A DNA stretch of 63,348 nucleotides, counting the filler, from Octopus bimaculoides (lineage: Eukaryota): assembly GCF_001194135.2 (NCBI RefSeq). It is 5 parts of 5 records of this genome, joined end to end, with 100 filler letters (N's around TTAATTAATTAA, not from the genome) between each part and the next. Parts side by side here need not be neighbours in the genome. Positions count along the whole stretch, not along the records: positions 1 to 30,678 come from NC_068991.1; positions 30,779 to 56,374 come from NC_068982.1; 3 more parts are not named here. One strand, written 5' to 3'. Of the stretch, positions 1 through 63,348 are shown in pieces (position 1 is the first letter of the stretch; each line of letters opens with the position of its first letter). The position numbers and the translations under genes are program-made. Under the pieces are notes generated by a model. That model saw only the letters and a list, made by a program, of their open reading frames with translations. It had not been told where the DNA came from and did not search any database.

Positions 1-158
1 CGTGAAGGATCCGATTGAGGCAGCGGTGGCGTGTAATGGTGATGATGTCGGTGGTGATGATAAGAGGATGGAAGAAGGGTTCGGTGGTAGTTCGGAACCA
101 CCTTTTGTCTAATTATTTGCGTGAAAAGGAAAAGCGTTGCGCGGCACCGTGGTAGCAT
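1..158 (-). CDS. Candidate host coding exon running off the left edge (His-rich or Ser/Pro-rich frame)
   Basis: GC/CpG-richer non-repeat sequence. Minus ATG at 158 (CACCATG) opens MLPRCRATLFLFTQIIRQKVVPNYHRTLLPSSYHHHRHHHHYTPPLPQSDPS with no stop to the edge. Alternatively an acceptor (cttttccttttcacgcaaataattag) near 110 opens TKGGSELPPNPSSILLSSPPTSSP. No homology recognised. Confidence 0.35.
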   Translation of the reverse strand, partial: MLPRCRATLFLFTQIIRQKVVPNYHRTLLPSSYHHHRHHHHYTPPLPQSDPS

Positions 159-366
159 GGTGTGTAATAGAAATTGGTGCAGTACCCCGTATTAGGATGT
201 GTCGTGACAGGAACGACAAAAGGGAAGTGGGGATGTATAGTTTGGTTCAATGGTCTTCTCTACCCTTTTCTGTTTTTCTTTCTGCTTACCTATTTCTATT
301 TTTATGTATCTTTTTATCTATCTGTCGCTCTAGCTATCTGTCATTATCTCATCTATTTAGTTATCA

Positions 367-385
367 ATGTATATATATATATATA

Positions 386-453
<68 letters not shown>

Positions 454-722
454 CATGCATGTATGTATGGAGGTATGGCGAATGGATGGATGGATATGCA
501 TATGTATATATATGTGTATGTGTGTCTTTCAATTTATGTGTTTATCTCACTCTATATCTATCTATCTGTCTATCCATCCATCCATCCATCCATCCATCTA
601 TCTATTTGTCTGTCTTTCTTTCTCTCTCACTCCTCACTTTTATCTCTTTCTCTCTTTCTTACTCTCCCTCTTCCTCTCTCTCTCTCTCTCTCTCCCTCTC
701 TCTCTCTCTCTCNNNNNNNNNN

Positions 723-765
<43 letters not shown>
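367..765. repeat. Compound microsatellite block (TA)n,(TG)n,(TCCA)n,(TC)n
   Basis: Directly visible tandem repeats; source of the VCVC/SLSL ORFs. Confidence 0.95.
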
Positions 766-770
<5 letters not shown>

Positions 771-1249
771 TCAGTTTTTCAATTACATATACATATGCAT
801 ACATGCAATCTTACACAGCATATCCACCTATACAATATTGTTCCCATTCCATTCTTACATGAATACACGCACACACATATACACATACACACACAGCACA
901 CACACGTATACTCACACTTTCGAAATTTGACAATGCTATTCGCATTATCGTCTATAAACACATATGCGCTTGCACACACACACACGCATTCATTCATTCG
1001 CACTTTCAAAACGTCACAATGCCAAACGGATAGATTGTTGCCTACACTGATATCCGCGCGCACACAAACACACACAGGCACATACATATACACATTCGAA
1101 CTTTCACTGTCTCCTACAACCACACACGCACACGCACACATGCACACACAAACACACACACACACACACACATCCGCAGATGCACACAACTTTTCAGCCG
1201 ATACAATGCCAACAAAAATCAGATTTCAACATAAAAGACCATAATCAAA

Positions 1250-1436
1250 GCGATTAGCCGAAAAGCCCAATTCAATGACTGCAGTCATGTTTACGACAAC
1301 ATATCGTCTGCTTTTAAGCAATTAATTCCGGCCGTGTAATAGATTGCATAAAAGAAAGGATTGCTGCTTCACCGGAATTATCGGCTGAGCGACTTCCTAT
1401 TGGCTGCGACGGACCACGCAAACGGGTCATGTGGTA

Positions 1437-1440
<4 letters not shown>
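1250..1440. promoter_or_regulatory. Putative promoter/regulatory island
   Basis: Non-repetitive CpG-containing patch between microsatellites: 14-bp palindrome ATGACTGCAGTCAT (~1275-1288), CCAAT on minus (attgg ~1399-1403), M-box-like TCATGTG (~1427-1433). Confidence 0.3.
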
Positions 1441-1490
<50 letters not shown>

Positions 1491-1510
1491 CATTATTGTT
1501 ATTGTTGTTG
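1438..1510. repeat. (ATT)n/(GTT)n microsatellite
   Basis: Direct reading. Confidence 0.95.
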
Positions 1511-2544
1511 TCGACAAAATTATTCTCAGTTATTCTCACTTAGCTTTATAGTGTGGGGTATTTTTTTCTTTTCCAGGGAAATCAGAAAGGGAACGTTGTG
1601 ACGTTCATGCCTTAGCATCAAGGAAAAGGATAGATGTTAGTTATATTCTATAGTTAACTGGCACAGCTAATTGAAAGTATTTCATTGTTCGTATCTATTT
1701 TACTTTGACGTGAATGCCTACTGTCTACATCAACTCACACGATATATAAGATAAATATAACACGCGCAAAAATGTATTTCATTAATAGACAGCTGTTTCG
1801 TAACTAATGGAAATTATGAAACAGCTGTCAACTAATGGAATAATCTTCTATTCTCTTGCCTCATATCTCTTATCAGATCAACTTTTATACATACTTTCCA
1901 CCATTGCGTTTTCAGAATTTTCAGAACGACGCTGAGGTTACATCCTAGCCTTAACCACGGTCTTTCTTGATAGCCGCGCACCAGACGGAGAGATAACTGT
2001 GAGCTCTGTCTGATTCCTTGAATATCTATTTTTATTACGCATAACACAAATACACATACACACACATATCCTGTGTGTGCATGTATATATATAACATATT
2101 GTAGAAGGATTACTCAGTTGATTGAGGTAAAAATAGTTGGTTGCTACCTAGCATAAAAAAGGCTTATATAGAAAACACAAAAAAATCGCTAACTGACCAA
2201 TAAAGTTTATTCAACAATGCATCAAATACACTTCATCTCTTCGAGATTAGACAGAAAATTCCGGTAACATGCTGTATAACTCCAGTTCGAAAGCAACGAA
2301 TGCTGCTTATTATGCGACAATCGAGCCTGTAAATGAAAGGAATGGAAGAAGTTGTCGGGTACTACATCTGTTTCAAAAGGAATACTGGGTGTATATTATA
2401 TAACATTACAAATGTTTTATAACTATCTGCTGTCCGTTCGCGTCGGATGCATGCGGCAATTCTGCTGGAAATGATTTGCTGAACTGAATTATGTAAAAAA
2501 AAAACAAACGGGCTAAAATGTGCATTTTAAAGATCAAGAAGTGA

Positions 2545-2750
2545 AGACAGTAAGGCATAATTAAAACTGAAAAGAGACAGGGCAACAAGTTAGATATATA
2601 ATTACAAATGCATAAATATATATACACACACAAAACCTGTACGTTTAAAGCTCGTTGGACGTACAGGAAAAAGAAACAAGAAAACTTAGAGATAGTAAGA
2701 ATTAAGGCAAAACAACTAACAAGAATCTCACACAGCTACGAACTATGAAG
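2545..2750 (+). repeat. ~200-bp direct repeat, copy 1
   Basis: taattaaaactgaaaagagacag...aacctgtacgtttaaagctcg...gatagtaagaattaaggcaaaacaa recurs at ~3805-3990. Confidence 0.85.
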
Positions 2751-2763
2751 TGTGTGCATGTGT

Positions 2764-2806
<43 letters not shown>

Positions 2807-2811
2807 TGTGT

Positions 2812-2851
<40 letters not shown>

Positions 2852-3450
2852 NNNNNNNNNNNNNNNNNNNNNNNNNNNNNNNNNNNNNNNNNNNNNNNNN
2901 NNNNNNNNNNNNNNNNNNNNNNNNNNNNNNNNNNNNNNNNNNNNNNNNNNNNNNNNNNNNNNNNNNNNNNNNNNNNNNNNNNNNNNNNNNNNNNNNNNNN
3001 NNNNNNNNNNNNNNNNNNNNNNNNNNNNNNNNNNNNNNNNNNNNNNNNNNNNNNNNNNNNNNNNNNNNNNNNNNNNNNNNNNNNNNNNNNNNNNNNNNNN
3101 NNNNNNNNNNNNNNNNNNNNNNNNNNNNNNNNNNNNNNNNNNNNNNNNNNNNNNNNNNNNNNNNNNNNNNNNNNNNNNNNNNNNNNNNNNNNNNNNNNNN
3201 NNNNNNNNNNNNNNNNNNNNNNNNNNNNNNNNNNNNNNNNNNNNNNNNNNNNNNNNNNNNNNNNNNNNNNNNNNNNNNNACATCCAATTATTAAAGTGGA
3301 AAAATTATCAGAAAATTCATTTCTATTCATTTTTCAAATATATATATATATATATATCTTACGTATACACGCAAGAATATGTGTAAATATACTCGCTACA
3401 TATCCACAAACATATAGAGACGTGTATACATACACTTAGACATAAATATT

Positions 3451-3663
3451 CTTTTCTACTCTAGGCACAAGGCCCGAAATTTTGGTGGAACGGGCCAATC
3501 GATTACATCGACCCCAGTATGCAACTGGTACTTAATTTATTGACCCCGAAAGTATGAAAGACAAAGTCGACGTCGGTGAAATTTGAACTCAGAACGTAAA
3601 GACAGACGAAATGCCGTTAAGCATTTTGCCCGGCGTGCTAACGTTTCGGCCAGCTCGCCGCCC
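3451..3663 (-). mobile_element. tRNA-derived SINE family A, full length, with 16-bp target-site duplication
   Basis: Minus head GGCGGCGAGCTGGCCGAAACGTTAGC, B-box GAGTTCAAAT, central block CTTTCATACTTTCGGGGTCAATAAATTAAGTACCAG (resembles the MetaSINE domain, from memory). Flanked by cttagacataaatatt at 3435-3450 and 3664-3679. Confidence 0.92.
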
Positions 3664-3804
3664 CTTAGACATAAATATTTACAAATGAATACACCTGTAC
3701 AATGCTAACATAAAAGTATAATACCGAATACTTGCATAAATACATACAAACATAAATGCACACGAACGTATGCTAGAAGGTAACTGAATCTAACGACTGA
3801 AAAC

Positions 3805-3990
3805 AAGAACAGTAAGACCTAATTAAAACTGAAAAGAGACAGACTAACAAGTAAGACGTATGCAAAAATACAAATATACAAATGCGTAACCTGTACGTTT
3901 AAAGCTCGCTGAACGTATAGGAAAAACACAGCGATAGTAAGAATTAAGGCAAAACAAGTAACAAGAGTCTCACAACTACGAACTATGAGT
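3805..3990 (+). repeat. ~200-bp direct repeat, copy 2
   Basis: Same blocks as 2545-2750 with indels. Confidence 0.85.
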
Positions 3991-4839
3991 GAAAGAAAAT
4001 AAATAATGGTAAACTCATATACGAGGGCACGTAGATCTTTGTACGAAAAACATATATAAGTTGACACTGTGGAGAAATAGAAGTAACGAAACGTACGTGA
4101 GCCACCTAGTAGAAACATAGAAGGATAATGTACACTCGAATGGTCTGTATACACGTTAATAAAAACTAATGTTTATTTAGATATAGTAAAATCCTAGAGG
4201 CGAAATAAAATTAGGTACCTTAAGAAATTATAAGTGACTACAAATTAAGGGGAAGTAACTAGTATTACCTAATAGGGAAAAGGGTTTGCAGCGGAGTAGG
4301 GTACTGCATGATCGATGTTTACATCTCATAATCAGTCCATCGAGTCTGTTAATAATATTATCCTTAGTGTTCATGATTATCATAATCTCTGCAATGCATA
4401 TTAAGCACTTACTGCTGTAACTGTATCAGGGTTTCGCACGTTGGACGATCAACCCTCTAATTTCCAAATTATTTTAGATGAAGATGTTCTAATGTTAAAC
4501 TGTGATTATGTAATCCAGATTTAAAGTATGGTAAGAAGCACCCATATAAACATACCTAGTCTGATTTTCTGTTTGCTTGTTTTTTGTTGTTGTTTTTTTT
4601 TACATAATTCATTACGGCAAATAATTTCCTACAGAATAGCCGCATGCCCCCGATGAGAAAATACCCCATGAAGCATTTGTAATGTTACATAATATGCATG
4701 AGTGTCGCTTTTGAAACAGCTGTAGAGCTTGACTATTTCTTCCATTCCTTTCATAGAAGAAATAATAATTATTATTGTTACTATGCCTAAAATAATGAGC
4801 CTTTAACAAAATCATTGTCGTTATTATTGTTACTAGTAT

Positions 4840-5650
4840 TCCGCCGAGGCCGACTTTGTCTTTGATCCTTTCGGGCTCGATGAAGTAAGTACCAGCTGAT
4901 CACTGGAATCGCTGTAATCGACTAAACCCTCCCCCAAAATTTCAGGCTTTGTGTCTATAGTAGAAAGTATCATTATTGTTACGAGCAAATTGGCGAACTG
5001 GGTGAATTGTTAGCGTGCTGGAAGAAATGCCTAACAGTATTTCTTCCGACTCGCTACGTTTTGAGTTCAAATCCTAACGAGATCAACTTTGCCTTTCATT
5101 CTCCTGATTTGATAAAACAAAGTACCAACCAACCAACCAATTGGCGGGTTTTGATGAAATCGACTAACCCCTTTCTGAAAACTTTGGGCTAAATCCGAAA
5201 CTGTCATTAAGGACGGTGAGTTGGAAGAATCGTTAGAGCGTCGAACAAAATACCATGCGATATTTCTCTCGACATGTCACATTCTGTATTCAAATACCTC
5301 CGAGGACAACTTTGCCTTTCGTCATATCGGGGGTCGATATCATAAAGTACCAGTGAAGTACTGAGGCCAGTGCTATCGACTAGCTCTTTCCTCTCAAAAT
5401 TGCTGGCAATCAGAAAACTTTATTATTGTTATTAGTAGTGTGATGAAATTGAAGAATTCTTAGAGCGTCAGGTAAATATGATTTGCGGTATTAAGTAATG
5501 GTTCTTCAAGTTCTGAGTTCAAATCCCGCCGAGTCAACTTTCATTTTCATCTCTCCAGGATCAATAAAAATAAATGCTTGTCAAGTATCGGTGATCGATA
5601 TAAACGGCTGTTACATTTCCTAAAATTTCATTCCGTGTGTCTATTTAAAA
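4840..5650 (+). mobile_element. Head-to-tail cluster of four SINE-A copies (first 5'-truncated)
   Basis: Copies at ~4843-4968, 4985-5200, 5210-5420 and 5440-5650; each carries the gagttcaaat and/or ctttcat..aagtacc blocks, separated by attattgtt-like linkers. Confidence 0.85.
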
Positions 5651-6380
5651 AATAATTACCATTGTCATTAGCTATATAGCAACACCAAAAACTAGATCTT
5701 TGGATTCGCTTTTACCACATTCCTGGCAAACAAAAGCTCGATTCATTCCCCTACCCTAAATTCCCCTAATTTCCGTCGGCGCTTCATGGATAAAGAGAAA
5801 TACAGGCTCTGATTGATTGCTTCTTCTTTTATTGTGTTTTGTTGTTTCGTTAGTTTTTGTTTTGCTTTTTTTCTTTTTGCTTTTGTTGCTATTGTTGTTG
5901 TTGTGTTAATGCTACAATATGACGAATATGTTGCGTGTGTGAGGTAACAATCGTTTCAAACAATTAAATAACAAACTATAATTAAAATGAAAACAAAGAC
6001 CATCAATATTTTTTTCTTTTAGTGTTAGTTTGTTTTTTGAAGTACTTATTATTCTTTTTCCAGTTATATATTATATTTCAACGACAATATTTTGTTTTAT
6101 TTTCCTTTCTTTTTCTCTCATTTTCGATCAGAATAAAAAGCTACAACAAAAATAATTACATGAAATCACATCAAATTATGTCAAATTACATCAAATTCCT
6201 GTCTTTAGTTTTTCTATTATCCTAACGAAAGAAGAATTGATGACAACATTGATCTGTTAAAGGGAACGTAATTGTGGTGAGAAACGGTAATTATTAACAT
6301 TGCGATATGACGAGTCATCGACAAACTGAAATAACCAAACCACACATACACTCAACGACTGAGTTTAATACGTACGTTAA

Positions 6381-6722
6381 GCACCTTAGGCAAGTGTCTT
6401 CTACTCTAGCTCCGGGCCAACAAAAAATTTATGAATGGATTTGGTAAGATGGAAACAGAAAGAAGCCCGTCGTGCACACACACACACAAATGTATAGCTA
6501 TGTGTGTATATTTTTGTTTGTATGTCTCCCCACCACCGCCTGACAGCCGGCGTTAGCTTATCTAAGACCCCGTAACTTAACGGTTCGGCAAAAAGACAAC
6601 GATAGAATAAGTACATGGCTTTAAAATAATTACCGTGGTCTATTTATTCGACTAAATCTTTCTAGGCGGTACTCAGGCATGGCTATAGTCCAAAGGAGTG
6701 AAACAAGTAAAAGATAAAAGAT
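6381..6722 (+). mobile_element. SINE family B (CORE-like), 5'-truncated
   Basis: gcaccttaggcaagtgtcttctactc..., internal (CA)/(TG) tract, gtaacttaacggttcggcaaaa, 3' gaaacaagtaaaagataaaag tail. Confidence 0.85.
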
Positions 6723-6885
6723 ATGCAACATCCTAATTCAGTTTTACATCTCGACTCCCCGTAATCGCCTGCTGGCAACTTCTTCCTGTCTGCTCAGGGT
6801 AAAAACCCAATCTTTCTCTGCTGTTTTCACAGCTACACTGCGTTCGAGATTTACTTTTTGTCTGTAAAATATATATGGCGCAGGC

Positions 6886-7066
6886 GTGACTGTGTATAAG
6901 AGGCAGGGGTATACTTGTGTGGTAAGAAGCTCGCTTCCCAACCACATGGTTCCGGGTTCATTCTCACTGCGTGGCACCTTGGTCAAGTGTCTTCTACTAT
7001 AGCCTCGGGCCGACCAGAGCCTTGTGAGTGGATTTGGTAGGCGGAAATTGAAAGAAGTCTGCCGTG
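6886..7066 (+). mobile_element. SINE-B 5' half
   Basis: ggcgcagg head, gggttcattctc B-box, gtggcaccttggtcaagtgtc CORE-like block (MIR-like CCTTGGGCAAGT), ending in a microsatellite. Resembles the octopus OR1/OR2 CORE-SINEs (from memory). Confidence 0.85.
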
Positions 7067-7076
7067 TGTGTGTGTA

Positions 7077-7112
<36 letters not shown>

Positions 7113-8241
7113 TGTATGTATACATATATCTATACATATATATATATATATATATATATAAATACATTGTTTTCTACACCACCTGTCTTCGTCATTTGTT
7201 TTTTTTGTGAATTTTCCCTATATATATGTATATATATGTATATATGGATNNNNNNNNNNNNNNNNNNNNNNNNNNNNNNNNNNNNNNNNNNNNNNNNNNN
7301 NNNNNNNNNNNNNNNNNNNNNNNNNNNNNNNNNNNNNNNNNNNNNNNNNNNNNNNNNNNNNNNNNNNNNNNNNNNNNNNNNNNNNNNNNNNNNNNNNNNN
7401 NNNNNNNNNNNNNNNNNNNNNNNNNNNNNNNNNNNNNNNNNNNNNNNNNNNNNNNNNNNNNNNNNNNNNNNNNNNNNNNNNNNNNNNNNNNNNNNNNNNN
7501 NNNNNNNNNNNNNNNNNNNNNNNNNNNNNNNNNNNNNNNNNNNNNNNNNNNNNNNNNNNNNNNNNNNNNNNNNNNNNNNNNNNNNNNNNNNNNNNNNNNN
7601 NNNNNNNNNNNNNNNNNNNNNNNNNNNNNNNNNNNNNNNNNNNNNNNNNNNNNNNNNNNNNNNNNNNNNNNNNNNNNNNNNNNNNNNNNNNNNNNNNNNN
7701 NNNNNNNNNNNNNNNNNNNNNNNNNNNNNNNNNNNNNNNNNNNNNNNNNNNNNNNNNNNNNNNNNNNNNNNNNNNNNNNNNNNNNNNNNNNNNNNNNNNN
7801 NNNNNNNNNNNNNNNNNNNNNNNNNNNNNNNNNNNNNNNNNNNNNNNNNNNNNNNNNNNNNNNNNNNNNNNNNNNNNNNNNNNNNNNNNNNNNNNNNNNN
7901 NNNNNNNNNNNNNNNNNNNNNNNNNNNNNNNNNNNNNNNNNNNNNNNNNNNNNNNNNNNNNNNNNNNNNNNNNNNNNNNNNNNNNNNNNNNNNNNNNNNN
8001 NNNNNNNNNNNNNNNNNNNNNNNNNNNNNNNNNNNNNNNNNNNNNNNNNNNNNNNNNNNNNNNNNNNNNNNNNNNNNNNNNNNNNNNNNNNNNNNNNNNN
8101 NNNNNNNNNNNNNNNNNNNNNNNNNNNNNNNNNNNNNNNNNNNNNNNNNNNNNNNNNNNNNNNNNNNNNNNNNNNNNNNNNNNNNNNNNNNNNNNNNNNN
8201 NNNNNNNNNNNNNNNNNNNNNNNNNNNNNNNNNNNNNNNNN

Positions 8242-8274
<33 letters not shown>

Positions 8275-9509
8275 CACATATATATATCTATATATATATA
8301 TACATATATATATATAACACTGCATTAATATTTAAACCAGCTTACTTTATTTAGTTCATTGATATGCACCACAAGCGTACGTTCTGATAACTGAATGAAT
8401 AATATCGGTGACTGCTACCCGAGGCATTAACCATAAGTAGTTGTAAAATCTTGTCTCTCTATGTAGAAACAAAAGAGTAAACACTTGTGAAAGGTTGCTA
8501 ATGACCAAGAGAAGCAATTGTAGTTATACTTTATTTTGTTTCGCAAGAGCTCTGTGGTTTAATCATGTGGTTTATTTGTATAGTGAGGCTCAATGTCTGT
8601 CTGTAAAACGTATGCATGTAAATTTACTCAAAATTCATGTGCGCATATCTGCTCGCGCGCCTCGGTGTGTGAATGTGAGCGTGCGTGTGTGTGCATGTTT
8701 TAGTTGAGGAGTGATTTCAGCATAAAAGTTTAAATGGATTCTCTGTTTTAATAAACAATATTCAGATCTAGTTCTAGTACCTCTAAACTGAAAATCCTGG
8801 GATATATAAATATAAAGTATCTATAGTATGTATGTACCTATATATGTATGTAATTATGTATGCAGACATGTATGTATGTATGTANNNNNNNNNNNNNNNN
8901 NNNNNNNNNNNNNNNNNNNNNNNNNNNNNNNNNNNNNNNNNNNNNNNNNNNNNNNNNNNNNNNNNNNNNNNNNNNNNNNNNNNNNNNNNNNNNNNNNNNN
9001 NNNNNNNNNNNNNNNNNNNNNNNNNNNNNNNNNNNNNNNNNNNNNNNNNNNNNNNNNNNNNNNNNNNNNNNNNNNNNNNNNNNNNNNNNNNNNNNNNNNN
9101 NNNNNNNNNNNNNNNNNNNNNNNNNNNNNNNNNNNNNNNNNNNNNNNNNNNNNNNNNNNNNNNNNNNNNNNNNNNNNNNNNNNNNNNNNNNNNNNNNNNN
9201 NNNNNNNNNNNNNNNNNNNNNNNNNNNNNNNNNNNNNNNNNNNNNNNNNNNNNNNNNNNNNNNNNNNNNNNNNNNNNNNNNNNNNNNNNNNNNNNNNNNN
9301 NNNNNNNNNNNNNNNNNNNNNNNNNNNNNNNNNNNNNNNNNNNNNNNNNNNNNNNNNNNNNNNNNNNNNNNNNNNNNNNNNNNNNNNNNNNNNNNNNNNN
9401 NNNNNNNNNNNNNNNNNNNNNNNNNNNNNNNNNNNNNNNNNNNNNNNNNNNNNNNNNNNNNNNNNNNNNNNNNNNNNNNNNNNNNNACTCACACATATAC
9501 ATCTACAGG

Positions 9510-9546
9510 CAGATAGATAGGTAGATAGATAGATAGATAGATAGAC

Positions 9547-9618
<72 letters not shown>
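9510..9618. repeat. (GATA)n microsatellite
   Basis: Direct reading. Similar (GATA)n/(TATC)n tracts occur at ~22748-22812, 26893-26990, 27958-28046, 29053-29102, 32668-32718 and 52855-52947. Confidence 0.95.
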
Positions 9619-9619
<1 letters not shown>

Positions 9620-11345
9620 CTTGCATATTCAATAGGTATTTGTGTTTACAAGGATATTTATGTTTATTTATATATATATATATAAATATAAAGTATCTAT
9701 AGTATGTATGTACCTATATATGTATGTAATTATGTATGCAGACATGTATGTATGTATGTATGTATGTATGTATGTATGTATGTATGTATGTATGTGTAGC
9801 GCAAAATATGCTCAGTAACAATATACAAAGTAAATATGAAAGCAATAACCAAATGTTTCAATTTGATCTGCAAGAAATATACGGAAGGCAAGACATAACA
9901 AAAGAGCAAAGAAAAAAAAAAGGCCCAAGAATTCAAGTGAAACGACGAAAGAAAGAGGGAAGGAAAAAAGAATAGAAGAGAAGGAAGGACAGAAAGAAAG
10001 GAGGAAAAAAGAAGGAAGGAAGCGAACAATGACGCAAATTACGGAGGAAAGACTGAAAAGAATGGGGAAATAGTTTGGAGAGAAATGCAAAGTGCATGGA
10101 CGAAAAACCTGAAAAGAAATCGAAGCAACTAAGATAAGATGAAATAAAAAAATAAAAAAGTCCTCTCCCCTCTCTCCACCCCAATTATCGAAGGAAATGC
10201 TGGCCATTCAAATAAAGGAACGTTGAAGTATTTACGATGCCATATGTAAAAAAAAAAAAAAAGAAACATTTTATATAAAACAGAAAATACCGTGAAATAC
10301 AAAATATAAAGTTATCGTCTGGCAAACAAATAAATGGAAGAACTAGAAAGAAAAAAAAATAAGAACTGCCATTTTCCCCATTTGTTTTATTTCTCACACT
10401 TCAGCATTATTTCTCTGCGCATGTTTGCATTCTTCTATCATATTTTTTGACTATATTTATATTACCATTCGATATTTTTTAAAAGCTAGTAATATATNNN
10501 NNNNNNNNNNNNNNNNNNNNNNNNNNNNNNNNNNNNNNNNNNNNNNNNNNNNNNNNNNNNNNNNNNNNNNNNNNNNNNNNNNNNNNNNNNNNNNNNNNNN
10601 NNNNNNNNNNNNNNNNNNNNNNNNNNNNNNNNNNNNNNNNNNNNNNNNNNNNNNNNNNNNNNNNNNNNNNNNNNNNNNNNNNNNNNNNNNNNNNNNNNNN
10701 NNNNNNNNNNNNNNNNNNNNNNNNNNNNNNNNNNNNNNNNNNNNNNNNNNNNNNNNNNNNNNNNNNNNNNNNNNNNNNNNNNNNNNNNNNNNNNNNNNNN
10801 NNNNNNNNNNNNNNNNNNNNNNNNNNNNNNNNNNNNNNNNNNNNNNNNNNNNNNNNNNNNNNNNNNNNNNNNNNNNNNNNNNNNNNNNNNNNNNNNNNNN
10901 NNNNNNNNNNNNNNNNNNNNNNNNNNNNNNNNNNNNNNNNNNNNNNNNNNNNNNNNNNNNNNNNNNNNNNNNNNNNNNNNNNNNNNNNNNNNNNNNNNNN
11001 NNNNNNNNNNNNNNNNNNNNNNNNNNNNNNNNNNNNNNNNNNNNNNNNNNNNNNNNNNNNNNNNNNNNNNNNNNNNNNNNNNNNNNNNNNNNNNNNNNNN
11101 NNNNNNNNNNNNNNNNNNNNNNNNNNNNNNNNNNNNNNNNNNNNNNNNNNNNNNNNNNNNNNNNNNNNNNNNNNNNNNNNNNNNNNNNNNNNNNNNNNNN
11201 NNNNNNNNNNNNNNNNNNNNNNNNNNNNNNNNNNNNNNNNNNNNNNNNNNNNNNNNNNNNNNNNNNNNNNNNNNNNNNNNNNNNNNNNNNNNNNNNNNNN
11301 NNNNNNNNNNNNNNNNNNNNNNNNNNNNNNNNNNNNNNNNNNNNN

Positions 11346-11690
11346 ATGCAAGTCTTATCTTAACGAATCTTTCGTTTAAAATACAATTTAAACGAAGTTT
11401 TATGTTGAACTAAAATCAAAATTATAAGCGTAAAATAAATAACTTTAATTTTAATATAAACTAACAAAGAATTAATTTATATAAATTTATACAAATTTCA
11501 ATAATTTTGTTAAATGTTTTTTCTTTTATTTAATGGTGATATAATTGTTTTTATATAAATTAATTTTTTGTTTGTTTATATTAAAATTAGAGTTATTTAT
11601 TTTACGTTTATAATTTTAACTTTAGTTTAACCTAAAACTTCGTTTAAATTGTATTTTAAACGAAAGGTTCGTTAAGATAAGATTTGCATT
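11346..11690. repeat. ~345-bp AT-rich palindrome (~140-bp arms)
   Basis: atgcaagtcttatcttaacgaatctttcgtttaaaatac... is the near-exact reverse complement of ...gtattttaaacgaaaggttcgttaagataagatttgcat. Confidence 0.9.
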
Positions 11691-11898
11691 TGATATTTCT
11701 ATTAGTTTATATTATAATAAATGTAAAGTTAATTATGTCACGTTTATAATTTTCGATATGATTAGTATTGAATTTCTTTTTAATAATATTGTTTAACATT
11801 TTTCTATCTTAATATAATAAGTATTTTTATATACATTCATTTGTTATTTATTGTTGGTTGATATATACATTCTTTTTATTATTATTATTGCTGTATTT

Positions 11899-12010
11899 TG
11901 ACCTGACGATTAGCTATAATTTTGAATAGAATTGATTTTCGATCGATTTAATCGATTTGAATATATTTTATTTTCTATTTGAAGACTTGGTTATGAAACA
12001 CGTGTAGTCG
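11899..12010 (+). ncRNA. Type-I hammerhead ribozyme motif, core intact, long stem II
   Basis: TGAC | CTGACGA | T-TAGC..long hairpin..GTTA-T | GAAA | CACGTG | TA | GTCG. Stem I TGAC/GTCG, palindromic stem III ACACGTGT, GUA cleavage triplet. Confidence 0.75.
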
Positions 12011-12141
12011 CTTTATTATCATTATTTTATGGTTTTTACTTTGTATTATATTTATTTATTGTGCATTTACTTATTAATTTTTCTATATGTGACTGTGGAT
12101 TTTCATGGATGAGTTCATGAACTTTGGTTCTTTTCTCTAAA

Positions 12142-12145
<4 letters not shown>

Positions 12146-12198
<53 letters not shown>

Positions 12199-12580
12199 TA
12201 TAAATTCAAAAAAGGATAAAAATCTTTTACAAGAATTTTATCAGGAAGCCAGTGTGTAAAAATATATATATATATATATGTATATTTATATATATACATA
12301 TATATGTATATATATACATATATATGTATTATATACATATATATGTATATATGTATATATATACATATGTATATATATATACATATATATGTATATATAT
12401 ACATACGTATATATATACATATGTATATATATACATATATACATATACATATGTATATATATACATATATATATATACATATCTATATGTATATTTATAT
12501 ACATATATATATGTATATATATACATATATATATGTATATATATATATATTTATATATATATATGTATGTATATATATAT
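12146..12580. repeat. Degenerate (TA)n/(TATG)/(TACA) low-complexity tract
   Basis: Direct reading; gives the YIYI ORFs. Confidence 0.95.
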
Positions 12581-13989
12581 GCACAGAGGAACAAACATGC
12601 AGACACATTAAAACACTTAAAACACACCAGTTATTCCAGAAGATAACTATGTTATAAACGTAATCCACAAACCAGTTACTTTCCGATCCAGTGGTATTCG
12701 GAGCAGCATTTTTTCTCTAAAGTGAAATGGTTGCTGTCTTAAAGAACATGATTTGAGAGTGTTTGAAGTATATATTTTTATTTGTGTGTGCCTGACTATG
12801 TGTATAATAGGTTTCATCAAAATTAACACGTGTGATATTTGTGCATGATATTTCGCTTCAGTCTATATTTCTAACGATGTCTCGTTAGGAACAGCATTGG
12901 GAAAACAATGATCATATCTTCAGCACGCTACCAGTCCTATGAATGGAGTTCCTGTTGTTTTCTCAGTTACCCGCTCCACCAGTAATTTGAGCTCTTGTTT
13001 GTGGTAATTGTTTTAGAAATTAACCGTGGAGAAGTTTTAATCTCGAAGTTATTTCGATTTTTCTCTATTTGCATGTATCTAAATATTTTTGCTTTCCTGT
13101 TTTATGGTATGCATCTTTTTTGCAATTTGTCATATTTTTGCAGTTGCTTGTAATAATATGTCTCTTATTTTTTTAATTTTTAGAATTGTATAGCGCAACT
13201 GTAAAAGCAATACAGACCATTTCTTGTTCTACAAGAACACATTTTCCATTATCTTCTACAGCATTTTTTTAATTTTTATGGTAGAGTCTGAATCTTTAAA
13301 TATTTTTCTTTGTCTTTTGTGTGCGTGACTCTTTTCTTTTAAAGTTTATATATCTCTTGCTGCTTCCGGTTTATCATAGTCAAGCTGTATCTTCCTACGG
13401 AGACTGTTAAGCTATTCACTGCCGCCATCGTTTAGAGTTATGATCACTATTTCAGATCGTCATAGTTTTTGTTTTGGGTTTGGATGTTTTTTTTTTCCTT
13501 GTTTTTGTTTGTTTTTTTAGACATATTCCTTTCAGCTTAACTCTTTAATTTTTATATATTTTATTTGTTTGCTTTCATTGGTCCCCCGATATTTACACAC
13601 TTTTACTGTCCATGAATTGTTTATAACATGGTTGATTTCTTTGTCATTGTTTACTGTCTTAGTCATCTTGTCTCAATTGAAGAGGCGTGGCGCACGTGTC
13701 CCTTTAAACTCCATATTGATATCGAGGCTATAAACTTATACAGTTTGTAAAAACTTTTCCAACAGAAAATTTTGGTTTGATGTCATCCACATAAAGCAAA
13801 TAGTAGAACTTGTTCTTATCAAACTTACAATAACATCCTGTAAGATTTAGTGTCATATTTAATGGAGTAAAATACAAACATATAAAAGTGATGTGAGTGA
13901 ATCTACCAAGAATTTTGTGAGAGTGGATCTCTCTGTTTTAGGTCTTTTTTAAGAGCTACCAAGGAGATGGGTCATATATTTTTTCTTCT

Positions 13990-14330
13990 CTAAAAACACA
14001 GAGGACTTCCTTATACCCTCAGAGCAATGGATGAAAGCATCTCTAGCCAAAACATGGAGCGAAATCTCTTCCGTCGGTACAAGTAGGGCTTATGGGAGAG
14101 TATTCTTGATTTTCGAAACTAACGATGAGGCAAAAAAAAAAACAGTCCGTGACATACACTTGCGAATGGGTTTCGATCAGAATATATGGCACAACACAAC
14201 ACAGGGATCACAGTGAAGGACATTAGTGGTGAAGCTGACGTTTGGCTTGTCGTCACGTTTATGGTACAGTGTGGGCAGATGGTGAACACTGAGGTGACTA
14301 CAAATGACATGTAGGTGGGAGGCTCTCTCG
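13990..14330 (+). pseudogene. Decayed L1/Tx1-like LINE ORF1 (RRM-like) fragment
   Basis: Frameshifted ...TWSEISSVGTSRAYGRVFLIFETNDEAKK.../SEYMAQHNTGITVKDISGEADVWLVV resembles LINE ORF1 RRM segments (pattern recall only). Confidence 0.4.
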
Positions 14331-14749
14331 GAACATCCAAGTTTTGATGACACCCTTCCTCAATTAGTTCACAACACCATTGATGGGGTTGTGTTCCATT
14401 TTAAGTGTGGAAAGATAAGTAATGAGACGACCAAATTTCACACAAGGCATGAATCAATAACAGGTTATATTAGAAGACACTTACCTAAGGTGATATGCAG
14501 CAAGGCCGAAACAACTACAGGATTAATAAGCCAACTTTTTAATCATCTAGCCATGAATTTGAGTTTAGCCATATGAGCTATCTCTATTTGTTACTATCAA
14601 CACCAAAGTCTCTGCAGACGTCTCAACCGTCACCACTACCATAAGCATTATATATTTGTTTCTTAGTTTATTTGAGTTACTTCCCTTAGCACTATATGAA
14701 ACGTAGGCAGGAACGTACTGCTGTATCAATATATTGTCGTTGCTGTTAA

Positions 14750-14965
14750 GATGACAAACGAAATGGTCAAAGCATTGAACAAAATCATTTGCGGTATTGG
14801 TTCCAGCTCTTTACGCGTTCTAAGAGTTCAAATCCGGATGTGACCGATTTGTCTGTCATTCTTCTGAAATCAATAACATAAAATACCAGTAAAACACTAG
14901 GATCAATCTGATCGCCTTACCCCTCCCTAGCAAATTTCTACTTCTGTGTCGATGTTAGAAATAAT
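14750..14965 (+). mobile_element. Old SINE-A copy
   Basis: gagttcaaatcc B-box, aaataccag block, ccctccc..aaattt 3' region. Confidence 0.7.
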
Positions 14966-16150
14966 TTATTGCTCGAGTTGGGGGTTTCTTTTATCCCCCA
15001 TTTACATGAATATCAGAAGTTTTTATCGACCAAATTCATTCCAGTTCCAATAAGAGAAGAGGAATAAAAAGTTCAAATATTTATATTTCAAGAGGAAAAA
15101 AAAATTGGTTTAAACCACAGTAGTCTCTTTTATTGAGCGGTATACTTAACCCGTCACGAGATTCAAGACCTGTACTTAATTGGCAGACATTAATATTTTT
15201 CCTAATTTAACACCTAAAAGCTAGTTTATAGAAAGACTCACACGCACGCACGCACACATGCACGCGCACACATGTTTCAGAAATGTTTGAATTTGATGAA
15301 AATGTACAGAATAATAATGAATACGCCATAGTTTATAAATGGAAGTGAGAAGGCGGTTATCTAATTTGTCTCAATCCGTCTCCTTGTTTAACACTTGCTC
15401 TTGAATGGTAGATTAAATCCGCCTGTCTGAGAATACTTGATTCGTGGGTACTTTTAATGTAGCAACCTTTATTTCAAGTATTAGAGCCAAGTGCCTGTCT
15501 AAGAATAACTTACTCCCTTCCTACCGCCACACTAGGGATCCCTGGGAAGTGATATGGATGTTGTCCTCCACCCGCATTCCTTTAGGTCATTAAATTTTTT
15601 TTTTTAAATAAACATAATGAAAAATTAAGCACTTCTAGCACGAGATCGAACCCGCTTTCCGTGCATAACTTAGCACTTTCTTTCTGTCTTGTATTTCACT
15701 ATTAAGATTTAAGTGGCCAGAATCCAGGAAAGTGAGAGGTTCTTAATGGAGAGAAGATAAGTGGTGAGGAATAGCATCTCCTGTCTCAAATACTTGAAGA
15801 ATTATAAGTTGGTTCTAACGTGGAAGTGGTTTGTTTATCAAAACACAACACTAATTCATACAAACCCCATCAAAACGTGTAGAAATAAATTCAGGTGATG
15901 TTCATAATACATGTATGTATGAACGCGTGTGTGAATGCATGTGTGTGCGTAATATTTGTGTATAATATGTGTGCATATATATGGTGTGTATGTGTTTATG
16001 TGTATACATCAGAACGAGTGATTATTTAAATGTACATAAATGTTTTCACATATGTACATAGAATGCTTAGACATATACATAAGCGCGCTTACTCATGTAT
16101 GCTCCTATGTATATATTAACAAAGTGAATATGTCTTGTGAGCGTATATAG

Positions 16151-16185
<35 letters not shown>

Positions 16186-17029
16186 TGTATGTATGTATGT
16201 ATGTATGCATGTATGTATGTATGTATGTATGTATGTGTGTATGTATGTATGTATGCATTATGTATGTACGTATGTGTATTTATGTATGTATGTGTGTGTG
16301 TAAATTTTCAATTCCTTAATTATTTGATTATCTAATTATCTATTTGCATATTCATTTATTGTAATAAAACTCTGGGCGTTTTATTTCCCCCACCCCACCG
16401 CAGTTTGGAAAACTGTCGAATAATCCAATTAAAAGTGTGTTCATGAATGACACTTTCGTGGGGGAAGGTTCCTGGCAGACAGGTGGAGAGGCGGACAGGC
16501 GAGGGGAACAGAAAGAAAGAAAGAAAGGAAGGAAGACAAAACTTGACGCTCGCAAAAGAAAATTGAAGTAATATGGCGTTTATTTGTTCAGACGAGCTGT
16601 AAATGTATTTAAGAGTTGATTTACTATAAAACTATTGCAAACAGACATTTAATAAATTTTAAAGATTTTTGTCAACAGACTTTCAATAAAGTTAAAGGTT
16701 CAATGATCGTTAATTTCATAGGGAATGCAAAAAAAAAAAAAAAAAAACTAATGAAGAACCTCTGCGTGACTAAACAGGCTTTGGGTTACTTTCTTTTTGT
16801 TACTTTTGTTGATGTTATTTTGTTTGTTTTCTAGATCTTTTTTAAAGGAGAATTCTGAAACTGTCGATGTGATATTTTTAATTTATGTTTATATATTGTA
16901 AGTTTATTTGTTTGAAAGTCCGACCTTTATTTATCAGGGTTTGTGATGGTGGTGGTTCGATGGATTAGTTAATACATTGGTTTCAAATTTTGGAACATGA
17001 TCAGCAATTTCGAGAGAGGGATTAAGTAC

Positions 17030-17377
17030 TTATTTTATCGACTCCGAAAGTATGAAAAGTAAAATCGACCTCGGCGGAATTTGAACTCAGAACGAAAAGA
17101 CGAAAACCCGACGTGCTAACGATTCTGCCAGCTCGCCACCTTGGACAGTTTAAGTAATATATACTTTTCTACTCTAGGCACAAAGCCCAAAATTTTGGGA
17201 GAGGAGACCAGTCGATTAGATCGACCCCAGTATGCAACTGGTACTTAATTTATCAACCCTGAAAGCATGAAAATTAAAGTCGAACTCGGCGGAATTTGAA
17301 CTCAGAACGTAAAGACAGACGAAATACCTCTAAGCATTACGCCCGGTGTGCTAACGTTTCTGGCAGCTTGCCGCCTT
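17030..17377 (-). mobile_element. Two tandem SINE-A copies (17030-17145 partial; 17163-17377 full)
   Basis: ggcggaatttgaactcagaacg and gccagctcgcc in both; full copy flanked by ttaa(g/a)taatatat (imperfect TSD). Confidence 0.88.
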
Positions 17378-18519
17378 AGATTAAATAATATATTGATTAT
17401 CAAAATTATAAACAATACATATAAATGGATAAATTCAAAGGTTACTGAGGCGATAGATTAAGAGATTATTAGAATCGATAAGGCTCTTGATGGGATGTTT
17501 CTTGCGATATTTAGTTTCAAGCCTTTAAAACGTTTTGAATACGATTCTAGTTGAAGTTAACATTAACTTTCAACTTCCCAGAGTCGATAAAATGAATACC
17601 TATTAAATTCTTGTGTCGATTTAATCATCTATTCCTTTCTCTCTAGTTTTCTCAAGTTATAAATCTACATTTCCTCACGAACGAAAAAAAAACGCAACGC
17701 CGTGGAGTAGAGCGCCGATTAAATATCTCTTAGTATTCAGTTACGTCCTTCTTAAGACTCTTAGTTCACTCAATGGTTTCTTTCTCTCCTCTCCTCTCTT
17801 CTCCCAAATTATGGTTTTCTTCCTAACCTATAAATCTATATTTATTCAGAGAAAAAAAATTGGTAGCTTTGAACGGCGACTAGATATCGTGTAATATTCA
17901 GTTAAGTCGTTTTTGTTTGTTTCTTTGTTTTTTACACGCTTAGTTGAAACCCTTTCGACGATGACTTTGTCTTTCATTCTTAAAAGGGATGAAGGAGGGT
18001 GTAATAAAGACAACTAACATTCAAATAAGTCGCCTACAACCTTTCCCACAAAAAAAGAAATGTATTTATAGCGTTGTGCCAATGTTAGCCATTTACACGT
18101 GAAAGAGGGAAACCAATTACGTTGATGTATTGAAGAAAGTAATCTTAACACTAAAAACAGAATCTTTTCCATTAATCTTGGCGATAATGCCAGCGCAATA
18201 TAGGCGTGTAAATTCAGTTATTTTCAGATGAATGAAATCTTCCGCTTTTTACCATCATTTTTGACATTGAATAAATGCTGGGATTTAGCAAAAATCATAA
18301 TGGCGGATTATTTGTTTTTATATGAGATACAAATCTAATGACGTAGACCACACAAACAGACACTTAATATTAAATAATTGTTTAGGTTTCATTTATCCAG
18401 AAAACGGAAAACATAATGGTAGAATAAAGCTGTTTGTCTTGTTTTGTTTCGTCTTGTTTTTTCTTTTTTTCGTTTTTTTTTTTTTTAATGGAAGGCAGAA
18501 AGCATAATGCTAATGATGT

Positions 18520-19170
18520 TAAATATACACACACGTATATACACACATGTACACATACATACGCTTGTATATACACGCAAACTTTCACGCATATAGAAAC
18601 GCACACACACATTCGCATATATACACAGATAGACACTCACGCGCGCACACATACACATTGACTTATTCATATGTAAATACACACACATATTAATAAACTG
18701 ATATTTACACACACATATATACACACAGACACACATGTATACATGCATACTTACATAGTATAGACCAAAATCATTTGCACGAATATATACAGACACTCAT
18801 ACACACAAACACGCACTCCTACACATATAACAGCCAAGCATTCTCACACACGCATATATTCACGCATATGCACAGACATTCACACGCACACACACACACA
18901 CACACACACAAAACAATCTCACATATATACACGGAGAGACATTCTTACACACTCCCACACACCACACACGCGCGCGCGCGTACGCACACACACACATACA
19001 CATACACACATTCACACGTGCACACATAGTACACAAATTCACGTACACACACTCACATACAGACTCACACATTCACACACACACTCAAGAACATACACAC
19101 TCACACGTACACCCTACCGCGCTCACGCATGCACACACACACACACACACACATACACGCGCGTGCGTTT
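18520..19170. repeat. Long degenerate (CA)n-rich tract
   Basis: Direct reading. Confidence 0.9.
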
Positions 19171-19537
19171 ACAAATATTTCATAAATGTTTAAGGCTTGA
19201 TAAAATAACAAAGAATTCTAAGGAGAAATCGATAGTTTTAATGGAAGTGAGAAGGTGGCTATCGAATGGGAGCGAATTCACACAGACAGACAAATAACAA
19301 ATGTTTATAAAAAATAAATAGAGGTAACCTCTACGGCGTCAGTCGACCTGCTAAAACTGGCAGCGAAATCTCCCTACATCACACCTTGCTCTCTTTGGAA
19401 AAGAGATAAGAAAACGTTTCATGATGTAGTCCTGAATACAATATGTCAGACAATAAGAAGGGGTGATCACAACTAGAACGCCTTTGAGCATAAGCTTCTT
19501 TGATCATGGTTGATCTGAGCCTCAGCACCATATAATT

Positions 19538-19550
19538 ATCATTATTATTA

Positions 19551-19610
<60 letters not shown>
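19538..19610. repeat. (ATT)n microsatellite
   Basis: Direct reading. Confidence 0.95.
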
Positions 19611-20063
19611 GTTTCTTGATCCTAAAAGGATGAGAGGTACAGTTGTTTGCAGCTGAATTTGAACTCAATAATGTCTGATTTAGGCACACAAAGTCAACAG
19701 TCCTGAAGGAAAAGAACTATTCCATCAGTCACGACCCCTGCACGTGACTGATACTTTATTTTATCGATCTCGAAAGGACGAAAGGTTAAGTTGACCTTGG
19801 TAAAATTAGGACTCAGGATGTAAAAGCCTAAGGGTTCTGCCAATCGTTCGCCCTTTTTCTAATATACGAGGGGTAGCTGAAACGTTCCTGGTTTTGAAGG
19901 TATCGCGAAAGGCCTGGTTAGAAGCCCAACCATCCGAATTCTTTTACAGGGCTTAGAAAGAGGGCCGCTGCAATAAGTGTGTGAATCTGAGAAGGAATTA
20001 TATTGAATAAAATCATAACTGATATTCCTGCATTTTCTTTTACCCAAAGCCATGAACTTTTTA

Positions 20064-20103
<40 letters not shown>

Positions 20104-20770
20104 CGTAGATACAAGGCCAGAAATTTGTAGAAAAGAGTTAGTTGATAATATCAATCTCAATTGTATTTTCTAATGATTTCCAGAGGATAAAAGAGATAGA
20201 TGATCTCAACATGATTTAAACTCCGAACTAAATACCGCAAAGCGTTTTGTCCAATGCTCTAACAATTCTGCCAACACACCGCCTTAAATAATTTTTTTAC
20301 AGTGATATAGGACCAAAAATTTAGAGGAAAATGAATAGCCCTCTATACTGACCCCAGAAGGATGAAAAGAGAAGATGACTTCAGCGGGAGGTGAACTCAT
20401 GATGCAAAACGTGCAATTGAATAGCGCAAGGCATTTTGGTGCTTTATTTTATCGTCCCGAAGGAATGAAAATCTGACCTTGGTGAAATTTTAACTCATGG
20501 TGTACTCATGAAAGCTGAAACTGAATACCACCAGCCATTTTGGTCGATGTTCAAATGAATCTCTCAATTCACTGCCCAACGATCTCCAAACAAGGCTAGA
20601 AATATGATGAGGCAGAAACAGTCACTTCTACCGATTGGTATTTTATTTATCGACTCCGGAAGGATAAAAGGCTAAGCTGAGGTCGGATAGATTTGAACAC
20701 ACAACATACGGACACGGGGCAAATACGGGAAGGCATTTTGTCCGGAGCTGTAATGATTCTACCAATGTAG
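19600..20770 (-). mobile_element. Cluster of about five degenerate SINE-A copies
   Basis: Repeated tttatcga..ccgaaagga..aaagg, tttgaactc and ttctgcca..cgcc blocks. Confidence 0.7.
19867..20105 (+). mobile_element. Mariner-derived MITE (internally deleted)
   Basis: TA|CGAGGGGTAGCTGAAACGTTCCTGGTTTTG 5' TIR; transposase C-terminus NKCVNLRRNYIE* (cf. mariner WxKCVxxxGDYVE); 3' TIR caaagccatgaactttttagc..ttcg|TA split by (CA)n. Confidence 0.75.
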
Positions 20771-20975
20771 AACATCATGAGTTTTCAATATAAAATGCGG
20801 CGCCATATATTCAGAAGAAATCGGTAAATTTATGACGTCATTGTCGTTATAGTTGTTGTTGCTGTTGTCTTTGTTGTTTTAGACCACCACCACCCTCCCG
20901 ATTAGACCTAATTGACCACACCTATGATCAAGACATCTCCAGCCATCGCCATTTTGTCTTTTATTTTCAGACATT
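20750..20975 (+). repeat. ~220-bp inverted repeat, left arm
   Basis: gtaatgattctaccaatgtagaacatcatg...tttatgacgtcattgtcg...cagacattc is the reverse complement of ~24268-24493, with only scattered mismatches by eye. Confidence 0.9.
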
Positions 20976-21922
20976 CAGCATGTAACATCTGCGGTTACAT
21001 TATCCACCACTGTGTCTCCACCCCACTATACCACCATCAGCACTACCACCGCCTTTTATTTTAATGCGCTCAGGCGTGATTTCAGGGAAGTTTGCCTGTT
21101 TTTTGTAGCAGGTCAAGCGACAGCGTACACAGAGCTTCCTCGTTGGTTCATTGCCGACGAGACGAATGCATCAAGTGTATGGTGCATATCTTTAATAAAC
21201 GATTTGATAGCAAGAATGATTAAACAAGACAAAATGAAAGAAAAGTTATGACATCAAAATATTATAACCAAATGTCCTTCTGTGCAGTATTGTTTTCTTT
21301 TATTTGATTTCTTTTATTTGTTTTCTTTTATTTGTTTTCTCTTTTTTTCTGTGGAGATGTAGGATGTTTTGTAGTAGTGGCGTGGCTATTGTTGTTGTTG
21401 ACGTCATAAGAATTTTTATAAACTTTCGAGTGAATGTAAAATAATCCTTTTTTGAAGATAAGGGATCTCAAAGCTTACATGAAGCTATATATAATAGCAT
21501 GCAAATATTGGGTTGAAAAGCTCTTGGACAGCCTTCGGTTTTTTCTATCCAAAAGAATTTTTCAACCCAAAATTTACATGTTATTATTTAAAGAGTTATG
21601 TGTGCTTCGAGATCCAATATTTCAAAACAGAATTATTTCATTATTGCTGTAGTTCTTCTTCTTCTTCTTCTTCTTCGTGTTTTCATCGTCGTTGTGATCG
21701 TCCACGTAGTTGTAACATTATATTTATTTATGTATTTATTTATTTATTTTCACCTTTCAAGGAATTTCTAGGAATCCACTAGAGAAATGTATAATGCAAT
21801 TATGAGATAGCTACGATATTTCAGAGATTGAGAAATGTCAAATAGAGTAAAAAAAGTTAATGAAAATATTAGCTACGTATTTATAAAAACACACACACAC
21901 ACACACCTACACACACACTCAC

Positions 21923-21969
<47 letters not shown>

Positions 21970-22747
21970 NNNNNNNNNNNNNNNNNNNNNNNNNNNNNNN
22001 NNNNNNNNNNNNNNNNNNNNNNNNNNNNNNNNNNNNNNNNNNNNNNNNNNNNNNNNNNNNNNNNNNNNNNNNNNNNNNNNNNNNNNNNNNNNNNNNNNNN
22101 NNNNNNNNNNNNNNNNNNNNNNNNNNNNNNNNNNNNNNNNNNNNNNNNNNNNNNNNNNNNNNNNNNNNNNNNNNNNNNNNNNNNNNNNNNNNNNNNNNNN
22201 NNNNNNNNNNNNNNNNNNNNNNNNNNNNNNNNNNNNNNNNNNNNNNNNNNNNNNNNNNNNNNNNNNNNNNNNNNNNNNNNNNNNNNNNNNNNNNNNNNNN
22301 NNNNNNNNNNNNNNNNNNNNNNNNNNNNNNNNNNNNNNNNNNNNNNNNNNNNNNNNNNNNNNNNNNNNNNNNNNNNNNNNNNNNNNNNNNNNNNNNNNNN
22401 NNNNNNNNNNNNNNNNNNNNNNNNNNNNNNNNNNNNNNNNNNNNNNNNNNNNNNNNNNNNNNNNNNNNNNNNNNNNNNNNNNNNNNNNNNNNNNTATATA
22501 TATATATATATATATATATGCGAAATTAGAGAGGGGAAAGAGCAAGTAATTATTATAGAAAATGTTTTTGCTAAGAGATAATGAAGGAGTAATATCAGAT
22601 ATTGGTGTATGATAAGTGCGTGACGGGGAGAGATGAGAGACGGGGTGAGAGAAGAAAGCAGCAGACAGAACTAAAAGGATCATGTAGGCAAGTAGGGAAG
22701 AACGAGGTGCAAATATAGTCACGTGATTGATGCACGAACAAAGAGTG

Positions 22748-22814
<67 letters not shown>

Positions 22815-22832
22815 GAAATAGAGAGAGAACGA

Positions 22833-22868
<36 letters not shown>

Positions 22869-23451
22869 ATGAAAGAAAGAAAGAAAGAAAGAAATATATG
22901 TATGTATGCATGTATGTATAAGAAAAAATTTAGCAAAGATATAGGCAGACAAGAAGGCAAGCATAGGTAGAGATCGAGGTGTAAATATAGTCACGTAATA
23001 AGATGCATGGTGGAATGGAGAGTATTGAGAAGGTGAGATGTGAAGGTGTGAGATATCATACGATAAATGTGTAAGAGTGGGAAACGAAGAGAGTGTGGAC
23101 GTGTGTGAGGGAGAGACCGAAACGAACAAACAAACGAAAAAAACGAGAAAAGACGGAAAGACAGAAAGAAATGTGTAGACATAGAGAAGAGAAGAGAACG
23201 TAAAACGAAGTAAAGTAGCATGTATATAAATTAACGAGTGCGAATTTAAATCAAGTGATAAGTATTTTTTAGAAAAAAATACAGGAAGTGTATGAAAATG
23301 TCATTATATTCATTTGATAAACATGTGAATGTTTAGAGAGATGTAGAGATAAAGAGAGAGAGTGTGAGAATGAGAGAAATAGAGAGAGGGGGGATCCTAA
23401 GGTGCGTGTGCAAGTTATTTTTGTTGTTGTTGTTGTTGTTGTTTGGTTTCT

Positions 23452-23505
23452 TGGTTAGTTCTGATGAGGCAGGACCTCTGGTGAAAGGGACTCTAATTCT
23501 GACCA
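23452..23505 (+). ncRNA. Degenerate hammerhead motif
   Basis: TGGTTAG-TT | CTGATGA | GGCAG gacct CTGGT | GAAA | GGGAC | TC | TAATT-CTGACCA. Distal stem I TGGTTAG/CTGACCA pairs; proximal stem I is disrupted. Confidence 0.5.
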
Positions 23506-23899
23506 TTCTGTATTTGTATTTATATACACACGCACACATCTCAAAAATAAAAAAAAAACACGCCAATTTGTGTTCGTTTTTTTTCTTTTTCTTTATTGAA
23601 AGATTTTGATGCATTTGATGCATTTAAATACTCAAAGTGCAGTTTTTGAAGATCACACATTGAGAATCGTGCTGGAGAGTAGCGTAAGCACAGGTAAAAA
23701 GAGTGGTGTCTATTTACTTTCGAGATGTGTGTGCGTGCGTATGTAATAAGTTTAAAGTTTGAAGAGAAAGCATAAGAAAAGAACAAACGGAAAATTCACA
23801 CACAAGACATGGATATGCTCTCCCCATGTCAGTTATCGTTCAAACAATCATAACAACTTCATGCCTTTAACGATAATATTGTATATTTTTGGTGACGTA

Positions 23900-23945
<46 letters not shown>

Positions 23946-24267
23946 ATTACGTTGTATTATGTATCTTGAATTCTTTAAGATGCCAGGGTACTGTATCGCA
24001 ATCGAGGTCCTAAGAACTCTACCTTTCCATAAGAGGTCGAGGTTTTCGAGAAAAACAGCGATAAATAAGCAATTTGTATGCATATGTACTTTTAAGTCAT
24101 TTTTCTGTTTAATTGCATATTCATGAAATTCGCACCATATTTGAACGACAAAAATCACAAGGAGGGGGTCACAAGAAGTCACATGGAGTGGTCACAATGC
24201 GTGGTCGCAAGGAGAATCTTTGGGGAAACTGACCCCTGTCCAGCCATCTTTTCCACCAACTATTGTT

Positions 24268-24493
24268 GAGAATGTCTGAAGATAAAAGACAAAATGGCGA
24301 TGACTAGAGATGTCTTGATCATAGGTGTGGTCAATTAGGTCTAACCGGGAGGGTGGTGGTGGTCTAAAACAACAAAGAGAACAGAAGCAACAACTGTAAC
24401 GACAATGACGTCATAAATTTATCGATTTCTTCTGAATATATGGCGTCGCATTTTATATTGATAACCATGATGTTCTACATTGGTAGAATCATT
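24268..24493 (-). repeat. ~220-bp inverted repeat, right arm
   Basis: See 20750-20975. Confidence 0.9.
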
Positions 24494-24762
24494 ACTCTTG
24501 TTGAGAAGGGTCGTTCTTGGGCACTTCCACCATAGAGTTCTGTCAGAAGCAATCATCGTTAGACTCTCTGGCCGGATTCCCACGCATGACCGACTAAGAC
24601 TATGGATATTACCCAACCGTCTCTTGCCAGTTGGCTTCGCTTGAAAAACCCGTCATGTGATTGTTTCCTCTTTATGGATGGGTTTTGAGATAAAAAAAAC
24701 AAGGACTTGATTTAAAACATTGGCATCTATACAAAGCATATATTACATATAAAATATGATTA

Positions 24763-24978
24763 AAGCGGCGTGCTGGCAGAATAGTTAGCACGCTGGGGAA
24801 AATGCTTACCAGCATTTCGTCCGTCTTCACGTTCTGAGTTCAAATACCACCGAGGTTGTCCTTGTTTTTCATCCTTTCGGTGGTCGATAAAATAAGTACC
24901 AGTTGCATGCTGGGATCGATGTAATCAAAATTACTCCCTCCCCCGAAATTGCTGGCCTTGTGCCAAAATTTGAATGCA
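24763..24978 (+). mobile_element. SINE-A full length with 16-bp TSD
   Basis: gcggcgtgctggcagaaatagttagcacgc...gagttcaaat...; flanked by atataaaatatgatta at 24747-24762 and 24979-24994. Confidence 0.92.
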
Positions 24979-24993
24979 ATATAAAATATGATT

Positions 24994-25044
<51 letters not shown>

Positions 25045-25195
25045 ATGTACATAAAGATAGGTAGATAAATAGATTGATGGTGCGAAACCACGATGATATT
25101 CTGGTCATTGACTGATAAGGGAAACTCAGCTGCAAATATTCTGTGTATCGTGTCTTCGTCTGTATTCCCNNNNNNNNNNNNNNNNNNNNNNNNNN

Positions 25196-25560
25196 ATATA
25201 TATTATAATAAATGCGAATGTCAGTGTGTCACACTTTTTAAACTTTACTTCTAGAGGCTGTAGCCCAACATATCATACCATTTTGGAATCAGGCCAACTC
25301 CGCGAGTAAATGAAAAACATTCCGGGCCGAATTCGGACGTGCAATCCTGAAATTTTGGATTCCCAAGTTTTCATTACTGCGATTGTTTTCGGCGATTTTT
25401 ATGTGATTTTTTGCGACGAATATGATCGTCATTGGGATATGATGAAAGTCTGGAGGAAGCAATAACAACAAATTCTCGAAAGCAAGTCAGGGATCTGTTT
25501 GCAGATCTTCCCATTCGGGACCAGTAGCTTAAAAGCTATATACTGGCTTAAAAGCGGCCA
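25196..25560 (+). mobile_element. Non-autonomous Helitron-like element (copy facing right)
   Basis: 5' tatattataataaatgcgaatgtcagtgtgtc resembles Helitron-N starts; shares catat.atacc.ttttggaa.cag motif with the neighbour; 3' end unclear. Confidence 0.4.
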
Positions 25561-25582
25561 ATAGTATATATATATATATATA

Positions 25583-26120
25583 CTAGCTTAAAAGCCGCCC
25601 CTCCTACAGAGGGCTAGTAGGGTTTGAGGCCCAAAACTAAAGGGAGCAATAATAATTAAGCATTTATCGGTATCATACCATCTCAGATTTATATTACAGA
25701 GTATCACATTTAGACCGAAAGTCCGATTTGGGCGAAAGTTCGAGTTACTTAATATTTTCTTCCGAGCGCTTAATTCACAAACTCCGCTGAACTTCGAAAC
25801 CTCACGAACACGAAATCTTTCATTCTAACTTGGATCTAGCTTTGAATGAACTGAATTGAAAATACTTTTTTTTAATTCACAAAGTGTTGGTATTAATTTA
25901 AGTTCGGTTTAAATGAAAAAGTTAAGTTCACAAATGTTTGGAGTTTTAAAATTTGAATTTTCAACATTTAGCATTCAAGAACCAAACGAAGGACAGACTT
26001 TTAATACCGAGATCTTTCTGGTTCTAAAAAGGTATAATATGTCAATGTAGAGCAAATATAGACTGAGATAGAGGGGTCTCGGACGGACAGACAGAATTTC
26101 GCGTTTATTATATGTGTATA
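25583..26120 (-). mobile_element. Non-autonomous Helitron-like element
   Basis: Minus 5' end TATACACATATAATAAACGCGAAATTCTGTCTGTCCGTCC; 3' GC hairpin GCCCTC-tgta-GGAGGGGC, about 10 nt, then CTAG|T. Confidence 0.55.
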
Positions 26121-26487
26121 AAGGGTGCGAGGAATATATTGTCGTCTAAATTAGGCAAAAATGAAAATAACACTGACATCTCATTTTAATAGATATATTT
26201 ATCAAAATTACATAAAAATATCTTGAAATACTAAACAGTAAATTTATTCAATAAAATCGCCATTGGCTTCAACCACGGCCTCCAGCCTCAAGAAATAGCA
26301 AACAAAAATTGTGTTTGATTGTTTAAATAGAGGTCCAAATATCACAAAAATGTGTACTGCATTGCCGAAGGTAAGCATGAAAATAAATATGTAAAAAAAA
26401 AAAATTAAGATAAAATATACAATTTCTGAGGTATTTCGGGTGCACACAAACATCTCTAGAGTTTTAGTGTTATTGAGATATATAGAC

Positions 26488-26870
26488 GCAGGCGTTGTTG
26501 TGTGGTAAGAAACTTGCTTCCCAACCATATGGCACCTTGGACAAGTGTCTTATACTATAGTCTTGGGCCGACCAAAGGCTTGTGAGTGGATTTGGTAGAC
26601 GGAGACTGAAAGAAAGAGACCCGTCTTATATGTATGTATCTATTTGTGGGAGTGGGTCTTTAATGTCTGCGTTTGTCCCCCCACCGCCGCTTAACAACTG
26701 ATGCAGGAGTGTTTACGTCCCTGTAACTTAACGGTTCGGCAAAAGAGACCTATAGAATAAGTACTAGGCTTACAAAGAGTAAGTCCTGGGGTCGATTTCT
26801 TCGACTAAAAACTTATTAAGGTAGTGCTCCAGTATGGCTGCAGCCAAATGACTGAAACAAGTAAAAGAAT
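26488..26870 (+). mobile_element. SINE-B near full length
   Basis: Head (with deletion), CORE-like block, internal microsatellite remnant, cggttcggcaaaagagacc, aaatgactgaaacaagtaaaag tail. Confidence 0.9.
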
Positions 26871-26898
26871 ATGTACATAGATAGATAGGCAGGTAAAT

Positions 26899-26971
<73 letters not shown>

Positions 26972-26998
26972 AATAGACAGACAGATAGATAATCAGAT

Positions 26999-27031
<33 letters not shown>

Positions 27032-27778
27032 NNNNNNNNNNNNNNNNNNNNNNNNNNNNNNNNNNNNNNNNNNNNNNNNNNNNNNNNNNNNNNNNNNNNN
27101 NNNNNNNNNNNNNNNNNNNNNNNNNNNNNNNNNNNNNNNNNNNNNNNNNNNNNNNNNNNNNNNNNNNNNNNNNNNNNNNNNNNNNNNNNNNNNNNNNNNN
27201 NNNNNNNNNNNNNNNNNNNNNNNNNNNNNNNNNNNNNNNNNNNNNNNNNNNNNNNNNNNNNNNNNNNNNNNNNNNNNNNNNNNNNNNNNNNNNNNNNNNN
27301 NNNNNNNNNNNNNNNNNNNNNNNNNNNNNNNNNNNNNNNNNNNNNNNNNNNNNNNNNNNNNNNNNNNNNNNNNNNNNNNNNNNNNNNNNNNNNNNNNNNN
27401 NNNNNNNNNNNNNNNNNNNNNNNNNNNNNNNNNNNNNNNNNNNNNNNNNNNNNNNNNNNNNNNNNNNNNNNNNNNNNNNNNNNNNNNNNNNNNNNNNNNN
27501 NNNNNNNNNNNNNNNNNNNNNNNNNNNNNNNNNNNNNNNNNNNNNNNNNNNNNNNNNNNNNNNNNNNNNNNNNNNNNNNNNNNNNNNNNNNNNNNNNNNN
27601 NNNNNNNNNNNNNNNNNNNNNNNNNNNNNNNNNNNNNNNNNNNNNNNNNNNNNNNNNNNNNNNNNNNNNNNNNNNNNNNNNNNNNNNNNNNNNNNNNNNN
27701 NNNNNNNNNNNNNNNNNNNNNNNNNNNNNNNNNNNNNNNNNNNNNNNNNNNNNNNNNNNNNNNNNNNNNNNNNNNNNN

Positions 27779-27811
<33 letters not shown>

Positions 27812-27814
<3 letters not shown>

Positions 27815-27880
27815 GATGGGCTTCTTCCAGTTTCCGTCACAATGCTTTGGTCGGCTCGAGGCTATAGTAGAAGACATTTG
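27812..27880 (-). mobile_element. SINE-B fragment
   Basis: gggcttcttccagtttccgtc...gctttggtcggctcgaggctatagtagaagac. Confidence 0.75.
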
Positions 27881-27965
27881 TCCAGTTATTATATACATAC
27901 ATACGTAGACAGAATAACCTAGATGACCTGACAGACACACACACACAGGCACACAGATAGATAAG

Positions 27966-28045
<80 letters not shown>

Positions 28046-28219
28046 TGCAAACAAACAAATAAATACAAACGATAAATGAATGGGTGAAAGGAGAAACGAA
28101 AATAATGAATGAAAGCACTAAAGGATTAATGAATGAGTAAAAGAAGAGAAAAGTCCGTCTGCTTTAGTCATATTTCCTTCACCCAGACGTTAAATGCTAT
28201 CGATATATATTAGGTAGGC

Positions 28220-28250
<31 letters not shown>

Positions 28251-28648
28251 NNNNNNNNNNNNNNNNNNNNNNNNNNNNNNNNNNNNNNNNNNNNNNNNNN
28301 NNNNNNNNNNNNNNNNNNNNNNNNNNNNNNNNNNNNNNNNNNNNNNNNNNNNNNNNNNNNNNNNNNNNNNNNNNNNNNNNNNNNNNNNNNNNNNNNNNNN
28401 NNNNNNNNNNNNNNNNNNNNNNNNNNNNNNNNNNNNNNNNNNNNNNNNNNNNNNNNNNNNNNNNNNNNNNNNNNNNNNNNNNNNNNNNNNNNNNNNNNNN
28501 NNNNNNNNNNNNNNNNNNNNNNNNNNNNNNNNNNNNNNNNNNNNNNNNNNNNNNNNNNNNNNNNNNNNNNNNNNNNNNNNNNNNNNNNNNNNNNNNNNNN
28601 NNNNNNNNNNNNNNNNNNNNNNNNNNNNNNNNNNNNNATTATTTGTAA

Positions 28649-28961
28649 GCCTAGTACTTATTTTATCGGTCTCTTTTGCCGAACCGCTAAGTTACGAGGA
28701 CATAAACACACCAGCATCGGTTGTCAAGCAATGCTAGGGGGACAAACACAGACGCACAAACATACACACACACATATAAATATATATATACATATATACG
28801 ACGGTCTTCTTTCAGTTTCCGTCTACCAAATCCACTCACAAGGCTTTGGTCGATCCGAGGCTATAGTAGAAGACACTTGCCCAAGATGCCACGCAGTGGG
28901 ACTGAACCCGGAACCATGTGGTTGGTAAGCAAGCTACTTATCACACAGCCACTCCTGCGCC
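28649..28961 (-). mobile_element. SINE-B well-preserved copy (3' end lost in gap)
   Basis: Minus head GGCGCAGGAGTGGCTGTGTGATAAG...GGTTCAGTCCC (A/B boxes), CATCTTGGGCAAGTG CORE-like block, internal (TA)/(TG) tract. Confidence 0.92.
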
Positions 28962-29051
28962 TATATATATATCTAAAATGGCTGACGACTTGCATCACGA
29001 TTGAAACTCAGGAGTACCAACAAATTTGAATCAAACTGTTTTGATCCATGT

Positions 29052-29103
<52 letters not shown>

Positions 29104-29139
29104 ATANNNNNNNNNNATATATATATATATATATTTATA

Positions 29140-29390
29140 TATCTTTTATCTTTTATCTGTTTCAGTCATCAGACTGCGGCCATACTGGGGTACTGCCTTG
29201 AATTTTTAGTTGAATGAATGGTCTGCTCATCTATATACATATACATACTATATTATTTTTTTAAACCTGGTACTTTTTCTATCGTTTTCTTTTATCGAAC
29301 GGCTACGTTAAGGGAACGTAAACTCACCAAGAACGTTTGTCAAACTGTTGTGGGGGACAAGCACAGACACAAATACACACACACATGCCT
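29140..29390 (-). mobile_element. SINE-B 3' half
   Basis: cttttatcttttatctgtttcagtcatcagactgcggccatactgg...gggggacaagcac. Confidence 0.8.
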
Positions 29391-29924
29391 ATATATATAG
29401 AAAATAGACCTATGTGTATTAGCTTTTCAGGCGAAAAAAGCTGCGCGAATTGGTTCCATACTTGGGGGGCATGAATAATTTGACCTCGGGATGCATAATA
29501 GGGTTTTCGTTTTATTTTTTTTTTATAAGAGATAAATAATATTACTTTATAATATGATTCACTTCTTTAAAAAGGTTTTTCAATGTCAACTTCCGGTATT
29601 GACGTAGCAACCGTTGCAGACGAAATTTTCCGTTTTCGTTTGCGAAACCTCTCACTCTCTATTTTAATTCGTTATTTGCAAACAACTACGGTGAATTACT
29701 GAAAGAAATATTTACTTAGCAAGTGAGATTTTTTATAGACTGAAGTTTTCATGAAAATTTACTTTCTGAACTTCCTTTTATTATTGAATATTTCAAGTTC
29801 ACAAATTTAAATATTCGGTACAAGATAGTTTTTAACGAGCTTTTATTGATCGCTTTTCATTTCATGCTTATTTCATTCATTGTTTGCAATATTCTCCACC
29901 TCTCTCTCTCTCTTTCTTACACAA

Positions 29925-29966
<42 letters not shown>

Positions 29967-30387
29967 TCTCTCATATAAATACACACTAGGTTTGATTTCG
30001 TTATTACACAAATACATTAGAATTTTGCAATTCAACATGGTGCGTCCAAAACTATACGGACATCTTTCGTTTGAACCTGCACACTTCGTTAATTTCCGTA
30101 AAATTTTTTATGTATTTATTTTTTGCGTGCCGTGTTCAACTCTATGTATTTGTAGTCCATCACATACGCACACGGATGTTTTTGTATGTACGTTTGTATA
30201 CGTTTATGTATGCGTGTGTTTGTGTGTGTGTGTGTGAGAGAGATAGAGAGAGAGAGAGGGGGAGAGAGTGAGTGATGGGGTGTGTCGTCATGTATACATA
30301 AATGTATATGCATACATCGTTTTTGTATGTAAGTGTGTGTGTGAGAGAGACACAGAGAGAGAGTGTGTGATGTATAAGTGGTACCCA

Positions 30388-30476
<89 letters not shown>

Positions 30477-30561
30477 ACGCATACATACAAAAAAGATGTA
30501 TGCATATTTATTAATATATGTACGTATACATGAGAACACACGCCTTCACTCTCTTTCTCTC

Positions 30562-30592
<31 letters not shown>

Positions 30593-30633
30593 CTCTATCT
30601 ATCTATCTATCTATCTCTCTATCTATCTATCTA

Positions 30634-30678
<45 letters not shown>

Positions 30679-30778
30679 NNNNNNNNNNNNNNNNNNNNNN
30701 NNNNNNNNNNNNNNNNNNNNNNTTAATTAATTAANNNNNNNNNNNNNNNNNNNNNNNNNNNNNNNNNNNNNNNNNNNN
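30679..30778. other. Synthetic scaffold-join spacer 44N-TTAATTAATTAA-44N
   Basis: Exactly 44 N + TTAATTAATTAA + 44 N = 100 nt; identical at three other sites. Confidence 0.9.
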
Positions 30779-30797
30779 TATATATATACTTATATAT

Positions 30798-30842
30798 ATA
30801 AATCTGAAGAATCTACTAGAGTAGATGCAAGTGCTAATATAT
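30798..30842 (+). ncRNA. Minimal hammerhead motif with one core substitution
   Basis: ATAAAT | CTGAAGA | ATCTACT-ag-AGTAGAT | GCAA (GAAA expected) | GTGC | TA | ATATAT. Confidence 0.55.
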
Positions 30843-30987
30843 GACTTATAAAAACATGACATATTAATAAAAATCTGTAAATGTACAACCATTCAGATCC
30901 CTGAGTACCTTATTTTTTCTAATATATAATACCTGTACATACCTTGCAAACCTTCTAATATATATATTTATATATATGTATATATTA

Positions 30988-31021
<34 letters not shown>

Positions 31022-31069
31022 CATATATATATGAATAGATATATCCATATGTATATATATATGTGTGTC

Positions 31070-31265
31070 TGTCTGTATTTGACTCCCCATTACCACTAGA
31101 CAACCACTGTTGGCGTGTTTACGTCCACATAGCTTAGTGATTCGACAAAAGTGACGTATGGAATAAGTACTAGGCTTAGAAAAAGTCCTGGGTTCGATTT
31201 GTTTCACTAAAATCCCTTCCTGGCAGTGCTCTAGCATAGACGCACTCAAAAGACTGAAACAAGAA
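31070..31265 (+). mobile_element. SINE-B 3' half, old
   Basis: gtgtttacgtcc..gaataagtactaggctt..actgaaacaag. Confidence 0.75.
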
Positions 31266-32665
31266 ACAATAAAATAAAATAATATATACATGTATATACA
31301 TGTATATATGCATGTATATATGCATATGTATATATGCATGTATACATACACACGCACCCCCCAACACACAAATATATATACAAACATACATACATGTTTA
31401 CATATATGTTTTTATATCATATATATATATATATATATACACATATGCCCACACATACACGATATATATATATATATNNNNNNNNNNNNNNNNNNNNNNN
31501 NNNNNNNNNNNNNNNNNNNNNNNNNNNNNNNNNNNNNNNNNNNNNNNNNNNNNNNNNNNNNNNNNNNNNNNNNNNNNNNNNNNNNNNNNNNNNNNNNNNN
31601 NNNNNNNNNNNNNNNNNNNNNNNNNNNNNNNNNNNNNNNNNNNNNNNNNNNNNNNNNNNNNNNNNNNNNNNNNNNNNNNNNNNNNNNNNNNNNNNNNNNN
31701 NNNNNNNNNNNNNNNNNNNNNNNNNNNNNNNNNNNNNNNNNNNNNNNNNNNNNNNNNNNNNNNNNNNNNNNNNNNNNNNNNNNNNNNNNNNNNNNNNNNN
31801 NNNNNTATATATATACAAACATACACACACATAGATTTTTACAATGTATTTCATTAAATCCATAGCTGAAAGCTTTAGTCGTACACCGTATCGTCGATCT
31901 CATTTACCGTAACTGTTTCACATTTTCTTTTAAGATAAACCATTAACTCCTTTGTAAACTTTATATGTTGTAATTCTCCTACAATAAACATAAAACGGAC
32001 TGCACAATTGCACTCATTATGCAGAATGATTCTTCCATTAAATATTCAACGGATTTTATCACATTGTGTCATATGTTTGTTTTCTACTTTCAAATGTACT
32101 GCATGCGTAAATGTATTTTCATTTAGTTACCATTTATTGATGCGATTGAGCATGTTTATTTCTTAGTGCGTGTCTCATATTGCATATATATATATACGTA
32201 CATGTACGCGTGTCTGTGTGTGTCTACGTATGTGTGTGTTTGTGTATATGTGTATGTGCGTGTATTCTTGTGTGTATGTGTGTGCTTGGGTGAAAGTGTG
32301 AATGTTTGAGTGCATTTCTATTGATTCATATATGATAAAAATGTATTGTAATTAGTACATATTAATTTAAAGATGTCGATTTCTTTTGAATTTATGCATC
32401 ATCATTTCATATTGAAGTAAGTAAAAACGGTAACTTTTAGGAAGATTGAAACTGTTTGAATGTTGGAGGGTAGGCACAAACGGCAGAATTACTACTTGCT
32501 CACATAAACACAATGTACAGGAAGGTATGTTTACATATCCACAACATAAAATGTCTATATTGTCTCTATGTATTTCAGGTACTACATACATACATACATA
32601 TATACATACACACATACACACACACACACACATACACATACACATACATATATATATATATATAT

Positions 32666-32718
<53 letters not shown>

Positions 32719-32769
32719 CTATAATTCACACATTATATTCATACATCACCTCGAGAAAAGACAAATAGA

Positions 32770-32888
32770 CAAATAGACAAATAAACTAGCAAGAATTATT
32801 GGATAATCCCATATCTAGATTTCTGGCTTTGCATAAAAATATACTCTGCCTTATCAATGCGATATACAGAGATAGTACATAATTAATT
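32770..32888 (-). repeat. Hammerhead-bearing ~120-bp unit, left inverted copy (core mutated)
   Basis: Minus reads TATCGCA TTGATAA GGCAGAGTATATTTTTATGCAAAGCCA GAAA TCTAGA TA TGGGAT; reverse complement of 33187-33305. Confidence 0.75.
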
Positions 32889-33113
32889 ATAATTTCAATA
32901 ATGATTATTACTTATATGTTTTTTATTCCTATACTGGCCACATGATATAATTGTTATTTTACATAACGATTTCATTCTTATTGATATAAATTTATATATT
33001 TACTTCGTCATTATATTCACTGAGGTGGTATTTTGACCGTATAGCACGTGGAGTTTAGACGGATAAGTAAACCGGTTGTGAGCATACGTGCGTATATGTA
33101 GGTATCCGTATGT

Positions 33114-33168
<55 letters not shown>

Positions 33169-33209
33169 CTATATATATATATATTCGTAATTATGAACCA
33201 TCTGTGTAT

Positions 33210-33267
33210 ATACCACTGATGAGGCAGAGCATATTGTTATGCAAAGCAAGAAATCTTGATCTGGGAT
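33210..33267 (+). ncRNA. Hammerhead motif in right inverted copy (unit 33187-33305)
   Basis: ATACCA | CTGATGA | GGCAGAGCATA ttgt TATGCAAAGCAA | GAAA | TCTTGA | TC | TGGGAT. Stem I pairs 5 of 6; AUC triplet; base of stem II imperfect in this copy. Confidence 0.6.
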
Positions 33268-33450
33268 TATCCAATATTTTTTTGCTAGTTTATTTGTCTA
33301 TTTCCATTTTCTCCTGGTGCTGTATGCATGCTCGATGTAGTTTTAGAGCCAAGTTGTGACTGTTATGTTAAGCATGATGGTATCTTTTAGATACCATTAC
33401 GTATAACTTTAATTATAATTATTACCTATAACGTTTTTATTTCTATGCAT

Positions 33451-33481
<31 letters not shown>

Positions 33482-34084
33482 AATATACACACACACACAC
33501 ACACACACACATATATGTGTATGTATATATTTATCGCTAGCCACTAAGTCTTTATTATTTTCTCTCTCNNNNNNNNNNNNNNNNNNNNNNNNNNNNNNNN
33601 NNNNNNNNNNNNNNNNNNNNNNNNNNNNNNNNNNNNNNNNNNNNNNNNNNNNNNNNNNNNNNNNNNNNNNNNNNNNNNNNNNNNNNNNNNNNNNNNNNNN
33701 NNNNNNNNNNNNNNNNNTATATATATATATATATATGGGGGGGGGGATATTCCTGTAGGTGCATTCATGTATGCGCGCGTTGGTTTGCAATTGTCTGTAG
33801 TACATGTAGTACATGATTGATTTATTTCTTGGTGTATGTAAAACTCAGTTTTGCTTAACAAACTCATCAGTAACATTTTCTGTAGCTCCATGCAAATGAA
33901 TTTTAAAGCAAAGATCTTTAGTGGAGTTTAGTTGAATTTTCTGAGCAATTGGCATGAGAATTTACTGCCGCAAGCGATGTAACGCTAATTGTACACTATC
34001 CTTTGTGTAATAAAATATAATTATAAATACCGTACTGTCTGCAATTTGACATTGTTTCTTAGTTCTGTTCATCCTGGGTAGTTT

Positions 34085-34560
34085 TTCATACATTTTCATA
34101 TAAAGCACTGAGCATTTGGTGATCTCAAATTCCATACCGATGTCCCCACCACACTTCTGGACTGTTTTGTTTGGTTAAAGAATCTATCTGTCTTTCTGAT
34201 TTCCCAAACAATTTTAGGTCATCCATAAACAGAAGATGGCTTAATGATGGGCCTTTCTTCCCACATGGCTAACCCATCTTAACTTTCCTAAGTGTCATTG
34301 TTATGGGTATTAGTGCAATTACAAAAAATAACGGTGAAAACGAGTCATCTTGGACGTTTCCCCTTTTAATATTAACTTCTCCAAGGAATATATTACTTGA
34401 GTAAAATTTGGTTCTCCACTCTTTCATACTATGCATCCGAAACTTTATGATGTTGTCAGCAACCCCAAACATCTGCAGGCATTCAACGATCCAAGAATGA
34501 GGCATCATATCATACGCCTTGTTAAAGTCAATCCAAGCCATAGACATGTTTGTATAACGT
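34085..34560 (-). pseudogene. R4/Dong-clade non-LTR retrotransposon RT fragment
   Basis: SMAWIDFNKAYDMMPHSWIVECL...EVNIKRGNVQDDSFSPLFFVIALIP...HLLFMDDLKLFGKSERQIDSL: RT motifs including FMDD, typical R4/Dong wording. Confidence 0.85.
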
Positions 34561-34630
34561 TTTTTTACAATGCCTCAACACAGTTTTATCCTTTTTGTTC
34601 ATTTTTGCTAATATTATTATTATTATTATT

Positions 34631-34895
34631 GAGTGAGAGAGCAGTGCATGCCATCAAANNNNNNNNNNTATTATTATTACTGAGTGAGAGAGCAGTGCAT
34701 GCCATCAAAGTGACACTGTGGTAAAATATGCGAAGCCCAGTATACCCATCATGACTATGCGTCTGATAAGGGTACACCAGAATAATAGCCCGGATGTAGT
34801 ACCAGGCAGTGGCTCTCATGGCTTCTGATTTTAATTGATTGGAAATGTTATCATGTACATGTGAGCGATATCGTGATCTTATATCAAGATAAACA
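34631..34895 (-). mobile_element. Repeat family C (SINE-like 3' part with (AAT)n tail)
   Basis: Minus ends ...gtgtcactttgatggcatgcactgctctctcactc(aat)n. Confidence 0.55.
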
Positions 34896-34924
34896 CATAC
34901 ATACATATAAATATGTTTACAAAA

Positions 34925-35085
34925 ATACGACGAGCTTCTATCAGTTTCCGGTTACCAAATACATAGTTTTGGTCGGTCCGACGACGGTATAGCAGAAAAA
35001 CTTGTCCAAGATACAACGGTGTGGGACTGAACCCGAAACCATTTGGTTGGGTAGAAACTTCTTAGCACCGAGCCACTTATGCACC
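34925..35085 (-). mobile_element. SINE-B 5' half (left of divergent pair)
   Basis: gtgggactgaacccgaaaccatttggttggg...gagccacttatgcacc. Confidence 0.8.
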
Positions 35086-35089
35086 TATA

Positions 35090-35250
35090 TGCAAGTGTGG
35101 TTGTGTGGTAAAAAGCTTTCTTGCCTACCACAAGGTTCTGCGTTCAGTCTCACTGCGTGGTACCTTGGACAAGTTTCTTCTGCTATAGCTTCGGGCCGAT
35201 CAAAGCCATATGAGTAGATCTCGTAGACGGAAACTGGAAGAAGCCCGTCG
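35090..35250 (+). mobile_element. SINE-B 5' half (right of divergent pair)
   Basis: gcaagtgtggttgtgtggtaaaaagc...gcgttcagtctcactgcgtggtaccttggacaag...gaagcccgtcg(ta)n. Confidence 0.85.
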
Positions 35251-35290
35251 TATATATATATATATATATATATATATATNNNNNNNNNNC

Positions 35291-35450
35291 CAGATGTTGA
35301 ACAGTAAGTCGGAAGAGAAAACTTCTAAAACTTCATAATAAATCAGAAGAGTTAAAAGGCTATGTAGATCTAAGCTGAATGAAAGGAACCTGATAAGAGG
35401 AATCAACGTGTCGGTTGTAGGTGTGATACGTTACTACGCAGCAATTTTTA
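35291..35450 (+). pseudogene. R4/Dong LINE post-RT fragment
   Basis: IRRVKRLCRSKLNERNLIRGINVSVVGVIRYYAAIF matches the R4/Dong pattern RRLRKxLxSKLNGxNLIxxINTWAVxxIRYSA. Confidence 0.7.
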
Positions 35451-35905
35451 GAGAAGGGCTATGTTAATTACATCAACAGTATTTGAATCGTTCTTTTTGT
35501 TCTCAAGTCAGAACAGATGATAGGAAAAGTTGTCCACGGTGCAATTTGAACACACAACGTAATGGCAGAAAACCAGCAGTTTTGACCGGAAGATTCTGTC
35601 GATACTATCAACTGTAGTACTTGACTGGTACCCTATATTTCCCAACCTAGATGGATGAAATGAGAAGTTTAATAATAATGCGAATAAATATCAGGTTATC
35701 AAATACTTATTGTTTCGTGTTTATTGAATTCGATAGATAACTAATGTTTTTTCTAGTTTTCTTTTTAATCAACAGGAAATATTATAAACGAACTCACAGC
35801 CGCATGATTTAGAAATTATGCCGTGAAGTTTCGCGTATGAATGCAGTAATTTAATTTGTAGATTTGCCTATTCTACCACATCATAATGAAAATAATGAAT
35901 GCAAT

Positions 35906-35924
35906 CATAATAATAATAATAGTA

Positions 35925-35984
<60 letters not shown>

Positions 35985-35985
35985 T
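35906..35985. repeat. (AAT)n microsatellite
   Basis: Direct reading. Confidence 0.95.
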
Positions 35986-36814
35986 TAATCATATAAATGA
36001 TAATAACAATAAAATTTGCAGTTACTAATATTTCTATTGCTGTTGTAGATGTTAGTATTGCTTTTGTTATTCTTGTTATGCCATTAATTTATGTGACGTT
36101 TGCTATGAATATCAAACCAGAAGCATTTAAAATTACAAGTCATTTTTAAAGAAATAATCGTTATAAAATAATTTTATCTTAGAGTTATTTATTTCGTTGT
36201 TTGTTTTAAGATATCCGATGAAGTAGCATTGCGGTGAAGGTGGTGGAACCTGCTATATTATAGCTGGTTCAATTAAGCAGTCTAGTCAAAAGAATGTATT
36301 TTCATGACAGAGATCAAATTTAGGAGAAAAATAAAGTATAAATTATGTGAAAAGTTTGACAGAGGGAGTAATACTAATTTTGTATAGATCAAACTTCATG
36401 TCTTAGTTGCTAGTTAATATGACAAATTATTGCAAAGGTTAATATGTGGCAGCAAATTTATTTTCAACTCTCGCCTATTGTAGAATTAATTTTTTTAATG
36501 GGTGATATTTGTGCAAAGTAATTTTCAAATTTTCGTTTTTCTTTGTTTATCATTTAGTCCTTCATAATGTGTTTTCTATAAAATGTTCAGATGTTATCTG
36601 AAAGATTTGAATTCATAATTCATTTTCTCATTTTCGTACATTACGCTTGTGATATTTGTCTGTAGAAAAATATCTCTTTATGAATTTTCTAATTTAAAAG
36701 AGACATATATCAGTACAGTTGAGATACGTATATATCAATAGATATAGTCTATTAATATTTTGTTTCTTGTATAAACTATCATTTGGAATTTTTTTTGTAC
36801 TATTACTCTATATT

Positions 36815-37027
36815 CTTTTCTACTCCAGGCACAAGTTCCGTAATTTTGGGGAGGGGCCTGTCGATTAGATCAGCACCAGTACGTAATTGGTACTTAATTT
36901 ATCGACCCCGAAAGGAAAAAAAAGGCGAAGGCAACCGAGGTGGAATTTGAACTCAGAACGTAAAGACAGCCGAAATACTGATAAACATTTCGCTCGGAGT
37001 ACTAACGATTCTGCCATCTCGCCACCT
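36815..37027 (-). mobile_element. SINE-A full length (left of divergent pair)
   Basis: cttttctactccaggcacaag...gaatttgaactcagaacg...ctgccatctcgccacc. Confidence 0.88.
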
Positions 37028-37067
37028 TACTATTGCACTTACTATTAAAACAAGGAGCTTTAATATA

Positions 37068-37275
37068 GCAAGGAGTAGGCAGGATTGTTAGCATGCCGGG
37101 CAAAACACTTAGTGGCATTTCGTGTGTTTACGTCCTGAGTTCAAACTCTACCGAGATCGACTTTCCTTTCCATCCTGTTGGGTCGATACAATAAGAGCCA
37201 GGTGAACACTGGGGTTAATTTAATCTACTGGCTCCCTCCCACAAAATCTTGACCTTGTGAAAAATGTTTGAAGCC
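37068..37275 (+). mobile_element. SINE-A full length (right of divergent pair)
   Basis: gcaggattgttagcatgccggg...ctgagttcaaac...ctttcctttccatcc...ccctccc..aaaatc..ccttgtg. Confidence 0.85.
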
Positions 37276-38044
37276 TATGTTACACTATATCATAAGCAGT
37301 AAAAATGTAAAGAATATAAAATGACCAAAATATTTATCATGCGTTTTATGCCTAATAAATAATATATGTGAATAAATAGAAAAATATAATTATAATGATA
37401 TTTTATTTAGTACAAATATCCTATATAGTAATAACGATAACAAGAAGGCACTTTGAAATGGGTGTCTTTCTTAAGGATATTAGTATTGGAGGTCATTGCT
37501 TTCCACATGCATTAAATCCAAGTTGCGATACATTTTACCATAAGTTAAGAAAAACTATTATTTCTAAAACAATTATTACCTTCTTTCTTACTTCATTTTA
37601 CTTATATTAGAATCATTGTGTTCAAAACAAAAGAAAAATATCGATGCGAGAATGTCTAATAATGAAACTTTCTATTGGAAATGGTAGTGTTCGGCAAAAA
37701 CATAAATTGGGGTAGTGGACTGCGCAATAACACTAATTGCCAACGTTAATTTCCCGGCAATAATCTAATCGGGAAGCTCTAGAAAAATATCCAGCTATTA
37801 CAATTCGGTTTCTCTTCTATGAATGGAGATTTGCATGTATAACAACTATGACTGGAGATTTGCATGTACAACAACTATGACTGCATGTCTTTTCATTTGT
37901 TGAGTTAGCATGATATTGTGAAGGGGTTATCTCATAAAACAATGATGCATTAAATAATTTGACACAATGCAATATCTGCGTATAACACTACATATTCGTT
38001 CTTCACTCGTGTATTACTATTGTTACTCTAAGTCATGTCCATTA

Positions 38045-38088
38045 TCCAGAAATATTTCGCCACACATCTATGACCTCTTCAGCGACAC
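38045..38088 (-). ncRNA. Minimal hammerhead motif, core intact, weak stem I
   Basis: Minus: GTGTCG | CTGAAGA | G GTCATA gatg TGTGGC | GAAA | TATT | TC | TGGA; palindromic GAAATATTTC. Confidence 0.6.
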
Positions 38089-38168
38089 TTTCTGTCTTTA
38101 TGTGTGCTCTTGCTCTGCTTATTTCATTCCATTCTGATAGAATGGTATAAGCGGAGCAACAACAGGGA

Positions 38169-38213
38169 GTTTCATTGAAGAGGTCACAGATGTGTGAGGA
38201 AAGATTTCTGGAC
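38169..38213 (+). ncRNA. Sister hammerhead motif with C3>U change
   Basis: GTTTCA | TTGAAGA | G GTCACA gatg TGTGAG | GAAA | GATT | TC | TGGAC. Confidence 0.5.
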
Positions 38214-38572
38214 AAAGACATGAGTTAGAATAAGACAAGAATAAACAGGTGAAGGGCATATATATAGTGCGTATGTTTATTTGATAAAAACAAAATGACC
38301 ATCCCCAAAGAAGTAAAGCTTTACGCGAAACGTAAAACAACCTTTCTTTCCTTCCGTAAGAGTCTGCTAATACTTTAAATATACCATGTCCTCGCGTTGT
38401 TGTCTGTTTGTGTTTGTTCTTCGTTCTTTTGGATTTACTATGTATGTATATATATATATATATATATATTCAAGGCTTGAATATGGTACCCGAATAAGGC
38501 ACCCGAATATCACATCCTAAAAGGATGGGTGATTAAAATCAAACAATAAGCAACACGGATTTCAAAAGTGAT

Positions 38573-38661
38573 TGCAGTACGCACGTTTCATGCTACTTCA
38601 ATTTATTTAAGTTATGTGAGCATTACCTTAAATGCAATATGAAGAGCAATCTTCAGCTGCA
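38573..38661 (-). ncRNA. Type-I hammerhead ribozyme motif, apparently complete
   Basis: Minus: TGCAG | CTGAAGA | T-TGCT-CTTCA...TGAAG-T-AGCA-T | GAAA | CGTGCG | TA | CTGCA. Perfect 5-bp stem I, long stem II, self-complementary stem III ACGTGCGT, GUA triplet (predicted cut 3' of the minus-strand A at 38578). Confidence 0.8.
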
Positions 38662-39958
38662 CGAAAAAATGCAGAAAAAAGACATATTACNNNNNNNNNN
38701 NNNNNNNNNNNNNNNNNNNNNNNNNNNNNNNNNNNNNNNNNNNNNNNNNNNNNNNNNNNNNNNNNNNNNNNNNNNNNNNNNNNNNNNNNNNNNNNNNNNN
38801 NNNNNNNNNNNNNNNNNNNNNNNNNNNNNNNNNNNNNNNNNNNNNNNNNNNNNNNNNNNNNNNNNNNNNNNNNNNATATATATCATAATTTAAATTTGAG
38901 TTAGTATTTATGGTAATACTAATTATAGGCATTGCAATATTATCAATAATTTTTTTTTTTTATGAAGAGTAAGAACTGAGTTAAAGTATGTATTACGGCA
39001 TGTATTTTGTTTAGCGTGCACCAGGAAGTTCACTAGGAGTCGTTTGAATATTCCCATCATATAACAATCAGACCTTAATACATTGAACTTACGTAGTCTT
39101 ACCAAATGGAAAGGTTATCTTTCGATGAAGAAGTCTAATGTAATCGAAACATTTCATTAGTTTTCCTGTATTTTCTAAAATATTGATTGAACTGAATACA
39201 ATGCAGTTATCTGTTGTGGCTTCTCAACGTTTTTGATCTTAAATATCCCGAAAACGAAAATATGTCTACTAATTGCATTTATAATCTCAGTTAATTGAAG
39301 TTTATACAATATTTTAGATATATGCAAATCTGTACCGTATTTATTTCATAAAGTTTTCATCTGAATTCTCTCGCAGAGAATATGCACCGACAATCACTAA
39401 GCTCAAGTGTTTTGATAATTATTTGATAGTCAGCAGTATCCCCCTAAGAAATACGAATTAACGAGTCAACAAGATAAATAGTAAATGAATATTATATATC
39501 GTTACGTGTAGTCACTTCACACAATGTGTGGAGTTGTAGTGGCCTTTATTGTGTAGAATGAAATGCAAACACTGCAAGGAAAAAAATCAATCAAATGGAA
39601 TGTATTTAATAAATGAGAAGGTGAAGAATCATCTGTTGAAAGTTGCATGGACAAAGCTTGTGTAGTATCAACAGCAACTGATAGAATTCTTGAGAGGAGT
39701 CTCGAGCACTAAGGCATCAAAACGAACAAGTGTGTTCAAAGCAATACCTGAGTAGTCAGAGAACCGCAAGAACTAACCAATCTGCCAAAAATACAAACAA
39801 CTGCAAAATAGAAAACATGATGAACAGTCACTTTTGAACGGAGTATAAGAGGGACAGAGTATGCAAAATGTTTAATAAGATACGGATAGATATGCAAACA
39901 GCTTCTTAGTAGTTCGCTGAGAGGACCTTAATAAACAAGCCCAAAATATCGGGTTTTA

Positions 39959-41947
39959 CAGTCATTTTCGAACGTTTGTCATTCAATTTGATAATCTGGT
40001 TATTCAAAGTCGCGAAAAATATTAGCGCCATGAAGATACTCATTCAAATTCGTTTTTCGATCATTAAATTTTGCACTTCGGTCAAAGAATTTAGCGTTTA
40101 CATCATTCAAATTAAAATGACCGTTGAGAGCATTCCAATTAGTCGGAATGCGTGCAAGCGTCTTTTCGAGGATTTAAATTAGTTTCCGAGCAATTTATTT
40201 AACACTTTGAGCAATCAAATTAGCACAATAGCTGTTTTCGTTTTATCTCATGACCACTGCTATCATAAACACGTGATTTCATCCATTGTTTATGCTTTAA
40301 ACACTCTGTCGTGCCCATGTCTTGTCTATGTATTCTGTTATTTTTGCATAGGTACATGTATTTATTGTTAATGACTTCATGAAATCGCATTCCAGCCTTT
40401 TCAATCTTTTTGAAGAAACTCCCAATTCCAGCAGATGTTCCTTTGCTCTGGTTTTAAATATATTATGTTGTGAAATGTTTCCTTCCTTTGCATATGCCTT
40501 GTTGGGAAAAGTATCTATTTCTCTGATTTTGTATTTTCCTTTCATCGGGGAAAGAGTATTATGAATACTAAGATAATTATTGATTTACAGGATAAGGATA
40601 GTTCCTTTGAGAGGATTTAGCCGTCCATTTCCCGATGGTCAAGGTATCTCCAGAGGTAGGTCTGTGTGTGTCTATACCAAGAGGCACAATTTTCTGGAGT
40701 GATAGCGTCGATGTTATGGCTTGCGATCTGCTGTATGATATGTGTTCGCCATTATTCCGTGGTCATGCCGGTTTCTTCTGCAGCTCCCGGTCGCCAACCC
40801 TTTGCTACAACTCAGCTCCAGCGAGATCCCGCTTGACAGCCGAATTAAAAGCAGAAAAGAATTGAGAAACGGCGAGTAGAGAGGCAGGAGTTGACACTGA
40901 TCCGTGGGTCGGCGTCAGCTTGGAGCTACGCACGAACGTGTGGCCGCGCGTTGTCGTAGATCAAGTAAACGGATTCATTCGTTGAGAACATCTCGGCACA
41001 TGTCCCTCGAAAGAGTTTCATGTAACGGCAAATGAAGTTGCAGTTTTCCCCACGCTGACGGTTGACAACTCGGCCAACATGTACGCCTCGGAGGGGTGGT
41101 GGTGGGTGGGGGTCTCGACCAAAAGACCGCCTGATCCAAATGTTGTACCTACACTAACCAATGAATATGCACTGGCCGACAGGACCCCTTCCATGAACCA
41201 ATGCGTGTACTCATAATCTTTTTCCATAGTTCTTGGGGCATTTCTTGCATCTGGGACGTCTTCGGCCAACTTCATATTTATCAACATCTTATCTAGATTG
41301 GGGACAAGGAAGCAGGTGGCAGATTGCGAGTGAGTTGGCATCACTAATTACCTGAAGCCTTAAAGTGGCGAGCACCTCCTCTGGGCAACGTGTGGCGCCG
41401 TAAGTAGGTCACTACTATGGATCGGGTAGTACTCCTTTTAATGACAAGTGTTTCTGCCAGTTGCAGGTAATCGATTTGGTGCCCATCGAAAGTGTTTCCA
41501 GCCTTGTCCTACGGTTAAGAATGTTGCAATTAAAAAGACTTCCGTGGACAGAAGACTCGCATAATTCGTTTCTTCCTTGTAGCTAAAACAACGTAATAAA
41601 AGTTGCATGACAAAATAGGTCATTTAAATTTGTCATTTTTAGCAGTAACTGCTTAGAAAGTGAATGAAAATACACGTGTAAAATTAATGCTAAATTGAAT
41701 ATACTTTTTCCGAATGCTCATGTGCGAATCTGAATGCTAGAAAAGACGCTTTCTCGCATTCCGATTAATTTGAATGCTCTCGACGGCCATTTTAATTTGA
41801 ATGATGCAAGTGCTAAATTTTTTGACCGAAATGCGAAATTGAATGATCGAGAAACGAATTTGAATGAGTAACGTCATGGCGCTAACATTTTTCGCGACTT
41901 TGAATGACCCGATTATCAAATTGAATGCAAATCGTCGAAAATGACAG
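39959..41947 (-). mobile_element. IS630/Tc1-mariner DNA transposon with ~220-bp TIRs, defective
   Basis: TA|CAGTCATTTTCG left end; TIRs ~39959-40180 and ~41725-41947 are reverse complements; right end reads ATGACAG|CG (TA not preserved). Confidence 0.9.
40610..41520 (-). pseudogene. DDE transposase pseudogene (Tc1/IS630-like)
   Basis: HTH DYLQLAETLVIKRSTTRSIVVTY..RGGARHFK; first-D block decayed to CIFIG*CRYNIWIRRSFGR (cf. IFIDESGFNIWTRRSFGR); VYLIYDNARPHVRA; LPLYSPFL (third-acid block deleted); C-term AITPENCASWYRHTQTY. Contains stops, frameshifts and deletions. Confidence 0.88.
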
Positions 41948-44191
41948 CGAACACCAATAATAAAATTTTGTGCAGTAATATCACTGGCGATAAATGAATC
42001 TATCATAAGAAAATATTTTGCAGATGTGACTGGAAGCCTCGAAAGACGCATAAGTTATAGCCATGAATGAGGTATAGCCGAATACTGTAGATGTTGAAAA
42101 AAAGCGCTGAATTTTTCAGAAATTAACTAATATGAAGCGATTCATGAAATATACGTAGAATAGAGACTGTATTTATTATAAATAGTTCTAATATAAGAAC
42201 ATACATTAAATATATAAGTAGCAAAACATTATACAGAGGAAAATAGTTACCGACAGGGAATCGTAAAATCTAACCAAATATCTATTAAAAGCAAATTTTC
42301 TAATAACCCTCTCTATTTCTATTTGTCTCTCTGGCTGTCTCTGTCTCTGTCTGTCTGTCTCTCTTTCTCCGTGTCTACCTCACGCTCTATTCTTTTCTGC
42401 ATGACGCTAACATCTTTAATAAAGAATACTGCTCTAGGATACAAATACTATGTTTGGAAAGTCTTTTGTATGAAGAGAATCTCGAGTTTTACGCTTCAAA
42501 TGAATCACCATTAGAAACACCGTTACAGACATAACAGTTATTTACTAGACTACGATATCATTTCGGAGTGAAAACATATGAAGCAAGGCAACATGGCTAA
42601 GAAAAAATATTAAAAATTCTAACATGTTAAAGAAAGTAAGATAAGGTGAATGGGCGAAGCATATATTAATAAACACAGAGGAAATGGCAATTTAATGAGG
42701 GTGCAATAAACAGAACTAAAAATACATAAGGTTAGAATACTATATAGAAGCTTTAGGTTAATATTTAAAAGAATTAAATGCAAGCAAAAAAAAAAAGCAA
42801 CATAAACGAAGTCACTTATCTTTCATACCAGAGGCCAAAATGGAGAAACGTAATACAATTTGAGAAATCATGGCCTTGTGCTAGATGCATCTTTTCTTTC
42901 CTGCAAAACCGACATCAGCTTCTGTATAGTCCTTCGCTTGTGAAAGGAAGCAGTATTTGTTGGGTCACACACGAGTGCTACTAATAAATTGTAGCCCAGC
43001 AAATCTTATTCTAGAGTCGAGTCGCAGGCAACGAGGTCACCTCCTACATCTAACCTAGATGTTGATAAAGGTTGCTGTAACCAAAATGAAACAAAATACC
43101 AGTAGAAGGACGCTTGAACCCAACGTAGGCCCGGAGACTATCTGGCAATCAGTTAGGGACTTAGAAAGAAAGATAGTTAACGCTTGGGTGTGAGGGTCCC
43201 TTAGATTTTGATAGAAAATTCGTACGGAGAAGGATAGCTAAAATAAAACCTGAAGATTGGTGGGTTCTTGGTCATATACCTGAAAAGTAAATACATTGTT
43301 GTACACACATCACTCACTATAACCAATAATACACAATAATCAATTATGAACGTTACGTAAAGTCAGGGGCAGTGGCTTGACTAGCTGGAAATATTAACTA
43401 CAAACCTCCAATTAAGAGTTTTGTTATATTAGTAACTTAATTTTATCCACATAGCGAATAACACATTCAGCAGCAACTTGACTGAACGTGTAACTTTCCT
43501 TTCTGAGAAAGAGATGCACACCTATTCATCATCACGATAAACCTAGAATAAATGATCTTCACAAACTGGCTTTTGTATTCGCTTTGCAAGCGACATAGGA
43601 CGGCAGAGACGCGAAAACAAATGTTCAAGGCCTTTCAATAAGTATGAACATGCTAACGAAATAAGTTTCTTTTGATTTTCCTACCCAGCCGGGCATAGCA
43701 ACATACAAACGTCATTGCGTAGAAGGTATTGTGCTTTAATTTGGATGGAGTGCTATCGAAAACATGGCCACCAGACTATTCCAAATGGAGCGACTTGTTT
43801 CAGTCATTTGATGTGGTTATGCTGGAGCAACAGACTTCGATAAGATGAACGATTGGGGAAATCTAGGTCGGTCGTTACAATATGATTTTTTTCTACTGTA
43901 TTACCTCTTTTCACTGCAGCATGTACTAAGAATTTTTGAGTAGATTTCTTTTTGTATATGAAATAATTTTCATACGAGAAACTTCAAGAAAGAAGTGATT
44001 TCTTCTCCCTAGATTTTTCTTTTTAATGTATTTTATTGTGTGTAAAACTCGACTTTTGAAAACATACATTAATATTTTAAAATAGATCTATTGTATGGAA
44101 ACATATTTTGTTTGAAAAATATTTTGTATTTTCACTTTCATATATATACATATAGGAAAATATCAACATCCTATTTCAAAATTGAAACAGT

Positions 44192-44222
<31 letters not shown>

Positions 44223-44361
44223 NNNNNNNNNNNNNNNNNNNNNNNNNNNNNNNNNNNNNNNNNNNNNNNNNNNNNNNNNNNNNNNNNNNNNNNNNNNNNN
44301 NNNNNNNNNNNNNNNNNNNNNNNNNNTGTGTGTGTGTGTGTGTGTGTGTGCGTGTGTGTGA

Positions 44362-44399
<38 letters not shown>

Positions 44400-45769
44400 C
44401 TTAGTGAAGTTTTTGTCAGCATAAATCTACGAATGGGAACTATTCTCAATACATGAATCTAGTGTGTCTACAACTTAAAAGAAACTGAAGTTTCTAGAAT
44501 CGTAAATCTATGTTTCTCTGTCATGTGACGATTCTTGAAGCTTTAAGTTCTATTCGAATCTATAGACATACGTCTTCCTGTGAGTATAATGCTAATGATA
44601 TTGCTGCCTTGCATCTAAATTTATGTGGATGTGTCTGTTTATAAATAGAATGTCATCATTTTCGCTCAAATGAATATCGAGGATTCTCAAACATTTATAG
44701 ATAATATCTGGCGTGAGTGTTTAATATTTCTAATAAAATGAAATCTACATTCATATAAATGGAATTGTGGAAAGAATTAAAATTTACTTTTATTGAATTA
44801 TGTTTTATTGATGTAGTAATATCGGTTGAGAAAACAAATCAATATTTGAAGTGAAACAGAGAAGAAATAATATTTGTAAGTCAAAATACTCTAATAAAAG
44901 ATTGAGTAATGCGAAGGAGAGAAAACCTAGCGAAAACAATAGCATCGAGATTTTATTTCACTTATTTGCAGAAAAGTTAAGACAGGGGAAATCGTAAGAC
45001 TTAATTGCTTTCAGTAATATTCCATCATATTTCAGCAACTGTGATAATACCTTTCAATTGATCAAGTTATAACTTGTGCTCTAACAATTACGTATTCCAA
45101 TACGCATATACATTCATAGACACACATACTGCATACATACGTATATATATATATATATATNNNNNNNNNNNNNNNNNNNNNNNNNNNNNNNNNNNNNNNN
45201 NNNNNNNNNNNNNNNNNNNNNNNNNNNNNNNNNNNNNNNNNNNNNNNNNNNNNNNNNNNNNNNNNNNNNNNNNNNNNNNNNNNNNNNNNNNNNNNNNNNN
45301 NNNNNNNNNNNNNNNNNNNNNNNNNNNNNNNNNNNNNNNNNNNNNNNNNNNNNNNNNNNNNNNNNNNNNNNNNNNNNNNNNNNNNNNNNNNNNNNNNNNN
45401 NNNNNNNNNNNNNNNNNNNNNNNNNNNNNNNNNNNNNNNNNNNNNNNNNNNNNNNNNNNNNNNNNNNNNNNNNNNNNNNNNNNNNNNNNNNNNNNNNNNN
45501 NNNNNNNNNNNNNNNNNNNNNNNNNNNNNNNNNNNNNNNNNNNNTATATATATATATATATATATATTCTTTTATTACATCTCCTTGATTACATTATTTA
45601 CATTATTTACATTTGACGGACATGTGTCCTCATCTTGTTTGTTGTTAACACAATGTTTCGGCTGTTAGATCCTCCAGCATTTATGAAGTGTGTTGGGGAA
45701 ATTTCGAACCTGGGTTCTCATTCCTAATGTATTTTTTCGATGTTATTATTAGTTGTGTTGATCCTAAAG

Positions 45770-46790
45770 CCAAATTCTCAAAGTATTCCATGTATATATT
45801 GGTTATTATCGGTGATAATGGTGAACCCATAGCTAAACCCTCGTACTATCGATATATTTCAGTGTCCATACTTAAATAGGTAGTTTCTACACAGAAGGTC
45901 AACATTTCCATCAAGTTACTTTTAGATGGGTGTCTGTCACTAGTTGTTCTTGAATCACCGATAGTGCTTCACCAGTTGGGGCTTTGCTGAACAGACTTAT
46001 CTCATCTAGACTCACCATCTGGTTGGATTCAATGGGGGTATCCTTGATCAATTCTGTGAAATGGGTGGAATTCTTTACGCTCGATGCTGATTTTCCTGGT
46101 AATAGACTGATTATATCTACAAGAAAGCGGCTCAGTGGATGACATACTGGACCAATACAGCTCATTATAGGTCTTAATAGAATACCGTCCTTGTGAATCT
46201 TAGGGAGACCGTACATGTGTGGTAGTTTACTGTTGTGTTGAGTCAGATGTCTGTACTTCATTGGTGTAAAGTGATCCTTGTTCTAGATTTGTGACAACTT
46301 GCTCTCTGTTTTCAGAGTTGGGTCTTTCTTTTCTTTGCTGTAGTTACCATCACTTATAAGACTGGCCAACTTTTCCTACTAATCAGACTTGTTCATCACC
46401 ACTGTAGCATTTCCCTTGTCCCACGGAAGTACTGCGATGGAATTGTCACTCTGTAGTCTTATGATAGCGAACATTTCTTCCTTAGTGAAGTTTCGCTTTT
46501 TCCAGTTCCTGTCTCACTCTCGACCTTAGTTCATCTCCTTGAGTTTTTGGTATCTCTACGGCTATCTCTTCAATAGGGGCTATGATGTCCAAGTACGGAA
46601 TGCGCTTGATGGCTGTCGCAAAGTTGAGACTTTTGTTTAGTACTGCTTCTTCAGAGCTTTCTAGATGTCGGCTACTTACATTAATTACTGCTTTCACAGG
46701 TGGTAACGAACTTCAGTCTTCATTCTCTGACCTTTGAGTTTCATAAACTTCTTAATCTGGCGTGTCTTCAGCATTTCAAATTCTTCCAAA
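45770..46790 (-). pseudogene. PLE reverse transcriptase 5' half
   Basis: VLPWDKGNATVVMNKSD; LPHMYGLPKIHKDGILLRPIMS; VKNSTHF..MVSLDEISLFSKAP; EGLAMGSPLSPIITNIYMEYFE; then deleted. Confidence 0.9.
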
Positions 46791-47077
46791 TAAGGGTAGA
46801 GGAATATCGCAAAGCTGTGACACAAGGAGATATTGATAAATCGGGTATAGCTGATCATGAATGGAAAAATGGAGACCACCTCCCCCTGTGGGATGAAGTT
46901 AAAATAATAGACACAGAACACCACTGGAAAATACGAAAACTAAAAGAAGCAGCACATATGCTAGGACACATCAACTTCCTAAGCAGTCCGAGTGCAGATA
47001 TGAGCAGCATATGGGAACCGGTATTAAGTAAGGATAGAGAAATATTAGATTTAAAAGACCTAACATTCACGCCATAA
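46790..47077 (+). pseudogene. PLE GIY-YIG endonuclease C-terminal part
   Basis: IRVEEYRKAVTQGDIDKSGIADHEWKNGDHLPLWDEVKIIDTEHHWKIRKLKEAAHM fits the PLE pattern RxxEH..SxIAxH..H..W..vxIl..E..R..EA. Confidence 0.85.
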
Positions 47078-47085
47078 TTGCCCAC

Positions 47086-47156
47086 GGGTATATGGCATAG
47101 TGGTTAAGAGCGGGGGCTACTAGCCTCAAGATTCCGTGTTCGATTCCAGGCATTGA

Positions 47157-47160
<4 letters not shown>
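47086..47160 (+). promoter_or_regulatory. tRNA-like Pol III promoter module inside the PLE terminal repeat
   Basis: A-box TGGCATAGTGG (47093-47103) and B-box GTTCGATTCC (47138-47147), followed by (AAT)n(AAC)n; same module at 48791-48865. Confidence 0.75.
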
Positions 47161-47195
<35 letters not shown>

Positions 47196-47234
47196 CAACA
47201 ACAACATCGAAAAACAAGGTTCGAAATTTCCCCA

Positions 47235-47281
47235 GACACCTGATAAATGTTTGAGGGGTATATCAGCAGAAACGTTGTGTT
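47235..47281 (+). ncRNA. Decayed minimal hammerhead in PLE terminal repeat
   Basis: GACAC | CTGATAA | ..CAGCA | GAAA | CG | TT | GTGTT; sister copies at 45647-45693 (-) and 48968-49003 (+) are also mutated. Confidence 0.55.
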
Positions 47282-47369
47282 AAAAACAAACAAAATAAGG
47301 ACAAATATCCGTCAAATGTAAATAATGTAAATATAGAACTCTATCTCCTTGATTGGTATTTAGATGGAA

Positions 47370-47425
<56 letters not shown>

Positions 47426-48364
47426 TGCACGATACAAATGAGGTGATGTTCTTTCGAAAACGGAAAGATTTGTCGATAACTATGGAACTCTCAACCACAT
47501 CCCTTAAGACTCAGAATGCTTTGTNNNNNNNNNNNNNNNNNNNNNNNNNNNNNNNNNNNNNNNNNNNNNNNNNNNNNNNNNNNNNNNNNNNNNNNNNNNN
47601 NNNNNNNNNNNNATATATATATATATATATATATATAAATTACCAGTATTAAAAATATCAATAATAATAAGGTGGCCAGCAAGTTTAACCTAAATAGGCA
47701 ACATGTACAAATAAATTAGGATGCTGAAATACAAGAAATAGAAGTCGACGTGCTAGAAATAGAAGTCAACAGTCCACAGCCACAACATTCTCACTATTAT
47801 GAAATACGCACGGCAAATGCATCGTATATAATAAAAATAGGCCATACATTTGCATAAACCACAATGCAAGAACATATATCTTGGTATGAATTGAATCTAC
47901 ATTTTGTGCGTTAGCCCTTAAGGAATATCAGCCAGGCTTACTGTTTTCAGCTATTTTCCAAAATATTCATTTTATTATATCGAGTTTGAATGTCGGGAGT
48001 CTGGCCGTATTTGAGTATTTGATCTAAGCAGTTTCCGAATGCAAAATTCATTATAGATGAATTACTACGTTGTTCGATTTGGATGAAAGTTATCATTCAC
48101 TAAACATAATTTTTTTTTCATTTAAAACAAAATGCCACCATTCTTTTGTATAACTGTACCGAGAGCGCATAATCTACGTTTCAATGTTTAATTATTTCCA
48201 CCACCTTGGAGGATACAGTTTCATTGTTACATGAATCGAACATCAGGCATTTTAATTGATATTTGTATTCTAAAATAATATAGAATTTAGCTAAGCTGAA
48301 GATATAGATCTTGATTTGTAATTCTAGATTAAATTAGTATGCATCTACTGAGAACTCTATATTG

Positions 48365-48540
48365 CTTATAGGTCCGTCGTTGTCGACGATGACCAGGGAC
48401 ATCACATGCGAGAAGAAGACGGGGTACAGATGTGGCTAATCAGTACGATGAGTGTAGGGAAGGCTCTGCAACAGGTCGGGTACTAGTGGTTTGTTGGGGC
48501 TGAAGGCAAGAAGTTGACTCTGGACTTGCGTAGTTCGCAA
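48365..48540 (-). pseudogene. RTE (BovB-like) LINE 3' end
   Basis: ELRKSRVNFLPSAPTNH*YPTCCRAFPTLIVLISH (C-terminal zinc finger CPxCxRxFxxxIGLISH) and 3' UTR ggtcatcgtcgacaacgacggac. Confidence 0.75.
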
Positions 48541-49065
48541 GAAGATATTGATAAATCGGGTATAGCTGACCACGTATTGCAAAATGGAGACCAGCTCCCC
48601 CTGTGGGATGAGGATAACATAATAGACATAGAATGTCACTGGAAAATATGAAAACTAAAAGAAGCAGCACATATGCTAGGACATCACAACCTCCTAAGCA
48701 GTTCGAGTGCAGATATGAGCAGCATATGGGAATCGGTATTAAGGAAGGATAGGAACATATTAGATTTATGAGCCCTAAAATTCACACCACGGGCATATGG
48801 CGTAGTGGTTAAGAGCGCCTGCTACTAACCCCAAGATTCCGAGTTCGTTTCCAAGCAGTTACATGAACAATAATAATAATAATGATAATAATAACAACTA
48901 CAACAACAACAACAAAAACAACGAAAGATACCTTAGGAATGGGAACCCAGTTGTGAAATTTCTTAAAAACACCTGAAACGTATATCAGCCGAAAGGTTGT
49001 GTTAACAACAAATGAGTACAAATATCCGTCGAATGTAGATAATGTAAATAATGTACATAATTCCT
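48541..49065 (+). mobile_element. Second copy of the PLE 3' module (EN tail + tRNA-like + HHR terminus)
   Basis: Colinear with 46825-47335 (gatattgataaatcgggtatagctga...aaagaagcagcacatatgctaggaca...). Confidence 0.9.
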
Positions 49066-49084
49066 GGTCTCTTAAATATAGAAC

Positions 49085-49460
49085 TGAACCTCAGGGTTGT
49101 TGATAAGTTTATGTGCCTCAGCAGCACATACTCCACATTAGGGCAGTTACGCAAAATAGTGTGGAAGAAGAAAGCCTCAAACTGGCCACCAAGTTGAGAG
49201 TGTACCAAGGAATTGTACTGCCTACGCCTGTTGGACTTAGACGAACGTACCATTAAATTGCTAGACCGCTATCGCATGTACTGCCCGATAAATCTGTCGA
49301 AAATCATCAGCCAAGGTCCTAGACACGGATGCCTTCTCTCGAGCAGTTATGCTAAGCATTTATACACTGCTGAGGAGAGCGCAAATCAAGAGGGCTGAGC
49401 ACATTGTTTGAATACGTGACACATCATTCCTCAAAAGACTGTTTTACGGAGAATGTTTAG
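49085..49460 (+). pseudogene. RTE (BovB-like) LINE internal fragment
   Basis: LRVVDKFMCLSST..IVWK..LATKLRVYQGIVLPT..SIYTLLRRAQIKRAEHIV..KRLFYGE, with deletions. Confidence 0.8.
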
Positions 49461-50034
49461 TTGATTCTGAGGTGTCACATCAGAAAATTGGAGATATTTA
49501 CTCCGAGGCACCCACACGCACGAACACTCACACAAACACACACACTCATGTATGTGTTTGTTTGTTTGTGCGTGTATGTGTTTTATCACGAAACCCTATA
49601 GGCAGTTACAAAAGTACAAATGATGCTACATTCATTTTTCATTTCTTAAAGGTACTGTTTTGCTTTAGGTGTCAAATTATTTCGGTGCTCTATTTGGAAA
49701 TCAGTAACTGGAAAAAAAAATTATGAATTGTATGAAAGAAGCGCGAAAAATAGTTGGCACATTATGATAGACATTAAAGTTTAAGTAATAAACTGTTTGT
49801 GTGAAATTCAGTCGCTAATTGTTTCAGATTCGATATATAGATTAAGATAAAAAAAACGTACCAGATAAGTATAGCTACAAAACACGTAGGCCCATACACA
49901 CAAGTGCACAGACACACACGCCCAGAATACAGACATACACACACACATACATGTGTACATTTATAGTCACACGTACATGCATTAATAAATATATATGTAT
50001 GTTTATATGTGCGTATATATATATGTATGTATTG

Positions 50035-50076
<42 letters not shown>

Positions 50077-51865
50077 CATGTGTGTATTCCTACATATGTA
50101 GGTATCTATGTATATGCCATAGGTAATGATGCGGATATATTCCTACATATGATGTGGATGATGATAATGACGATGTCCAAATTTTGTCATTTTACGACCT
50201 ACTCTTAGACAACAACACTAGATCTTTATGATCACCCAAACAAGAGAATGCAGGCTATTGAATGACCGTAGAAACGCCATTGTGGTCGTCTGTGCTACAC
50301 ATACAATATACTTAAGCGAGGAAACTACAGCATTGACAGCTTTTTTTTCTGATAATCTAACAACCATTACAATAGTAATTGTGTTAGAAATGACATTTGC
50401 CTATTTATTGTTTCAAGAAATAGCTGTGAGGAAATGGATTATAGGAAAGGAAATTGTCGAGTTGCCTACATTCACTTTGCGTGAAAATTATCTGAGTCAA
50501 CCTGATAAAGAATATTCTACAGATTTTACATCCGAGACACATGATCTGACAAGAACTAGAGAGCCATCATTCCCAAGGTGGAATTGCATCGCACCCATTC
50601 GCTATCTAGACTATTTACATGTCTGCGCTTCATAACTAAATATCCGATATCCTATATTGGTTTTATCCATCCTTGTATAAAGTTCTTGGTTTGTTTTTAT
50701 AGATGACAAATTAACACACCCAAGAGGCTAAGGAAGTTTATTAAGAACAATCCTCGCCTATTAATGAGGTGTCAACTTCGCCTCTGACAAACTGACAAAC
50801 GTATATATTTACACACACACAGACACACACACGCGTACACAAACAGGCAAATGCACATACACATACATATACACATGCTCATATGTTTTGTATAAAAGTA
50901 TATACATGTCAGTTTACATACACACACACATATAGTCTTGAGTGAAACGTTTTGCAATGTTCTTATTTGCTTTATTTGTCAAGTTACAACGAAAGCGGCT
51001 TTGCATTCATAGTAGAGACCATCTTGTTGCACCGTCTGAAGCCACCTTTCCACCAGTCGTTTGAGAAGCTTTGGGGAAGGAATTATAGTTTCATATACCA
51101 AAATGTTTTAAATATCAATGACATCGACTTGTTTCCAGAAAATTGACCATTTTCTGTTAGTTACCTGAACGCATAAGTACTGTCCGAGCCTGACGTATCC
51201 CCTCAGGTTTCCTCTTTTTAAAAAGTTGGTGTCTTTCTCGCAGGGAATGTGGACTATAGTACCTTCTGTGTAATAGCAGTGTGTTGTTTTTCAATTTCGA
51301 GTGCTTTACTAAATAAATGTTTCAATGTCAATAAGTAGAAATATATGATATTGAAACTACCTCGTATATCCTGGACGAGAATGATAACTTCGCGATTATT
51401 ATTCCACTGGATGATGAAGAAGACGTTTCTACACTAATGGTAATGTTTCTAAGTATTTTCTCACTAATAACAGCTATCTCTTATTTGACAGGGTATATTA
51501 ACCTACGTTTATGTTTGCAAATGCAATTCTTTTACTTCGCTTTTATTGTCACAAACCTGTTGCGTTACTTTAGTGTATCTAACCTATGAGCTACGAAGCT
51601 TTCAACCAGTTGATCAAAATATTCATTAACGGGAGATTTGATGCACTCATATTTGGAGTACTGGTTCTCACCAAAATGTTTTTACACGTCAGGGAACGGA
51701 TGAGACAGATAGGGCCAAATCGGGACAATAAGATGGGTGATTAAAAATTGCAAATCCTCAGTAACGCACAGCTATCATTGATACCATTTCAGCCCACCCT
51801 GGAAAGTATGTCTGTATCTCTTTCTCTACCTTTCTTTCTCTTTCTCTACTTCTCTCTCTCACTAG

Positions 51866-51915
<50 letters not shown>

Positions 51916-52379
51916 TATATATAAGCATATGTATAAATAACTATACAAATATATATACACATACATACACATACAAATATCCATATAAAAATGTGTGTGC
52001 ATGTGTGTGTGTGCGTGCGTGTGCGTGTGTATGCGTTTGGGTGTTGTCTGGGGTTAATTATAAAATGCTACCTCTTGATATTTTAAATTTAAGTAAATGT
52101 TAATATCATTAATTTTTCCATTCTCACTTTTTGTGAAGATTATTTTAACATAATGAAATCGACTTTGACTATATTTGCTTGATATAGAGATCGAAGACCA
52201 ACAGTAAGGAGATAACGTTGCATGCAATTATACGCATCTATTAATTTCTCAGTACCCATGTATGTTTGTAAATCAGGGAAGAAAATATGGGAAGATCTGA
52301 CAGTTGTTGAATATATTCCATAAACGACACCTTTGTTTACTCTTTAGCATTATAGAGAGAAAGAAACATACGGATGAGA

Positions 52380-52600
52380 TGTGAAGAGCTAACATGGAAT
52401 ATTAAGTGACAGATATGGTTTACTGGCCATACGCTTCGATTACTACCGGAGAGGCATTCTACCATAGCAATGTAGTGGAGACCAGAAGAAACAAAAAAGA
52501 CTAAGAAAATACTAAGGAAGATGTAACACAGTAACATTCTGGACGACATCATAACGATAAGCCTTAGCCCGTGTGGAGCTTAGAGAAAGGCGAGATATCG
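52380..52600 (+). pseudogene. RTE-like LINE 3' coding remnant
   Basis: FTGHTLRLLPERHSTIAM*WRPE (cf. FAGHILRLPxxRxAKxAMxWxP). Confidence 0.55.
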
Positions 52601-52671
52601 TGGTGTTTAAGGTAGATTCGTTGCCCGTTGCGTTTTGACAGCGCTGCAAGATCTAATATGTAAGATATGTA

Positions 52672-52704
<33 letters not shown>

Positions 52705-52855
52705 TCATGTATACACACACACACACATATATATATTCAAAACGTGACAAATAAGAATGAAGCACCATACACGCACAAAGTTCAATTCCATAAGATCTTT
52801 TTTTCCGACGAGTGGTTTGCAGATACTAATTAAAATTCTTAAGTCCTGTCAAGTA

Positions 52856-52905
<50 letters not shown>

Positions 52906-52906
52906 C

Positions 52907-52947
<41 letters not shown>

Positions 52948-53585
52948 NNNNNNNNNNNNNNNNNNNNNNNNNNNNNNNNNNNNNNNNNNNNNNNNNNNNN
53001 NNNNNNNNNNNNNNNNNNNNNNNNNNNNNNNNNNNNNNNNNNNNNNNNNNNNNNNNNNNNNNNNNNNNNNNNNNNNNNNNNNNNNNNNNNNNNNNNNNNN
53101 NNNNNNNNNNNNNNNNNNNNNNNNNNNNNNNNNNNNNNNNNNNNNNNNNNNNNNNNNNNNNNNNNNNNNNNNNNNNNNNNNNNNNNNNNNNNNNNNNNNN
53201 NNNNNNNNNNNNNNNNNNNNNNNNNNNNNNNNNNNNNNNNNNNNNNNNNNNNNNNNNNNNNNNNNNNNNNNNNNNNNNNNNNNNNNNNNNNNNNNNNNNN
53301 NNNNNNNNNNNNNNNNNNNNNNNNNNNNNNNNNNNNNNNNNNNNNNNNNNNNNNNNNNNNNNNNNNNNNNNNNNNNNNNNNNNNNNNNNNNNNNNNNNNN
53401 NNNNNNNNNNNNNNNNNNNNNNNNNNNNNNNNNNNNNNNNNNNNNNNNNNNNNNNNNNNNNNNNNNNNNNNNNNNNNNNNNNNNNNNNNNNNNNNNNNNN
53501 NNNNNNNNNNNNNNNNNNNNNNNNNNNNNNNNNNNNNNNNNNNNNNNNNNNNNNNNNNNNNNNNNNNNNNNNNNNNNNNNNNNNN

Positions 53586-53622
<37 letters not shown>

Positions 53623-53879
53623 GAAACGATTAATTCGGAAGACGCACGTAACTAGACGCATGCATCAGCGCAACAATTGTTTCGTCTTCATACTTCACTT
53701 CTCACTGTTAGGCCTTGAAAGATGTAACAACACTGGATGCAACACATAGTACAAAAGAGCCCCCTCGAGTGACATAAAATGCTCAACGGGTTTCAAAACT
53801 TACATTTTGCTGCAATCTATATGACTGTGGTAGATAATCTAGCATATCAGGTCCATTTGTTATATATACGTATGTGTAT

Positions 53880-54269
53880 GAGTGTACCCGCTATTTCCAC
53901 AACAGTGGCGCCAACACCAATAGACACCTCTGGCAACACGCGACCACGCAGATACATCGGCTGTAGCGAGATCTCGTTCAAACAACGCCTCTCCAATCAG
54001 AGATCTTAATTTAGGTACCAGAAAGAAGATTCGTCATGTCATTAGCCAGCCATGTATGGCGGCTAATACATAATGGGTTTGCATACACAATATTGAGAAT
54101 CCTAGAAAATCCTGAACCCTATATTAACGGGACAAACCACTGTAAATTGTGCATAGCGAAACGGGTGAGGATCCTAAAGCACACCATCAACCTAGAAAAT
54201 ATCCTGAACATCAGAGCGGAGGTTTTCGGACTGTGCTTGCATTTCAGGAAATACCAGCTAGTCTATTGA
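53880..54269 (+). pseudogene. PLE GIY-YIG endonuclease of a second family (Cys-rich tail; Naiad/Neptune-like, clade uncertain)
   Basis: RYIGCSEISFKQRLSNQRS*..SLASHVWRL..PYINGTNHCKLCIAKRVRIL..LNIRAEVFGLCLHFRKYQL. Confidence 0.85.
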
Positions 54270-54452
54270 AGCACACAAGATAGCAATGCCACTGGCGATT
54301 GATAGCCAAAAAGACACAACCCTTATTGTTGACATCGGTGATTGATAGCCAAGAGGAAACAATCATCTCTGTTGACATTGAGTAAATAGCTCATTTCCTT
54401 CTCCATATTCTAGAGAGGGCACTCGCTGGAAAGGCTTTTAGACAACAGCTTT

Positions 54453-54513
54453 GTGATCTGATGATACGCCATAAAGCCGAGCCCTTTATTGACGTGTAAC
54501 CTATGGTAATCTC
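54453..54513 (+). ncRNA. Hammerhead motif in that PLE's 3' terminal region, one core substitution
   Basis: GTGAT | CTGATGA | T ACGCCATAAAG ccgagcc CTTTATTGACGT | GTAA (GAAA expected) | CCTATGG | TA | ATCTC. Confidence 0.55.
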
Positions 54514-54576
54514 TTTAATATATACTACTCTATAGCTTACAGTGTACTTCCTTCCTCGGATTTACGTTTACGAACG

Positions 54577-54618
<42 letters not shown>

Positions 54619-55925
54619 GTATATATANNNNNNNNNNNNNNNNNNNNNNNNNNNNNNNNNNNNNNNNNNNNNNNNNNNNNNNNNNNNNNNNNNNNNNNNN
54701 NNNNNNNNNNNNNNNNNNNNNNNNNNNNNNNNNNNNNNNNNNNNNNNNNNNNNNNNNNNNNNNNNNNNNNNNNNNNNNNNNNNNNNNNNNNNNNNNNNNN
54801 NNNNNNNNNNNNNNNNNNNNNNNNNNNNNNNNNNNNNNNNNNNNNNNNNNNNNNNNNNNNNNNNNNNNNNNNNNNNNNNNNNNNNNNNNNNNNNNNNNNN
54901 NNNNNNNNNNNNNNNNNNNNNNNNNNNNNNNNNNNNNNNNNNNNNNNNNNNNNNNNNNNNNNNNNNNNNNNNNNNNNNNNNNNNNNNNNNNNNNNNNNNN
55001 NNNNNNNNNNNNNNNNNNNNNNNNNNNNNNNNNNNNNNNNNNNNNNNNNNNNNNNNNNNNNNNNNNNNNNNNNNNNNNNNNNNNNNNNNNNNNNNNNNNN
55101 NNNNNNNNNNNNNNNNNNNNNNNNNNNNNNNNNNNNNNNNNNNNNNNNNNNNTACGCTCTTCAACAGAAAGAATACGGAGACAAGGAGAAAAACACGGAG
55201 AAAAAAAATTGAATAGTGTCCAGTCAACGGTCAATCATAATAATGGCTGATCATAACAATGGCTGACCTGAAGTTAGAAATTCTTTTTTCAGGAGAGCTA
55301 AGAAATGTGGGAGATAACAAAGGGTGATCGAAGAACGAGGGGCTGTGTGTGGGAGATAGAATGCTGGTTGGTGGTGGGTGTAAGGACGTGGATGGGGTGG
55401 AGTGGGAAGGTAGAGTAGGAGTGTGTTGGGGTGTGGTGGGATGAGATTATGCGGGGGTGTTGACGATGAAGGGGGAAGGGGAAGGTGGATGTAAGAGAGG
55501 GGGAAGAGGGGGAAGATGGGTATGGAAGGGGAGAGAAAGAGAGGAGAGAGGGTGGGTATAAGAGAGGGAAGGTGGATTGAGGGNNNNNNNNNNNNNNNNN
55601 NNNNNNNNNNNNNNNNNNNNNNNNNNNNNNNNNNNNNNNNNNNNNNNNNNNNNNNNNNNNNNNNNNNNNNNNNNNNNNNNNNNNNNNNNNNNNNNNNNNN
55701 NNNNNNNNNNNNNNNNNNNNNNNNNNNNNNNNNNNNNNNNNNNNNNNNNNNNNNNNNNNNNNNNNNNNNNNNNNNNNNNNNNNNNNNNNNNNNNNNNNNN
55801 NNNNNNNNNNNNNNNNNNNNNNNNNNNNNNNNNNNNNNNNNNNNNNNNNNNNNNNNNNNNNNNNNNNNNNNNNNNNNNNNNNNNNNNNNNNNNNNNNNNN
55901 NNNNNNNNNNNNNNNNNNNNNNNNN

Positions 55926-56370
55926 TGAGAGAGAAGAGAGTGAGAGAGAAGAGAGTGAGAGAGAAGAGAGTGAGAGAGAAGAGAGTGAGAGAGAAGAGAG
56001 TGAGAGAGAAGAGAGTGAGAGAGAAGAGAGTGAGAGAGAAGAGAGTGGGAGAGAGGGAAAAGGGGTATGGGGGAGACAAAGAGAGAAAGAGAAAGAGAGT
56101 GAGCGAGAGGGAAAGAGAGAAGAGAGTGAGAGAGTAAGGGTGAGAGAGTAAGAGAGTAAGAATGTAGAGAGTAAGAGTGAGAGAGTGAGAGAGAGGGAAA
56201 GAGAGAAGAGGGTGAGAGAGTAAAGGTGAGAGAGTAAGAGAGTAAGAGTGTAGAGAGTAAGAGAGAGAGGGGGAGTACGAGAGAAGAGAGTGAGAGAGAG
56301 TAAGAGAGAGGAGAGAATAAGAGAGAGGAGAGAAAGAGTAGGGGTGAAGAGAAGTGGGAGTGATGATAAG
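55926..56370. repeat. Polypurine minisatellite, 15-bp unit TGAGAGAGAAGAGAG and variants
   Basis: About eight near-perfect units at 55926-56045, then degenerate; yields the EREES/REKRV ORFs. Confidence 0.92.
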
Positions 56371-56374
56371 TAGG

Positions 56375-56474
56375 NNNNNNNNNNNNNNNNNNNNNNNNNN
56401 NNNNNNNNNNNNNNNNNNTTAATTAATTAANNNNNNNNNNNNNNNNNNNNNNNNNNNNNNNNNNNNNNNNNNNN
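56375..56474. other. Synthetic scaffold-join spacer 44N-TTAATTAATTAA-44N
   Basis: Same 100-nt format. Confidence 0.9.
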
Positions 56475-57436
56475 TATATTAGCACTTTCGTTCGTCTTTC
56501 GAAATTGTCAAATATAACTGTGAAAATACAGAGATCTAGCTTATTTATATAAAAACAGGTGTTTTGGGGGGTTTTGTTTATAACAGAACATTGTTTTGTT
56601 TTTTTGTTTTTTGGGGGTGAGGCTTTGGAGACAATGGAAGATGTATAAGCAAATAGATAGATAGATAGGCAGATAGAGAGATAGATAGATAGACTGATAG
56701 TCAGACAGATAGAGAGATGGATGTGGTAAAAGAGAGAGAGAAGGGCCATTGTATTGAATTCAATACAATGGAATCGGGAAAGCTATTTTTGTTGTTGTAG
56801 TATAGTGCAGTTGTGCTATGACATACTCCAGCCAATCAGGGCTGGGCATATATTAATATTAAAAGCAGTCATCTGCCCCATAGGTAAGCATGTGTTGTTT
56901 AATAGTCAGTGGAAGAATACGAGATGAGCAACAGCAATTCTCCAAAGATGGGACCTGCCTTCTGGTTTTCCTCACCAACCTAGTGCCACAAAACTCTGAA
57001 TCATATCTAGCTCTCACTGCTGACCACATCATGGATATCCTATTTTGTTTCCGTCAACTTTGCCTTGCAAGCACCATTTCTCGTTAGTCTATATGAACAT
57101 AACTCTACCTATATCATGAGTGGTTTATTTCCATCTAAGCTAGCTTCATCTCTACTAGCTTTTAACGGCTTACAACTGAAGCCATTCTTCAATCCTAAGT
57201 TTAAATGCTTTTCTCTGATTCCTACATATATGCCCTCTTGGCTCATCACTTGTCAGCTCTCATTACTATTCTAATAAATTAAGTTATTTGTTTAAAAACT
57301 GTCTTCTGATATTCCATTACACATGCTTCTCAAAAGCACATTTACTGAACTTTTCCACGAACACTTTCATACTTTAAATTAGTGACCACTCTCATTACAT
57401 TAGTGACTTTCTACATTGCTTACATTTTACACTGGT

Positions 57437-58241
57437 GACTCACTACAAACCCTTCTCGGTCCAACCAAAGGCAGATCATTGTCTTGTATGGATGCAGCTC
57501 TGCATTGGATTGAAGTATCACTTGCCCTTTCAGGACCAGCCATTCTTTCCTCTGCCTCATATTGATGCAGAGAAGCCTTTTTATTTTTTTTTTATTGTTA
57601 GTGACAATGCAGTACAGAAATTTCTGTTTGTACTGAGCAAGCAATCTGCTGAGAATAAAGGAATGCTGAATTTGTTTCTTTTGTTCAAAGAATGTGATAC
57701 CCAAGCACCATTTTTTACTCAATGAGGGAAGGTGATGGCTAGTGGTATCATAAGAGCAGCTCATCTGCTGGGCTAATTCCATTGTGGATTGGCATGGATC
57801 CTTAGGGATGAGCTTATTCAATCAACCCTCCTTGAACTGAACAGGTTTCTTGGAATGGAGAAAGTCTGTGAGATCAAATTACCTCTCTATGAAGCATGGA
57901 AACCATTCCTATGCAGTTCTTCAGTAATAGTACCTTCCTCAATACATAGCGCAAATGTCTCGTGCAACTTTGGCAGTTTTTCGAATCTTCATTAAATGCA
58001 AAGAGTAGCAGGTGCTGAGAATGCATATTTTTCTTTTTACTTGGCACTCCATCATTGTATGCTTGAATAGAAGAAAAAATTATTTAAGTTTAAAAAATGA
58101 CAAACAAAAATTGTAGAAGAAAAATAGAGCAGTAAAAAGAAAAAATGAATTAAAAAATATATAAATCACTATGATAAAAATATTTTTTGCTTTAATTCAA
58201 AAAGCATTGGAAAGAAAGAAAGGAATTTATCTGACAACCCA
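57437..58241 (-). mobile_element. Mariner element, 5' TIR plus 5' half of a decayed transposase
   Basis: TA|TTGGGTTGTCAGATAAATTCC end at 58241; ATG at 58052 (MECQV..); ARDICAMY; LNKLIPKDPCQSTMELAQQMSCS; KFLYCIVT..INMRQRKEWL..ELHPYKTMICLWLDREG (Mos1/Hsmar-like). Confidence 0.88.
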
Positions 58242-58507
58242 ATATATTCAGAAAAAGAATGTTTATATTTGTCTATTACAAGTATCGTTTGTTAAAATAT
58301 ATAGATATCTACTGTAGACAGAAATGCATCTGGTGTTCTTGCTTGCCACAGTTGGGAGGAATTTTCATCTCTCTCTGATAGTTATTGTGTCCATAATAGA
58401 TGTTATCTTGGAACAAATACCACAGTAACTGGCTTATCAAGAGTCTATGTACATTAAATATGATACATAAATGTTTATTTCAAATAAACATTGCCTCAGT
58501 TGTGTAT

Positions 58508-58539
<32 letters not shown>

Positions 58540-59309
58540 NNNNNNNNNNNNNNNNNNNNNNNNNNNNNNNNNNNNNNNNNNNNNNNNNNNNNNNNNNNNN
58601 NNNNNNNNNNNNNNNNNNNNNNNNNNNNNNNNNNNNNNNNNNNNNNNNNNNNNNNNNNNNNNNNNNNNNNNNNNNNNNNNNNNNNNNNNNNNNNNNNNNN
58701 NATATATGAGACAAAGTGTACGTATGCTGCTATATATACATATAAATAATGCAAAATGGGACAAGAACGCAAAACATCCAGACAGTTAGGTGATACAAGG
58801 GACAACAAAACATCCAGATAGACGATACAAGGAAACAAGGACAGGTCATTCGGAGTTTTCTTTCATTAGTCGAGATCCAGATTATCTTTGCAATTTTGGC
58901 TGGTTATACTCGATATTGCTCCAATCTGGCCAGCCCCAAGGAAAAACTAAGCTAAGAGCATTAGATTCCTTGGAAGAAACCATGTTACACAAATTCAATA
59001 AAAATATTAACAGGACATAACAACAGGTGTCTTTCGACTAAGGATGAATTAAATCAAACTGGCATGTGTGGAAATAAAGCCTTACGGCAGGGATACAAGA
59101 TTTCACAGGCACAGGAAGGAATATTGATGTTGCACGCACAACGGCCGGCCAAGAAAGAAAGATCAGTCTTGGCCAAACACCGGTCATGTGGGAAGAGAAG
59201 AGAGAGAGGTAGAGGCAGAGAGACAAAAGAATTAAGGAGGGGCGAGAAAAAATGACAGGGACACAGTGAAGTGAAAAGTGGAGGGAAAGTGAGCAAGAAG
59301 AAAATGTGA

Positions 59310-59745
59310 AAATGATAATTTCACAGAACACCTATTAAATATTTTCCTGTATCTGTGAGTGGCTGGAAAGTGATTGTCTTAGGAGTGACAGGCATCTTTT
59401 ACCAGTTTTTTTTATTAAGGGAAAAGGGAGGAGTGAACCAAATAATTTTCCTTGGCCTATTTTTAGGTTTCTTATTATCCTGATTAATACTAGAGTGTTA
59501 TGTACTACTTTATCTTTGATGCCACTAGATTTATTATTAATATTTTGATTATTATTAGAGGGATTATGTATTAATTTATCTTTGAAGTCACTGTTGGCTA
59601 GGGCCATGTTATAGCAGGGGGCAGCTTTCTTGAAAATTTCTTTGGAAGAAGAGAGGTTACTAATATTAGCTGTCAGGTTTCTAAATATTATAGGAGGATG
59701 ACAAAACTGTTTATGTATATTTGTGAGTTTCTCATTAGCCTTATA
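59310..59745 (-). pseudogene. PLE RT thumb/linker fragment (probably the same family type as the 53.9-kb endonuclease)
   Basis: IHKQFCHPPIIFRNL..SSSKEIFKKAAPCYNMALANSDF..KNRPRKIIWFTPPFS..KIFNRCSVKLSFS. Confidence 0.8.
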
Positions 59746-59756
59746 GAAAGGTTTAT

Positions 59757-60085
59757 ATGAGCATCCAGCAAATAGCTAACTCCATCCACCAGAGTATTAA
59801 AGTTACGCTAGACTACCCTACTAAACACCCTAACCATAGATTACCTGTATTAGATACTGAACTCTGGCTAGAAACTAAGAACAATAAAACCAGAATCCTC
59901 CATTCACACTATACAAAACCTATGGCCTCCAAATACCTGATCCACCGGAACTCGGCTATTGCGGACAATGCCAAATTCAACATATTGATGGCAGACCTCG
60001 TCAGAGTAATGCGAAATGTCTCCTGCATGTGCGACCCTACAGAATTAAAGAGACATATACAACATTTCGTCCACCGCATGCAGTT
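59757..60085 (+). pseudogene. PLE RT C-terminal/thumb fragment of a further family, cut by the scaffold join
   Basis: IANSIHQSIKVTLDYPTKHPNHRLPVLDTELWL..HYTKPMASKYLIHRNSAI..VRVMRNVS..HFVHRMQ; open up to the gap. Confidence 0.8.
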
Positions 60086-60185
60086 NNNNNNNNNNNNNNN
60101 NNNNNNNNNNNNNNNNNNNNNNNNNNNNNTTAATTAATTAANNNNNNNNNNNNNNNNNNNNNNNNNNNNNNNNNNNNNNNNNNNN
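60086..60185. other. Synthetic scaffold-join spacer 44N-TTAATTAATTAA-44N
   Basis: Same 100-nt format. Confidence 0.9.
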
Positions 60186-60349
60186 CTTTCAAGTTTTATT
60201 TTCTGCAACTATATAACAAGATATAACGTCTCTTTGGTTAAAATGATAGACTACTGATCACAAGATCATACGTTCAAACCCTACTACTGCAGCCATTGTG
60301 TTACACACCTGAGCTGTCCAAATAATCCTGATTGCTCCAATTTACTTGA

Positions 60350-60632
60350 CTCTTTTACTCTTTTACTTGTTTCAGTCTTTTGACTGTGGCCATGCTGGAG
60401 CACCGCCTTTTAGTCGAGCAAATCGACCCTAGGACTTATTCTTTAGAAGCCTAGTACTTATTCTATCGGTCTCTTTTGCCGAACCGCTAGGTTACGGGGA
60501 CATAAACACACCAGCATCGGTTGTCAAGCGATGTTGGAGGAACAAACACACACATACAAACATACACACACACATACATATATATATATACATATATACG
60601 ACGGCCTTCTTTCAGTTTCCGTCTACCAAATC
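60350..60632 (-). mobile_element. SINE-B young copy (5' end lost in gap)
   Basis: ctcttttactcttttacttgtttcagtc...gccgaaccgct...tacgacggccttctttcagtttccgtctaccaaatc. Confidence 0.9.
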
Positions 60633-61244
60633 NNNNNNNNNNNNNNNNNNNNNNNNNNNNNNNNNNNNNNNNNNNNNNNNNNNNNNNNNNNNNNNNNNNN
60701 NNNNNNNNNNNNNNNNNNNNNNNNNNNNNNNNNNNNNNNNNNNNNNNNNNNNNNNNNNNNNNNNNNNNNNNNNNNNNNNNNNNNNNNNNNNNNNNNNNNN
60801 NNNNNNNNNNNNNNNNNNNNNNNNNNNNNNNNNNNNNNNNNNNNNNNNNNNNNNNNNNNNNNNNNNNNNNNNNNNNNNNNNNNNNNNNNNNNNNNNNNNN
60901 NNNNNNNNNNNNNNNNNNNNNNNNNNNNNNNNNNNNNNNNNNNNNNNNNNNNNNNNNNNNNNNNNNNNNNNNNNNCGCCTGTAAAAAAATAAAAAATAAA
61001 AATCAAAAAAAAAAAAAATGTTCCACTTCTATTTCGCTGTAGAGTATCCGGCAATTAAAAAGCTATATAGCTATAAAAACTGATACCCAGTCAAAAAGCA
61101 TCTTAGTAAGAAACACATAATAAATTGAATACAAAAGCATTATAAATATAAACGTGTAAAAGAAAGGCATATAGATGATTCCCTTATGTTATTTTTCTCT
61201 CCCAAATCAGAAACATCCAGAGATTGGTAATTAGCTATTCTAAC

Positions 61245-61336
61245 TTCAGGTAAAGGTATAATCGTTGTTTTTGGGTGAAACATTGTGAAATTGTTTCTCT
61301 TCTCAGCTTTCTTCAGATCCATGGGAGCAATGTAAT
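61245..61336 (-). CDS. Possible 92-nt host coding exon
   Basis: ctgttag|(G)AT TAC ATT..GAA|gttaga gives DYIAPMDLKKAEKRNNFTMFHPKTTIIPLPE; splice sites weak, no homology recognised. Confidence 0.25.
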
Positions 61337-61542
61337 CTAACAGGACTTTGCTTAATTATATGATGTCTTTAATGTGTTTCACAACTGGATTGCACCGTGC
61401 ATGCTTTTGATGTCCATTTATTGCTAGGGAACTGGGCCTTTGAAAATACGATTACTTTGTGCAGAGGTACAATGCAAACACAATTAAGGCTAATCCTTTG
61501 TTTTTAGTTTCTCTGGAGTATGGAAGAGTGAAGTATGAAGTA

Positions 61543-61760
61543 AAGGCATGTAGCTAAGTGGTTAAAGTATTGCATTCACGACTGTAGGATTATAGTTTCA
61601 ATTCCCAGACTGGGCAGTGCATTGTTTTCTTGAGCAAAACACTTCATTTCACATTGCTCAAATCCACTCTGTTGTAAGTTTATCCTGGGAAGTTAATCTT
61701 GTAATGGTCCGGTGTCCCATTCAGGAGAAGTGTTGTAATTGTTGTTACTTATATGCCATA
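61543..61760 (+). mobile_element. tRNA-derived SINE of a further family
   Basis: ggcatgtagctaagtggttaaag A-box, agtttcaattccc B-box, cttgagcaaaacacttcatttcacattgctc conserved-type body. Confidence 0.7.
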
Positions 61761-62026
61761 AAAACAGGGTTAATCTCTGGCTCTATGACTCTTAGGGCTC
61801 ATGAAGGCCTAAAGGAAAATAAAAAATACCTGTGACCTTTGCTTTTTATTCTCAATAAATGCAGTCTTCTAGCCTTAGATCTTTTGTTGATGATAAGAAA
61901 GTAGATTAAGAATTAGAAATGAATCCTATGACCCCCCACCTTCACTGTTTTCCATGCCACTCCAAAATTGTAGTTGTTCTTCTCTTAGCTTATTCTTGCT
62001 GCAATAGTGGCAACATGAAATTCTTT

Positions 62027-62126
62027 NNNNNNNNNNNNNNNNNNNNNNNNNNNNNNNNNNNNNNNNNNNNTTAATTAATTAANNNNNNNNNNNNNNNNNN
62101 NNNNNNNNNNNNNNNNNNNNNNNNNN
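62027..62126. other. Synthetic scaffold-join spacer 44N-TTAATTAATTAA-44N
   Basis: Same 100-nt format. Confidence 0.9.
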
Positions 62127-63348
62127 ACCGCTAAACCGCTAATCCCCTAAACCTCTAAATCGCTAATCGGCTAAACCGCTAATGCGCTAAAGCACTAAAC
62201 CGCTAAACCGGCAAACCGCTAAAACCGCTAATCCGCTAAACCGCAAAACCGCTAATCCGCTAAACCTCTACACCACTAAACCGTTAAATCGTTAAACCGC
62301 TAAACTGCTAAAACCGTTAATCCACTAAACCGCTAAACCGCTAAACCACTAAACCGATAAGTCAGTAAACCGCTAAACCGCTAAACCGCTAAACCGCTAA
62401 ATCACTAAACAGCTAAAACGCTAAACCGCTAATCCGCTAAACCGCTAATACGATAAACTGTTAAACCGCTAAAGCGCTAAAACCGCTAAAACCGCTAATT
62501 CGCTAAACCGCTAAACCGCTAAACTGCTAAAACCGCTAAACCGCCAAACCGCTAAAACCGTTAATCCGCTAACCGCTAAACCAATAAACCGCTAAACCGC
62601 GAACCGCTAAACCCTAGCCCTAACTCCAGCCCTAACCCTAACACAAACCTTAACACTAACTCTAACCCTAGCCCTAATCCTAACCGCTAAACCCTAACCC
62701 TAATCCTAACCGCTAAACCCTAACCCTAACCCTAACGCTAACGCTAACGCTAAGCCTAACCGTAACCCTAACGCTAAACGCTAAACGCTAACCCTAAACG
62801 CTAAACGCTAACCGCTAACAGGTAACGGTCAATAGGTAACCGCTATCAGAGAACTGCTAACCGCTATCAGAGAACTGCTAACCGCTAAATCGCTAAACCG
62901 CTAAACCGCTAAACTACTAAACCGCAAAACCGCTAAACCGCTAAACCAATAAACCGCTAAACCGCTAACCGCTAAATCCTAACCCTAACCCAAACCTTAA
63001 CACTAACTCTAACCCTAGCCCTAACCCTAACCGCTAAACCCTAACCCTAAACCTAATCCTAACGCTAACCCTAAGCCTAACCGTAACCCTAACGCTAAAC
63101 GCTAAACGCTAACCGCTAACAGGTAACGGCCAACAGGTAACCGCTATCAGATAACCGCTAACCGCTAAACCGCTAAACCGCTAAACCACTAAACCGCTAA
63201 AACCGCTAATCCGCAAAACCTCTAAACCGCTAAACCGCTAAACCGATAAAACCGCTAAACCGCTAAACCGCTAAAACCACTAATACGATAAACCGCTAAA
63301 CCGCTAATACGATAAACCGCTAATCCGCTAAACCGCTAAAACCGCAAA
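62127..63348 (+). repeat. Telomere-like satellite (AAACCGCT)n with CCCTAA/CGCTAA blocks and a ~300-365-bp higher-order repeat
   Basis: 7-9-mer taaaccgc variants; taaccc-rich blocks at ~62610-62790 and ~62975-63095; unique tag aacaggtaacgg at 62817 and 63118. Confidence 0.9.

What the first reader, a model, noticed from the sequence alone, without database searches (positions are those of the whole stretch)
11899..54513. About a dozen type-I hammerhead ribozyme motifs from several unrelated repeat families in one window
A by-eye scan for CTGAnGA...GAAA with flanking stems found sites at 11899(+), 23452(+), 30798(+), 32805(-), 33210(+), 38045(-), 38169(+), 38573(-), 45647(-), 47235(+), 48968(+) and 54453(+). 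Their stem sequences differ between families but the topology is shared: short stem I, (near-)palindromic stem III (ACACGTGT, ACGTGCGT, ATCTAGAT, AAATATTT, AACGTT) and an NUH triplet. Established: Penelope-like element termini and non-autonomous retrozymes carry minimal type-I HHRs that cleave as dimers through palindromic stem III. Inference: this genome has been colonised by many PLE/retrozyme lineages, most of them in this window without any coding partner, so cephalopod introns and intergenic transcripts may be peppered with self-cleaving sites.
Basis: partly seen in the sequence, partly recalled or inferred. Interest (0 to 1): 0.85.

Follow-up and report, generated by a model that had tools for sequence, protein, structure and literature searches.

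The report
Decayed Penelope hammerhead ribozymes in octopus
This stretch of octopus DNA carries about a dozen mostly broken copies of a small RNA motif (hammerhead ribozyme) that are likely the leftover ends of Penelope-like jumping genes, a kind already described in many animals, and most of these copies are predicted not to cut RNA.

Summary
The motifs are real but mostly relics. Eleven of 12 sites show hammerhead anatomy; 23461 is doubtful. A descriptor scan finds 15 good hits versus 4.4 in shuffles and 5.4 with decoy cores. Only 5 of 12 keep both CUGANGA and GAAA, and only 2 (11903+, 38656-) also keep all three stems. The 12 fall into about 8 families. Three head-to-head pairs match the inverted, truncated layout of Penelope-like elements (PLEs). 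Three sites adjoin PLE RT/GIY-YIG remnants, and a fourth follows a probable GIY-YIG end. For three families, contigs of the same species show very high summed depth, and their letters restore bases broken in the window. No retrozyme-type tandem arrays were found. RNA reads come from other copies and show no end pile-ups. Cervera and De la Pena (2014) describe exactly this pattern: many families, solitary copies, opposite-strand pairs, weak dimer-only cleavage. This scan found the same kind in other genomes. My paper searches found no octopus account. "Peppered with self-cleaving sites" is unsupported. One extra detail: a tRNA-like promoter segment sits in one family's terminal repeat.

The parts
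11899..12010 (+). Type I hammerhead, family 1: intact core (11903-11909, GAAA 11995-11998), 85-nt domain II with U.U at its base, helix III ACACGTGT, GUA triplet; solitary
   Evidence: (score 26)
23452..23505 (+). Doubtful site: exact core boxes but no stem I in register and weak stem II; aligns to the repeat at 20750-20976/24270-24495, which lacks the core boxes
30797..30843 (+). Decayed hammerhead: CTGAAGA, perfect 6-bp stem II, GAAA mutated to GCAA, helix III AGTGCT; next to (TA)n and an assembly gap
   Evidence: (score 21)
32806..32863 (-). Family 4 copy: U3-A8 type core (TTGATAA), helix III ATCTAGAT; extra A between stem II and GAAA in both copies
33210..33267 (+). Family 4 copy, head-to-head with 32857-: intact core boxes, decayed stems
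38044..38088 (-). Family 5 copy: intact core, wobble-decayed stems; other genomic copies restore Watson-Crick pairs
38169..38213 (+). Family 5 copy, head-to-head with 38082-: C3 and C11.1 lost here, both present in most other copies
38310..38339 (+).
   Evidence: variants 38323, 38325; loose ends before 38310 and 38317
38573..38661 (-). Best site, family 6: intact core, 5-bp stem I, 60-nt domain II, helix III ACGTGCGT, GUA triplet; highest-depth repeat; ends near (TA)n
   Evidence: (score 29)
45648..45691 (-). Family 7 (PLE terminal repeat) hammerhead, core broken; in the inverted arm after an RT remnant
45750..46727 (-). Broken PLE reverse-transcriptase remnant (stops, frameshifts), 54-74% identity per segment to P0001/P0006
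46784..47077 (+). C-terminal GIY-YIG end of the same PLE family, 5'-truncated
47086..47158 (+). tRNA-like segment with Pol III A and B boxes in the PLE 3' region, followed by (AAT)n
   Evidence: not called by ARAGORN or Rfam
47236..47280 (+). Family 7 hammerhead about 165 nt after the ORF stop; G8 lost
   Evidence: E 0.003
48535..48753 (+). Second GIY-YIG end of the same PLE family
48791..48863 (+). Second copy of the tRNA-like segment
48969..49002 (+). Family 7 hammerhead with an internal deletion
53945..54272 (+). Probable broken GIY-YIG C-terminus of a different PLE clade (YIG, downstream Arg, CxxC), ending about 185 nt before the 54458 hammerhead; not statistically secured
   Evidence: negative in 64, 71, 72, 74, 89
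54453..54513 (+). Decayed hammerhead, family 8: CTGATGA, long hairpin II, GAAA mutated to GTAA, 3-bp helix III, GUA triplet
   Evidence: (score 19)

Best explanation
The sites are real, mostly decayed type I hammerhead motifs from about eight repeat families, and they are likely the terminal-repeat (pLTR) ends of Penelope-like retroelements left by heavily 5'-truncated insertions. Shown: the motif anatomy, the three head-to-head pairs, the PLE coding remnants beside family 7, and that other copies of families 5, 6 and the 38310 family carry better cores and stems than the window copies. Inferred: reverse transcription starts at the element's 3' end and usually stops early, so most insertions keep only the hammerhead-bearing last 100-300 nt, often with an inverted second piece. 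Inferred from published work: in a tandem master element two hammerheads would pair through the self-complementary helix III and cut after the NUH triplet, processing the element's RNA. After insertion the copies would decay neutrally. Solitary or opposite-strand copies have no same-strand partner and are predicted to be inactive.
For: Enrichment over shuffles and decoys. RT (45750-46727-) and GIY-YIG ends (46784-47077+, 48535-48753+) adjoin the three family-7 sites. The N-terminus of the intact PLE protein P0006 reads through the same motif family in frame: window 45620-45661(-) translates PKHCVNNKQDEDTC against P0006 PKRCVNNNNHDED. 13 of 35 related PLE loci with sequence past the ORF end carry a same-strand hammerhead, nearest copy 77-234 nt after it; several carry inverted upstream copies. 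A model built only from 13 of those motifs ranks 47232-47284 first in the window (E 0.003). All 3 inverted pairs are head-to-head, as in PMC8557442. In one search summed contig depth is 52-95 in unique flanks and 7.8e4-1.2e6 over the motifs; 8 of the 12 listed variants inside the motifs restore a core base or a Watson-Crick pair and none breaks an intact core base. PMC4209133 reports many families per genome, mostly single copies, and opposite-strand pairs 100-700 bp apart.
Against: For 8 of 12 sites no coding remnant was seen within 700 nt upstream (some flanks are gaps), so their PLE origin is by analogy. The GIY-YIG reading at 53945-54272 rests on one weak BLASTP match (E 0.01) and an Atlas lead (0.82); Pfam, PHROGs, my profiles and a pairwise BLASTP missed it. 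The PLE-derived model finds only 3 of 12 sites at E<=10. Domains II of 60-85 nt are much longer than the 7-8 bp helix II described in PMC4209133. 97 variant rows were not shown. Five of the 8 families have no genome-wide data here. The 13 of 35 loci are not independent (many come from two assemblies).
Confidence: 0.82

Rival explanations
1. The highest-copy families (38656- and 38310+) are non-autonomous elements in their own right (retrozyme- or SINE-like), copied from short RNAs by PLE enzymes rather than left as truncations of full elements.
For: Very high summed depth over 100-190 nt pieces; no ORF upstream in the window; retrozymes are proposed to derive from PLE pLTRs and often occur as monomers (bioRxiv 10.64898/2026.07.22.740005); a tRNA-like promoter lies in the family-7 terminal region.
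Against: No head-to-tail hammerhead array in the window. The family-5 pair is head-to-head. 38310+ is cut inside the core, as 5' truncation predicts. RNA depth over the motifs is a few hundred in about 1.9 Gb read, equal in both orientations, with 88-93% of reads running on into unlike sequence: this looks like passive read-through, though library selection is unknown.
Confidence: 0.13
2. Some sites are chance look-alikes in AT-rich repeats. This is plausible for 23461+ and for my extra candidates 28982+, 43250+ and 56511-, not for the set.
For: About 4 hits at score>=14 are expected by chance. 23461+ has no stem I in register and its best other match in the window (of 1465 stretches) is a repeat copy without core boxes. 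Rfam finds nothing. Fold z-scores of the best sites are unremarkable (-1.2, -1.2, +0.3).
Against: Real counts exceed all 200 shuffles and all 60 decoys at score>=14; family data restore the motif; three sites lie where PLE hammerheads lie.
Confidence: 0.04
3. Intact copies cut host pre-mRNAs or intergenic transcripts in octopus cells, as monomers or by pairing with a second same-strand copy in one long transcript.
For: 11903+ and 38656- have intact cores and 8-of-8 pairing in an intermolecular helix III (-10.3 and -8.8 kcal/mol); family 6 is very abundant and its sequence is present in RNA reads.
Against: The hammerhead fold is 4.1 and 5.4 kcal/mol above the minimum-energy monomer fold (no tertiary or dimer energy included). 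No place where many molecules begin or end in two RNA runs (6% of each run, weak test). This locus has almost no reads of its own (12 of 1233 and 9 of 1038 at >=99% identity; zero depth in unique flanks). PMC4209133 reports no monomer and low dimer cleavage.
Confidence: 0.07

Closest known systems
Minimal hammerheads (min-HHR) in pLTRs of metazoan Penelope-like elements (Cervera and De la Pena 2014, PMC4209133; parts 1-2 of 4 read)
   Same: Type I topology, short helix I, extra base after A9, palindromic helix III, many families per genome, mostly solitary copies, opposite-strand pairs 100-700 bp apart, a U3-A8 core variant.
   Different: Octopus is not named in the parts read. Families 1 and 6 have 60-85-nt domains II with U.U at the base instead of G10.1-C11.1, and 8-nt self-complementary helices III. 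Most window copies are decayed.
EN+ PLEs with C-terminal GIY-YIG (Penelope/Poseidon and Neptune clades; PMC8557442, passages read)
   Same: RT then GIY-YIG, hammerhead near the 3' end, 5' truncation, adjacent inverted copy, microsatellite neighbours.
   Different: No intact element in the window; clade not assigned by a tree here. Family 7 carries a tRNA-like segment in its 3' region.
Non-LTR retrozymes (PMC7229834, passages read; bioRxiv 10.64898/2026.07.22.740005, part 1 of 5 and passages read)
   Same: Non-coding, type I hammerhead, high copy number, PLE-related; a U.U mismatch at the base of helix II is noted for an axolotl family.
   Different: Defined by head-to-tail arrays of about 300-bp units with canonical hammerheads and abundant circular RNA; no array here.
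Schistosoma SINE-like hammerhead elements transcribed by Pol III (review PMC6765202, passages read)
   Same: A Pol III-type promoter upstream of a hammerhead, as in family 7.
   Different: Here the promoter-like segment lies inside a PLE 3' region right after the GIY-YIG ORF; independent mobility was not shown.

Membership tests
PLE minimal hammerhead | CUGANGA and GAAA boxes with NUH triplet, type I order | tested here: met
   Exact in 5 of 12 window copies; restored in other copies for families 5 and 38310. Not met for 7 individual copies.
PLE minimal hammerhead | Short helix I and a helix II | tested here: met
   Present, often with mismatches, at 11 of 12 sites; absent in register at 23461+.
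PLE minimal hammerhead | Extra base after A9 and G10.1-C11.1 pair | tested here: inconclusive
   Met for family 5 and the 38310 family. Families 1 and 6 have U.U at the base, 54458+ an extra U then A-U, 30804+ A-U, and family 4 an extra A before GAAA.
PLE minimal hammerhead | Self-complementary helix III region | tested here: met
   8 of 8 pairs at 11903, 38656 and 32857; 6 of 6 at 30804; 4 of 4 at 47240; partial at 33216, 38082 and 54458.
PLE minimal hammerhead | Lies in the pLTR downstream of an RT/GIY-YIG ORF | tested here: inconclusive
   Met for 3 of 12 sites, probable for 54458+, not shown for 8.
PLE minimal hammerhead | Multi-copy family whose consensus keeps the structure | tested here: met
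   Three families in 37890-38690; the other families were not tested, as no genome is held.
PLE minimal hammerhead | Self-cleavage as a dimer | not testable with these tools
   Needs in vitro transcription; RNA reads show no end pile-up, a weak test.
Non-LTR retrozyme | Head-to-tail tandem units each with a hammerhead | tested here: not met
   No such array in TRF output (period up to 500) or self-BLAST.
Non-LTR retrozyme | Canonical type I hammerhead (Rfam-detectable, loop 1-loop 2 contacts) | tested here: not met
   0 Rfam hits at gathering score; none among 150 of 166 rows shown at E<=10.
Non-LTR retrozyme | Abundant small circular RNA | tested here: inconclusive
   One 'goes back' joint class seen only in DNA contigs among 15 rows shown (17 not shown); library selection unknown.

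The most novel reading that the evidence does not exclude
Octopus carries tens of thousands of intact copies of a long-stem-II hammerhead family (38573-38661) whose 8-nt self-complementary helix III lets two same-strand copies in one long pre-mRNA, or a copy and a Pol III transcript from a tRNA-headed PLE terminal repeat, pair and cut host RNA: a repeat-encoded RNA-cleavage layer in cephalopod transcriptomes.
Probability: 0.07. Interest if true: 0.7.

Novelty: new member of a known kind. Interest (0 to 1): 0.22.

Why it matters
As it stands it extends a known pattern to octopus and gives a dense, multi-family set (about one relic per 4-5 kb of non-gap sequence here) for studying PLE truncation and hammerhead variation, including long-stem-II families that Rfam misses. 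It would matter more if the abundant intact family cut host transcripts, or if the tRNA-headed terminal repeat moved as a Pol III element; neither is shown.

Tried and rejected
No whole genome is held, so genome-wide family alignments could not be made. Rfam scans gave nothing useful. The repeat finder was swamped by gaps and microsatellites. No RNA holder was listed as such; this is no evidence on expression. The 12923(-) CTGAAGA with a downstream ACACGTGT is not an inverted copy of 11903 (alignment score 80 vs 77.8+-7.6 shuffled). Ten other CTGANGA sites printed showed no hammerhead anatomy by eye. 43250+, 54369+, 50349+, 4650+, 33870-, 25604+, 5471- and 49370+ score 14-21 but lack family or positional support; about 4 such hits are expected by chance. 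The covariation count on 13 relatives' motifs (93.8% paired, 9 of 10 pairs with two-sided change) is circular, because my descriptor chose them for pairing; it is not used as evidence for the window. Searches for relatives of the 54051-54269 fragment in viral contigs and of 59338-59775 found none. Two relevant papers were not held (Arkhipova 2017; Lunse 2017); I saw only their titles in reference lists. Supplements of PMC4209133 were not read and may list molluscan or cephalopod motifs.
Full report
Setting. The 63-kb window is 31% GC, has 8,195 N and many microsatellites. A reverse-transcriptase fragment at 59760-60083 is 88% identical to an Octopus vulgaris protein, and a short piece is 96% identical to an O. 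bimaculoides protein, so the DNA is from an octopus. No whole genome is held.

Observation. All 12 coordinates mark hammerhead-like sequence. Five keep both core boxes (11903+, 23461+, 33216+, 38082-, 38656-). Two have a mutated GAAA (30804+, 54458+). Five have an altered first box (32857-, 38175+, 45687-, 47240+, 48973+); 32857- has the U3-A8 pattern that PMC4209133 reports as a natural covariant, while its sister copy has C3-G8. That G8, G12, A13, A14 and the 3-8 pair are needed for catalysis is established knowledge, recalled. Only 11903+ and 38656- have an intact core and all three stems. 23461+ has no stem I in register, and its best other match in the window is a repeat copy (24270-24495, also 20750-20976) lacking the core boxes (score 47.5 vs 24.2+-3.9 shuffled), so I count it as doubtful.

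Chance. Rfam found nothing. I wrote a tolerant type I descriptor after seeing the sites. At score>=14 the window has 15 hits against 4.4+-2.2 in 200 local dinucleotide shuffles (max 13), 5 in the reversed sequence and 5.4 with 60 permuted cores on the real sequence (max 12); at >=18, 7 against 0.64 and 1.1. Five of the 12 sites are not in the 60 of 97 rows printed. The bare CTGANGA count is not enriched (22 vs 18.8); the exact-core descriptor is (5 vs 1.0). Alone, only 38656- and 11903+ beat the null clearly; the rest need family or positional evidence.

Families and layout. Self-comparison gives about 8 families: 11903; 23461; 30804; 32857/33216; 38082/38175; 38656; 45687/47240/48973; 54458. 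The three opposite-strand pairs all point away from each other. PMC8557442 (passages read) describes an inverted 5'-truncated copy next to the upstream pLTR as typical of PLEs. No head-to-tail array was found.

Coding partners. Searching the window with 180 PLE-related proteins and profiles built from 60, 20 and 102 of them shows an RT remnant at 45750-46727(-), GIY-YIG ends at 46784-47038(+) and 48535-48753(+), and an RT piece of another lineage at 59760-60086(+). The 47240+ motif lies about 165 nt after the ORF stop. The intact relative P0006 (847 aa; Pfam RVT_1) begins with a frame that runs through the same motif family. Of 79 related loci fetched, 35 extend at least 250 nt past the ORF end and 13 of these carry a same-strand hammerhead, the nearest 77-234 nt after it; L001 has three copies 2,791 nt apart; several loci have inverted upstream copies. 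A covariance model from 13 of these motifs ranks 47232-47284 first (E 0.003), and finds 48965 and 38082 weakly, but not the other 9 sites. Upstream of 54458+, two frames at 53945-54272 read like the second half of a GIY-YIG domain (YIG, a downstream Arg, CxxC; motif reading recalled). Support is one BLASTP match to P0155 (41% over 43 aa, E 0.01) and an Atlas lead (nearest named cluster GIY-YIG, 0.82); searches missed it. For the other 8 sites the 700 nt upstream showed no coding remnant.

Other copies. One DNA contig set, one probable RNA contig set and two raw RNA runs of the same species label were laid on 37890-38690 at 80% likeness. Summed contig depth is 52-95 in unique flanks but 7.8e4 and 2.4e5 over family 5, 1.7e5 over a repeat at 38310-38430, and 1.2e6 over family 6. 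The tool warns this is not a copy number; it suggests thousands to tens of thousands of copies. Forty variant rows are shown and 97 are not. Twelve fall inside the motifs. Eight restore a core base or a Watson-Crick pair: 38175 (C3), 38198 (C11.1), 38060, 38070, 38048, 38323, 38325 and 38613 (the last by my reading of the fold). None breaks an intact core base. 38054 shows that the AAATATTT palindrome is private to this copy. In RNA, 1233 and 1038 reads were laid, only 12 and 9 at >=99% identity; unique flanks have no depth; both orientations are about equal; 88-93% of reads run on into unlike sequence; and no place shows many molecules beginning or ending. So other copies are read inside longer transcripts, this locus is nearly silent in these samples, and cleavage is neither shown nor excluded.

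Folding. Helix III is fully self-complementary at 11903, 38656, 32857, 30804 and 47240. As monomers, the hammerhead fold lies 4.1-9.5 kcal/mol above the minimum in 8 of 8 sites modelled (secondary structure only). Fold z-scores are unremarkable.

Mechanism. Shown: anatomy, layout, coding remnants, family restoration. Inferred: 5'-truncated retrotransposition leaves hammerhead-bearing 3' ends, often with an inverted piece, which then decay. From the literature: in tandem master elements the motifs would dimerise through helix III and cut the element RNA. PMC4209133 (parts 1-2 of 4 read) found no monomer and low dimer cleavage; the review PMC6765202 (passages read) agrees. Opposite-strand pairs cannot form a dimer in one transcript.

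Novelty. PMC4209133 already reports thousands of minimal hammerheads per genome in many families, mostly single and probably from truncated PLEs, with opposite-strand pairs 100-700 bp apart. Five searches combining hammerhead with octopus, cephalopod or SINE terms gave no octopus account; the giant squid genome paper lists 235 Rfam hammerhead-1 hits (PMC6962438, passages read). Supplements were not read. Earlier notes of this scan report the same kind in other genomes; none matched this genome or these sequences. Distinctive details are the long domains II with a basal U.U in two families, and a tRNA-like segment with A and B boxes inside the family-7 3' region in both copies that reach it (missed).

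Verdict. A correct catch of a known kind in a new host; the functional extrapolation to host transcripts is unsupported. Interest 0.22.

Noticed in passing
window 47086-47158(+) and 48791-48863(+): tRNA-like segment with A box and B box followed by (AAT)n, between the GIY-YIG stop and the hammerhead in both family-7 copies, and nowhere else in the window. Either a SINE captured by the master PLE or a Pol III promoter in its terminal repeat.
   Followed up: partly
window 38310-38430(+): A further very high-copy minimal-hammerhead family, truncated inside its core; four relics of three families lie within 650 nt.
   Followed up: yes
   Followed up: partly
window 56475-56518(-): Candidate with a U3-A8 type core and the same helix III, triplet and AT-rich stem I as 30804+; score within the null range.
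   Followed up: partly
window 45687(-) and 47240(+): Both arms of the inverted family-7 insertion share A at core position 8 and the following bases, suggesting one template that was already a variant or defective.
   Followed up: no
window 45736-45750: The inverted arm jumps from mid-RT straight to the (AAT/AAC)n tract before the hammerhead, about 1 kb of element missing, with a short ACAAC-like microhomology by eye.
   Followed up: no
window 58749-60086: RT piece of another PLE lineage (88% to an O. vulgaris protein) on +, abutting a possible RT-thumb remnant on - (59338-59775; resemblance recalled, searches negative). An annotated O. bimaculoides protein (P0030) starts with similar element-derived sequence.
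   Followed up: partly
window 39961-40180 and 41727-41945: 220-bp inverted repeats, 88% identical, 1.5 kb apart; may be the ends of a DNA transposon.
   Followed up: no
window 11346-11689, 21439-21638, 34928-35250, 36939-37152: Long palindromic or fold-back segments of 200-340 bp without a hammerhead hit.
   Followed up: no
window 62127-63345: Degenerate 8-mer satellite (ACCGCTAA) mixed with telomere-like AACCCT repeats at the window end.
   Followed up: no
L001:196, 2987, 5778: A PLE relative with three identical hammerheads 2,791 nt apart, a perfect tandem or an assembly loop of a circular form.
   Followed up: no
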